Shown: positions 1-64,000, counted from the first letter of the stretch. The stretch is 64,000 nucleotides of DNA from Lepidodermella squamata (GCA_047495785.1 JBLDXI010000048.1:558001-622000), one strand, 5' to 3'. Translations and numbers: made by a program. The notes: generated by a model not told the origin, from the sequence alone.

Positions 1-3000
1 GTATTTTTGGGCCGTCTCTCTTTTTTTGCTGATATATTTGTTAGAAATGATGAAAAAATAATCATTGTTTCCAATGTAAAATTCGTGGAAAAAATGTAAC
101 GTTATGTTATTGATCAACTTCATTTATTGGAGACACGTGTATTGGAAATATACTATGTATCTATATATTTTTGTTTCGGCGCTTACGAAAAAAATAACAG
201 AACAAAGAAATGAAGAAGAATATTGAGAAATTTTCCGCGTCTTTTTTCATCCAATTTTTTTTTTAATTTCTTAGAATTTTTTTTTGCATGCTGGTTTTTC
301 ACGATGACTCATGCCACCAGATTATCATCCAATTAGGGAGCAAATTCAGGAGTGAAAATGGGTTCCCTCGTCCTTCTCGATTTTTTTGCCAGTATGTCAT
401 TCAAAAATGAGAAAAACCCATTAAAATCTGGAGCTGCAGATTCGATAAGAGAATTTTTCGATTTATTTTCTCTATTTTTTCTTCTTATTTTTTTATGGCG
501 GAAGATCAAAATATTATCTCGAGTATTTCACGGCGTTACACCAGCCCGATTTGGGTGTGAAATGCAATCAAGTATTTTTAGCTCCGCTTAGAACATGCTT
601 TCTCAGTCACAACTAAGCGCTGCTATGTTATAGCCTGTGGCAATAAAACACACGCGGTGTGATTAGCATAATATAAAACAAAATAATAGAGCATACCTAT
701 ATGCAAGCTTGCTACTATAATATTGAAAACGCCACGTGTCCAGTTAGCTGGGTTAACACTGCTATGACTCGAGCCTCATCAACGGCATTGCTCGTAGAAA
801 AAAGCTCGAGCCAGATCAATTCTAGTTTCATGTTTACTTAATTGCTGCTAAAATCAGATCTCTTGCACACCGTGATTTTTTTATGGGAAAAGTTCGAATC
901 GCATGTCTGGTTCGAATCGCGTGGCGGCTGGTATTCTTCCTTCGAACCTTGTTTACAAGACAAATTAAATATTCGATTTCAGACCTATTATCGATTGCCC
1001 AACTCATTTTTTGCATGTTTTAGCTATGTAGCGAATTATCTAAGGGAAATGCTTTCTTACGGGAAATTTCGGGACTTCAAACCCAATCGAAGCCAAACTT
1101 CACCATCAAGCCTAAAAATGAAATAGCTTTCGACTAAATCAGCTTTCGTGGCGGTTTCTGTTTCGTTGGCGAAAGCTCAAATCTGATCGTGGGGAACCTG
1201 AAATTGATGGTGGAAAGCCCATATTTGAGGGTAGAAAAATTTACACACAACTTCTAATGCGGCCGGTTCGAAGAGATCTGGACATCGTGGGGAGATAGTT
1301 TGGCATAATCCGATATTTCAGTTGTGAGCTTCAAGCAAACTCCAGCTACAAATATTTCGACAAAATAAGAGTGTGGCAACTAATTTTGAGACTCCAGCAC
1401 TAGATTTCCACTGAGCATGGATTTTTGAGTTTCATGTATTCGCTACTGTCTAAATTTTTTTGCTATCAAGCCTAACCGATAGATCTTCGTATTACGCGTA
1501 TTTTGCGCTATAAGCGGTCAGTTTACAAGTCATACTTCAGCCTGTAGAGCCGATATCGATTCATAGTATCGATTTTAAAAATCAGTGATTTTTCCCATGT
1601 CAGCCGTCTTGGAACCCAACATCGATAATTTTTCTACGTAGCTTAGGGCGCCAGGTAGCTTAAATAAAAAATCCTACGTTTAGAGAGGACATTATTATCG
1701 ATGAAAAACAAAAACGCCGAAATCGGTAAGAATCTTTTATGCTCAAGTTTCGAATAATTCAAAGACAATTTAGCACAAATAAATTAGCAATAAACTTTTA
1801 ACGGACAACTTTTGCAATCGAAGTAATGGTGAAAACGTTTTCAGCTTTCTAGATTTACAGTGTCCCAGAAGTTGTACAACTGGTTTTTAATTTAGCAACT
1901 TTTTGTAGGAAATTCAACTAATTGTTTTACATTGAACCTATCGAGAGAATATTCCATCTTTTATCCGCGATTTAACCGAAAAATCCCATTAACAAGTGAC
2001 TAACTTATTTACTATACTCGTGATTTTTCTAAAAATTCTCTGGTACTTCGTCTCTCATTTTAGAGTTTCTGAACCCTTTTCCGTGCATTTCCTTTGCTTG
2101 CGCTTTTTATCCCTTTCACGGCCGAATTATTTTCGAATCGAATTTTGAATTTTCAGGAAAATTAGGAAACTAGTTGGACAACCGTATGCAAAACTAGACA
2201 CCTGGGCGCATAGTTCGCATCAGGTTCTGATTTCGCTGAAAATTTCAATCACCTTAGTTTTTTGAATATAGATTCATCCGGATGAATTCATAGGATACGT
2301 CAGCCAGAGGTTACCGTTTTGCCAGTTTTACCTGAAAAGTCATAAAAACGGAATAGGTAGTCAATGAGAATTTATTTAGAATTTATTTTTTATTCTAAAT
2401 AACCGGCCGTGCTAAATGCCAAGTGTTAAATAGCGAAGTTTTTTTTACAGTACAGATCAAACAATCTGTGAGCAGATTATATGGGAAGAAAAAACAATTG
2501 CATATCGAGTGATTTGAATCGTCAATGACTCGATGCTTTTGTTACGAAGTTATGAAGTTTCAAAAATTTCAAGCGCGTCTTGACTATGAATTTTGATCTA
2601 TGAGAAATTCTCAACATTGGAGCGCCCCGATGAAAAAGTTGAAAAATGTTTCGTAGACCGATACATTTTTTGTGTTTTACATGTCATTTGACAGAAGAAA
2701 CTCATGGCTATCTTTTGTTGTCTTATCGAACGTTGTTTATACCTAGTAGTTTCGGAGGAATTCTTGTTCAAAGGGTGTCCGAAAATACCGAGTCCGAAGT
2801 GAGCATCTTAGAAAACAACAACAATATTATTGACTATTTGAATAAACGAGTCGATTCAGCTGCTCTGTGACAATCGCGCTGCTCATTATTACATCATGTG
2901 CTCCAATTTTTTTTGTGACACGCTTTCCCAGGAAGAACATCACGCCTTGTCCTGTTAGAAAAGCGAAGCCTTGCTCTGTCCGTGTCCGACTTTTAAAATT

Positions 3001-4442
3001 ATCGACATCGACCACTTGAAAAATTGTCGGTATTTTTTTCCAATTCCATTTGTCTTAAGGACGAATTAGGTATTATTAATTTTAGAGTGCATGTACTACC
3101 CTCATTTGCGCATTTATCGCTTGCGTTATTGCTATTTCTCAAAGCGTCTGTAATGAATCATCAATAAAAATTCTCCCAATTTTTCAGAGCCTTTCAAATA
3201 ACTGGATCACGCAATTTTTCTTATTTTCGCTCAGAAAATTCTCAAAATAATTACCGAACATTTACAGCTGTCCAGATATTTTTTATAATTTAGGCGGAAA
3301 TTTAATTTCCCCTATCATCCAGAATCCAGAGCAGCTTTTTTAGCGTTATCTTGGCATTCACTCAGAACACAAGATAGCTGTTTTCATGTGTGTTTTTTCC
3401 TTGAACCCGGCAGAGTTTTCGGTTTTTTCTGACGGGCCTTGGCGTTTAATGGACCTAATAATATTACACCAAAAAATAATAAATTCTGTTGTAGCGTGCA
3501 ATTTTTTAATCGATTTATAAAGCCTCATAGACAGAAGACGGAAAGGTGGGAAAAGCAGACATCTTTGTTGCAATAGATGTACTAATTCGATGTTAATAAT
3601 TTATTAGCCGATGGATGCGCGTACACGTCCAAAGCTCGAGCAGGTTAGCCGGCTATTTTTAGTTGTTTCTTACTTTCATTTTGACCAAGAGGTTATAAGC
3701 GTGTGATTAATGTGAATTATTCTCCAAATTTTTCTTGCATTTCGACAGCGTAGAATATAGGATAATATTACCTACTTTCATATGTGTATAGTCAATTTCG
3801 AATAGTACCTATCTATATGATTAGATTAGCGTCAATTGAACTTCGATACAGCGAAACCTTACAATAGCCAGCTAACTGGCGTGGCTCTCAAAATTACGTC
3901 AACTCAGGTGCTAGTTCGCAGCATTATTAGTTGCACTAGCCTCTATTTTATCGTGTGTTTGTATTTGTGTGTGTCTGCGTACTTTTCATAGAAAAACGTA
4001 TAATAATATGAGATGTGTGCGCTTCAATACTCGCATTTTTATTACATGTCGCTTTTGCAGTAGTATCATTATTATTATTACAATACAAGCCGTGTTCCTC
4101 TTTCGTACGCATATTACTATATACTATATACGCATAGCCAGCTCGATTTTTTTCTGTGCTGCTGCCATTTACATACACATAAGCGTGGCTTGCTAGTTAT
4201 GACTAGGAATCTTCGTTTTTATCATGAGGATAGAATCGTCGCCTTGTCCCCGTTTTTCACTTTTTCTGCTTTGTCTGCTTTTACACACGCGACCAGCAAA
4301 CCTCGTGGCAGACTTTTGCAACAATCTGGCCTCTTATAAAATTCGTTTTATTTAATATAGGTGCATTTGACGCGGACGATGATTGTTAGAATTTTATTAC
4401 ATTAATTCAAATTTGTGTGTGTACCTATCGATAAGAACAAAA

Positions 4443-7400
4443 ATGGCGTCGACGCCGGTTGAAGTCAGCATGATTTGCCAGGTGTGCAATCGTGTCGTGG
4501 CGTCGCCGACGTCGAACAGCAGCACGCCGAGCGGCTTCAAGGCGTCGAAGCACCACAAGGCGAACGGCGCCGAGTCGGTGTCGCCGAAGAAAAGCGACGA
4601 CGATTTGGACGTTGTGTCGACAACGCCGGTGAAAACATCGTCGTCGCCGCTCAACTTGTCGACCTCGGCGAATTTTTTAACCGTCGGCGGCTGTGGTGCA
4701 TCAGCAACTCGACTGCCAGTTATTTGCGGCGCTTGCAAGGTTGGCAATTTTCTTTATTTCTCTTGTTTTAGCGATACATTTCATCTAGAACGGAAAATTC
4801 AGCATTTTGAAAAATTTCACATTAAAATTGGGATTTTATTTAGGAATACGCAGTTTTTTGCGAAATTCAGAAAATTGACCGAATTTTTACTTCTCGATTT
4901 TTCCATGTCTTTTAATTTTTAGAATTTTTTTCAAAAATTGAAAAATTTTTTAGACGTCTAATTGAGATTGCTCATATTTAGCCGAATTGCTCTGTATTCG
5001 TTGATTTTTTGTTGTCGCCTAACTAGGTGGCACATCAAGTCACGGACTAGGAACTTCACCTAGGCTTATTTACTCAATATTCCGTGTCTCTCTCTACATG
5101 CGCAATAAATTTATATTGATTTTTTTCACACCGTCTGGCACAGTTATTTTTAGGCGACGATTTTAATTTTAATCTTGCTTATTTTAATTTTCCCACAGAA
5201 ATTCTCAACTTTTAGGAAAATTTCCTGAACGCATTTTAATTTGTCAAAAATAAGAAAAATAAAAAAATTCTCTTGCTGCACAAATTTGGTTCAAATTTTA
5301 AGCAAAAGCTGATTATTAACCTTCGGAAAGAATCTTTTGTCGGAAGTAACTCGTAAAAACTTCGATAGATTGAAATAGAAATTTCATTCAACTATTTGAC
5401 GTCCGTCTGTTTTTTTGTAGAAATTTTACCTGCGCTGCAAATCGAAAGGAAGTGATGCGGCGGCTAGTGCTAAATGTACCTGTGCAGCAACATCACCCAC
5501 GCCGACGTCGAGCTCAAGCACCCTCGCATCCTCTAAAGTCACCCCGTTATGCTGGCACTGCCGGTTTCAGCGCTGCCACGACGTGATTGTCGAGCGGCAG
5601 AACGCTGGTCTCAGTTCCGTCACATCCAACTCAAATCGGCCCAACATTAAGCTGGAAGCAACTACGGGCAGTGGTGGCGAGTCGGATGACGACGCTGGCG
5701 GTGATTTGGCCGCGCATAGGGCATCGTCGTCGAGCGGCGGTAATCAACCCGTTGATGTTCGTCTCATTCCATGCCAAGTCTGTGGTGCCTCTAGTAAGAT
5801 TTTTTCTTGCTTTTTCATCCGCTTTTCCCTGTAGATTACTCATTATTACTTTCGTTTCGGCGAATTGAGACTTTTATTACGCGTGTGCGTTTTGTAAAAC
5901 CGCGGACCGCACTTTTCAAAATTAGGTCATTGCGACACATTTTATTACTACCATTAAAAAATTGGGTCATGTCTTTTTTAATGAGAATTCTTATTTTACT
6001 TCATAGGTAGCGGCTATCATTTCGGTGTCATGTCTTGCGAAGGTTGTAAAGGCTTTTTCCGCCGGTCCCTCTCAAAACACAAAACATACCAGTGCAAAAA
6101 AGACGCTGATGGCGAAAAAAGCGGCGCTGCTTCGTCGGCCAAGTCGAAGAAAGCCGCCGCTTCGGGCTCAGCGTCGTCGACTAACAATCACATGGCGCGG
6201 TGTAAGCGGTGTCGCTACGACGCCTGTGTCGCCGCCGGCATGTCGATAGACGGCGTGCGAACCGGGCGGCATTCGATTCAGCGGAAACTCGAAACTTGCG
6301 CCCGTGTGCAGCAGCTGGCGACTGAAAACCGCCTTCTACCCAGTTTAGTCTACCGGCGGCAGCAACGCTGCGGCTGGACGAAGAACAAGAAGAACAAGGA
6401 ATTGGAGGAAGGGAAACCATCAAAAATCAGTTCCAGCAACGAAGATACCTCGAAAGGTCAGCAAATAAAATTTTTCCAAGATTTCTTTATTTTTTTTTTG
6501 TTTTAAATAGCGGTTGTGGATAACTCTGACTCATTATCGGTTGGGCTTTCACTTTCTGACAGTCAAGTAGCGACAGCAGACATGGGCAATGCATTCGAGC
6601 ACGGCTTCACGTCGCCATCGCCAATTCCAATGCAAACCAGTGGAAGTAACGCGCATCGCAACAGCAAAGTCAGCTTGACCTCTGACTCGCCAACACCGCC
6701 CGGTGGCTTCAACATGGACCCACTACTCGACGAAGGTAATAAAATTAGCTGTCTAGGTCATGACCTCATTGCGCGTTTTGCTTATTGAGGATTGCAAATG
6801 CGAGGACCGCACTTTTTATTAAGGAGTGTTTTATTTATTTTTGCGTAGTGAATTCTTCGATGCCGTCGCCAACTATGTACCGAGGCCTGACTAAACCGGT
6901 GGCGATGCGGCCGGGTGCAAAACTCTCGCCGCAGCCGTCGTCGTCGGCGTCGAACGACGGCCTGAACAGCGGCTTCTCGCAGCCGTACTCGCCGTACAAG
7001 TCCTACGTGAAAACAATGTGCTCAAATTATCTGGCGCAGGCGTCGAACAGCGGCGGCGATTCCAATTCGGATTCGCCGTCGTCGTCGTCGCACGCCGCCG
7101 CTAACGTGCGAACGCCCATGTCGAACGAGCCGATGAACTCGCCCGGTTCGTCGTCGTCCTCTTCCTCAGCACTGCTGGTCAACATTGCCGCGGCGGCGTC
7201 GGGCAACGACGCGCGCAATCCGTCGTCGGCCAACTACTCGCAGGTGTCGAATTTTATCCAAGAACTGGTACAGTTCAGCGCACACAATCGCTCGGCGACG
7301 CGCGGTGACGCGCCGTCGACTTCGGCCAGTGGCAGCAACACCTCTTCGCAACCTTTACTCGATTTTCGAAATTTGGCACATTTCGCACCGGTAATAAATT

Positions 7401-10400
7401 ATTTTGATAGGTCACTTTTTATTACCGGCCCAGGTCGCGTTTTATTGCTGTAGCGCGCCCCAATATAAATTGCTAGGCGAAATATTAAGGTGGATTTTTC
7501 AATAGTTTTTTTTCTTTATTTTTCTAGGTGAATAACATTCGAAATCAACCGCCGCCTGGCATTTCGCTGCAACAGCACCAGGCGCAGCAGCACTTTGTGA
7601 TGCCTGCGTTTCCGATGCCGCCGGCGTCGTCTCACCGCGTGCCCGCGCCTGAAAAGCCGCTGCGGGTCGACAACGCGTTGTGGACCAACGGCCAGTCGTT
7701 TTTGATCGACGACGTGCTTCGGCGATCTATCGATGCATCCAAGTAAGACTTGGCTATAATTATTACTTCTATTTACTCGCCCTACATTTATGCGACCGCG
7801 ATAGCCCTCGAGCGTAGATGTTGATGCCATCAATTTCATCTGGGATATTAGGCTATTGCGAAGGCGGAGAGGAGAACTAGAACCATTCGAATATTCATAA
7901 ATTTTTTATGGGACGTATGGTTATCGTGATTTCTCATTAGCAATACCTTTATCGATTTGCGTATTTGCTGCGAAAACCATTTCGATCATATTTTATTAAT
8001 CAGATTTCTGCTTTTCTCAACAAATTAACCATCTTGATTTAAATCGCGGAAAAATTCAACATTTCCACATTTCTAGATTTTAAATTGCTCTTGATTAATT
8101 AAAATTTGCATAATTGTAAAAATGGGCGATGGGCGATATAAGTGAAGTTATTTTGGAAAAAAAACCATGATTTTCAGCTCTAAAAAATCAGGAAAAATTA
8201 TAAAAATGTGAAATTCTCCTATGATTGAGGCTAAAAAACGATACAGAAATAGTGTTTCTGTATTCCTGTACAATACAGAAACACTTTTATTAAGATGGAC
8301 TTTTTATTATCGCATTTTCCTATATAAATGGCGTACAAGATCACTTTTTCCCGCACTTTCTAGCTACGTTTCTCCGAGTTTTTAGCAGATACAGAGGAGA
8401 AAAGCAATCTCGGATTTACTCAGAATACAGAAACACTTTTCTTGTACGAATGACTGTATGAATCGAGGTTCCGCAGGAACCGAAGATGAATACAGTCTGA
8501 CCCATCCAAGATTGCTTAAATGTCAGGGCCTGCTTTCCATCTACGTGCAAAATTTGGTAATTTTTCCATGTTACCTTGATTTTATAGAAATTCTGGATTG
8601 TTGGGCTAATTTTGGACACATCATTAGCATATTCATAATGGTCGGGATGCGTGCAGAACTTGAAGCTTTTCATGAAATTCCGAAAAAATGCGCACATGGT
8701 GCCAAGAACTTACAATGTCACTCAAACTAAATTCAAATGTTTTTCCTCGTATTTTTAGCTTAACGCATTTATCATGTCCAAAATTCCCCCACGTTTTGAG
8801 CTCAAACTTTCAGCTCATCTGACAAAAAATCTCAGCGCCAAAGTCGACAGTTCAAATCGACAGTTCAGGGTGTCAACTACTGATGGTAGTTTTTTTCAGA
8901 ACGATCGGCTTTCAGGTTGACCGGGAATAAGGGGGTCCCAAATCGACGTTTTGAGACATCCCACCTTTTTATTTTCTTATAAAAACAGGTAGCTTTTAGA
9001 ATACCTTTAATTTGGTACTGTTGGAAAGCCAGTGTTCAGTGCACCTCGAGATTTTAATGAGAATGATTTCAACCACACTGATAGAACACATTTACGCGTA
9101 TAAGTCGATTTCTCCAAATTTGGCCTGTCTAAAATCAACCACCCTTACGTTGAATTGATTGTGAATTAACGCGATGTTCAGAACGCCCGAAATTTGTTTT
9201 CGCACTTTAAAATATGGTATTGTCTCCAGCCTGCAGCTACCAGCCCTAATTAGAACAGGTAGAGAAAAAAGCACAGGTCTTGCTTTGTTGCGTGACCTGC
9301 AAGTGCGCGTCCCGCATTTTATTACAAGCAAAAGTGCGTAGCGTTTTTATTACGCGCACTCGACGAAAAAAGAAAGAGTGACCCTGCTCGTACATATATA
9401 TGTACGCGATTTTTGCTGCTCGTACATATGATATGTACGAGATTTTGGCTGCTCGTACATATATATGTACGCGATTTTTGCTAGTCGTACATATATTCGA
9501 ATGAAAACTTAGAATTTCAGCCAATTACTCAATTTCAATCCTGGCAAGTTCATTTTTTGAGGGCAAATGCCTCTAACAGGGTTCCACACACCTGCAAACT
9601 TTTACCCGCCCATCGGTTATGGTTCCGGACATTACCGACTTCGGGTAATTTCGGGTTTCAGATTGGCTAATAATGGGTATTCACCCTATGCATGCCAAAC
9701 TTTGAGGGGAGGTTGGTCACGCCTCGATGCACATATGGTTAAAATTTGGAACATTTGCGATCAAAATTGATTATTCCATTTAATTTCAAAGTTCAGCAGA
9801 AATATTTTTGAAATATATGTACGACTAGCAAAAATCGCGTACATATATATGTACGAGCAGCCAAAATCTCGTACATATCATATGTACGAGCAGCAAAAAT
9901 CGCGTACATATATATGTACGAGCAGTCATTCCGAAAAAGAAAAGCAAACGCTAAGTGAGTGTGTGCGCGTCTCGGCGTTTTCGAGGTTAAAAAGCAGCAA
10001 TTATTTACACATGCGTTTCTTATTTCAGTGCACTGGGCGACATTCGACTCGTGCAGTCGGCGCGGCTCAGCTTCGAAATGTCGCTGGGTGAGGCGTGGAA
10101 GCTGCTCATGTCGACCAACTTCGAGCCAGCCCTCGTCGCCATAACGCGCTTCATCCGCTTCATGCCCGGCTTCGAGCAGCTGTCCATGCCGGACCGGCTC
10201 AATCTGTTCGGCAACGCGTTCTGCCCGATCCTGCTCGCGCAAATGTCGCTCGACTACGACCCGCGCACCGGCTTCGTCAACTACTTCAACCTGCACGACG
10301 AGCAGTCGCGCCAGGTGCTGCGCTACCTGTTCAACGACCCGACAGATTTGTGCGCCAAGCACCTGCGCGACGCCGGCACGGGCGTGGCCACGTGGCAGCC

Positions 10401-10773
10401 GTCCGTCGCCGAGTTCGCCATCCTGTGCGGCCTGTTGTTCTTCGACCCGGACGTGCCCGGGCTGACGGAGCCGGGCAAAGTCCGCGAGTTGAACTCGCTG
10501 TACAAAGTGGCGGACGAGGCGTTTAACATGCGCCATTTCGCGCCTAACGCCCTGGTCCGCGATGCAAAATTTTCATCGCTGGCTGGGTATTTCAAAAATT
10601 TGATGCAGTACTTCAACTGGGGCATGACGAATGTGGCGATGACGCACCCGGAACTCGTGACTAGCCATTCGTTGTTTGCGGATTTGAACCAGCGCCTGTT
10701 GACGACGGCGCCGTCGCCCGGCCAGCAACAGTCATCCTTACAGCAGCACGACCATTTGGAAGATTTTCAATAG
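4443..10773 (+). CDS. 2DBD-NR: Nuclear receptor with two tandem C4 zinc-finger DNA-binding domains plus ligand-binding domain (2DBD-NR type), 7 coding exons
   Basis: Phase-consistent GT-AG exons 4443-4739, 5421-5793, 6007-6456, 6511-6735, 6849-7390, 7528-7742, 10029-10773. DBD1: CQVC...CGACKKFYLRC...CTC...[12 protein letters not shown]2: [28 protein letters not shown]...[17 protein letters not shown] signature [19 protein letters not shown] and [18 protein letters not shown]. Confidence 0.9.
5919..5969 (+). promoter_or_regulatory. Two RORE/Rev-erb-like extended half-sites in intron 2 of the nuclear receptor
   Basis: AAATTAGGTCA (5919-5929) and AAATTGGGTCA (5959-5969), 40 bp apart; both fit WAWNTRGGTCA. 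Confidence 0.4.
6755..6766. promoter_or_regulatory. Perfect IR0 nuclear-receptor palindrome in intron 4
   Basis: AGGTCATGACCT. Confidence 0.4.
9376..9932. mobile_element. Non-autonomous foldback/MITE with ~120-bp terminal inverted repeats built of palindromic subrepeats
   Basis: ~9383-9498 is the reverse complement of ~9812-9925; each arm has ~33-bp units containing cgtacatat-n-atatgtacg; aaaaagaaa occurs near both ends (possible 9-bp TSD). Confidence 0.8.
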
Positions 10774-12109
10774 TTAGGAAATTATATGCCACATCGCGAA
10801 AGCCGCACGAATCAATTATGGAATAAATTCGCGAAAAATTATAAAATCATCCTAAAAATTTGGAAAAATTAGAAAATTTTCTGAATTTTATTCAATTTTT
10901 TTTTTAATATTTTTGATTAATTCAAAAATTATTTTAGGTATTTAAGACAATTATTTTTTCGCATTCTGATTCGTGTTGCTTTTCAGTGATAGAAAATGAG
11001 AGTTTTCGGCGAAAATTGATGAAAATGAACAGCTTAATAATGTTATAATGTGCGGGTGATGAATTAACTGATGAAAAATAATTCTCAAAATATGAAACCA
11101 AATTCTGTTGAATTTATTATGAATTTTCTTTGAAGGGTATTACACTAATATTATTGCTATCATCAAAGTGCGTTACTCGGGAGAATAAAAATTAATTTTG
11201 TTGAATAGGCGCAACTCAATGCTTGAATAACTTGGCGGCGATATTTTTTGTGGCATCTTATATCAGCTTTTTTGTGCCGATTTTCTCTGTCTTTTTCTTC
11301 GTTGGAAACGTTGGAAATATGATGTCAATTTTGTAAGATGACGTGTAAATAATCCAAAAAGCCGTGTTGAACTTTCAATTGCTGATTCGTTGCGAAATTG
11401 AAATGACGAGAAGGCTGCGTTATTGTGTGAAAAATCATTCATGTCGATAGTAATATAAAAATATTCTGTTTAACCTACTATGCTGAGATATGTATAAATT
11501 GTGTATTCTCTTCTCTATTCTAGTTTTTTGCGCTCTATCTCGCTCTCTCTCTGGCTTACTTGAAATGCCTGTAATGATAATATGAATTCGAGGGTAAAGT
11601 GATGGCATTTTTATGGCTTATTAACGTATGGAACAGAGTCAAAGCTGAAGGAAAATAAAGCGAAACTGAAACGGTTCAAATGATGCGTTTTTCTTAATTT
11701 TCATGAGGAAAATACATTTAATTAAAAAGCTTAGAATGTTTTATTGACACGCGCTATTTCGATTATAGAGAAAACGTTAGGGAGGAAGAATTCGAAAACC
11801 CCATATTTTTATAATTTGAGGTTGTGGAGAAATTCCAGTGTCAAGTTGGTCACGTGACCTTTTACCTGGTGTCACACCTGAGCGGTTATCTGTGTGTGCG
11901 ACTTCGTGCCGATCGAAAAAAGCACAGAACCCATGATGCTGGGTTAGCCCGTTCAGAGCTAAACCACTATAACACTAGCGAGCTTCGGTGGTTGCGGGCG
12001 TTTCTGTCATCATCTTCCATTTTCGCTATTGACTTGCAGTATCAGAACAGTGAGGAAATGAAAACCCGAGTCGGGTACAGATTAACCAAAAAAGAAAGCG
12101 ACACCAAGT

Positions 12110-12940
12110 TGCTTCTGATTACAACTTTATTTATAACGGGCAACGTTTCGGTCCTTGCGTGGACCATCATCAGGCCTACAACAAAAGAAAACACAACAAG
12201 AAATTATTACAGTAAAAGACGAAAGCACAACAAGGTATCAGGATGAAAATAGAAACTAGAAACTGTCAAAATAGCTTTAATTTTATTGAGTCGGACTGCA
12301 CGTTCAGGCTCACAGCAATCTTTGTCTGCTTGATGAGTAGACTTTCGTGGACCAAGCAGTCCCACCTGTTGCGGCACTTGCGTAATACTTTGAAGTGAGC
12401 ATTGATGTCAAAGCTATCAGGCAGTTTGTGTGTGGCCAGATGTTTGCCAATTGAACTCGAAGCGAGCTTGTGTTCCTCGACTCGTTGATGTAGGTGCCGC
12501 GTGGTCATCCCGACATAGCCAGCGTCACACTGGCCACATGAAAAACGATATACGACGCACTGGCGGCTTACGAGTTCGGGCTTGATCTCCTTCGCTCCGA
12601 AATTTTCGTTGATTTTCCGGCTTGTGAACATGGCCTGAACAGCCACTCGGAGTTTTCCAGAAAGATCGTTGAGCCTCATCTTGACTTGTCGAGCACTTTT
12701 CCCGTCTTTGTAGGGTAATACAAAGCGTACAGGTTCGATCTTCGTTTCCTCAGTTTTTATACCATTGGGGTAGACTTTGTCAACAAATGATGCCAACAGC
12801 TTCTCAAACATGGCTAAAGGGTATTGAAGATTCAAAAATGTTTTACGCAGATGATCAACTTCCCTGCTGAATCCGAGCCATTCACTGTTAAGCCGGTAGG
12901 CGCGATACAGCATGGTCTTGATAGATCTGTGCATTACGGT
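12110..12940 (-). mobile_element. 5'-truncated Penelope-like retroelement (RT C-terminus/linker + GIY-YIG endonuclease, 3' pLTR)
   Basis: ORF 12266-12934: CVVYRFSCGQCDAGYVGMTTRHLHQRVEEHK ... ESLLIK ... LN; downstream hammerhead motif and AATAAA on the minus strand. Confidence 0.9.
12139..12176 (-). ncRNA. Minimal type I hammerhead ribozyme in the Penelope-like pLTR
   Basis: Minus strand GGC CTGATGA T GGTCC ACGCAA GGACC GAAAC GTT GCC: CUGAUGA core, 5-bp stem II, GAAA, palindromic AACGTT stem III, GGC/GCC stem I. Confidence 0.8.
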
Positions 12941-13579
12941 ATTGTCTCGAGGGTTCGCTTATTAGCCGTTTATTTTAAGCTTTCAGTTATGGCGATAGCA
13001 CCTGTTTCAATATACCTAAATACGTGAGAATGGGGGAAATTAGTTAGAGTGAAAGGCATCAAGTGAGATGTATCTCCATCAAATTATCCGCGTAATTAAT
13101 GCTGATAACAAATTCCTCATCTTGAAAGGCTCATCTTGAACGAAAAATAAAATCATTCGTATTCTTATATTCGTATCATGTTGAATGGCGTCAAAGTACG
13201 ATTGACCACCGATGAATATAGTCGCTGATAGAGATCGTCTCAGATTCTCGCATATATTTTGAACGAAATAACTATGAAAGTGAGCGTCACCCTATTGGTT
13301 ATTTGAAAAGACTGAACCGGGTCCATCCGCTCAAGTGAAGTACAAATCTCAATCAATTTCAAACGTAGAACATTTGGAACCAAAAGCGTTCAATTTTTTC
13401 GCATCCGGAGCTCATTTTTAATTTTCAGTACGAACAGGATATGCGTACCTAATAATCGAAAGTACGTTGATATTTTATTTTGTTTCATCCATGACAAACT
13501 CTTATAGGAGTACAACTTGATCCCAGGCAAATTCACTCAATTGCATCTCGCCACTCTCTTCACTTGTAATTCATCGTTT

Positions 13580-14021
13580 TCACGGCTTTTTCACGTAGGT
13601 GACGCCGGTGAAGCGGGGAGGATTGGAAATACGCTTCAAGCAGTTAGACTGGTTTGATAAGACGCACGACTTGGCGTTTTCATTGAAACGGAACGCGTAA
13701 CAGTCCTTAGTGCTCAAACACGACTGGCCGCACTGCACCTCATTCGGTTGGCTGGCCTGGGCGTAAAAGCCCGCACAGTCGTCAAAGGACATCCTTCCGA
13801 ATCTGGCTAGGACCTCGCTCCTCAGCTCGTCGTAGTCCACTGAAAAGTTGGCCAAGTCAGTGATTAAGAGTGGAAGCAAAATACTCACAAAAGCTCATTC
13901 TCGTAGTTGCCCCAGGTACGACTTTAGCTACTCTTGAATCTTTGATCAGAGCTACGGCCAACGCGTCTGGTTGAAAGGCGAAGCCAATAAGAAGAACGGA
14001 AACAGCTATCTTGGCGAACAT
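13580..14021 (-). CDS. Small secreted PAN/apple-like domain protein (copy 1), 2 exons
   Basis: Signal peptide MFAKIAVSVLLIGFAFQPDALA; intron 13840-13888; CGQSCLSTKDCYAFRFNENAKSCVL fits the PAN pattern C-x3-C-x5-C-x-x-F-x-F-x6-C. Confidence 0.75.
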
Positions 14022-14282
14022 GTTTAATACTTGAAAATTGATGTGAATTAGAATGAGAAAAATTAAAGGAATGCTCTTCCTGACGCAAATTATACGCAGC
14101 TTCTCGGCTTTTCGGTTGTCTTTGTTGAAACAGGCGCTGTTAGGAGTCTTGTACGTTATAGCGCCGAGCTTGTACGCCAAGTAGAAGCATTGTCGACTGG
14201 ACACTCGTAAGACTAGATATCATGAAATAAGCCTATAACTGAAACTTGATAATTAAATTGATTAGCGTAAGCTCAGGTATTG

Positions 14283-14318
<36 letters not shown>
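14283..14318. repeat. (AAT)n microsatellite
   Basis: About 12 contiguous AAT units. Confidence 0.95.
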
Positions 14319-14321
<3 letters not shown>

Positions 14322-14992
14322 CTCTATTATAAGAAGGAGATTATCCGGGAAAATCCAGTCGAAGCAGAAAGCAGGCTAGGAAAATCTCCCTATTTACCAT
14401 CGGTTTCGCACCTCTCTTAATACGCAATTGCGATGTGTAGACCTTACTTAAATGACGCTGAAAGTTTTGATTTTTGATGCTTGTTGTTGATGAGAAGCAA
14501 CTTGCAATTTTCCCTAACCAGAACTCCATGTAACTAGGAGCATTTACCTAATAGCTAGATCTGCAAGATCGGGAATAGCCTCTAATTGTCAAATTTCTTA
14601 TCATCAGCTGAAAATGTTCAGGAACGTTATAAACCGAAACAATCGCCCCCGGCTTTTTTCGAATTATTTTGATTCTGAGTATTTTGCTTTCTTTTTTGAA
14701 TTGAATTAACTGTAATCCGGAACGAGATATAATCCATAATTGTTCAATGTCACCTTCTGTCGTGTGCGGGAAATTGAGTATCGTGAAAAGTACTCGGCTA
14801 CCCGAAGTCAACAGACAAGTAACTTCTAGAAAACATTTCGCTCACCGGGTTGAACAGAACCTGGTTCAACAAAGGCAAAAATGGCTGCAATTACGCGAGA
14901 AATCGGCTGGGAGAATCATTCTCAACTTTTTCAACTGTCGAGTTGTTATCAATATCAAGTGATAAACTTTCATCATTTCTTATTCATTGAAC

Positions 14993-15163
14993 ATGTCTTA
15001 CAAGGTTGTTGTTTCGCTGGTTCTGGCTTGTGTTGCTATCCAACAAACGATGACCGCGGCCGTTGTTAGACGCCCGGAGAGTGAGTTATATTAAAATTCA
15101 GCCTGTATTCTTGATAAGCTGAACCCATCATTAATGTTCGTTATTTTTTCAGCGGCCGCTGAT
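14993..15163 (+). pseudogene. Divergently oriented PAN-like paralogue, exon 2 truncated by transposase-derived sequence
   Basis: Intact exon 1 MSYKVVVSLVLACVAIQQTMTAAVVRRPE with GTGAGT donor; exon 2 starts ttcag|cggccgctgatag then loses identity with the 21250 copy. Confidence 0.6.
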
Positions 15164-15186
15164 AGCTATTTAGAGCTTACGAATTA

Positions 15187-16230
15187 TTGAAAGTGGGATT
15201 TTCTGCGTTTTGCGAAAGGCGACCCCTATGGTGCGTTACCGTAGAGTCCAGCGGTGCGCACAGTGTTTGTGTGTGCGAACCGCATCAATATATGAAATTC
15301 ATAACTTTGGCAGTTCCGACGGTCAGTAGCTATCTTGATTTGCTCAGCGCTAAAGTCTACTCTTTAGAAAGCAGGGCGTGCATGATGGACGAATGTTTGT
15401 CATGTAAAGGTGACGATAAAGTTCGCGAATTTATCAAATCGAAGTTCCAAGCAGAAGATTTTGATGATGACGATCTAATCCGATTCAAACAGTGGCAGAA
15501 AGAGGAGGCCAAGAAGGCCCCCGCCCCCTCCCAACTCCGAGATTTGAGCATGAGTCTAACCGCATTCATCGATTATGTTTGTGAAAAGGTGATTTTATAA
15601 CGAAAATATAGCGAAAATAATGCTAACTGCGGCCTTTTAACGTTGTTGCATGTTGTCGGCATCACTATATTTCGAAGGAGCAGGCCGCTTATTTGAGGGC
15701 TCTGAAGAATTATCTACCCGCGGACCACATAATTATACCAGCTGACTTCGCAGAGAATTACTCTTTCTCTGTACAAGATGCGGTTTGCTAAATCGCAATA
15801 GAGGATTAAGAGAACTTAACAAATTGTTTTCCAGGTTCAAGCTTTCCATTGGTCGAACGACCAAGCCACTCTTCATCTCTTTGTTGTATACTACAAAAAT
15901 GAAAAGGGCGAGTTGGCCCATGCGTCTTATTGCGTTGTCAGTGACGATAATGACCACACTGCGACGACGGTACATTGTTTCCAAACTTATTTGATGGCGG
16001 AGGTAAAGAAATTGGTACCAATTATCAACTACGTCATCTACTTCACAGACGGTGCTGGTAAATTCGGGCCTAAATTACCATCGGGCCAAATAATAGCTTT
16101 CTATTTGATATACAGGCAGTGTCACCATTTTGAAGATTTTGGGATGGCGGCGGAATGGAATTTTTTTGGCACAAGCCACGGCAAGAGCCCTTGTGACTTG
16201 TGATTTGTGATGGCGTTGGTGAAACGGTAA
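15187..16230 (+). mobile_element. Degenerate DNA transposase, probably Sola2-type
   Basis: Fragmented motifs CVCEPH, ADFAENYSF.VQD, VQAFHWSNDQATLH, YFTDGAG, WNFFGTSHGKSPCD; frameshifts and stops. Superfamily assigned from memory of motifs. Confidence 0.7.
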
Positions 16231-16992
16231 AAAGGCTGGTAATGCGGGCAGGGCCGGATTAACCCTCCGGCGGCCCCTGGGCTCTTGACGTTTGGCGGCC
16301 CCATTTTTTATGAATTTCTGAAAAAAGATGAAAGGTAGAATTTTAAGTTTTAATTTTTAGGACACTCGCCAAGCAATAGTGACTACTTATTGGTGTTATT
16401 GGTGTTATGCATTGTTTTCCTTAAGACATTGGTGTTTAAACGTAAATATTTATTTTAAATATCAGTAATGCTTAAATTTTTCAACATTTTTCAGCGGGGA
16501 ATGGGTACACTGAGGTGGGCGCCTTCAGTCTAAGCCACTATTTTAGCTAGAGCTATATAGTAAACGCTCAAAGATGAATTCGATGGAAAGCTCCCTAATG
16601 GCAACCGCGCATCTGGTTCCGGCGGTTATCATGTCACTATTTATGGTTAATTTTTTACCGCGAGCGAAGCGAGCTTTAGCTGACGATATTTCTTTTGATT
16701 TTAAGGTAGAAACGGTCTAAAAATGACGCGTTCGAAACATAATTTCCCATTTTTGTGCGCTCGTGAACTCATCTATACCAAACAGTATCTGCGTAATCGT
16801 GGAAACTGTAGAGATCTCGGATTTTAAATGCTATAAAAGTCAAACAATGAGGGCCATAACATTTGATTTGTCAGAAATGCCACATATTTGGCGAATTAGG
16901 CTCCTGAAAGATATCGAATAATGAAGAAGTATCGCGAGCGAAGCGAGCAAAATTTTTGATTATTTAGCTTCTCCAAGAGCTAAAAATATCTA

Positions 16993-17178
16993 ATGGCCAC
17001 AGCTATTAAACTTGGGTGTCTCGAATTGTATGACGAATTGTATGCCGCATACGACTCGGTATGGCATGCTGGTCTCGTCTACAAGCTTGGCCAGTTGCCC
17101 CTCCCGCGTAACCTGGTCGGATGGCTCGCCGACTATCTTCGAGATCGAAAGTTGCAAGCTCGCGTTGCGGGTTTTGTC
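16993..17178 (+). mobile_element. Non-LTR retrotransposon reverse-transcriptase fragment (Jockey/I-like)
   Basis: AYDSVWHAGLVYKL..LPLPRNLVGWLADYLRDRKLQARV; abuts the left edge of the duplicated block. Confidence 0.8.
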
Positions 17179-17420
17179 TATTCGAAAAGACTGAATCTGC
17201 TCCATTCATTCGAGTGAAGTACGAGACTTCATCAATTTCAAATGCTGATTTCAATTATCCGCAACCGGAGCCCATTTTCAGTGCGAACAGTCGAAATATG
17301 CGAGCCCGCATTTTATTTTGTTTCAGCCCTGATGACAAACTCTCACTACGCATGCAAATTCATTCAACTGCATCTCGCCACTACTCTCTTCACTCGGCGC
17401 TTGATCGTAATTCATTGTTT

Positions 17421-17863
17421 TCAAAGCTTTTTCACGTAGGTGGTGCCGGTGAAGCGGGGAGGATTGGAAATACGCTTCAAGCAGTTGGACTTGTTTGAAA
17501 AGACGCACGACTTGGTGTTCGGATTGAAACGGAACGCGTAACAGTCCTTAGTGCTCGAACACGCCTGGCCACATAGCGCCTCATTAGCTTGGCTCTCCTG
17601 AGCATAAGAGCCCTCACAGTCGTCAAAGGACATCGTTCCGAATCTGGAAAGGACATCTTTCCTCAACTTGAGGTAGTCCGCTGAAAAGTTGGCCAAGTCA
17701 ATGATCAAGAATATTCGATGGAAGCAAAATACTTACAAGAACTCATCGTCGTAGTCGGTGGGGCTTTAGCGACTCGTGCATCTTTGATCAGAGATACGGC
17801 CAACGCCTCAGGTTGAATGGCGAAGCCAATAAGTAGAACGGAAACAGCGATCTTGGCGAACAT
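17421..17863 (-). CDS. Small secreted PAN/apple-like domain protein (copy 2), 2 exons
   Basis: ATG 17863, intron 17681-17736, CGQACSSTKDCYAFRFNPNTKSCVF. Confidence 0.75.
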
Positions 17864-18427
17864 GTTTAAAACTCAAAAGTTGAATTAAAATGAGAAAATT
17901 AAAGGAATGCTTTTCCTGACAAGTTATACGCAGCTTCTCGGCTTTTCGGTTGTCTTTGTTGAAACAGGCGCTGACACTAACTCTTGTACGTTATAGCATC
18001 GAGCTTGTACGTGAAAGTTGAAGCATCACGGACTTGATAATCGTAAGACAGGTTTGATATCTTGAAAATAAGGCAAACCGAAACTTGACGAAAGGGAATC
18101 ATAAGCACAAATTCGCACTTGTCACATACATTTATGTGACTTTATCCAATGTACGTGAAATTGAGAATTGAGAATAATACCATCTCCGTTAAATTCTTTG
18201 TGAAAAACCATCGACAGATCACATACAGTCAACAGACAGGTGCATTTGGAAAACATTTTGCTCACGTACAACCACCGGATATTTTCAGCCATGATTCAAC
18301 CGCTCCTGGTTCAACAGAAGCAAATAGGCGGCAAGGAAGCGAGAAATCGGCTAGACGAATCATTCTCAATTTGCCAAGTTGCTTATTACTTTCCAGTGAT
18401 AAACTTTCACCAATTCTTCATTTGAAC

Positions 18428-19200
18428 ATGCCTTGCGCTGTTTATGGCATGCGTTGCTGTCCAACAAACGATGGCTTCGGCCGTTGTTAAATGCCCGGGG
18501 AGTGGGTTGAAGATTTCAGCGTGTGTGTTTATATTTTCTTGCAGAACCTATAATGTTCGTTATAGTTCGTGTTCGACTGGCTGATGGCTATAGTAATTGC
18601 CCGATTCGACAAGGCTAATGCGAATCAATGCAACGGCTACTTCGCAGCGATCAAGAAACTGGCGAACACTGCCGAAAGTGGCGATGAAATGCCAAGGCTT
18701 CCGTTATTTCTATAAACAACAAGACCTGCTATGTATTCAACAAAGACCAGTGCAAGACATTGGTTCCTGGCCGTTACGGCATCGAGGACTGCACCTACGT
18801 GAGGCTGTGAGCTGCTATGGTTCGGGTTTGCGGGGAGTAAGTCAAGATGAGCTTGGTTTATGTCTGTGAAGTGTGAGGATGTACCGAATTCGAAAGTGAA
18901 ATAAATAATTGTTAAGTGAAATTCGAGAGTGAAGTGAGTTATAATATCAATCAGCTTTATTTCTGCATGAAGTTTGCTGGTCTGATTGGGCTAAACGCCG
19001 TTGTAGCATTTGGAAGGATCTGAGTATGAAGTTTCACCCGCAACGATCAGCAATAAGCTTGGTTATTCGCAGCGATCAAGAAACTATGGCGAACACTGCT
19101 GAATCTGGCGAAGCATGTTTGAAAGACGCCAAATGCCAAGGCTTCCATTATTTCTATAGCAACAAGACCTGCTATGTCTCCAACAAAGATCAGTGCATGA
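18428..19200 (+). pseudogene. Broken plus-strand PAN-like paralogue fragments, with an astacin-like last-exon remnant between them
   Basis: Frameshifted ANANQCNGYFAAIKKLANTAES..CLKDAKCQGFHYFYSNKTCYVSNKDQC pieces at ~18600-18800 and ~19070-19200; 18990-19070 matches 21750-21835. Confidence 0.65.
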
Positions 19201-19576
19201 CATCTGATTTTGAACCTCTTTCTTCATCTACAAGCTCGATTTGAAGTTTGAAGGTTGAAGTCCTTGTGCTATCCCGGTTATTCGTTCTTGCAAAGTTGCA
19301 ACACTACCTACTAGCCACTAGCCTACACGAAGTGCATAGCTGACTATAAGAGTGCTGTAACATGAAGTCACGTTAATCCACTATGAGCAATCAAGTTAAT
19401 TGACACGACAAGGGAGCATAACAACATATTACTCAAACTGTGTCGATGAGTACGATGAAAATAGCCAAATTAATTCATGTTTCGCGGATCCGCGAGCGAA
19501 ATTTGTAATTGAGTAAAACTATGCAAGGAGGCAGCTAAGAAATTTGCAGATGAACAACTTGAATCAGCGCCAGTGC

Positions 19577-19584
19577 ATATAAAG
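19577..19584 (+). promoter_or_regulatory. TATA box of Ly6 gene (conserved in all three copies)
   Basis: gcatataaagcgg ~85 bp upstream of the ATG; same at ~31238 and ~41066. Confidence 0.5.
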
Positions 19585-19662
19585 CGGCCAGAAATCGTCA
19601 TGGAAATCATCCGCAAACCAGAATCCATCAATTGCAGCTAACCTTATATCAGCTATCTAGCA

Positions 19663-20122
19663 ATGGCCGTTACGCAAGCTCTGTATGTCATTTTCGCTCT
19701 GGCCGCCTTGGCCACCTTCGCAGGTAATTTTCGTGAGCCCCAATTTTGAGAAAATAAATTGTAACGTTTGACTTGTAGATGCCCTAACATGCTACGATGG
19801 TAGCGATGGAACAACAAACACGTGCAATGGTACGCAATACACCGCTTGCTCGGTAAGTCACAACTACTTTGTTGAACCCATTGTCATTGTCCGATTTCTA
19901 AAGAAATCAGTTACGAAAACAACATTGTTCGGCGCCACAACCACCTCGATTTCAAAGGGCTGTTCAACGAGCTGTACACCGGCTAGCGGCTGTGCTTTGA
20001 CGATCGCATGCTCGGAGGTTTATTGCTGCACGACTGATAAATGCAACTCTGGTGAAATGGCGACGCCACTGGCTGCTCTTATCTTGAGTGCTACAGCACT
20101 CATCTACTTCGCCAAGATGTAA
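19663..20122 (+). CDS. Ly6/uPAR (three-finger) protein, signal peptide + predicted GPI signal (copy 1), 3 exons
   Basis: Exons 19663-19723, 19779-19852, 19904-20122: MAVTQALYVIFALAALATFADA-LTCY...10 Cys...CCTTDKCN-SGEMATPLAALILSATALIYFAKM. Confidence 0.88.
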
Positions 20123-21083
20123 CGAATCGAACGACAAATTGACTTAACGTTCATTAGTTTTTAGTGGGATTCTTTGATTCAAAGAGAACGTAGTGATCAC
20201 ATGTTTTGATTCTTCTAGACTCTCACTACGTTCCCTATGATTATTCTAGACTAATGTGTGATGGCGCGTTTTTTCCCAATTTTTCGCGCAGGAATCGATT
20301 CACCGAATAAATTTTATCATAGATATCCACGGGATTCATGAATTCCAATTCAAAATTGCCTATTACTAATTACCATAAGAACTGAAAACAACAGGAAGAG
20401 ATGTTAACGCTATTGCCGTGCAATTTTGCCCCAATTTGGGTCTTCTTCAACTATGCCAGTCAGTTGAATTTTCAGAAAGCATTTAGGCAAAAAAGGAATT
20501 ATATAGAGGAGTTATTGGGCTATCGATTGTCGGGTATTGCAAGTTCGGACGATTTTGCATTGATTTATGGTTAGTTTTGTCGCCACCTAAACTCGTGGCC
20601 GGAATTAGGGATTAGGACTCGAAGCGGCCAAAATTAAGGATTGTCTATGCATTAGCATTCTTTAAATAGTTTTGTAGTTTGTTTCGTAATGCTTCCTCGG
20701 CTACCTAGGTAAAGACCTAATTATAGAATAATTATAGAAAACCATCAAAGTGTTGACTAAAGATTTTTACCTGCCCTTTAGTTAATTAGTTAACTAGAGG
20801 GAAATCTCGAGAGAAAATAAGGCTCTAGGCAATAGTCAAAAACTTCCCATGATGACCGAACAGTTTAAAGAACTAAGGATGTTGGAATAAAAAGCTCACG
20901 TTACACGTTCGCTCACGTACAGCTGATATTTCTAGCCTGAATTTAACCGCGCCTGGTTTGCGCCAAAGGGAAAGTGGGCGGCACGGAAGCGAGAAATCGG
21001 CTGGGAGAATCATTTTCAAATTTTTCATCTGTCGAGTTGTTATCAATATCAAGTGACAAACTTTCATAATTTCCTCATTGAAC

Positions 21084-21470
21084 ATGTCTTACAAGGTTAT
21101 TGTTGCGCTGTTACTGGCATGTGTTGCCTCAAACACAGTGTTGCTATCTAAAAAACCATGACTGCGGCCGTTGTCAGACGCCCAGAGAGTGAGTTGTATT
21201 ACAATTGTATTCTCGATAAGCCGAACCCATCATTAATGTTCGTTATTTCAGCGGCCGCTGATAGGCTGAGGGCTAAAGTAATGGCCCAATTCGGCAAGGC
21301 TAATGCGAATCAATGCACCGGTAACTTCGCGGCGATCACCAATGGCACTTGGCGATCACCATGGCCACTTCCATAACGACAAGACCTGCTACGTCTCCAA
21401 CAAAGATCAATGTAGGCCATTGGTTGCCGGCCGTTACGGCATCGAAGGCTTCACCTGCGAGAGTCCTGTT
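21084..21470 (+). pseudogene. Plus-strand PAN-like pseudogene
   Basis: Signal-peptide exon has a frameshifting insertion (stop at CCA TGA); exon 2 LRAKVMAQFGKANANQC is followed by a deletion/frameshift before KTCYVSNKDQC. Confidence 0.65.
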
Positions 21471-21750
21471 CACCTGTTCTCCTGAAGATATTTGCGAGAG
21501 ACCTGTTACCTGTTCACCTGTTCTTCTGAAGACTGAAGGCAATAATATCATTCGAGAACATTACACAATTTTATTGAGCACAATGATCATGTTGAAGTTT
21601 GATGGAACAGCTAAAGCAAAAGTCACAGGAAAAAATATGACATAACACCCTACATATTTAGGACGCATATTTTATTAGAAGTCTTTCTAATTCATCGATC
21701 AATTTTTGTTTCTGCATTAGTTGGTTCTTAAGTTAGATGATTTGATTGAG

Positions 21751-24700
21751 CTAAACGCCGTTGTAGCATTTGGAAGGATCGGTGTATGAAGTTTCGCCCG
21801 CAAACTGATCAACAATAAATGTGGTTATTCGCAGAGAGAACCTTGGAAACGCCGTAAATACCTCAGTTGATTTGCAGCCGAAATTCGCCCGTCGGCATTC
21901 AGCAAATTTGGTCTTTTGAGCGTCGTTGTAACAGCGAACGTATTTCTGTCACGATTGAGTAAATCATGAATGAAGATTAAAGATTCCACAAACCATACCC
22001 AGTTGAGATCAGCTCGGTGGTTACAGGCCAGAAGGTTGCGGCCGAAGAAAGCGAAAGCGTTGAACGCTGGAGACTGAAAGAACATTTTGAAAACTCATTC
22101 TCAAAGCTGGACGTCAACTCCTACGAATTTGGTTTCCCCGGGTAGACAAGCTTGATCACCAGCTATGCAGCGGAAAGTCGTGCCCTTCACGCATTTCCTC
22201 ACATTCTGCGAGGCGGAAAACTAGTTTTGGTAGGCGAAACAGAGCATAACTCACGCCCTTGTTGCAGTTGTCCGTGAACCGAGTAGTCCACTCTTTGAAA
22301 ACTGTTTCGCCTTCCCGGCAGTACCGCCTGCACGCCTCGAACTGGCCCGTTACCGAGTTGATGCAACGGAAAGCAACTAGAGCTGTAATATCATCGACAT
22401 TTTAACTATCGAATCCGTGTGTTATCCTAATCAATATGTTAAAATCCTGTCTGATCGGCGAGCCGTTATACGTGCACTAAAACGGCACCAAAAAAGCGCG
22501 GATCGCAAAGAAAAATTAGCACCCAACAACCCCTGAGGCGAAGAACGCATTTATTATCTAGTTGAGGTGAATCGCAGACGGTCGTTTAATCCTTAATCTA
22601 ACCTGCAGTGTCCAGACAGCGCCATTTGGCTGCGATCAGACCGATTAATTAATTGAAATCTAATATCCGTTTAGCCATTGAGAACAGAAGCTATTATGTA
22701 GGCGAGGTAAAGACTGGACTTACTACAACTTTTGATTCGGTCAGAGTTCTCACAGTCGACGAAACCATCATCGCCCCAGCATTGCAACTCAGGGGAATCA
22801 AATCCCTGGCCACGGCAAGAATTGCCAGCTGCAGTTAAATTGCCTTTAGGCAGATCACTGTACCGTAATTGCGGCCCGGTAACGTCAGCCCAGCGCGTGA
22901 AAGTTGCGCCTGTTGAGGTCTTAGTCAAGAGTGATCCTTCGTAGTCGTTCGCGCTCGGCGTGATGCGGCATTCCCGTGTGAATTCAGTTGCTTTTACGCC
23001 AGGGCAGGTCGCAAATATCGTTAATGTGGCGCTCTCTTGTTGACCTTGGTAAGGCATGTGAGAGTATATGAGTGCCTCGTTTTTATCGGTTACAAAAACA
23101 CGGCCGTGCCAGGCAGCGACTCTGCAAAACCTGTAATTTACGACGGTAGAAACAATTGAAATTGAAATTGAAATGTTTAACATTCATACTTGAATCCTGG
23201 ATATCCATCAGCTCCCAGGTTTCTTATAAGGAAATAGTTCATGCAATTCATAGCCCCTGAAACAAGTAAAAGCATGAAACTGAAATTGCGTGTAGCTTAT
23301 GTACAAACATGCATATTCCAGGTTGGGGATAAACGGGAATGTGAACATCAAGCCACTTGTATTCCCCTGAACAAACAATATTATTTATTGGTTCATTCTA
23401 ATGCCTTTTTATTATTTCATACCGTTATGATCTTCCACGAACAGCCAATCGTACCAACCGTACCAACTTTAGGCGTTGAAATATTCGCTACAGAACAGGG
23501 ACTCACGTAGATTTCACCACCACAGCCTTTCGCTGGATCAGTCGGGTACGCGTCGGGTACGGTAACTTCAGCCCAGCGCGTGCAAGTCGCACCTGTTGAA
23601 GTCTTTGTCAAGAGTGATCCTTCGTAGTCGTTCGCGCTCGGCGTGATGCGGCATTCTCGTGTAAATTCAGTAGCTTTCACGCCCGGGCAGGTCGCAAAGA
23701 CCGTAAGTGTGGCGCGCTCACCTTGGTCTAGGTAAGGCATGTGAGAGTATACCAGTGCCTCGTTTTTATCGGTTACAAAAACACGGCCGTGCCAGGCAGC
23801 GATTTTGCAGAACCTGTATTCACAGCAGAAATATAAAAAACGGAAATAGAAATCTTTCCTTTTCTATACTTGAAACCTGGATAACCATCAACTCCCAATG
23901 TTCTTATTAGGAAATAGTTCATGCAATTCACCGCCCCTGAAACAGTTGAAAACAGCATACTAGAGTTGCCTGTAGCTTATGTACATACATGCAAATTGTA
24001 GATTTGGGACATTCGGGAATGCGAACATTAAGCCACTTGTATTCCCCTGTTCAAACGAGATTTTTATTGCTTTATTCTAATGGCTGATTTTATTTTTTCA
24101 TACCGTTGTGACCTTCCATGAACAGCCAACCGTACCAACTGTACCGGCTTTAGGGGTTGAAATATTCGCTACAGTACAAGGTCCGACGTAGATTTCACCA
24201 CCACAGCCTTTCGCTGGATCTGTAGGATACGGGATGTCGCAGACGTCGCCACCCAGGCCATCCGGGCAAACGCATTTCGTGCAGTTGAAACTCGGGTTAG
24301 GATAGCCCCCATTTTGGCAGGCAATCGTCGTTCTGTTGCAAGCATTTGAATCTGGAAGAAAATCGAGATACTATTTTTTAAAGCTGATCATATCAGGATG
24401 GCTCATATTATCGATTGTGTTCAGTTGACTAATAATAAGATAAAACCCGATTCAGCGACCCCAGGAGATTCCGATTTTGATTCTGATTTTATTATGCATT
24501 TTGTTTTGCAGCGATTATTTCTCGGCGCCTGACCTCAGAGGTCGTAAAATCTACTAGCTCATCCAGTTTAGATTTAACGAGGATTTGAAGATGTTTCGAA
24601 GAATGTCGAAAAGCTAGCATCCACGCAGATCCAACATTATTGTGGCATAGCGCATGGTCACGTTGGAAGTGTCTAAGCATTGAGCTTAAGCTACATAGTT

Positions 24701-26746
24701 GAACTTCTGGGCGCGCGCTGCCTCCAACTTATCAATGTCTGTTATGTGATACGGTAAGCAGACCGAAAGGCACCAAAAATCAAGACGCGGAAGAGTGTAG
24801 GTTTTGGACGCTTTTAGCCGTAGAGACTTCGATGTGAACGATTTGCATATTATGCCATTAATTAATGGTAACGTCTGGACAACGCATTGCAGTGCTCAGG
24901 GAACGTAAGGTGCTTATATCAACGATCATTGCGAGATCTTTAACTGAATCGACAACATTTAGCTCGCAGGAGAAGGGGCTAAGATCCCTCACGACCTCCA
25001 GTTTGAGAATTCGCGGGTAGACGAACCTCATTTTGATCCAGGGAAACCGGGAAACCAGGAGATTCAAAATATACCTACACATTACCCATATTCAAATATT
25101 AACAACTTTGATAACCCACTGAAGCATTTGTAGAGCGTGTTCAACTTGAACGAGTCGAGCAGTGACAGGTGAGAAGTTTGCCCAAAACTTGTTACATATC
25201 GTCGATCGGACGGATACCAGTCGGGTAAGAAAAGAGGCTGATGTGCATCTGTTATTGGATTGAAAAGCGAATCGTAGTCGAATTGAGTCGCATTGTAGTA
25301 CGTTTGGGCGTCGTTGATAGCGTACCTAGTTACATAAATCCAATAATGTGCCAGTCGCTTGACATAGAATTCTCAACAAACCTATTTTCGTAACCAGGGT
25401 ATGGGATGAGGTATTGGTCGCGATCGGGCCGCCTTATTTCCATTGTTATTCCAAAGGCGAATGCGATTTTTCTGACCAGGATTTGAACCTAATTTGAACA
25501 GCATTTTCGCGATTTCTTTCACGACAAAATATAGAGAAACTTACTGGAAGGTCATTTTCGCTGAGAACTTGTTGAAAGCCAACAAACTTCAAAGGGTAAT
25601 CAGTAGAGTAACCACCCCAGGACCTGAAAATGTGTCGTGAACAGTGAACAGAGTCGCTAAAATGAAATTATTTACGGCATTGTTAAGAAAATGATCGAGT
25701 TGGGTTGATTCAGGTCGATTGTCGATCGTTCCTCAAATCTCAGGCAAGTAACCGATTCGATTAGCGCAATTGCTTGCTTTGCAATCCCTTTATACTCATC
25801 GGCTGGAAAAACAAATAAGTTAACAACTTCTGATTAATAAATTCACTTTTAGGCAAGATTAACTAAATATGCATAAACAATTTCTACTTTTTCAGATATA
25901 CTTGTTATTTAACCATAACCTTAACCATGAGATTCCCCGAGCTATTGACCATAAACAGCCCGAATCCATATTAATTTATGAGCTTAACATGGAATTCGCG
26001 ATAATGACCCTAATACCGCACTTAATGCAGGCATCAGCTGTTGCGCGCTAATGTAGCGGTGCTAGAATTTCAAATTCCAGGGTTACGAAATTAAAGGTAG
26101 GGCCCAGCTAGAACTACAGTGCAGAAGCATGATTATATCACAATGAATCGCAAAACTGAAAACCCCACAAAAGATGAAATAATCAACCAGAATCGTTCTT
26201 TATAGCGAAAAGTTCACTATAAAAGGTTCGTTATAAACGAGTTTGGCGACATGTAAAAGTGGCTCGTGCCACTCAATTTCGCTCCATATAGTCGCTATCT
26301 GACCAGTTCCGTTATAACAAAAGCGCGCTGTAAAAGAAAGAAGCGTCAAAATGCCTCAAGGCTCAAGTCGGCTGAGAGCGAGCGCGACTAAGTCTCACAC
26401 ATTTTTTGCAGAATTGCCCTACGTTCATGATAAATTTGAAGGTATTAGCTGCGATCTTCAGAACCACGGAAATAAAATGTGCAAACTTACTCATGTCTAG
26501 ATCGCCGACCGTTGATAAATACCACGTTCCATTGTTGAATGTGTAAGGAATGGGCAAGGGCCAGGGCGTAGCGGCCGGTTGGCCCGGCGTGAAGGCATCG
26601 GTCCAGTCAGGGTACATTTTCAAATTTATAGCAGGGATTGCCGGATCAGTGTTTTGAAATGGCGGTAAGTTAAACGGCTCTCCTGAACGGCACGACGAAA
26701 GTCGAAAGAACGAATAAACAGAAAGAAGAACGTAAACACGCAACAT
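21751..26746 (-). CDS. Secreted non-catalytic astacin-like protein A: pseudo-astacin + EGF + CUB + partial kringle + second CUB + kringle-like + Cys-rich tail
   Basis: Signal peptide; WPLPIPYTF; IESVTCLRFEER; VRKIAFAFGITMEIRRPDRDQY in place of HExxHxxGxxHExxRxDRD; FDYDSLF; GQ..LSLLDSFKLNTLYKC; CQNGGYPNPSFNCTKCVCPDGLGGDVC; GCGGEIYV; DYEGSLLTKTSTGATxTRW. Exon phases checked and consistent. Confidence 0.8.
24640..24960 (-). mobile_element. Degenerate CR1/L2-like LINE RT C-terminal fragment in an intron
   Basis: VVDSVKDL, KTYTLPRLDF, LPYHITDIDKLEAARAQKF resemble post-RT LINE motifs; absent from the equivalent intron of gene B. Confidence 0.55.
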
Positions 26747-28868
26747 TGAATATAGTGATTAAACTACAAAACTAGGAAATTAAATTAGAAGCAATTATCA
26801 AGCAGTCATCAGGAAGAAATATTCAATAAATCAGTAATCAGTGCAAGGAAACGGCTGAATCAGTGCGTGTCGAACAATTTCCTCTGAAATCAAGACATTT
26901 TATGAGTTAAGCCTCCTTGAAAAATCGAAGCCCATTCAGACCATTCAATTTTTACTACGAATTGTTACCGTTTGTCTATGGTCGATGGTTGAGTCAAAAA
27001 TCATTATTGATTGAAATGTGTGTCTGTGAGTCGCATCAGAATATCAATTTTATGAAACTAGGATTGCTGATTGAAAAATCACTAAAAAAATATATATGTT
27101 ACGATCGCGAGAGAAAAGAAGCGAGATGTTTTGAAATCAAGAGGCCTCTTAGTCGCGCGTGCCCACAATTTTGTTTTCGAATTTCGAGAAGAGCACGCGA
27201 TTAAAATGGTGGACGTAAACTTTCCTAATGAATGAACGTCTCTAAACAGAGCGGTTTACATTTGATAATAATTCTGGAGGAAGCACTGAACTTCTCAAGC
27301 TATTTGTGCTAAAATGAGAGGTCCTTCGCCCAGGACTGGAATAAGTATCAAACCATCCGGTACCGAAGCTCGGAAATTTCAGCTAATTTTGAATAAAAAT
27401 TTGGTCCGCCGTCCGCTTCGTCCTCCCGATCCGCGAAGCTGTCGAGCAACTACGTCTCTCTGCGAACCCGGTGCCCCGGTCTCCGCTAGCCCTGATCGCC
27501 AGCAGGCTTCCTCGGGGTCCTCTGCCCACCTTCGGTGTGTGATCGTTCCGTGTCTCTTCCGTCTTTCTACATCTTGTACGTCTTGTCTTGTATAATCCTG
27601 GTTCCTCTTCTCCTTTCTTTTCTTTTTCTTCCTGATGCACTCCTTCTGTTCTGATTGACCCATTACATGTAATCTTCTGCATACGATAAATATTCCTTTA
27701 GCTCGCCCACTAGCGTCCTCAGCGCACTGCCGCCGGCAAGCGCATGTCGTCTCACAACCGCGTGCCATCTCTGTCACTTTGTATATGTATATTGTTCGCA
27801 AGAAAGAAATTTATTATGTTATATTGTTCTTTTATATTTTTGTGACTGATGGACAAATAAATTTGAATTTAGAATTTAGAATTTTGGTCGAAAAACACAA
27901 CTTTTCGTAGTATTTTTCGGAAACTTCCCGAATTTCCCCCATTTTCTTCCTAATTTTGCCGCAAAGTGACGCCGAAGTGCGTCCCAAGATAAAATCTAAC
28001 AATACAGCAGCCTGCAGGAATAGGTCTTATAGGCTGAATTTTTTTATTCGAGGATGGTTTGGTAAATGAGGACAGTAGGCGAAAAATGAGCCAGTTTTGC
28101 TGCAGGAACGACAAGTTCTGATATTCAGATTTTTCTTAAGATTTTTCGGCGTCACAGTGCGAAATTGCCGCCACCATGGATAACGTGGTAGGACACTTTT
28201 TCAAGTCCTGCCTTCGCCATAACATCGTTCTCGCCGGAAAGAATGCAATATGTGACGCCGTTTCCAATTGAATACGCAAACGCTTGTCGTTACGTAATTC
28301 AGGTGCTTCTAGATGCCTTTATGGCCTTACAGACCGTTTATTTATTTATCTTATTTCAGAGTTACTTGCATTATCGCGTAAGCGATCTGAGCAATATACA
28401 GTACAATATTCAGCAATAATGAAAAGCAATATATTGGTTTCTTGGTACTTGAACACAAGCTTTCAAAAATGCTGACTGAATGGTTGCTGTTGATGTAACA
28501 ATGGTGTCCTTTCGAATGAAAAGGCATGAAGTGATGTATCTCTGTCAAATTTGACGCCAAAATGACTCGATCACAATAATAATAGATGAAAGTGAGAAGT
28601 GAGCAACACGGTATTGGGGGTATTTTGGCTATTCGAAAAGACTGAATCGGGTCCATTCATTCGAGTGAAGTACGAGACTTCATCAATTTCAAATGCAGAT
28701 TACAATTATCCGCAACCGGAGCCCATTTTCAGTGCGAACAGTCGAAATATGCAAGCCCGCATTTTATTTTGTATCAGCCCTGACAAACTCTCACTACGCA
28801 TGCAAATTCATTCAACTGCATCTCGCCACTACTCTCTTCACTCGGCGCTTGATCGTAATTCATTGTTT

Positions 28869-29311
28869 TCACAGCTTTTTCACGTAGGTGGTGCCGGTGA
28901 AGCGGGGAGGATTGGAAATACGCTTCAAGCAGTTGGACTTGTTTGAAAAGACGCACGACTTGGTGTTCGGATTGAAACGGAACGCGTAACAGTCCTTAGT
29001 GCTCGAACACGCCTGGCCACATAGCGCCTCATTCGCTTGGCTCTCCTGAGCGTAAGAGCCCTCACAGTCGTCAAAGGACATCGTTCCGAATCTGGAAAGG
29101 ACATCTTTCCTCAACTTGAGGTAGTCCGCTGAAAAGTTGGCCACGTCAATGATCAAGAATATTCGATGGAAGCAAAATACTCACAAGAACTCATCGTCGT
29201 AGTCGGTGGGGCTTTAGCGACTCGTGCATCTTTGATCAGAGATACGGCCAACGCCTCAGGTTGAATGGCGAAGCCAATAAGTAGAACGGAAACAGCGATC
29301 TTTGCGAACAT
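28869..29311 (-). CDS. Small secreted PAN/apple-like domain protein (copy 3), 2 exons
   Basis: ATG 29311, intron 29129-29184; exon 2 protein identical to copy 2. Confidence 0.75.
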
Positions 29312-29748
29312 GTTTAAAACTCAAAAGTTGAATTAAAATGAGAAAATTAAAGGAATGCTATTCCTGACAAATTATACGCAGCTTCTCGGCTTTTCGGTTG
29401 TCTTTGTTGAAACAGGCGCTGACACTAAGTCTTGTACGTTATAGCGCCGAGCTTGTACGTGAAAATAGAAGCATCACGGACTTGATAATCGTAAGACAGG
29501 TTTGATATCTTGAAAATAAGGCAAACCGAAACTTGACGAAAGGGAATCATAAGCACAAATTCGCACTTGTCACATACATTTATGTGACTTTATCCAATGT
29601 ACGTGAAATTGAGAATTGAGAATAATACCATCTCCGTTAAATTCCTTGTGAAAAACCATCGACAGATCACATACAGTCAACAGACAGGTGCATTTCGAAA
29701 ACATTTTGCTCACGTACAATCACCGGATATTTTCAGCCATGATTCAAC

Positions 29749-30393
29749 GGCCGTAGATGTTTCTATCGGAACAATGTCTCTGCTACGCGGAACAAAATCT
29801 CTTCTACCGTCGGAATCTATCGGAATAATAAAAATATCTCTTTTCTCACGAAATTATTTATTTCCCTCTCAATATCTTTTTACTCGACTGAAATGTCTTT
29901 TTTCGGCGAAACGCTTAACCACGCTTCGGAGGACGACCACGCCTCTTGCCACCACGAACGGGAGCAGCAGCTTTCACTGATTGATCGCCAGTAGCTTCAG
30001 CTTCGATGACAGACGAACTGACCTTCCTCCTCCTCGTCCTAGCCATCGTCCTCCAGCAGAGCTGTTAATTCAAAACATCCGGAGGCACTCAAATAAAGAG
30101 AGATAAGCAACCAAAGGCGAAATTGTGGAAATATCATTGCTGTATCGTTCTATCAATGTTGAAAATCAACTACTGAGAATTATTCCTTTTTCTGGCCCGA
30201 AGACGACTAATCGGCAACGTGGTCTCCTGCGCTGACGCGTGACCGCCATCTTTTAATTGCTTTATTGTTCCGACGGAAAAGAGATACTTTCCGATAAATT
30301 AGAAAATTTTCCGCATTAAAATGTCTTTCGGATAATTGTAGATATTTTGTTCCGTGAACCAGAGACATTGTTCCGATAGAAAGATATTACCTC
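29749..30393. mobile_element. 645-bp non-autonomous DNA transposon with 8-bp target-site duplication
   Basis: GATTCAAC at 29741-29748 and 30394-30401; single copy at the empty paralogous site ~18293; imperfect TIR core tttctatcggaacaatgtctctg. Confidence 0.9.
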
Positions 30394-30528
30394 GATTCAA
30401 CCGCTCCTGGTTCAACAGAAGCAAATAGGCGGCAAGGAAGCGAGAAATCGGCTAGGAGAATCATTCTCAATTTGCCAAGTTTCTTATTACTTTCCAGTGA
30501 TAAACTTTCACCAATTCTTCATTTGAAC

Positions 30529-30860
30529 ATGCCTTCTTGTTGCGCTGTTTATGGCATGCGTTGCTGTCCAACAAACGATGGCTTCGGCCGTTGTTAAATG
30601 CCCGGAGAGTGGGTTGAAGATTTCAGCGTGTGTGTTTATATTTTCTTGCAGAACCTATAATGTTCGTTATTCCGCTGACTGGCTGATGGCTATAGTAATT
30701 GCCCGATTCGGCAAGGCTAATGCGAATCAATGCAACGGCTACTTCACAGCGATCAAGAAACTGGCGAACACTGCCGAAAGTGGCGATGAAATGCCAAGGC
30801 TTCCATTATTTCTATAGCAACAAGACCTGCTATGTCTCCAACAAAGATCAGTGCATGACA
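30529..30860 (+). pseudogene. Plus-strand PAN-like pseudogene
   Basis: ARFGKANANQCNGYFTAIKKLANTAESG then a frameshifting deletion before KCQGFHYFYSNKTCYVSNKDQC. Confidence 0.6.
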
Positions 30861-31323
30861 TCTGATTTTGAACCTCTTTCTTCATCTACAAGCTCGATTT
30901 GAAGTTTGAAGGTTGAAGTCCTTGTGCTATCCCGGTTATTCGTTCTTGCAAAGTTGCAACACTACCTACTAGCCACTAGCCTACACGAAGTGCATAGCTG
31001 ACTATAAGAGTGCTGAAACATGAAGTCACGTTAATCCACTATGAGCAATCAAGTTAATTGACACGACAAGGGAGCATAACAACATATTACTCAAACTGTG
31101 TCGATGAGTATTCCCGAGAAAATAGCCAAATTAATTCATGTTTCGCGGATCCGCAAGCGAAATTTGTATTTGAGTAAAACTATGCAAGGAGGCAGCTAAG
31201 AAATTTGCAGATGAACAACTTGAATCAGCGCCCGTGCATATAAAGCGGCCAGAAATCGTCATGGAAATCATCCGCAAACCAGAATCCATCAATTGCAGCT
31301 AACCTTATATCAGCTATCTAGCA

Positions 31324-31783
31324 ATGGCCGTTACGCAAGCTATGTATGTCATTTTCGCTCTGGCCGCCTTGGCCACCTTCGCAGGTAATTTTCGTGAGCC
31401 CCAATTTTGAGAAAATAAATTGTAACGTTTGACTTGTAGATGCCCTAACATGCTACGATGGTAGCGATGGAACAACAAACACGTGCAATGGTACGCAATA
31501 CACCGCTTGCTCGGTAAGTCACAACTACTTTGTTGAAACCATTGTCATTGTCCGATTTCTAAAGAAATCTGTTACGAAAACAACATTGTTCGGCGCCACA
31601 ACCACCTCGATTTCAAAGGGCTGTTCAACGAGCTGTACACCGGCTAGCGGCTGTGCTTTGACGATCGCATGCTCGGAGGTTTATTGCTGCACGACTGATA
31701 AATGCAACTCTGGTGAAATGGCGACGCCACTGGCTGCTCTTATCTTGGGTGCTACAGCACTCATCTACTTCGCCAAGATGTAA
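31324..31783 (+). CDS. Ly6/uPAR three-finger protein, predicted GPI-anchored (copy 2)
   Basis: Same 3-exon structure; differs from copy 1 by L->M in the signal peptide and S->G in the GPI tail. Confidence 0.88.
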
Positions 31784-32943
31784 CGAATCGAACGACAAAT
31801 TGACTTAACGTTCATTAGTTTTTAGTGGGATTCTTTGATTCAAAGAGAACGTAGTGATCACACGTTTCGATTCTTCTGGACTCTCACTACGCTCCCTATG
31901 ATTATTCTAGACTAATGTGTGATGGCGCGTTTTTTCCCAATTTTTCGCGCAGGAATCGATTCACCGAATAAATTTTATCATAGATATCCACGGGATTCAT
32001 GAATTCCAATTCAAAATTGCCTATTACTAATTACCATAAGAACTGAAAACAACTGAATGTTAACGCTATTGCCGTGCAATTTCGCCCAAATTTGGGTCTT
32101 CTTCAACTATGCCAGTCAGTTGAATTTTCAGAAAGCATTTAGGCAAAAAAGGAATTATATAGAGGAGTTATTGGGCTATCGATTGTCGGGTTTTGCAAGT
32201 TCGGACGATTTTGCATTAATTTATGGTTAGTTTTGTCGCCACCTAAACTCGTGGCCGGAATTAGGGATTAGGACTCGAAGCGGCCAAAATTAAGGATTGT
32301 CTATGCATTAGCATTCTTTAAATAGTTTTGTAGTTTGTTTCGTAATGCTTCCTCGGCTACCTAGGTAAAGACCTAATTATAGAATAATTATAGAAAACCA
32401 TCAAAGTGATGACTAAAGATTTTTACCTGCCCTTTATAGTTAATTAGTTAACTAGAGGGAAATCTCGAGGGAAAATAAGGCTCTAGGCAATAGTCAAAAA
32501 CTTCCCATGATGACCAAACAGTTTAAAGAACTAAGGATGTTGGAATAAAAAGCTCACGTTACACGTTCGCTCACGTACAGCTGATATTTCTAGCCTGAAT
32601 TTAACCGCGCCAGGTTTGCGCCAAAGGGAAAGTGGGCGGCACGGAAGCGAGAAATCGGCTGGGAGAATCATTCTCAAATTTTTCATCTGTCGACCTGTCG
32701 ACCTGTTCACCTGTTCTTCGGAAGACTGAAGGCAATAATATCATTCGAGAACTTTACACAATTTTATTGAGCACAATGATCATGTTGAAGTTTGATGGAA
32801 CAGCTAAAGCAACAGTCACAGGAAAAACTGTGACATAACATCCTACATATTTAGGGCGCATACTTTATTAGAAGTCTTTCAAATTCATCGATCACTTTTT
32901 GTTTCTGCATTAGTTGGTTCTTAAGTTAGATGATTTGATTGAG

Positions 32944-35900
32944 CTAAACGCCGTTGTAGCATTTGGAAGGATCGGTGTATGAAGTTTCGCCCGCAAACTG
33001 ATCAACAATAAATGTGGTTATTCGCAGAGAGAACCTTGGAAACGCCGTAAATACCTCAGTTGATTTGCAGCCGAAATTCGCCCGTCGGCATTCAGCAAAT
33101 TTGGTCTTTTGAGCGTCGTTGTAACAGCGAACGTATTTCTGTCACGATTGAGTAAATCATGAATGAAGATTAAAGATTCCACAAACCATACCCAGTTGAG
33201 ATCAGCTCGGTGGTTACAGGCCAGAAGGTTGCGGCCGAAGAAAGCGAAAGCGTTGAACGCTGGAGACTGAAAGAACATTTTGAAAGCTCATTCTCAAAGC
33301 TGGACGTCAACTCCTACGAATTTGGTTTCCCCGGGTAGACAAGCTTGATCACCAGCTATGCAGCGGAAAGTCGAGCCCTTCACGCATTTCCTCACATTCT
33401 GCGAGGCGGAAAACTAGTTTTGGTAGGCGAAACAGAGCATAACTCACGCCCTTGTTGCAGTTGTCCGTGAACCGAGTAGTCCACTCTTTGAAAACTGTTT
33501 CGCCTTCCCGGCAGTACCGCCTGCACGCCTCGAACTGGCCCGTTACCGAGTTGATGCAACGGTAAGCAACTTGAGCTGAAATATCATAGCAATTTTAACT
33601 AGTGGATCTGTGTGTTATCCTAATCAATATGTTAAAATCCTGTCTGATCGGCGAGCCGTTATACGTGCACTAAAACGGCACCAAAAAAGCGCGGATCGCA
33701 AAGAAAAATTAGCACCCAACAACCCCTGAGGCGAAGAACGCATTTATTATCTAGTTGAGGTGAATCGCAGACGGTCGTTTAATCCTTAATCTAACCTGCA
33801 GTGTCCAGACAGCGCCATTTGGCTGCGATCAGACCGATTAATTAATTGAAATCTAATATCCGTTTAGCCATTGAGAACAGAAGCTATTATGTAGGCGAGG
33901 TAAAGACTGGACTTACTACAACTTTTGATTCGGTCAGAGTTCTCACAGTCGACGAAACCATCATCGCCCCAGCATTGCAACTCAGGGGAATCAAATCCCT
34001 GGCCACGGCAAGAATTGCCAGCTGCAGTTAAATTGCCTTTAGGCAGATCACTGTACCGTAATTGCGGCCCGGTAACGTCAGCCCAGCGCGTGCAAGTTGC
34101 GCCTGTTGAGGTCTTAGTCAAGAGTGATCCTTCGTAGTCGTTCGCGCTCGGCGTGATGCGGCATTCCCGTGTGAATTCAGTTGCTTTTACGCCAGGGCAG
34201 GTCGCAAATATCGTTAATGTGGCGCTCTCTTGTTGACCTTGGTAAGGCATGTGAGAGTATATGAGTGCCTCGTTTTTATCGGTTACAAAAACACGGCCGT
34301 GCCAGGCAGCGACTCTGCAAAACCTGTAATTTACGACGGTAGAAACAATTGAAATTGAAATTGAAATGTTTAACATTCATACTTGAATCCTGGATATCCA
34401 TCAGCTCCCAGGTTTCTTATAAGGAAATAGTTCATGCAATTCATAGCCCCTGAAACAAGTAAAAGCATGAAACTGAAATTGCGTGTAGCTTATGTACAAA
34501 CATGCATATTCCAGGTTGGGGATAAACGGGAATGTGAACATCAAGCCACTTGTATTCCCCTGAACAAACAATATTATTTATTGGTTCATTCTAATGCCTT
34601 TTTATTATTTCATACCGTTATGATCTTCCACGAACAGCCAATCGTACCAACCGTACCAACTTTAGGCGTTGAAATATTCGCTACAGAACAGGGACTCACG
34701 TAGATTTCACCACCACAGCCTTTCGCTGGATCAGTCGGGTACGGGATGTCGCAGACGTTGCCACCCAGGCCAACTGGGCAAACGCATTTCGTACAGTTGA
34801 AACTTGGATTCGGATAGCCTCCATTTTGGCAGGCAATCGTCGTTGTGTTGCAAGCATTCGAATCTGGAAGGAAGTCGACATGCCATTTCGGATTAAAAGC
34901 TGATCATAATATTTTTTAGATGACTAAAGTACGGACGATAATTTCTTTTGCCTAGCATTCTCATTCCGTAACGAAGAGAAATTATTTGGAGCTAGGAGCG
35001 GGCTTCACCAGTCGATAGATCTAGTCTGTGGTAAACTTTCCTAAAATCCTCGTTTGATTGGGATAAAAGTTTTCAAAAATGAATATTTCCCCAAAAATCA
35101 CAAGAAGCCTTTTTGTCACCAATTCCCCAAATTTTATCCCAATTTAACGAGGATTTTAGGAAAGTTTACCACAGACTAGATCGACTGGTGGAACCCGCTC
35201 CAAATAATTCCTCACAATTCAAAAAAATGCTAGGCAAGAAGTTATCATCCGTACATAAGTAATAAGACCCCAAAAAAGCCGACCCCAAAAAGGGGGCAAG
35301 GGCCAAGATCCCTCCGCGAGGGTCATGTCCTTCGATCTTCGATTTGACCGCCGCATGTTGAAACCGGGCGATTCAAAATACATTTCATCATATATAATCA
35401 AATAATAAATAAAGATGGTAACCCACTGAAGCATTTGTAGAGTGTATTCAACTTGAATGAGTCGAGCAGTGACAGGTGAGAAGCTTGCCCAATACTTGTT
35501 ACATATCGTCGATCGAACGGATTCCAGTCGAGTAAGAAAAGAGGCTGATGTGCATTTGTTATTGGGTTGAAAAGCGAATCGTAGTCGAATTGAGTCGCGT
35601 TATAGTAGGTTTGGGCTTCGTTGATAGGGTAACTGGTGCCACAAATCCATTAACATTCCATCCCGAGGCATTAAGTATTCAACGAACCTATTATCGTAAC
35701 CAGGGAAAGGGATGAGGTATTGGTCGCGATCGGGCCGCCTTATTTCCATTGTTATTCCAAAGGCGAACGCGATTTTTCTAACCAAGAGTAGAGCCTAATT
35801 TGAACCAGATTTTCGAGATTCTTTCGGTGACTTGAAGTCTAACTTACCGCGGCTGGAGATTCACGGGCGCTGATTCTTCTTTGAAAGCCAATAAACTTCA

Positions 35901-36706
35901 ATGGGTAATCAATAGAGTAACCACCCGCGCCCCTGAAAATTAATCGTGAACAGTGAACAGAGTCGCAAAAATGAAAATATTTACAGCATTGTAAAGAAAA
36001 TGATCGAGTTGGGTTGATTCAGGTCGATCGTCGATCGTTCTTCAAATCTCAGGCAAGTAACCGATTCGATTAGTGCTATTGCCTGTTTCGCAATCCCTTT
36101 ATAAGTTTCGGCTGTCAAAAATAAAGTTCAGTTGTCAAAATCGGGTTAAATTCCCTTTTATTCACGAAAATGATCCCAATGCTGCAAATCTCCCACTCAA
36201 TTGCGGGCGGAAACTGTTGCGCGCTAATGGTGCGGATCCCGGCGCCTGAATTACCAGGTTTAAGTGATTAAAGATAGGGCCCAACTAGAACTATAAAAGG
36301 AGTCTTCAACTTACACCTCAAGGCGGCTGAGGACGAATGCTTCTCGCAGCTTAGAGCAAATTTCAAGCATAATTGCCTTACGTTCATGATAAGTCCGAAG
36401 GTAGCTGAGATCTTCCTACCCGCAGAAAAACGCTCGAAACCGCGCGAACTTACTCAAGTCTAGATCACCGACCGTTGATAAATACCACGTTCCATTGTTG
36501 AATGTGTAGGGAATGGGCAAGGGCCAGGGGGTAGCAGCCGGTTTACCCGGGGTGAAGGCGTCGACCCAGTCCGGGTATATTGTCACATTTATGGCGGAAA
36601 TTGCCGGATCAATGTTTTTAAATGAATCAGTAAACGTTTCTCCCGAATAGCACGACGAAAGTCGAAGGAACGAAAAAACTGAAAGAAGAACGGAGAGACG
36701 CAGCAT
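32944..36706 (-). CDS. Secreted non-catalytic astacin-like protein B: pseudo-astacin + EGF + CUB + kringle-like + Cys-rich tail
   Basis: Signal peptide MLRLSVLLSVFSFLRLSSC; VRKIAFAFGITMEIRRPDRDQY; CQNGGYPNPSFNCTKCVCPVGLGGNVC; same exon layout as genes A and C; stop TAG at 32944. Confidence 0.8.
34929..35255. mobile_element. Foldback-type MITE (long inverted repeat) in an intron of gene B
   Basis: tctagtctgtggtaaactttcctaaaatcctcgtt (~35020-35055) is inverted at ~35145-35181; outer arms gtacgga..ttgcctagcatt / aatgctaggcaa..tccgtac. Confidence 0.8.
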
Positions 36707-38083
36707 TGAACTGTGATTAAACGATAATACTAAGAAATGAAAATGTAAGCAATTATCAAATGACCAAATGAATTTGTTTTATTTAACGTCATCCTTTCAG
36801 ACATTGCGATGTTAATTAGTTAGAAAAAGAGGGCCTTGCCCGTGAGGGTTTAGGGGACGGCTGACGGCAGGCGATCGGCTTATCGACCAGTCATCAGGAA
36901 GAAATAATATTATTCAATGAAGTCTGTACATTATAGCTCAAAGGAACTGCGAAATCAGTGCGTTTCAAACGATTTTCCCCGAATTCAGGACTGTTCCAGG
37001 TCTCGGGTAAAGCTTTCTTGAAAAATTGCGGAGCTCATTCAGCAACTAGTGGTAAGCTTGGTAAATACTTTTCCTCTGAATTGAAGCCTAATCAGGGCAA
37101 GTTTTCTCCATCAAAGCAAAACGAAGGTGCGCATGAAAATGAGATTCCTGATAGCCTCGATCTATCTTTACTTTTGATCGCTTAAGAGCTGATAACCAAA
37201 TTTACCAAGAGTGCATAGTAGAGTGAATAAATTTAAGCTTCAAGCTGGCGACTTCCTCCCGCAACATTTAGGGTGAAAACGTAAACAGCCACTAGCGCTA
37301 AATTTGAGAGTTTAGCATAAATTTTCCCCAAAATAGGGTCTATTGTCTATTGTTAATCAGGCTTCCCAGTTTATCAATCTTTTGTACGAATTACCTAAAC
37401 CTGGAGAGAAAACTCGCTACGATTCGACACATTTTCCTAATATTTTCGGAAATGAAGCTAAAGAGGAAGAACCGATCATAACGGCCAGCATTAAAAAGTG
37501 TATGCAGTGCGCGAAGTAGGATCCTCGAACTATGAGCTATGGGCTATTTTCGGGCTTAGGTTTCATGACCCCTGTGGTCAATTTGGTGTTCTCTACCTTG
37601 GCCCGCCGTACGATAAACTGGGGCGCTTGGGTCAATGATTGAGTCAGAAATAATAATTTACTAAATAACTTTGATTGCATTTCTTTTGCCTGAAGCTTGG
37701 GTAAGGAGTAAACCAGGTAAGGAAAATGAGCAGTATCGGAACATCAAATGAGTGAAACTACGAAGTGCTGATTGAAAATTTGATTCCGAAATTATAACGA
37801 ATGATCTCGAGAGAAAAGGAGCGATGTGTTTTGATATCAAGAGGCGCGTGTGCCCCGTTATTTTGTTATTCAAATTTCGAGAAGCGCACGTGCTAAAACG
37901 GCGGACGTAAACTTTCCTGATGAATGAACGTCTCCAAACACATTTGAAAATAATTCCGGACGAATCACGGAGCTTCTCAAGCTAAAACTGTGCTGAGATA
38001 CGAGAGAAGTCATGGGGGTCAGATTTTGCTGTGACTTGTATGTTGTTTGACACCATCAAATGACGATATATACCGATTAATAG

Positions 38084-38768
38084 GGCTCTACGACAATTTA
38101 GCAATACAAAGATAAAATCCGACATTTTTTCTGCGACATTTAATCAAAACAAAATAAAAAACGACATTATATAAAACTTGAAACTAGGGCCGACAATTTG
38201 GCAATCTTAATTAGGCAAAGTCATTTTAAAATAAATATTCATATGATTTTATTTATGTAGCAGCACCGACTTCAACAAAGTCACGTAGGTACAAAATTGG
38301 AAATCAGCAGCGACAAAATTTAGGTTTTTTTGATAATGAGTGAACCGACAAATCAGCGATAGGGGTACGGTTAGGTATGGTGAAGGTGGGTATGATAGAG
38401 GTACATGGTGCTGCCGTGGGTGCTACCGTAGATCGGTCAGTTTTAGCATTGGCCACTCCGGGTCAAAGGCGACAAATGACTGCCTAAACCCTAAACAGCG
38501 TAGTTACATTCGTTCGATCTCCTAATTTCATCACTTCTGCTCAATTTTTGCACGTAAAGTTAGAATTGTTTTTTTGCGGAAATGGTGGTGAAATTAGTTA
38601 CTTTTGAAAAAGTCACACAGAGATTTTGTCGTCGCTGGATTGTCGTTCTCATTATTTCGCTCAAAATATAATGTAATGTATCAAGGCGATTTTTTAAATT
38701 TTGTCGGAATTATTTGTGCTTTGCCAAATTGTCGTTTCATAAATTATTTTGCTAGATTGTCGTAACGC
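38084..38768. mobile_element. Mutator-like non-autonomous element with 9-bp TSD
   Basis: GATTAATAG at 38075-38083 and 38769-38777; TIR tacgacaatttagcaa / ttgctagattgtcgta; cgacaa subrepeats on the left, ttgtcg on the right; empty-site-like sequence at ~13208-13230. Confidence 0.8.
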
Positions 38769-39093
38769 GATTAATAGTCACTGATAGAGATCGTCTCAGA
38801 TTCCCGCATATATTTTGATCGAAATATATAGATGAACGTGAGCATCACTTTATTGGCAATTCGAAAAGGCTAAATCGGGTCTATCCGCCCAAGTGACGTC
38901 ACGAGTCTTAATCAATTTCGAATGCAGACTATGTTAACGTTACATTATCCGCAACTGGGGCCTATTTTCAGTTCGAATGGTCATACCTGGCGAGACTATT
39001 TTTATTTTTCTTCTTGACAACTTTTACTACAGCTTTCTCGCATGGGAACTCATTCAACCGCTTTCCTCGGCGCTTGATCGCAATTCATCGTTT

Positions 39094-39536
39094 TCACGGT
39101 TTTTTTTCACGTATAGGTGACGCCGGTGAAGGGGGAGAATTGGAAATACGCTTCAGGCAGTTTGACTGTTTTGAGAAGACGCAAGACTTGGCGTTTTCAT
39201 TGAAACGGAACGCGTAGCAGTCCTTGGTGCTCAAACACGACTGGCTGCACTGTACCTCATTCGGTTGGCTGGCCTGAGCGTAAGAGCCGGCACAGTCGTC
39301 AAAGGACATCTTTCCTAATCTGGCAAGGACCTCTTCCTCAGCTCGGCGCAGTCCACTGAAAATTTGGCCAAGTAAATGATTAGGAATATTCGCGAAATAA
39401 TCACAAGAACTCATTCTCGTCGTAGTCGGCCCAAGTGCGACTTATGCGACTCTTGCATATTTGATCAGAAGTGCACCTAACGCCTCTGAAAGACGAAGCC
39501 AATAAGAAGAACAGAAACAGCAATCTTGGCGGACAT
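39094..39536 (-). pseudogene. PAN/apple-like pseudogene (copy 4)
   Basis: Alignable to 13580-14021 but with a 4-nt deletion in exon 1 and 1-nt deletions in exon 2. Confidence 0.7.
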
Positions 39537-41151
39537 GCTTAATACTCAACAATTGATGTGAATTAGAATGAGAAAATTAGAGTAATGCTTCTCGTGGCAC
39601 ATTTTTCTCAGCTTCGCGGCTTTTCGATTTACGTTGTTGAAACAGGCGCCGATATGAGTCTTGTACGTTATAACGCCAAGCTTGTACGTGGAACTGGAGA
39701 CACTGCCTACTTGATAATCGTAAGACAGCGTATAAGTATCTTCAATATAATGTGAGAGAGAGATACCGATTTATTGGTGGTCTGCGTTACATAGTTCTTA
39801 GTAACATTGCCTTTAAGACACAGAGATATGAATTAATTAATTTCAGTATAGGTGATATTTCTTAATAATAAGTATTGGTTATTTATCGTTGGTTGGAATA
39901 TAGATGGTGGTGAAGAATTCGAATACTATCTTTAAGGGCCTGTGAAGCGATTTCGATGGCTGTGCCGGCGTTCATTCCATAGTCGCGCAGAAGTTTTACG
40001 GCTTCTGTTGTCAGGGATCCGCGAGCACCGATGTATTATCAAAATATAATAAAAAATGCCGCAAAAGTTATTGCGACGTCATCAAATGTACGTGAAATTG
40101 AGAATAATAATGTCTTCACTGAATTATTCGTGAAAAATACTCAACTGATCGTGTAAAGTCAACAGACAGATGCATTTCGAAAAAATTTCGCTCACGTACA
40201 AGCATCACGCGCAATGATCTTTCTACAGCCATGATTCAACCGCGCCTGGTTCAACAAAGGCAAAAAGGCGGCAAGGAAGCGAAAAATCGGCAAATCATTC
40301 TCAAATTGTTCATCCGTCAAGTTGCCATCAATTTCCAGTGGTAAACTTTCACCAATCTTCATTTGAACATTTCTTATGAGGTTGTTTTTGCGCTGTTACT
40401 GGCATGAGTTGCCCCTCTGTGGTTGTTTCGGGTATTTTGTTTCAAATTCTTGAGCTGGGGGTATAGTATAGCCCCCCCCCCTCCCCCCTCAACACTGAAA
40501 TAAGGGTAGATAATCATCTATCACATAAATAGTTTTTAGCTCATGTTTCCTCGAATAAGAGGAGAGCGTTCACTGCAAGTATAGTTTCGACTTTTGACGT
40601 TCGCATTCCTGAGTAGAGATTGCAGTTTGGGTATCGAATTTACCTTCAAATTTGCTGATCTTCGAACATGCCTTGAACACTTTAGGCATAATTCATCTGA
40701 CTTGGAACCTTTTTCGTGATATATACGAGCTCGATTCGAAGAAGTTTGAAGTCCTTGTACTATCCCGGTGCTCTTTCTAGCACAATGGCAACACTACCTA
40801 CTACCTAACCACTAGCATACACTAGCATACATAGCTTAGCTGACTTCAGTGCTAAGCCATGTAGTCACGTTAATCCACTGTGAAAGTTAATTGACACGGC
40901 AAGGGAGCATAACAGCATATTACTCAAACTGAACATTTCCAAGAAAATGGCCCCAATTAATTCATGTTTAGCGGATTGTCAAAGGAACGATATAAGTATG
41001 AGTAAAACAATGCAAGGAGGCAGCTAAGAAATTTGCAGATGAACAACTTGAATCAGCGCCAGTGCATATAAAGCGGCCAGAAATCGTCATGGAAATCATC
41101 CGCAAACCAGAATCCATCAATTGCAGCTAACCTTATATCAGCTATCTAGCA

Positions 41152-41611
41152 ATGGCCGTTACGCAAGCTCTGTATGTCATTTTCGCTCTGGCCGCCTTGG
41201 CCACCTTCGCAGGTAATTTTCGTGAGCCCCAATTTTGAGAAAATAAATTGTAACGTTTGACTTGTAGATGCCCTAACATGCTACGATGGTAGCGATGGAA
41301 CAACAAACACGTGCAATGGTACGCAATACACCGCTTGCTCGGTAAGTCACAACTACTTTGTTGAACCCATTGTCATTGTCCGATTTCTAAAGAAATCAGT
41401 TACGAAAACAACATTGTTCGGCGCCACAACCACCTCGATTTCAAAGGGCTGTTCAACGAGCTGTACACCGGCTAGCGGCTGTGCTTTGACGATCGCATGC
41501 TCGGAGGTTTATTGCTGCACGACTGATAAATGCAACTCTGGTGAAATGGCGACGCCACTGGCTGCTCTTATCTTGAGTGCTACAGCGCTCATCTACTTCG
41601 CCAAGATGTAA
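41152..41611 (+). CDS. Ly6/uPAR three-finger protein, predicted GPI-anchored (copy 3)
   Basis: Protein identical to copy 1; same 3 exons. Confidence 0.88.
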
Positions 41612-42776
41612 CGAATCGAACGACAAATTGACTTAACGTTCAGTAGTTTATAGTGGGATTCTTTGATTCAAAGAGAACGTAGTGATAACATGTTTTGATT
41701 ATTCTAGACTCCCACAACGTTCTCTATGATTATTCTAGATTCTAGACTGATGTGTGATTGCGCGTTTGTTTTTTTCCAATTTTTTCGCGCAGGAGTCGAT
41801 TCAGGGAATAAATTTTATCATAGATATCCACAGGATTCATTAATTCCAATTCATGATGCCTATGATTGCCTATCACTAATTACCATAAAAACTGAAAACA
41901 ACAGGAAGAGATGTTAACGTTATTGCCGTGCAATTTTGCCCCAATTTTTTGGGTCTTCTTCAACTATGCCAGTCAGTTGAATTTTCAGAAAGAATTTTGG
42001 CAAAAATACAGAAGAATAAAGGAGTTATTAGGCTAACGAATGTCGGTTAGTGCAAGTTTGGACGATTTTGCATTGATTTATGGTTAGTTTTGTGGTCACC
42101 TAAACTCATTGCTGGAATTAGGGAACCGGTTGCACTAAGGACTCAAAGCGGCCAAAATTAGGGATTTTTACTCTATACATTATAAAATCACTAGTGCAAT
42201 TGCCCATTTCCTTGAAATTTTCGAATTCAACAATAGGTAATTTAAAAAAACCAGCTAAATGTCGGCTGAAGTTTTTGACCTGCCATTTAGTTAATTAGTT
42301 AAGTTTTTTCTCTCTTTGCTCTTGGCAATAGTCAAAAACGTCCCAGGTTGACCGAACAGAATAAAGACCAGCAACTGTTAATAACCCGAGTTATCTTGTG
42401 TGTTTCGGACAATTTTTCAGAATTTATTAGGTCATTACTGATATAGATACATTTTAGCGAATTCATACATTTCCATGGTCCATATGGTATACCCTGGCAC
42501 CTAATTATTGGTCTCCGGACCTAGCATAGTCATAATGGCACTTAAAATGGGATTCTATATGCAGTAATGTTAATAGTATTACCGAACACCTAATTTGCGG
42601 CACGCATCCACTTGGCGACACGATGTGACCCGAGACGCGGCCTCATTACTCACACGCACTTATTTACTCACCTCGCAAGGCAGCACATCATGTTGAACAA
42701 ATACCTGCGTGAATAATGATTAATACCAGATTAAAGCCCTAAGAAAGGCGAAATAAACGTAGAATTATTTTTCTGA

Positions 42777-44214
42777 ATGGAAATCGTCGTGATAGTTTTC
42801 GCCATCATCAGCTCTCTGATTTTAGCCGGCTATAGCGAGGCCAGTAGTTTTTTATCTGGAATTTACGGCTCGGATGATGACACGCAGACGACACGCTTCA
42901 CTGCGCCGATTTCATGGTCGAAATTCGGCGATAAAAATCTGTTGAAAAGTCTTCTTTTCCTTCGAAAAAACGAATTGGTGGTGTCAAAAGTCGACACGAA
43001 TCAATCATCAGCTGTTCGCGTCATGGTTGATTTAGCACGACACGGTCGACTGGCGCCGCATGACAAGATCGAAGCCATTCCTGGTACAGTGGAAACCTGC
43101 AATAAATTCGCATTCAATCTAGAAAAATCATCGACGAAACATTTGAAATCGGTGAAATTATTCATTTTTGCCCCGAATTTCGACGCGGAATCGATTACTG
43201 GTAATATCGAGGTTGAGTGCCAAAATGGAACCTCGACATGGCGTCGGTACAAAATTACAAAAATTCACAGCGAAAATTGGTTGGAAATTTCGATGCCAAT
43301 CAGCTGTTTAAATGGGAAAATAACCTCACCATGTACCGGTAATTTTTTCTAATTTTTTCAAATCTTCGAAATTGAAATTTGAAATTATAGGACATCCTGT
43401 TGATGGTAATCCAAGCCATCGGCCAGTTTTATTGCTTCATCACGAAAGTGTTTCGTCTAAATCGGATGAAACTGACGTTGATGAGGGGTATTTTGACGAT
43501 TCTTTGCCTGTTTTGCCCTTTGCTGATTCGCCGAAAGCCATTGGAATTCGATTTGCGAGGCATTTATTCAAGCGTGACGCACCTGTGCCATCAAATCGAC
43601 GCCCGAGGCCGAACATCTGCCACCGCGAGACGCTTTACATCAATTTTCGAGAGGTCGACCTTGGCTTGGTAAAATAAAATATTTTCTGAAATACATTTTC
43701 AAAATTCAAGATAAAATAATAGTAGTAGGAATAGCGAAATTGCAGGAAATATTTCAGATCAAATCATATTTTGGGACTGATTGGGTTTGGGAGAAATATT
43801 TTGAAAAAATTAGGCGAAATTTGAAATGTCCAAATCTATGATTTTGAATTTTATAAAAATTCAAATTTAAATTTTATTAACTCCAATTTTATTAAATTTC
43901 CATATTGTCTTACAAGTTTTCTTGTTTTTTTTCAGGGCATTTTATTTCCGCCATCGTATGCCGCTAACTACTGTTCCGGCCAATGTGGCTTTCCGATGCC
44001 GCGGCACCTAGCCGCAACCCGCCACGCTCAATGGCAGTCGATGTTGAACCGATTCGGTGATTCATCATCTGCCAGCGACTACTCACCTCCGCCACCCGCG
44101 CCTTGTGCACCTATTCGCTACAGCAATAAACCGGTCATAATCTCACGGCTAGATGGATCTGTCGCCCAAGAAGTGTTCCCTGACATGGTTGTAGAAGAAT
44201 GCGCCTGTTTGTAA
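42777..44214 (+). CDS. Divergent TGF-beta/BMP family ligand, 3 exons
   Basis: Exons 42777-43338, 43391-43668, 43936-44214; signal peptide, prodomain, KR and RRPR sites, mature CHRETLYINF...YAANYCSGQCGFP...HA...APCAP...PDMVVEECACL. Confidence 0.9.
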
Positions 44215-45274
44215 CCGGAAAAAAAATCATTGTGATTAAAATTGTGATTTTTCAAGCTAATAATAAACCGAATAAACTGCCGATAATGGAGATTTTCCAC
44301 CGGTGAAAAAAATATCTGTTTACCTTATAGCCACTTTCAGGCATACTTACTATAATGTATATTATAGAGTGCGTAGCGTAAAAATAATAATGAACGATGC
44401 CCTGATTTTCCGACTATCATAGGTAATTGAACGATTTTTTCCGCTATATTAATACAGTCGATACGTTTTTGCGGTCAAATTGATCACAACCTTTCATCGC
44501 ATATTTTATCAAGTGCTTATTATTTCAGGTATATTACTCTTTTTGTACAATTCAATTTCGCAACTCAATAACGGAAATTGTCGACATGAAAAAAATTGTT
44601 AAATTAATTTTATTTTAAAACCCGATTTATATGTATAGAGAGGAGTGCTAGTTTCTCCTTTATGTTCGCACGAATATTCTACAGCAAGTCTTTTGATCGG
44701 AAACATTGCACCACAGCAGGAAGAAAAAACGTGCGAGGCGAATACAATTTTATACCTGCCTATAGTCATAATATTTGATGCGCGATACGCTCTTTTGGCA
44801 TCGCCTATTATATAAGAATCAAGGTAGGTCAATGACGCGCTTTTGACGAAATATCTTTTTGAGAAATTCTCAACTCAATAGCGAAGCCTGGCTTGATGTC
44901 CAAATTTTACAATAAAAATCTGAATATAATAGCATTTTAGACTTAAAAGGGAAAAACTGATGAACTGTTAGGAAAAATGTCATTAATTCACTAAATTTTA
45001 ATAGCTGTTCTACTAATGAGCCGTATGTGGTTTGTTGATAAATGAGAGTTGATATACTCATTTTTCAATCGTTGTTTTTTGGCTCTAGTCCAAAGATAGT
45101 AATATTTCTAAAAAATCTCTGTCTAAAGCTTTTTTAGATTGAAAAATTCAAATTCTCAGAAATGTTTACCACAGGAATAATGGAGGTATTATCGTAATTT
45201 TTACAATCTACCTATTCCGATTTTTCTCAAAATAATTATAGAAATGCCAATTATTTTAAAATTATTAATCAAAA

Positions 45275-46175
45275 ATGATTAGCGGTATTGAGTACCATAC
45301 AGAGGATCTGCTAGAAGCGGCTCAAAATGGCGAGGACATCGAGGTGAAACTAAAAATTGTCTGCGGGGCAGATATCAACGGGCGAACGCCGAGTCAGCGA
45401 ACGCCGCTCATTCTAGCGGCTGAAAACGGCCGTCTAATATCGACGCAACTGCTGATCGAACACGGCGCTGATATATCTGCTCAGGATGTCGACGGTTGGA
45501 CGGCGCTGGTGCGGGCGGCTAATAATGGACACACGGACGTTGTGAGGGCGCTAATTGAAGGTCAATTTGACACACTTCTATTTTTTTCGATTCACAAATT
45601 AAAAATTTCAAAATTTCAAAAATTTAAGAATTTCAAGCTTTAAATTTTAAGTTTTTGGGATTTTTTCCCTGATTTTGAAAACTCTGGTTTAAACTTGTAA
45701 TTCAGAAATTTAAAATTAGAATTTTTCAAATTTTTAAAAATTAATTTCGAAATTGCTGGTTTATGAAAAACTTGGTGAAAGTGAATTGAAAATATTTTTG
45801 AATAGGATTTTTTTAATTTTTGTAGGAGGCGCCGATCCTAATTACAAGTGCCCGTCAAACTGGACGGCTTTAGCGTTGGCTACAGCAAGCGGGCGAGTCG
45901 AAACAGCTCGAACCCTCATCAGCTACGGCGCCGATGTGAATGCCCAGACTTCAGATAACGGTTCTACCGCGCTGATGATCGCATCATGGCAGGGCAGTGC
46001 CGAACTGGTGAAGGCTCTTCTCGAAGCAGGCGCCGATGCCACGATGAAGAACGACTCAGGCTCGACGGCGATCGACCTGGCGAAAAGTGACGAAATCAAG
46101 TCGACAATTGCCTCGCACGCGGCTAAAAAATCGACCAAGAAGCAGCATCACAGCAGTCGAGACATTAATGGCTAG
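45275..46175 (+). CDS. Ankyrin-repeat protein (~5 repeats), 2 visible exons
   Basis: Exons 45275-45560, 45826-46175; TPLILAAENG..LLIEHGAD, GWTALVRAANNGH, GSTALMIASWQG..LLEAGAD. True start uncertain. Confidence 0.85.
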
Positions 46176-46529
46176 ATGCGATTTTACTGACCAATAATTT
46201 ACTGCTTATCGATTATTTTGTTACTCACGACTCTGCAACTTTCGTTCGATTGCCAACGAGATTTTTAGCTCCTAATATGACTGTATTTTTTCAGTAATTT
46301 CCTGATGTTCTCCAATAATATGTGTACCGACAGGATATTTTGCTTTATTTCCATATTAAAGCTGGATATTAAAACTTGTGGCTCGTTTCATCGAAAAAAT
46401 TCAAAAAATCCGAGATGAAACTGATTGGTAATATTTTCGGTAATTACACATTAGTGCCCAAAATGTGTTTGAGGAAATCTTTACATTTTCTTTCCCGATT
46501 GCCACGCGATTTTTCGATAGAGAAGAAAT

Positions 46530-46634
46530 GGAGGACCAAGAATTCGAAAACCCCATATTTTTATTATTTACGGTAACGGAGAAGTTGGTCAAGTTGGTCA
46601 CGTGACTTTACCCGGTTCGAATTCTTGGTCCTCC
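46530..46634. repeat. 105-bp inverted-repeat element; related copy at ~11780-11890
   Basis: 19-bp TIR GGAGGACCAAGAATTCGAA / TTCGAATTCTTGGTCCTCC; shared core aagaattcgaaaaccccatattttta and gtcaagttggtcacgtgac. Confidence 0.75.
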
Positions 46635-47278
46635 TGAGCGGTTATCTCCAGAACGGTGATAGCTAGGAAGCCGCTCTCAAAGAAACATTTCATCAGCGTG
46701 GTGAGATCAACCTAGAAATGCATTCGTTGCAATCCGTTTAGTCACAATTTGTACACGATCGATTTTGATGACACTTTGGCGACAATCCCGCAATATCTTT
46801 GCTCATCACCAAGCCGACGAGACACGTCCATTTTCACCGAATTTATACGATTTCCCAGTGCGGAGATATGCCTTTTTAGGCACCCTGGGGCTGTGTAGTC
46901 ACCTTACAGGATTTTTTCAAATTTAGGCTGCTCGAAAACGCTACCATTGGGTCCAATAGGAAATATGAAAACATCCGGAAACAGTTACAAATTATAAACG
47001 TGTGATTTCCTATCTGCCTAGTTCCTATCTGTTTTTACAAGAGAGAATCCTCCAAAGTTGCCATGTGAAATCGTTTCATTCATGGCGAGCAATAAACCTG
47101 AAACACTGGCCACTAAATTTACGGTTTAGCGGTTTCAATCGCGTGCTGTGCTCGAAATTTGAAAGCTATTGGGCACGTTCCATTCATGCTATAAAATTTC
47201 AAAACAGCCACTATTTCAATCATTTGATAATAGTATTTCGGTAGCTACTTTTTTCATCAACATTTATTTCGACCAGTG

Positions 47279-50200
47279 ATGACGATGCGCAGCATTTTGC
47301 TTGCGTTGGCATGCTCGCTTCTCCACTACCGCTTCTCCTCAGGCCAGGAGGTACATGACGATTATACCTTTGTAAATGTTGCTGACCCAACAATCGGCCC
47401 GATAAATATGACCCTGTACTACAACTTTTATGATGGCTTCACGCCTGGTAAACCGCCGGCCCAACCTTGGCCACTGCCGATACTGTACGCATTCGACAAC
47501 GGAACCTGGCAATTTATCGCTGCCGGCACCAGTTTAGCTGTCCGTGAGTTTACTTGACCGAAAAATTGTCTGTTTTAATTATATATTGACGCGACAGCTG
47601 AGTTTGATAGGGGCTTTATCAAGCAAGCAATAGCTGAAATCGAATCGGTCACCTGCTTGCGGTTCGAGGAGAGACCGTCCATCAACCTGAATACCAAATC
47701 GATTCGCTTCTTGGAAATATCGTGAGTTGCTGTGTTCAAGCGTGATGAGTCGTCATTATATTCATGTTCTACCTATTTAGGAGCCCGTTTGGCTATCATG
47801 GCGATAAGTATCCTCAAAAGTTCATTGGAGTCAATTATTATGAAGGCGGCCTAGAGACTTCGCTCGCGGTTGGTTTCACATCATTTCGAACTTGAAAATC
47901 AAATATATTGTGCTTGAAACAGGTTCCATTGGTGATGAGAAAAATTGGCTATGCCCTAGGTCTGACGTATGAACTCAGGCGACCGGAACGCGACCAATAT
48001 CTTATTCCCTACCCTGGTTTCGAGAACAGGTCTGCTTGCATTCTGGCTCTGTTGCGAGTCGCGAGCTAACTTCTTTGAATTTCTTTTGTCAATAGATTCA
48101 CGATAAATACGGCACAAACGTACTACAACGCGACTCCCTTTGATTATGAGTCATTGTTCAATCCTATTTCGATATATGGGGCAGGCAGACTAGGGGTGAA
48201 TGAAAGGTATCCGCACGACCGGCGATATGTAACAAGCGTGGGACAGACTGCTTACCTTTCACTGTTCGACATGGTCAAGTTGAACACGCTCTACAACTGC
48301 TACAGTATGTTCCATCTATAACTTTCCCTAAAAATAGCCTGTGAAGCGTTTTATTCGTGAGTGAACTAAGGAGAGACGCCATCTCGTATTGCATATTGAA
48401 TGATTAACTTCAATTAGGGTAATTCATTAGTCAACAAGTAGCTCTTTGGTAAGGCTATTACCAGGTAAAATTTGGATCTCATCGGGTTGTTCATTTTGCT
48501 GCGTCAACAATTGCACATATACTTTTTTACTTCGATCACAACCCTGATCAAGATTTTAAAAAATTAATGTTTTTCAAATTATAGGGCAATTCATATTCCC
48601 CGAATTGGGAATTTCAAAAAGACTCAAGTAATAGAAAAACGATTTTCAAATCAAAAGGTCCGACTGTGACCCCTTACCACACGAGTTAGTTCACGAACTC
48701 CGCCTACAAGCTTCGGACTATTTTGAACTTTCAGATCCGGGTGAAGCCAAAAGTCGCATTCGTACAATTAGATAATGAAATATCGGCTCAACGAGTTCAA
48801 AAACGAGATCCCCAGCTTCTGAACATCGAAAATGGCCGTGGCTGGGAAAAATCGAGCTCGAGGCTCCCGCAAACCATGTTTTTGCTCGAAAACAGGCAAT
48901 GTGCTATTTCCAGCTTTACACGTAGCGCAAAAAATACGAATCCTACCTATGATTTATGTTGGAACGGACAGTGCCATACTTAAAGAGCGGGGTCCTCATA
49001 ACGCGTCGTTGTAGCATCTTTTACCGTAAATTCCCAAGTACAAGCCCAGGCAGCACTGAAAGATAGAAGATCAAAGAGCCGACAAAGAGTTGCCGCCTGG
49101 GCTTGTATTTGGGAATTTACAGCTCGGGAAATTTCGAAGTTGCGATATTTAAAACACGTTGTTTCGATATTTCTCAATATGTCGTTTCGTGACATAGCAC
49201 TTTAACTTTGCATCCCGCATCAACTGCGGGACGGTGCGGGATCAAGTGAACTTAAGGCAACCCGCATCGTCCCGCAGTTCATCCCGCAGTGCATCCCGCA
49301 CATCCCGCAGCTCATCCCGCACCTCATCCCGCACATCCCGCGGTTCATCCCGCAGCTCAGGGTGCGGGATCCCGCAGCTCATCCCACTCGTCCCGCATCT
49401 CGTCCCGCAATGTCATCCCGCACTTAGAGCGTATGAAATAAATAAAATTGGACGCTGGCGGGAATCGAACCAGTGACTGCAATCACCAAACGCGCACACT
49501 ACTCCATTGCGCCACCGGTCGATTCACTATAACATATACAGAACAGCTGTAATTACGTGAAATTAAGTCAGCCAAATTGGCGTGCGGCCAAGGCCAAAAT
49601 CGCGATTTCCGAAGCCGATATCGACACGATCGGCGGCGAATTCGGGCAGCGGCCGCTGATAGTTTGTACAGAATTTCGAGGGCTATCCGCCGATATAAGA
49701 TTTATTGACCGGTGATACTTGGTTCGCGCTGAAATTGCGTGCAAAGTCAGTCAAATTGGCGTGCGGCCAAGGCCAAAATCGCGATTTCCGAAGCCGATAT
49801 CAACACGATCGGCGGCGAATTCGGGCAGCGGCCGCTGATAGTTTGTACAGAATTTCGAGGGCTATCCGCCGATATAAGATTTATTGACCGGTGATACTTG
49901 GTTCGCGCTGAAATTGCGTGCAAAGGCAGTCAAATACCAACTGCGCAGCATGGCATGATTATTATATTTTATTATCGAAGGTTCCAGTGCGTTGATTCAT
50001 ATGTTCAAGCCTGACGGTTTGACGCCTCGATAATCGGTCGTAAACAGTTCATCCCGCACTTCATCCCGCAGGTCATCCCGCAGGTCATCCCGCACTTGGG
50101 CGGGATGCTTCCGGACACTTGCGGGATGCACTGCGGGACGTCCCGCCGTATGTGCGGGATACAACCCGCAGCATGTGCGGGATACATCCCGCAGGTCATC

Positions 50201-52065
50201 CCGCACGTCCCGCACTAGTGCGGGATGCAAAGTTATATTTCATTTCATTGAAAGTTGAGAAAGTTGATATCAAATTCGAGGCAAAATTCACAAAATTCAA
50301 CTGCTTGCGTATTGTTGCGTTAATTAGCTAGAGATACCACCTTTCATTAGTCCGCTCATGTATATCCAGGTTCAGATCCGTGCAAGAACCCGACAATTAC
50401 ATGCCAAAACGGTGGCTACCCGAATCCGAGCGTGAATTGTACGAAGTGCTTCTGCCCGGTTGGCCTTGGTGGCGATTTCTGTGAAGCCCCGTATCCGACA
50501 GATACAGCGAATGGCTGCGGCGGCGAAATCTACGTTAAACCTTGTACTACCGTTGACATATCAACTCCTGCAGTTGGCACAACAAATTCAACTCGTTGTT
50601 CTTGGCGTGTCAAAACGGTTGGAAAATCATTCAATCCTGCGATTTCCTGCATGTGGTTATCCATTTCCTATTTCAGGATAATACGAGTGGATTGATATTC
50701 GCTTTTCCGACTTGGCCCCTTCTACAATATTTCCGTGGGCAAATCGATTTATTTGTCAATATTTAATATAATAACTTTAATTTCAGAAAGTGTCAATTGT
50801 ATGAACTTTGTTCTTATAAGAGACTTGGGACCGGAAAGCAGAACTCCAGGATTTGCGTAAGTTGAACAAAATAAGTCTTGTTATTGCCTCACCGGTTTGT
50901 ACAATTATTAGGTTCTGCAATATCGCCACCGCACGTGGTCGTGTTTTTGTGACAAACAAAAATCAAGCTTTAGTCTACTCGAGCATACCCTACCAGAAAT
51001 CGGGTGAGGGTGCCACAGTGACGGCCTTCGCAACTTGTCCAGGCGTGAAAGCGACCGAGCTAAGCAAGGAATGCCGAATCACGCCGGTCGCCAGTGATTA
51101 TGAAGGATACCTGTTATCTAAGACCTCAACAGGTGGCACCTGCTCGCGCTGGTCCGAAGATACTGGTTTGCGCATGAGTTATCTTCCAAGGGGCGATTTC
51201 AATGCTTCTTCAAATGCGTGCCGCAATTTCTATTTTTCTACTCTTCAATGCTGGAGTAACGGTGGACTTACGGACTGCGAGAATGCGGGCAGAATTAAAA
51301 GCTGCAGTAAGTCATCAAAATTGTAACGATTTCAACGCGATTTAACGTCAACAAATCCTACTACCGAATTTGGGAGGCTGTATCTTGAATTTTATTGTCG
51401 ATTGTCTGTTGATAGCTCAATTGGCTTTCCGTTGCATCAACTCGGTTACTGGCCAGTTCGAAGCGTGCAGGCCTTACTGCTTGGAAGGCGAAACTCCTTT
51501 CAAGGAATGGCCAGCTCGTTTCACGGACACCTGCAACAAAGGCGTTAGTTGAAATTTTCGAACTTCGTCAAATTTTTGCTTCTTCTTCCACAGAACGCTA
51601 AGAAATGCGTAAAAGGCTCGACATTCCGCTGCATTGCCGGCGAACAAGGATGTCTTTCCGGTGAGGACAAAATCGTGAGTTCCCGAAATATGAAATATCT
51701 AAACTTGTTTGCGACCTTGGGGCATCTCCTACTTTAGATGTTCAACTCGTATGCCTTCTTCGGCCGCAATCTACTGGCGTGTAATCATCGAGCTGATCTC
51801 AATTGGGTACGTCTTGCTACTGCCAATAATATTATCGCTTTTGAACCATTGTGAACAGAAATACGTCCGCTGTTACCGAAACGAAACAGGCAAGCCGTTC
51901 GCCGATTGTCGACGTGCGGATTTCGGATGCAAACCGACTGAAGTGGGTCACTTTTCCTCATCAAATTTCGAGAAGTATACTTCTAACATGTTCGTCTGTT
52001 CTTATCAGGTTTCGGATGCAACGCCGCCGTACATGGATCCTTTTCAATGCTACGATGGCGTGTAG
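47279..52065 (+). CDS. Secreted non-catalytic astacin-like protein C: pseudo-astacin + EGF + CUB + kringle-like + Cys-rich tail, ~14 exons
   Basis: Exons 47279-47543, 47598-47721, 47781-47868, 47923-48029, 48096-48304, 50370-50617, then on to TAG 52065, phase-consistent; MRKIGYALGLTYELRRPERDQY; PFDYESLFNP; GQTAYLSLFDMVKLNTLYNC. Confidence 0.82.
49024..49122. mobile_element. Short hairpin MITE (Tc1/pogo-like ends)
   Basis: gtaaattcccaagtacaagcccaggc ... gcctgggcttgtatttgggaatttac. Confidence 0.65.
49203..50235. mobile_element. ~1 kb TIR element with CATCCCGCA minisatellite arms, tRNA-like insert and 179-bp tandem duplication
   Basis: 17-bp TIR taactttgcatcccgca / tgcgggatgcaaagtta (TA termini); catcccgca arrays 49210-49425 and 50050-50230; 49565-49743 repeated at 49744-49922. 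Confidence 0.82.
49450..49520 (-). other. tRNA-derived Pol III promoter-like sequence (SINE head or tRNA pseudogene)
   Basis: A box TGGCGCAATGG and B box GGTTCGATTCC, followed by T-rich run; acceptor and anticodon stems do not pair well. Confidence 0.55.
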
Positions 52066-52942
52066 CTGCTCTGTCAACTCCTACTATCTAATTTGAGTTT
52101 CGGAACATCAGACATTATTCTCCACTTTTTAAAACTGCTATTTATGAAATTCCAATGTACAGAATATTTTCCGAATGTTTTCTTTGCGGTGACTCATTCA
52201 GCCATTTTCAGTCATTCATTTTCCCAATGATGCTTATAGCATGATGTTTATAACATATTATAGTTTAAAATAAATATTATCTCGGTGTTTACATGTAACC
52301 ATTAACCATTCTTAAAAGTGACAGATTTTTATAGAGCCTGAAGCCTGAAGCTACCCGGACATTTTTGCTTATCCTTATTCCTTATCCTGCTTATGCTTCT
52401 CAGCATCCAATTATCAGCATCATGTTTTCAGTTTGACGCTGCTCTTTGATACAGACGGCTGTCATGCGTTTGATCGAAAAGTCGCATCAAAGAAAACCCC
52501 GAATTCTGATTAATCTGTTAATCTACGAATGAAACGTTTTCACAGATAAGGATCTTCCGGAACAGGTGAGTAGTAGCCTGGCATTGAAAGCGAGAACCTC
52601 AAGTTGTTATTAAACCCCTTCACCAGTCTTATTTTCCGTCTGACGGGAAGTCCGAGTATGCAAAAGATAAGGGGGTGAAAAATCTTCATTTTTCCCCGCA
52701 TCATCGAATTGCATGTAAATTGACCCGGATTATCCGTCTTTTCGGATTTCCCGCCCGATTTTTCGGCCGGCCCGTAGATGACGCCAAATCGGGGTTTCAC
52801 TGTACATGGTAACAAAATCCAATCACTGCAAACATCGTGCGCGTTGCGCATAGTCCCTGCATGTGGATTCAACGATTAATTGTTTCAAGAGAGCAATAAA
52901 TAGATTATAATAGATTACAGGTCATCCATGTTATTTGCTTAG

Positions 52943-53322
52943 CCCTTAGCCGCCGGCGCAATGACGTGTTAACTCGAGCACCTTTCAGAAAATCCCAGAA
53001 AATCAAGAAGAGGCTAAAATCAAATTCTGAGTCGGCAGAAAGTCTTACATTTAGCCTTAGATTAAAAGCCGAACCTCTTTTCAGAAGAAATTTACCTGGG
53101 TTGCCGTTGCTATGACGTGTTAACAAGTCATTTAAAATTTTTCTCACTATTTTCGACCTGGTCAGAGTGGCTTTGAAAATTTGGATTGTCGGGGAGTGCT
53201 TGTTTCTTGCTATTGATTTATCATAATTTATGACGCAACAATCGGTTCGATAGCCCAAATCCTCCGACCACGGTGAATTTTCTCCGGAATTAACGCGTGT
53301 GCACGTCTTCGGCGGCTAAGGG
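52943..53322. mobile_element. piggyBac-like MITE
   Basis: 13-bp TIR CCCTTAGCCGCCG / CGGCGGCTAAGGG flanked on both sides by TTAG (TTAA variant). Confidence 0.75.
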
Positions 53323-54116
53323 TTAGTTTGGCTTTATTGGGATTTTCTTAATTTTTTGTACTGTGATCTGATTCGTCCCATTCCGAGACCCAGATTCGGC
53401 TGAAGGTTCTCGATAGGATTCATCATATAATTTGGCTATCTTGGTCTTCATTTCAGATAAAAATTTAAATTATGTTGACTAGAATATTCACCAGCTTTTG
53501 CTCTGGCGGCTTTCGCTACAGAGAAAGTTCGTTAGTAAATGTTCGTTACAACAAATGTTGTTTGTATGCAAAATAGTACGCTAGTTCGGCAAGAGCCAGC
53601 AATTTTCGTCCGTTACAACAAAAGTTCGTTATATACTCCGTTCCTTATAACGATGCTGCACTGTATTAATTTTGCATGAATGAGTGGCAATATCGAAGAC
53701 CCAACCGAATGATCTTGAACCTGCTGGCAAGACCAGCCGAAAATTCTTCATCGAAAAATCATGTTTCGGAATTTTCGAATATCAAACCCATTTAAGAACC
53801 TTTTGATTTGCAATGCGCAAACAGAACAAAACTTTATTAGCTGAATTTATAATCCAGAATAAGTATAGATATAATTTGAACAATAAGACTTTTCGGCACC
53901 TTGAGTTTTGAATTTTACATGTCTTTGCATCGTAACAAGTAGTGAAACAAACTGGGAAAATTAATTTCAAGTTCAATGCAGGTAATTAATTGGAAAACGA
54001 AAAATGAAAAAAATTCAGAAAATCACAACATTAACGCTGTTCGGGTTTTGAGCACAATATGATTGATTCAAGTCTTGGTTCGAAAAAAATTCCGAATATA
54101 GATAGATGATACCCGT

Positions 54117-57100
54117 TCAAAACGGACAGTCGTCAAGAAACGCAAACGGATCTTCGATTTCCTTCTCAGCCGGTTTCACTGGCTGCCCAACCGTTTTCGG
54201 GTCGTTTAGGTAGATTCGCTTCGGCCCGCCACCAACGTTGTCGGTCGCGCGTTTCGCCTCTGGTTTCGGTTTCTTTTCGGGTGTTTTACGAGGCAGAGCT
54301 GGTTTAGCAACTGCGGCGGACTTCGTTTCAGCCTTAGACAAAAGAACACACAAAAATACGCGTCAATAATTTTCGTGGAAACAAATTTAAAGTTTGGTAT
54401 ATCCGAAGATTGAGGTCAATAGAAATTATGAAATTATGAAATTCAGCGTACTTTTAATTAAAAAGTCTACATATTAGCATCACTGAAATTGAGTTTCCAG
54501 CATTAAATTTTTTCGATATCGGCTTTTTCCTATATTGATCGCGAATGATGCACCAAATAAATCTGATATTTTTTGCTACCTAGTACCGAAATTTCAAAAC
54601 AAATTAATCGTGAAAATCAAATGAGAGGTCAAGGATAAAAATATTCCATAGAATAATGTTGAAATATTAATTTTTCCAAGACTTCTAACGCAAAATGTTT
54701 TACCTTGTCTCCCTTGGGTTGTTTCGCATTTGGTTTAGCCTGCACTTTGGCCGGGATCGACGTTTTCGAAGCAATAACAGGCGATGTAAAATCAGGCACT
54801 GGCTTCTTAATTGGCGTTTTCGGCACTGAAATCGCAGCCGGGGCGCTTTTGCGGCCCTTTTTCTTCGCGCTAGGCGAGTACGTTGAATCATCGTCCTCGT
54901 CCATACTGACACTGGCGGTAGTCATCGATTCAGTTTCCATGCGTTCCAGGCGGTTTACTGACGACGCGCTCCGATTGACCGGGGTTCGAAGCGAGTTGAC
55001 GGGTGTTTCTTTCTTCGTGGCTGGGCGGCTAGCTCGAGGAGCGACTTGCTGCGTGAAAACCCCCAGCGGCTCTTTACCAGTGGATTTTCCGACAGTAATG
55101 ATAACAGGAGCTTTTTCCTTAAAAATAAAGTGAAAATACCATTTTTTCAATATTTTTGTTAAAATTTTGTATTTTGAATTTTATAAAAATTCAAAACAGT
55201 AGTTTTCAAGAAAGTAAATTGAGATTTTTAGATGTCTGAAAAATTCAGAATTTCTTTTAAAAATTAGGGCAGTGGGAGTTATCATGATTTAATTTGAACT
55301 ATAAATACCCGAAACCCGATATTTGAACAACTGAAATAGCGTTTTGTTCCTTCAGGGTTCCTTTGCTCTTAGTTCATCTAAGATGAAAAAGCAGATTTTT
55401 TCATACAAGTTTCCATTTAATTTGAAAAATTGAAGTGGAATTCAAATAATAAAATACTAAAAAAATTCGTAACTTCTAAAAATTGAAATGAACACCCTAA
55501 GCATATATCTCCATATCTGCGAATGAGAAATTTTGCAGGCGATGGCGATTTACTCGATTTTTTTACGTCAGCTCAAAATTTCGAAAAACCTTACAGAGCA
55601 AACAGATATATTTAGAGATATTTCTTCGATTGATTTTTCAATTTTTCGATTTTATCAAATTGGGTAGAAATCTAAATATTTGGATTTATATGATATTTTT
55701 TATACTTTTGAATCCTCTTATAAAAAGACCCATTTTTAAAAGCTTTTCTTACGACTAAATTGGCGCGTTGTGGCTTCTGAAACGCCGGCGTTCGCTCGGT
55801 TTCTTGCTGCGGGCCCTCCTGCAACACAGATTCCGTTGATTTGACGTAAGATCGCGATCGCAGCTGCTCCTTTTCCGCCTCCAATGTCGCCGCAAATTCA
55901 CGCTCTTTCTCCTCCAATTTTTTCTCCGCAGCCTTCGCCGCTTTTCGCTCTTTCGTCAATTTTTCCTCCAAATCGGTGATTTTCGATTTTAAATTATCGA
56001 TTTCATCACATTTCTCACTCAGATCGTCTCGAATTTTCGACAATTCAGACGAACTTTTGTCATTTTCCTTCGATTTTTTCGAGTAATTAGCCTCGACTTG
56101 ATGTAGTTTTTCCAGGGCTTTCTTCAATTTTTCATCCGATTTTCCGGCCGTTTTCTCAAAATCCGCCTTCATTTCGTCCAATTCCTGACGAAGAGCCGTG
56201 ATTTCATCGTTTTTCTTCTCCAAATCTTCCTGCAGAGCTTTACGAGCGACTTCAGCCTTTTTCGTCTCGGAGCGTTGAGCTGTTAGTTGCTGGTCAATTT
56301 TCGATTTCGCGCCTTGAAGGGCTGAAATTTCCTGTTTCGCTTCGGTGGCTTCCAATTCTGCTAGCCTGATTTTTTCCAAAATATCACCCCGTTCGACTAG
56401 CCACTTTTCTTCACATGATTTTGCATCATTTTTAGCAGAAGCCAATGCAGATGTTAATTCCACAATTTTAGCATCGAGATCCTAAAAAAAAATAAAAAAA
56501 AATAAAAAAAAAGAGGAAAAAACATTGTGTCAGAAGTGGGATTCGAACCCACGCCAGTAGAAACTGACTGCGACCTGAACGCAGCGCCTTGGACCGCTCG
56601 GCCATCCTGACTACACAAGTAAATAGGGCGGTGCGAGGGAGTAGTGCGCATAACGGCCGATGATTAATACACCCATCTAGCTTTATACTACCGATTCACT
56701 ATCGTATACCGTATGTATTACGCACGCATTACATCACTCTTCACACAATTAATGCGGAAAAGCGGCGTTTTGTGGAACAAATGATTAGAAGCTCAACGAA
56801 CAATTTTCGCTAATTTCAATATTATTCACATAATTTGTTAGCTAGACCAATTTCAAAAATTAGCACCAAGCGCAAACTGAAACTTGAAACCACATGAAAT
56901 TTTAATCCTTAACCGCCCAATTTACGAACTTTATCGGTTTTTTAAATATTAAACCGGTTTAAATTCAGGTGGCTGAACTATCTTTATACTTAAAATCTTC
57001 CAACATCACATTTTTCAAAGACCAAAAACTAAGATGGGTCGTAATCGCAAATTTTTTTACCTTGATCATTGTTTCACTCGTATCGATCTTCACTTGTTTA

Positions 57101-58678
57101 GCCTCGATTTCGGCTTGCAGAACTTCAATGCTGGATCTAAATTACAACAGATATCTCAGAATAGCAATCAACAGTCTCAAGAGTTAGTTTATCACTGACA
57201 ATAGAAACATCTAAAATTGCTGTGAACCTATTCCTAAATCTAGAGCACCATGATCTGAAAACTCACTTGAGCTCGGCGGCATTCTGTTCTTTCAATTCCA
57301 AGTTTTTCAGCACATCATCTCGCTCACTCACTAAACCAGTCAATTTTTGATCCGTTTCATCAAAACGTGCCTGTAAATCCGTCAGGGCCGATTTCTCAGA
57401 GCCAAGTTCTGTTTTCAAAACTTCGATTTCGGCTTCACGTTTCGCAATTTCAGTTTTGAGCGAATCATTATCGAGAGATTTTTCGGTCAGATTGAGATCT
57501 AGAGAGTCGATTTTCGATGCGAAATTGTACGCTAATTGGCCGATTGTCTCCATTTCAACGATATGGTCGGACAACTTCGCTTTCAAGCTATCTGATTCGT
57601 CCGATTTTTCAGCCAGTTTTATCTTGAGATCAGCAATTTGAGTCTCGAGTTCAGCAATCAGCCGGCTGGCGGATTCCAATGCTGCTTCTTTGGCAGAAAG
57701 ATTCGCCTCGCTTTTTTCCAACTCGGCTTTGGTAGCTTTCAATGATTCGTCCAAAGCTTCACATTGTTCGATTTGAGTTTTCAGTTTCAACTCAATTTCT
57801 TGCTTCAAATTTTCCAAAGCCTCGATTCTTTTCAATAGAGAACCTGTAAAAAATATGCGATGATGTCCAAATAACGAAGAATTTTGCAAAATTTAGACCA
57901 TTTTCTAGCGATAGAGCTTCGATTTGTTTGATCTTCTCTGTCAAGTCGAGGTCCAATTTTTCCCTTTGACGCCTCAGTTCTTCGATTTCTTCTAGGCGGC
58001 AATCAAGCGATCGATTGAGATCACTGGTAACAGATTCGAAATGCGCCTGGTTCTCTTCCATCTCACGCTTCAGATCGGCAACTAAATGTTAAAGAATGTA
58101 ATTTCCGAATCTCGGGATTGAACAAATTTCAACCTCGACTCTTGTATTCAGCATCCTTCTGGAGAGCAAGTTCAGTAAGCTCGGCTAATCGACTTTCGAG
58201 GTTCAAAATTCGATCTTCCTGCTCATCGTTTTTCTTCAGAGCTGATTTACAAGTCTCTTCAGCTAATATCAGAAATAAAAATCATAGAAAATCGCCGATG
58301 AAATGCGAGTAATCAACTTTTAGCGAAAGAAATCTCCAGCGTTTTCGCATTTTCCAGCAAGCGCGAATACATTTGTTGAACCGTTTGAGTTCTCGCGACA
58401 ATATCAGCTCGCGCTCGTTCTTCAACCTGCATTTTCGACGCCAACTGCTGGTTCAAAATCTGCGCCTTCTGCAACTCATCTTTCAACGTTTTCACGTGAG
58501 TCTCAGCTTGGCGCAATTCGTGATCTTTCAACTTCAAATGATACTCGTTCTGCTGGATGTAACGGTTCAATTCTTCAATATTGCCTTGAACAATCGCTTG
58601 AGTGTCAAGCCGACGTTCAGCAACTGCGGTAACCTTCTTCGTCTGCATCATCATTTGAGACGTCATTTTAGAATGCAT
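54117..58678 (-). CDS. SYCP1: Long coiled-coil protein, probable synaptonemal complex protein 1 (SYCP1-like), 8 exons
   Basis: Phase-consistent exons from ATG 58678 to stop 54117; N-terminal VQGNIEELNRYIQQNEYHLKLKDHELRQ...LQKAQILNQQLASKM aligns ungapped by eye to the SYCP1 conserved N-terminal motif; long heptad rod; basic S/T-P-rich tail. Confidence 0.6.
56528..56611 (-). tRNA. trnL-CAG: tRNA-Leu(CAG), intronic
   Basis: GTCAGGATGGCCGAGCGGTCCAAGGCGCTGCGTTCAGGTCGCAG-long variable arm-GTGGGTTCGAATCCCACTTCTGACA, followed by T runs. Confidence 0.96.
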
Positions 58679-58827
58679 TACTTGCGACCTATAAATCAAA
58701 TTTGATTATAAAACGTTGTCTTTTTTATTGTGATTGGTAGCAATGATACAAGATATTTACACATAACACACTGAAACGATAGAGAAACGAAAAAACATCA
58801 ATGCTAAACGAGCAAACAATCGATGAT

Positions 58828-59187
58828 TCAAGAACTTTGAGCCTCGACAAAGCGCTCTGAGCGCTTTTTTCGCTTCTCTTCAACTTCAGGATCTGCAGGC
58901 GCGGTTGCAGCAGGCTTATCACTGCCGTTTTCCACGGCGCCGAAGCGTTCCTTGCGCTTATCACGCTTCTCCTTCACCTCTGGAGTAGCTTCAGGTGCTG
59001 CTGCTTCTTTGCCGTTCGCTGCAGACCCAAACCGTTCAGCTCGAGTCTTTTTCTTGACATCTGTAGGCAAATCCGTACCGAAACGTTGCGACCTCTCGAC
59101 TTTCTTTTCTGTGGATGCTTTAGCTGGTTCAGGCTCGATCGCACCGAACTTTTCGGCTCTCAACTTTTTCTTATCATCAGTACTCAT
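58828..59187 (-). CDS. SARNP: Tho1/SARNP/MOS11-like mRNA export factor made only of R-x-x-R-F-G repeats
   Basis: Five motifs: KKKLRAEKFG, KKVERSQRFG, KKKTRAERFG, KRDKRKERFG, KRKKRSERF; no SAP domain. Confidence 0.7.
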   Translation of the reverse strand: MSTDDKKKLRAEKFGAIEPEPAKASTEKKVERSQRFGTDLPTDVKKKTRAERFGSAANGKEAAAPEATPEVKEKRDKRKERFGAVENGSDKPAATAPADPEVEEKRKKRSERFVEAQSS

Positions 59188-61966
59188 TTTCGCAAATACA
59201 AGAAATTAATGAAAACCTAGTTGAAGTGATACAACCGTAATAAAACAAATGAAATGAAAAAGCCCGAGACAGAGGTCACGATCGGTGCTCTATGTTCTAA
59301 TTTACTACCCATGGCCTTCCAGTGCAAAATGCCAACTCAGCAGAACTTAAGAACAACGCAAAATGCACAGATAAAGAATCAAGAACACTAAGAATCAGTT
59401 ATGGCGATTAAACACGAACAAATCTCAATATGAGAGTAGATGTCTTCAACAGCTAACAGCTCTCTCGGCGGTAAAGCAAGGCAGTTCCTTATATTTCATT
59501 CCGTACTCCGGTCGTTTCAGGTTTCGTTGGTAGTTTTTCCCTCTCAGCAGGTTAAGGTTAAACGCGGCTCCCAGGCTTGAGGTTAGGGTTATGTTGGGGG
59601 TGGGGTGCCCTCTGAGAGTGAACCATCTCCGTCTGAAAGGGAGACATCTGAGAGCGGCGATCTCTTGGAGGGCACTTCGATTGAAGGAGGCGATTCCGGA
59701 CCATCAGATTTCTGTTATCGATGAAAACTGATACGGCTTTGATTACCTACGTTTATTGTGAATAGCGGGTAAGTAAAAACCCATAAGTATGATTGACCAC
59801 GACTACGTTGGCGCAATGGACCCTGGCGACGCATCGCTACACCAAAAAATGAAAGCTGCGGGAGATTTCTTGAAAGCAGATCCCAGCTACCAAACAAACC
59901 CGATGGCTCAAACGTTAGGGGTGTTGATCGAGTTTTCAGCCTCTGTGCTCCCCAGAGTGGTGGCTCTAGAAGAGGAACGCTGCAAGCAGCAGGAAAGCAT
60001 TGTTCAATTTCAGCAACAACTGATGATTGTAGCTTACGACCGCAAAAATGATCTGGTGGCGATGGAACGGCGTTCGTGTAACAAAATATGGATTGAGAAG
60101 CCTGAAAAGTTTCGCCGTTGAGTCGACGCGCTCCACTATCACTTAAAGACTCGAAGAGGTCGACCGCTAGAACACACGCAAACTATACCACGAGGCTTAC
60201 GACGATAAACTCTTCTGAGCGCAAGGACGCTTCTTTGGTGATTTTATGAGAGCTGATCTCCCCAGCGATTTGAAGCTATTAGCTATTCTACCTGCGTCTC
60301 ACCCCAAACAGTGCTTTCCGACACTCAGTCAACAAACAGTTCAACAAACTCAAGGAGGGTCAGAGGTTATTCGCTTGATTTGCTTGTGGCATACCCTGCA
60401 CCATGTGGGAACTGAGTGAACATGTTTTGGTGCGAGGGCACTTATCATCGATTCTCATTGCTATTGGAGTGGAATCGTCGAGTTGGTGATATGGAACCCC
60501 ATGATGCGCTTATGTCTTATGTCAAACCTATAAGCCCCAGACCCCAGATGAGGATATAAGTAGCGAATGAAAGATCTACAGATTAACGGTTTAAGATGAA
60601 TGGCCGCCTCCGTGAAGTGGGAAAAACGGGAAGTAATTGCGCCAGCGATGAGTGGGTTAGGGTTTAGTTTCGGCACACTCGCCCTCTGAAGGTTGCAGGT
60701 TTTCGGACTTCCCCAGCCACCAAAACCCGGCGCCTAAATTCTCCCGCCTTCCCCGCCCTGTTGCGGCGGGCTGCAGGGTAGTTGGGATATGCGCTTGCAA
60801 CTTACAACCAGAACAGCGGAACAACCGGAGTGAAGCGGAAAGGCGCGCTTGAGTTGCAGTTTTAAAAATCATTCATTCGACCTTTGAAAATAAGCAAACA
60901 GCGAACTTAAATTATCCGATACTAAAATAAACTTTTACGCATTTCAGTATAACTAAAACAATATAATAATTTGCAAATTAATCGCAGGTTTTTTTTTATT
61001 CATCGACTAGTTTTTTTCTTTTTTTTCGGCGCGGGAAACGAGAAGGCGATTGCGATGGCTGTGTAGGATGGCAGCCTTGATGGAAGCTGGACGCTTGATT
61101 TTGGGAATGTGCTTAGGGCTCAGGTCATAGCCTGTCCGTCAGCTTGCACATTAACTGCTTTCAACAATGCGGTCAAAAGAGCTAAATTCTTATTCTTGTG
61201 AGAAAAGAGAATTAACTTAAGCTTCGTCAATAAGTTCATGCTGCACTCACCGAAATTGTCCGTGAAACCGGTCCTTTTCGTTCCTGATGCTGTACAGAAC
61301 TCCCCAGGTATGCAGCTTGCTATACTGTCAGTCTCGCTTGGACATGCGCTTGGGCAGATCGCGGTTTAACTAGTTATTTTCCGCGCCGCGCTCGAGTCGA
61401 TCAGAATGTGACGGACCTTCTATCTTTCTACCAAAAAGCTACCTTGGAGCTAGGGCACATGCGTATTAACGCTGGTATAGCGAGGAGTTTTAGACCGAAA
61501 ACAACAGACGTGCCCGCGCATTGCCCCGCTGTGCTCTGGTTAGCTAGTCTCGTGCTCGAGCCATATCCGACTGCCTTCAAGGGTTGGCATCGGGTTTCGG
61601 ACGTAACTATCGTAGCACATTTAAATTCTTTGTCCGAAATTACCCCTGTTTTATCCAAAATTGTTAGAACTATTTTCGCGATTATAGGCCAGAATATCGG
61701 TACTAATTTGCCATGATTGATACTTAGGATCATCAGTTCTTTATGGTACACAATTTTGTGCTGAAAGTTAAAAAAGCTAGTTCACCTTGAAAATCACGTT
61801 TTTGTTCAAAAGAAAACCACGTTTCAGTAATTCAGTGCAATTTATTTCAAAAAGTAGTTCGAACTTCGTTTATAAGAGCATTAGTCGCTTAGGAATACAA
61901 TTTAAAGGTATAATATAAGAAAAAGCATTGTCAGTTTCAATATATCAGAGTTTCCAGGTACTCAGT

Positions 61967-64000
61967 TTAGCTGACATCTACAGACACCAGATATCGCAAA
62001 CTGATTTGATTGACGCCAGCAATATAAATGCTGTAATCACTACGATTTCCACCCTCCAGAAGCTCGCCGCGTTGAGATGATTCCTCCACTGAAATCGACC
62101 GACCAACTGGGACTTCCAATTGATACTCCAAGCAACTGGAATCCTTATCCATGGTGATCCAACGCGACTCGCACGGATTCGGACATACGGTGCCAACAAA
62201 TCGAATAGAATGATAATTCTAAGACAAAAAATTCTTACACGAAGAAAAACAACTATTTTTAGCAACTTACGTCAGGAGGAATGAGATTATTTGACGGGTA
62301 ATAGTCGATTGCCTTATCGAAGAAGTAGCAATTACCCATACCAACATCGGCTAGCAAAAGCAGAAGAGATTTCGGGGCACATTTGGCTGACCCAGCTTTT
62401 TGAACGCACGGCATTGCCGAATCGTAAAATCGATCAACATGCGAATAATCATGCAGACCATGACGCAAAATCGCCGGAAAATCAGCCAGCGCAGCATGCT
62501 CAAACCACAGCAATTTATGATTAGAAAAACTTGCGTGAACAAAGCGATGACCAAACGCCGCATCAGCTTCTCGATCGACGCGAAAAATCGATCGAATTTT
62601 GATTGACCCATCGAAATCTCGAGTCGAATTTCGCAGATACGCATCAATTAACTCGATTTCATTGCCATCAATTTTGAACTCCAGCTCTTCAATTCTCGTG
62701 TTTAAAGCTTCGTAAAGCTGACCAGCGTCTCGACCCATCTGATGAGTAATGTAAAGCCGATGGAGACGAGCCATTAGAGCCATTTTATCTCGAATAATTC
62801 GCCTGTTGTCCAACGCTGTAGGCCGGTCAAGGCCGAAATTGTGCGGGATTAGCTCCTAGAATGCACTCGAAGCTTGTTCGACGAAGCGTATCTGCTTTTC
62901 CTCGCCGATTTGATTGAGCAAATCTTTAAGAATATGATCGGCCTTTTCAAGAAGCCGTTGGCCGTCTCGCTGGTTCGCCAAAATTTGGGACATTTGATCG
63001 GCATCTAGGCCAAGATCCTCGCGAAGTTCTCGCTTCGCCTCTTCAGGGTCGAACATTTTGGCGACAAGGTCTCGAACTGCGGGTGAAGCTTTCTTATCGC
63101 CCAGCTCTTCATCGTCTCTATTTGATTGCATCAAAGTCGAAATATCGATAGGCTCATTTGACGGGTCGGCTAAAGGCACCGGTTGGTATTTGTAAGCCGT
63201 CACTTGCCCTGCTAAGGACAACTGACCTTTTCCCTTTTCCCATAAACGACCGGTTTTGTCGAAGAAAAACTGCTCAAATTTTCGCTCAGCCGATGTTGCA
63301 TTCGGGAATTTATCCACGGTGTAGCTGCCAATTTCGGTACCAATCCGACCCCAACTTCGCAAAACCCACCACGATTCTCTAAATGCTGAAATTTCAAAAT
63401 AGTCTAACGGAAAATTTAGTTCGTCACTTTTGATTAGATTCGAAAAGCTGAATCTTGTAGAACGAATTTCGACCCATGCTAATCGAAACTGAGTGAAGAA
63501 GGCACTGCCAACTTGTCCCATCAGCGTCCTTGTAGATATGAGCCTCTTTCTTTAATCCTGGAAAAAATTCGAAAAAAATTACCGAAAAACCCGAAATTCG
63601 GGATCCTACCTTCAAGCTCAGGATCCGAGGCTGGAAACTTTGTCCTCGCTCGCTTGTCATGCGTCGCTTCTTCCAGCTCGTCCTGAATCTCGACGAGTAA
63701 ATCGTGTTGGTCACGCATGGTTGAATTCGCATCGCTTGACAATCGCTTTCGATGCGGCGAGATCAAATTCAACGCGATTTCACGGTCTTCTGGCTTCAGC
63801 TGATTGTAGCCAGGAATTGACGTGATATCTGAAGCGTGACGTAGGTCGCTTTCTAAACACTTGGCGTGGTGCCAAACGACGCGTGACGACGCCGGTTCCA
63901 TTTTACCGACTCGAAATTCGCTCATCTGAATCGGCGAGTCGCAAATTTTACACTTTGACCGGTTGCTTTTCGAGTAGTCAAAAATTAGGCTATCATCGTG
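61967..64000 (-). CDS. PARP1: PARP1-like gene (zf-PARP, WGR, regulatory, degenerate catalytic domain); 5' end outside window; one in-frame TAG, possibly a pseudogene
   Basis: YSKSNRSKCKIC...WHHAKC; NSFYKIQL..WVLRSWGRIGTEIG; AF*ELIPHNFG; NHKLLW; LLLADVGMGN; VPVG; SDYSIY..NQISLRYLV. Introns ~63558-63609, ~63379-63427, ~62219-62269. Confidence 0.8.

Follow-up and report, generated by a model that had tools for sequence, protein, structure and literature searches.

Pseudoenzymes are common, and the dead ADAM metalloproteases are well studied. Procollagen C-proteinase enhancers, built as CUB-CUB-NTR, bind the substrate of BMP1-type astacins. They provide a functional analogy for the predicted products of three neighbouring genes, designated A, B and C, in the window of Lepidodermella squamata DNA described here (the window is the whole stretch analysed, 64,000 nt), as secreted, non-catalytic proteins with CUB beside astacin proteases; the enhancers, however, are without an astacin-derived domain or kringle, and homology beyond CUB is not implied. 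The ADAM pseudopeptidases (ADAM2, 7, 11, 18, 22, 23, 29 and 32, and C. elegans UNC-71) have their zinc ligands and general base substituted and act by protein-protein binding through dead or ancillary domains (PMC11266112). Like the window genes, they belong to the metzincin clan and have been retained with substituted catalytic residues, but they are M12B proteins, membrane-anchored, and typically keep the Met-turn (PMC11266112) that is lost in the window genes. An astacin pseudopeptidase is not treated in that 2024 review of metallopeptidase pseudoenzymes (PMC11266112), and no conserved dead astacin is described there or in the 2023 astacin review (PMC9848320).

Astacins with the architecture CD-EGF-CUB, with or without TSP1, are listed in PMC9848320 Table S1. 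Those of the DPY-31/NAS type share the astacin-EGF-CUB core of the window genes, with an EGF that aligns well, but have a full zinc motif, are active and carry a C-terminal TSP1 or none, and no kringle. A kringle on an astacin is itself not novel; CD-CLEC-KRING proteins with a catalytic domain had already been tabulated in 2023 for Dimorphilus gyrociliatus (A0A7I8VBN4) and Mytilus coruscus (A0A6J8CIB2) (PMC9848320), and a further sequence (P0158) is astacin-EGF-SRCR-kringle with a full HExxHxxGxxH. These protostome and environmental proteins resemble the window genes in having an astacin followed by a C-terminal kringle, but with a C-type lectin or SRCR between them and not EGF-CUB.

The full astacin-EGF-CUB-kringle order is carried by genes on three metagenome contigs from ENA assemblies (L001, L002 and L003), all five astacin copies of which have a complete HExxHxxGxxH and/or SxMHY. 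Judged from these contigs, dead copies are not the only ones with this architecture, and the novelty that a first-pass annotation of the window implied for a kringle after astacin-EGF-CUB is not supported. The contig and window genes have the same domain order, a similar CUB-kringle linker, a tandem arrangement (three copies on L001) and a common phase-0 intron position in CUB, and are 25-33% identical over the CUB-end and kringle piece. They differ in that the contig genes have an intact active site, an astacin domain only 26% identical to that of B and no Cys-rich tail, in place of which a further canonical kringle is present in L002. Among named proteins, the nearest to the active L002 homologue are DPY-31/NAS-35, HCH-1/NAS-34 and dpy-31-like astacins from nematodes, annelids and molluscs. 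Among public relatives of the L002 astacin, 118 of 120 match the full zinc motif, the exceptions being P0113, in which one His is replaced, and P0075, whose gene model has an insertion within the motif.

Gene models and common layout

Splice models give uninterrupted reading frames, with canonical GT-AG at every intron of A (13), B (10) and C:
21751-26746, minus strand: gene A, 14 exons, 797 aa (splice model, DNA comparison with B)
32944-36706, minus strand: gene B, the reference copy, 11 exons, 626 aa (GT-AG splice model, Pfam, alignment)
47279-52065, plus strand: gene C, the divergent paralogue, 11 exons, 632 aa (splice model, tblastn)

The minus strand of A and B was not given in the first-pass annotation. 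C and B are 57% identical as proteins and have the same intron positions and phases; C has one 2065-nt intron. The order of modules common to A, B and C is putative signal peptide, astacin-like domain, EGF, probable CUB, divergent kringle and Cys-rich tail, with a short pro-region following the signal peptide in B. By inspection, the N-terminus is hydrophobic and signal-like, there are 8-9 N-x-S/T sequons per copy, four of them at matching positions in all three, and the pro-region of ~40 aa has no recognised latency (Asp-switch) motif and no alignment partner. Upstream of each ATG, by ~50 nt, is the octamer TTGATAAT, which occurs only 12 times in the window, counting both strands, and the poly(A) signal AATAAA is located 75 or 204 nt past the stops of A, B and C. 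The upstream octamers are:
26794-26801, minus strand: TTGATAAT upstream of A
36752-36759, minus strand: TTGATAAT upstream of B, of GATA type, 46-53 nt before the ATG
47224-47231, plus strand: TTGATAAT upstream of C

The astacin-like domain and its former catalytic site

Homology to the astacin family (MEROPS M12A / PF01400) is present along the catalytic domain, which is 24-26% identical to that of active relatives. Pfam Astacin (PF01400) matches exon pieces of A and C colinearly, with weak per-exon scores; those of C cover profile positions 16-43, 78-105 and 124-188, the last at 23.2 bits versus a gathering score of 22.5. The domain of B and the former catalytic elements of all three genes are:
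35430-36526, minus strand: astacin-like domain of B, exons 1-5, aa 61-258 (Pfam pieces of A and C, alignment)
25441-25473, minus strand: former zinc-binding motif of A, RKIAFAFGITM (six-frame motif scan, alignment)
35747-35779, minus strand: former zinc-binding motif of B, RKIAFAFGITM (six-frame motif scan, alignment, PDB profile search)
47938-47970, plus strand: former zinc-binding motif of C, RKIGYALGLTY (six-frame motif scan, alignment)
25256-25270, minus strand: former Met-turn of A, SLFNP (six-frame motif scan, alignment)
35563-35577, minus strand: former Met-turn of B, SLFNP (six-frame motif scan, alignment, PDB profile search)
48151-48165, plus strand: former Met-turn of C, SLFNP (six-frame motif scan, alignment, PDB profile search)

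The positions of HExxHxxGxxHE read RKIAFAFGITME in A and B and RKIGYALGLTYE in C, with the Gly and final Glu alone kept. When aligned with active relatives, the zinc-motif positions H, E, H and H are occupied exactly by R, K, F/Y and M/Y, and SLFNP aligns to their SVMHY/SLMHY, with Met, His and Tyr all replaced. PDB profile searches, which match 3lqb and 3vtg, agree with both alignments. The Met-turn is encoded by a different exon from the zinc motif, and both are dead; the zinc-motif exon, exon 4, is flanked by introns of 52-66 nt whose positions and phases are conserved in A, B and C. A six-frame scan of the window found HE..H only at 48680 (plus strand) and 11894 (minus strand), neither with G..H or an astacin context. 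Replacement of the zinc motif and Met-turn in all three copies, as reported in the first-pass annotation, was thereby confirmed.

Several structural elements of the domain persist. TCLRF is present in A, B and C, the disulfide Cys of TC.RF and of the domain end (Y.C) are kept, and so are RP[DE]RD and the Glu that follows the third His position; both Cys of the second astacin disulfide pair, at the GC...GC positions of the relatives, are absent from all three. Two motifs previously ascribed to the whole family, RxDRD and WP..IPY, are present as such in A and B (the former as RPDRD), and C has RPERD and WPLPILY in their place. Judged by alignment, A, B and C are pseudopeptidases, astacin homologues without catalytic residues, and astacin-type catalytic zinc binding and peptide-bond hydrolysis are predicted not to be possible.

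EGF, CUB, kringle and Cys-rich modules

The EGF directly follows the catalytic domain, and its counterparts in L002 and DPY-31-like proteins align with it. It is the most conserved module, with 0.90 identity between B and C, and shares exon 6 with the first strands of a CUB. This exon is 42-44% identical to L002 and, in B, has a BLASTP match covering the EGF and the beginning of the CUB in a DPY-31-like protein (Pfam coordinates). No Pfam CUB match was obtained on the window's own exon pieces, and the CUB is supported through relatives: the homologous L001 exon passes the Pfam CUB gathering score (22.1 versus 21.4 bits), the CUB position aligns with the CUB start of P0042, and over profile positions 1-132 its C-terminal half finds the CUB-kringle ORFs P0002, P0012 and P0013. 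Pfam and PDB searches found no TSP1 in the C-terminal parts of A, B and C, where there is instead a kringle and a Cys-rich region. The modules are:
34616-34863, minus strand: exon 6 of B, EGF-like module and first CUB strands (BLASTP, identity to L002)
24104-24351, minus strand: exon 6 equivalent in A
50370-50617, plus strand: exon 6 equivalent in C
34197-34716, minus strand: CUB of B, encoded in parts by exons 6-9 (four-way DNA alignment)
33917-34196, minus strand: divergent kringle of B (profile search, PDB hits, invariant columns, Foldseek)
22724-23003, minus strand: kringle equivalent in A
51039-51306, plus strand: kringle equivalent in C
32947-33575, minus strand: Cys-rich C-terminal region of B, exons 10-11, ~107 aa
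21754-22382, minus strand: Cys-rich region equivalent in A
51416-52062, plus strand: Cys-rich region equivalent in C

On the window itself, Pfam Kringle (PF00051) scores below threshold (E 0.054, 14.3 bits versus 34.3). A search of 1.84 billion proteins with a profile made from the window's own kringle gave 36 matches (best E 2.8e-24), and the ten that were checked are all Pfam kringle proteins matched on the kringle itself. Almost all PDB sequence matches of the window kringle are kringles, and its invariant Cys, Tyr, Gly and Trp columns align with Pfam-verified kringles. The framework of six Cys, Tyr-x-Gly, Gly, Trp, Pro and Cys-Arg positions is present, except that the complete kringle of A has Phe at the second Cys. 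An AlphaFold model of the 93-aa kringle piece is of moderate quality (pLDDT 67, pTM 0.55), one including the CUB end is poor (pLDDT 57), and with the former the best 50 Foldseek matches are all kringles, but at E 0.1-0.5 and TM 0.4-0.53. On sequence evidence, the module after CUB, which the first-pass annotation had called kringle-like, is a genuine kringle, and the matches of the moderate model are confined to kringle structures. That annotation omitted the Cys-rich region of ~107 aa. The region has no Pfam match and no reproducible PDB match, and its first half is the best conserved B-C stretch (0.90 identity in 20-aa windows).

Selection, alternative explanations and possible role

Between B and C, pN is 0.27 versus a pS of 0.68 (Fisher p 1.7e-51), and the resulting ratio of ~0.19 (0.16 for the astacin-like domain) is only approximate because dS is saturated. 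The older part of A, compared with B, has dN 0.089 and dS 0.31, a dN/dS of 0.29 (bootstrap 0.21-0.39), with ratios of 0.41 for the astacin-like domain (Fisher p 0.0014), 0.32 for CUB, 0.07 for EGF and 0.03 for the kringle. In this comparison, the astacin-like domain and CUB are less constrained than EGF and kringle and therefore the old catalytic domain may matter least; between B and C, the former Met-turn (0.85) and zinc motif (0.75) are among the best conserved 20-aa windows. Profile and database searches found no orthologue in another species, nor a close relative or named family matching the window proteins, and because of this the conservation rests on paralogues of one genome. By these measures, A, B and C are paralogues under purifying selection, retained and not decaying. 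Two earlier proposals are upheld: that the genes are maintained, with pN << pS, ratios far below 1 and frames and splice sites intact, and that the loss is old. The catalytic loss extends to C, which is saturated in synonymous divergence from B, and therefore predates an old duplication.

The statement that all three are multi-exon genes with open frames holds for every model, but A is more than a simple copy. At the DNA level, its 5′ part shares 81-85% identity with B and its 3′ part (21500-23550) 98.8%, and the duplicated part has the in-frame order CUB, partial kringle, CUB, kringle. At the junction, A's own partial kringle, with two of the six Cys, is fused in frame to the start of the second CUB. 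Differences from B number 3 in 983 sites in the B-like exons and 22 in 1069 in the intervening non-coding DNA (p 0.0002), a seven-fold difference; the three coding differences are all non-synonymous, and one removes the kringle Cys. The DNA comparison marks A as a chimera of recent rearrangement, the product of which may be impaired. Rearranged and relic sequences are:
22877-24231, minus strand: internal duplication in A, in which 22877-23550 is a B-like copy of 23560-24231
18994-19044, minus strand: remnant, 17 codons long, of the final exon of one more copy, matching the end of B at 88% identity (tblastn); DNA match of 18970-19075 to 21730-21837

If the open frames reflected time and not selection, A, B and C would be pseudogenes or young decaying copies, as might be suspected from the absence of catalytic residues in every copy, the rearranged A with its lost kringle Cys, and the lack of any orthologue or transcript found. 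Against 32 canonical GT-AG introns, no stops in 626-797 codons, pN << pS at both divergence levels, exons of the youngest duplicate seven-fold less diverged than flanking non-coding DNA and a conserved promoter-proximal motif (TTGATAAT), we regard this as very unlikely. The low exon divergence (3/983 versus 22/1069 in introns) also bears on A, which could have arisen as a side effect when tandem units underwent unequal crossing-over or gene conversion, its chimeric product misfolded or not made, with B and C alone functional. Its near-identity to B over the 3′ 2 kb beside the more diverged 5′ part, the truncated kringle before the second CUB, and new-part coding differences that are exclusively non-synonymous and cost a kringle Cys are consistent with this; the low exon divergence, in-frame junction, 13 GT-AG introns and dN/dS of 0.29 in the older 5′ part speak against it, and the by-product explanation is less likely than not.

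Two further explanations would restore catalysis. The conservation of the former zinc-motif and Met-turn stretches between B and C, with retention of the Glu after the third His position and of RP[DE]RD, would suit a re-invented site or other metal arrangement in the old cleft. With R, K, F/Y and M/Y in place of every zinc-motif His and the catalytic Glu, a Met-turn that has lost its Met, His and Tyr, no other HExxH-like exon in or near the genes, and a zinc motif almost never altered in active relatives, hydrolysis of this kind is most improbable. Alternatively, the splice models are predictions, the 2065-nt intron of C could hide exons, and true transcripts might use another active-site exon to encode ordinary astacins. 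The two isolated HE..H sites, without G..H or astacin context, the placement of dead exon 4 between short introns of conserved position and phase in three genes, and a Met-turn also dead on a different exon make such an artefact extremely unlikely.

We consider it probable that A, B and C are tandem, lineage-restricted, secreted pseudo-astacins that bind rather than cleave and are derived from an active astacin-EGF-CUB-kringle protease; catalytic residues have been lost yet the genes are kept intact by selection, so the pseudo-proteases are most likely binding proteins. The ancestor would have belonged to the DPY-31/NAS-like proteases of protostomes. By the time of the A/B-C duplication, the catalytic domain had lost the three zinc His, catalytic Glu, Met-turn Met, Tyr switch and, judged by its missing Cys, one disulfide. 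The parts presumed to stabilise the fold (the TC.RF-Y.C disulfide, RP[DE]RD and the Glu that follows the third His position) were kept, as were the EGF, CUB and kringle binding modules and the Cys-rich tail, all of them under purifying selection. From domain content only, we infer non-catalytic binding, possibly modulating matrix or cuticle processing. As putative secreted glycoproteins, the products would most likely hold or mask matrix or cuticle substrates or partners of active relatives, as decoy, enhancer or scaffold, in a logic like that of ADAM pseudopeptidases or the CUB-domain enhancers of BMP1-type astacins. Nothing found speaks in particular for the adhesive or toxin role also suggested in the first-pass annotation.

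A bolder proposal, tentative and on balance unlikely, is that the astacin family proper has here its first recognised conserved pseudopeptidases: a secreted pseudo-astacin lineage, in a poorly sampled branch of the invertebrates, that has lost the zinc site and even the Met-turn, and in which the remodelled cleft, together with the EGF, CUB and kringle modules and a new Cys-rich domain, captures substrates or partners of active DPY-31-type proteases and so regulates matrix or cuticle processing. The value of the cluster is limited because no orthologues were found and function is only inferred. It is a clean natural example in which every catalytic element, including the Met-turn, has been replaced while the domain and binding modules remain constrained, and active relatives of the same architecture are on hand for comparison. 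The cluster could show what role an astacin scaffold has when it does not cut, and how CUB and kringle modules are reused.

Gene models and the catalytic site

The three astacin-like genes are predicted to have the following structures.
26746 to 21751, minus strand: gene A, 14 exons, 797 aa
36706 to 32944, minus strand: gene B, 11 exons, 626 aa
47279 to 52065, plus strand: gene C, 11 exons, 632 aa

Splice models were built by seeking frame-keeping GT...AG pairs common to the copies and then by DNA alignment of the CUB region of the copies. All introns in A, B and C are GT-AG introns, there are no internal stops, and the intron positions and phases in B and C are identical. Most introns in the three genes are 52-66 nt long, and the contig is gene-dense. 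An AATAAA sequence is located 75 nt downstream of the stop codons of A and B, and 204 nt downstream of that of C. When the whole window was searched by tblastn with the exon pieces of B, exactly three copies were found, together with a 17-codon relic of the last exon at 18994-19044. Database searches were run exon by exon, and the spliced models were used for the open-frame test, substitution counts and local alignment with relatives. None of seven ORFs from the window is present, by exact look-up, in a 15-billion-protein collection. Intron 5 of gene C (48305-50369, 2065 nt) has low-complexity and repeated sequence, especially at 49200-50240, a near-identical pair of ~150 nt (at about 49553-49705 and 49733-49891) and ORFs of proline/histidine-rich repeats on both strands.

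A six-frame scan located the motif strings where the first-pass annotation had placed them. RKIAFAFGITM is encoded on the minus strand at 25441-25473 (A) and 35747-35779 (B), RKIGYALGLTY on the plus strand at 47938-47970 (C), and SLFNP at 25256-25270 (A), 35563-35577 (B) and 48151-48165 (C). There is no further astacin-type HExxH exon anywhere in the window by the same scan. TCLRF is present in all three copies. The scaffold motifs had also been ascribed to all three genes, and this holds for A and B, which have WP..IPY and RPDRD, but not fully for C, which has WPLPILY and RPERD.

The A, B and C proteins were aligned with the active homologue from the metagenome contig L002 and with six DPY-31-like, NAS-like or blastula-protease-like proteins. 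In this alignment, the His, Glu, His and His positions of HExxHxxGxxH are occupied by R, K, F/Y and M/Y, respectively, SLFNP aligns on SVMHY with the Met, His and Tyr all lost, and both cysteines of one disulfide pair are missing in A, B and C. The Gly of the motif, the Glu after the third His position, RP[DE]RD, and the cysteines of TC.RF and of the domain end are all retained. The astacin-like domain is encoded by five exons and is only 24-26% identical to its active relatives, and the Pfam Astacin profile gives weak matches to the exon pieces, in the correct order; in gene C these cover profile positions 16-43, 78-105 and 124-188, the last piece scoring 23.2 bits relative to a gathering score of 22.5 bits. 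When profiles of exons 4 and 5 were searched against PDB, all structures returned were of the astacin family, zebrafish hatching enzyme (3lqb) and medaka HCE (3vtg), with weak E-values of 0.08-1.4, and these matches align the same columns as the alignment with active relatives. Judged from these replacements, the catalytic site of A, B and C is dead, and the motif scan, the alignment and the intact splice models together confirm the original observation of a family of catalytically dead astacin genes.

Downstream modules and active relatives

The EGF module of the window genes aligns well with its relatives. The CUB domain is spread over four exons and scores under the Pfam thresholds. Its start aligns with the Pfam-defined CUB start of a DPY-31-like protein (P0042), the homologous exon on the metagenome contig L001 scores above the CUB gathering score, and its C-terminal half matches three CUB-kringle ORFs (P0002, P0012 and P0013). 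The kringle that follows is divergent, with a Pfam E-value of 0.054 in gene C. A kringle profile made from the window pieces matched 36 proteins among 1.84 billion representative proteins (best E 2.8e-24), and the ten of these that were put through Pfam all proved to be kringle proteins, with the match falling on the kringle. In the alignments, the six cysteines of the kringle framework do not vary, nor do the hallmark Tyr, Gly, Trp, Pro and Cys-Arg columns, and almost all PDB sequence matches of the window kringle are kringles. An AlphaFold model of the entire exon-9 piece (CUB end and kringle) had a pLDDT of 57 and was discarded. The kringle-only model was moderate (pLDDT 67), and its best 50 Foldseek matches are all kringles, with weak E-values.

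Exons 10 and 11 encode a C-terminal region of ~107 residues with eight cysteines; conservation between B and C is highest in its first half. Pfam and PDB searches by exon gave no accepted family or structure match for this region. The last exon of B matched a collagen IV NC1 chain (E 0.043), which we take to be chance because the same exon of C has no such match. A Tox-SGS match to the CUB end of A (E 0.002-0.05, under the cut-off) is absent in C and was dismissed, as were, on the same grounds, matches to the viral families Pneumo_NS1 (A) and NS1_C (C), with E-values of 0.07-0.2.

Among 1.84 billion representative proteins, the only full-length matches to the CUB-end and kringle piece are three short ORFs from ENA and Logan assemblies. 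Directly 5′ of each of these CUB-kringle ORFs, on contigs L001 to L003, is an Astacin ORF, and these contigs hold tandem astacin-EGF-CUB-kringle genes. Zinc motif and Met-turn are complete in all five copies, within the portion of each that its contig covers, and a phase-0 intron in the CUB occupies the position that it also has in the window genes. A kringle after astacin-EGF-CUB, which had seemed novel, is thus also the architecture of genes with intact catalytic motifs. Positions 1-7720 of L001 form a tandem array of at least three such active genes with many short introns. In the L002 gene (1445-3728) the first kringle is followed by a Thr/Ser-rich linker and a second, canonical kringle, and a separate two-kringle gene (4155-5429) lies after it; an inositol-phosphate-kinase ORF of L002 matches ENA proteins only.

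The closest named relatives of the active L002 protein are annelid, mollusc and nematode proteins annotated as 'dpy-31-like' or NAS, and the nearest relatives of the contig are protostome or environmental sequences. The full zinc motif is present in 118 of the 120 best relatives of the L002 astacin. Neither exception constitutes a dead family: the gene model P0075 carries an insertion within its motif, and in P0113 one His is replaced by Arg. Scans of JGI metagenomes with the CUB-kringle and exon-5 profiles detected no relative, and no closer relative of the dead family was found in these or in the protein collections. MEROPS lists non-peptidase homologues in M12A. Architectures tabulated in a 2023 review of astacins include CD-EGF-CUB(-TSP) in nematodes and CD-CLEC-KRING in Dimorphilus and Mytilus, but not CD-EGF-CUB-KRING (PMC9848320). 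In a 2024 review of metallopeptidase pseudoenzymes, dead ADAMs are discussed and astacins come up only in passing (PMC11266112), and a full-text literature search found no paper on dead astacins. Dead ADAMs usually keep the Met-turn (PMC11266112), whereas in the window genes it is replaced by SLFNP.

Divergence of the copies and their surroundings

Divergence among the copies
B vs C, whole: protein identity 57%; pS 0.68 (dS about 1.7, saturated); pN 0.27; ratio about 0.19
B vs C, astacin-like domain: protein identity 56%; pS 0.70; pN 0.27; ratio 0.16
A, older 5′ part (465 codons), vs B: protein identity 84%; dS 0.31; dN 0.089; ratio 0.29 (bootstrap 0.21-0.39)

By region, the A-B ratio is 0.41 for the astacin-like domain, 0.32 for the CUB, 0.07 for the EGF and 0.03 for the kringle. 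Fisher tests of synonymous versus non-synonymous change gave p 1.7e-51 (B-C), 5e-14 (A-B) and 0.0014 (A-B, astacin-like domain). Both overall dN/dS ratios are well under 1, and this low non-synonymous relative to synonymous divergence among A, B and C, paralogues of one genome only, argues that the catalytic loss predates an old duplication and that purifying selection has acted since. That the loss is old, as originally proposed, is borne out by its being common to C, at saturated B-C synonymous divergence.

Gene A is, from its sequence, a chimera. Over its 3′ 2 kb (21500-23550) it shares 98.8% identity with B, against 81-85% in its 5′ part, and 22877-23550 copies 23560-24231 in an internal duplication. 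The junction is in frame, with A's own exon continuing past the first third of the kringle into a B-like copy that begins at the CUB start, so that the predicted product has the order astacin-like, EGF, CUB, partial kringle, CUB, kringle, tail. Relative to B, the B-like exons carry differences at 3 of 983 sites. Each of these is non-synonymous, and one replaces a kringle Cys by Phe. The non-coding DNA between these exons has diverged more, at 22 of 1069 sites (p 0.0002 vs exons), which argues that these exons of A are still constrained or homogenised.

Located 46-55 nt 5′ of each ATG is an octamer, TTGATAAT, a GATA-factor-type site.
26794-26801, minus strand: octamer upstream of gene A
36752-36759, minus strand: octamer upstream of gene B
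47224-47231, plus strand: octamer upstream of gene C
There are 12 occurrences in the window, counting both strands. In B and C the octamer is embedded in a common string, CATTTGATAAT, and since no further non-coding similarity is detectable between B and C beyond this region, it looks like a conserved GATA-type promoter element.

Genes A and B lie in tandem repeat units of ~11.5 kb (13295-42367). Neighbouring features, within these units and elsewhere, are as follows.
6030-6503, plus strand: nuclear-receptor C4 zinc-finger exon (Pfam zf-C4, E 1.6e-8)
12269-12934, minus strand: 222-aa ATG-to-stop ORF with no Pfam match
13586-13870, 17424-17732, 28872-29180 and 39145-39345, all minus strand: PAN-domain exon of the repeat units (Pfam PAN_1, E 5e-6)
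19772-20119, 31433-31780 and 41261-41608, all plus strand: Ly6/uPAR three-finger-like exon of the repeat units, with hydrophobic tail (Pfam Toxin_TOLIP, 19-21 bits, just under the cut-off)
42777-44211, plus strand: TGF-beta family ligand gene with C-terminal cystine-knot exon (Pfam TGF_beta, E 1.3e-13)
45269-46172, plus strand: two-exon ankyrin-repeat gene (Pfam Ank families, E 1e-16)
56528-56611, minus strand: tRNA gene (Rfam, 54.6 bits; the sole Rfam match)
62262-63521, minus strand: PARP-like gene (WGR domain, E 2e-10, and a weak PARP catalytic match)

The Ly6-like exons at 19772-20119 and 41261-41608 encode 100% identical protein, within surrounding DNA that is only about 85% identical. 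The TGF-beta ligand gene, with a signal-peptide-like first-exon ORF, sits between the repeat units and gene C. A 240-aa ORF (10051-10770, plus strand) 3′ of the zf-C4 exon resembles a ligand-binding domain by eye, and a search of 5.8 billion proteins, limited to a set length range, gave no relative. The 222-aa ORF has a Cys/Tyr/Gly-rich stretch that bears a possible resemblance to retroelement GIY-YIG endonucleases. Coiled-coil ORFs (55675-56463 and 57266-57889, minus strand) with weak HIP1 and filament-type matches flank the tRNA gene, which is probably inside an intron of a coiled-coil gene.

A putative family of pseudo-astacins

Genes A, B and C are best read as encoding a lineage-restricted family of secreted pseudo-astacins. 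These would have originated from an active astacin-EGF-CUB-kringle protease and been retained in a non-catalytic capacity, acting through the binding modules and perhaps also through the remodelled cleft. The first-pass annotation proposed maintenance for a non-proteolytic role in binding or as a decoy, adhesive or toxin. This interpretation is supported in part: maintenance is backed by the purifying selection and open frames, whereas the binding or decoy role is suggested by analogy, and nothing favours an adhesive or a toxin in particular. By analogy with dead ADAMs and with the CUB-domain enhancers of BMP1-type astacins, these proteins would most likely function as a decoy, enhancer or scaffold for matrix or cuticle substrates.
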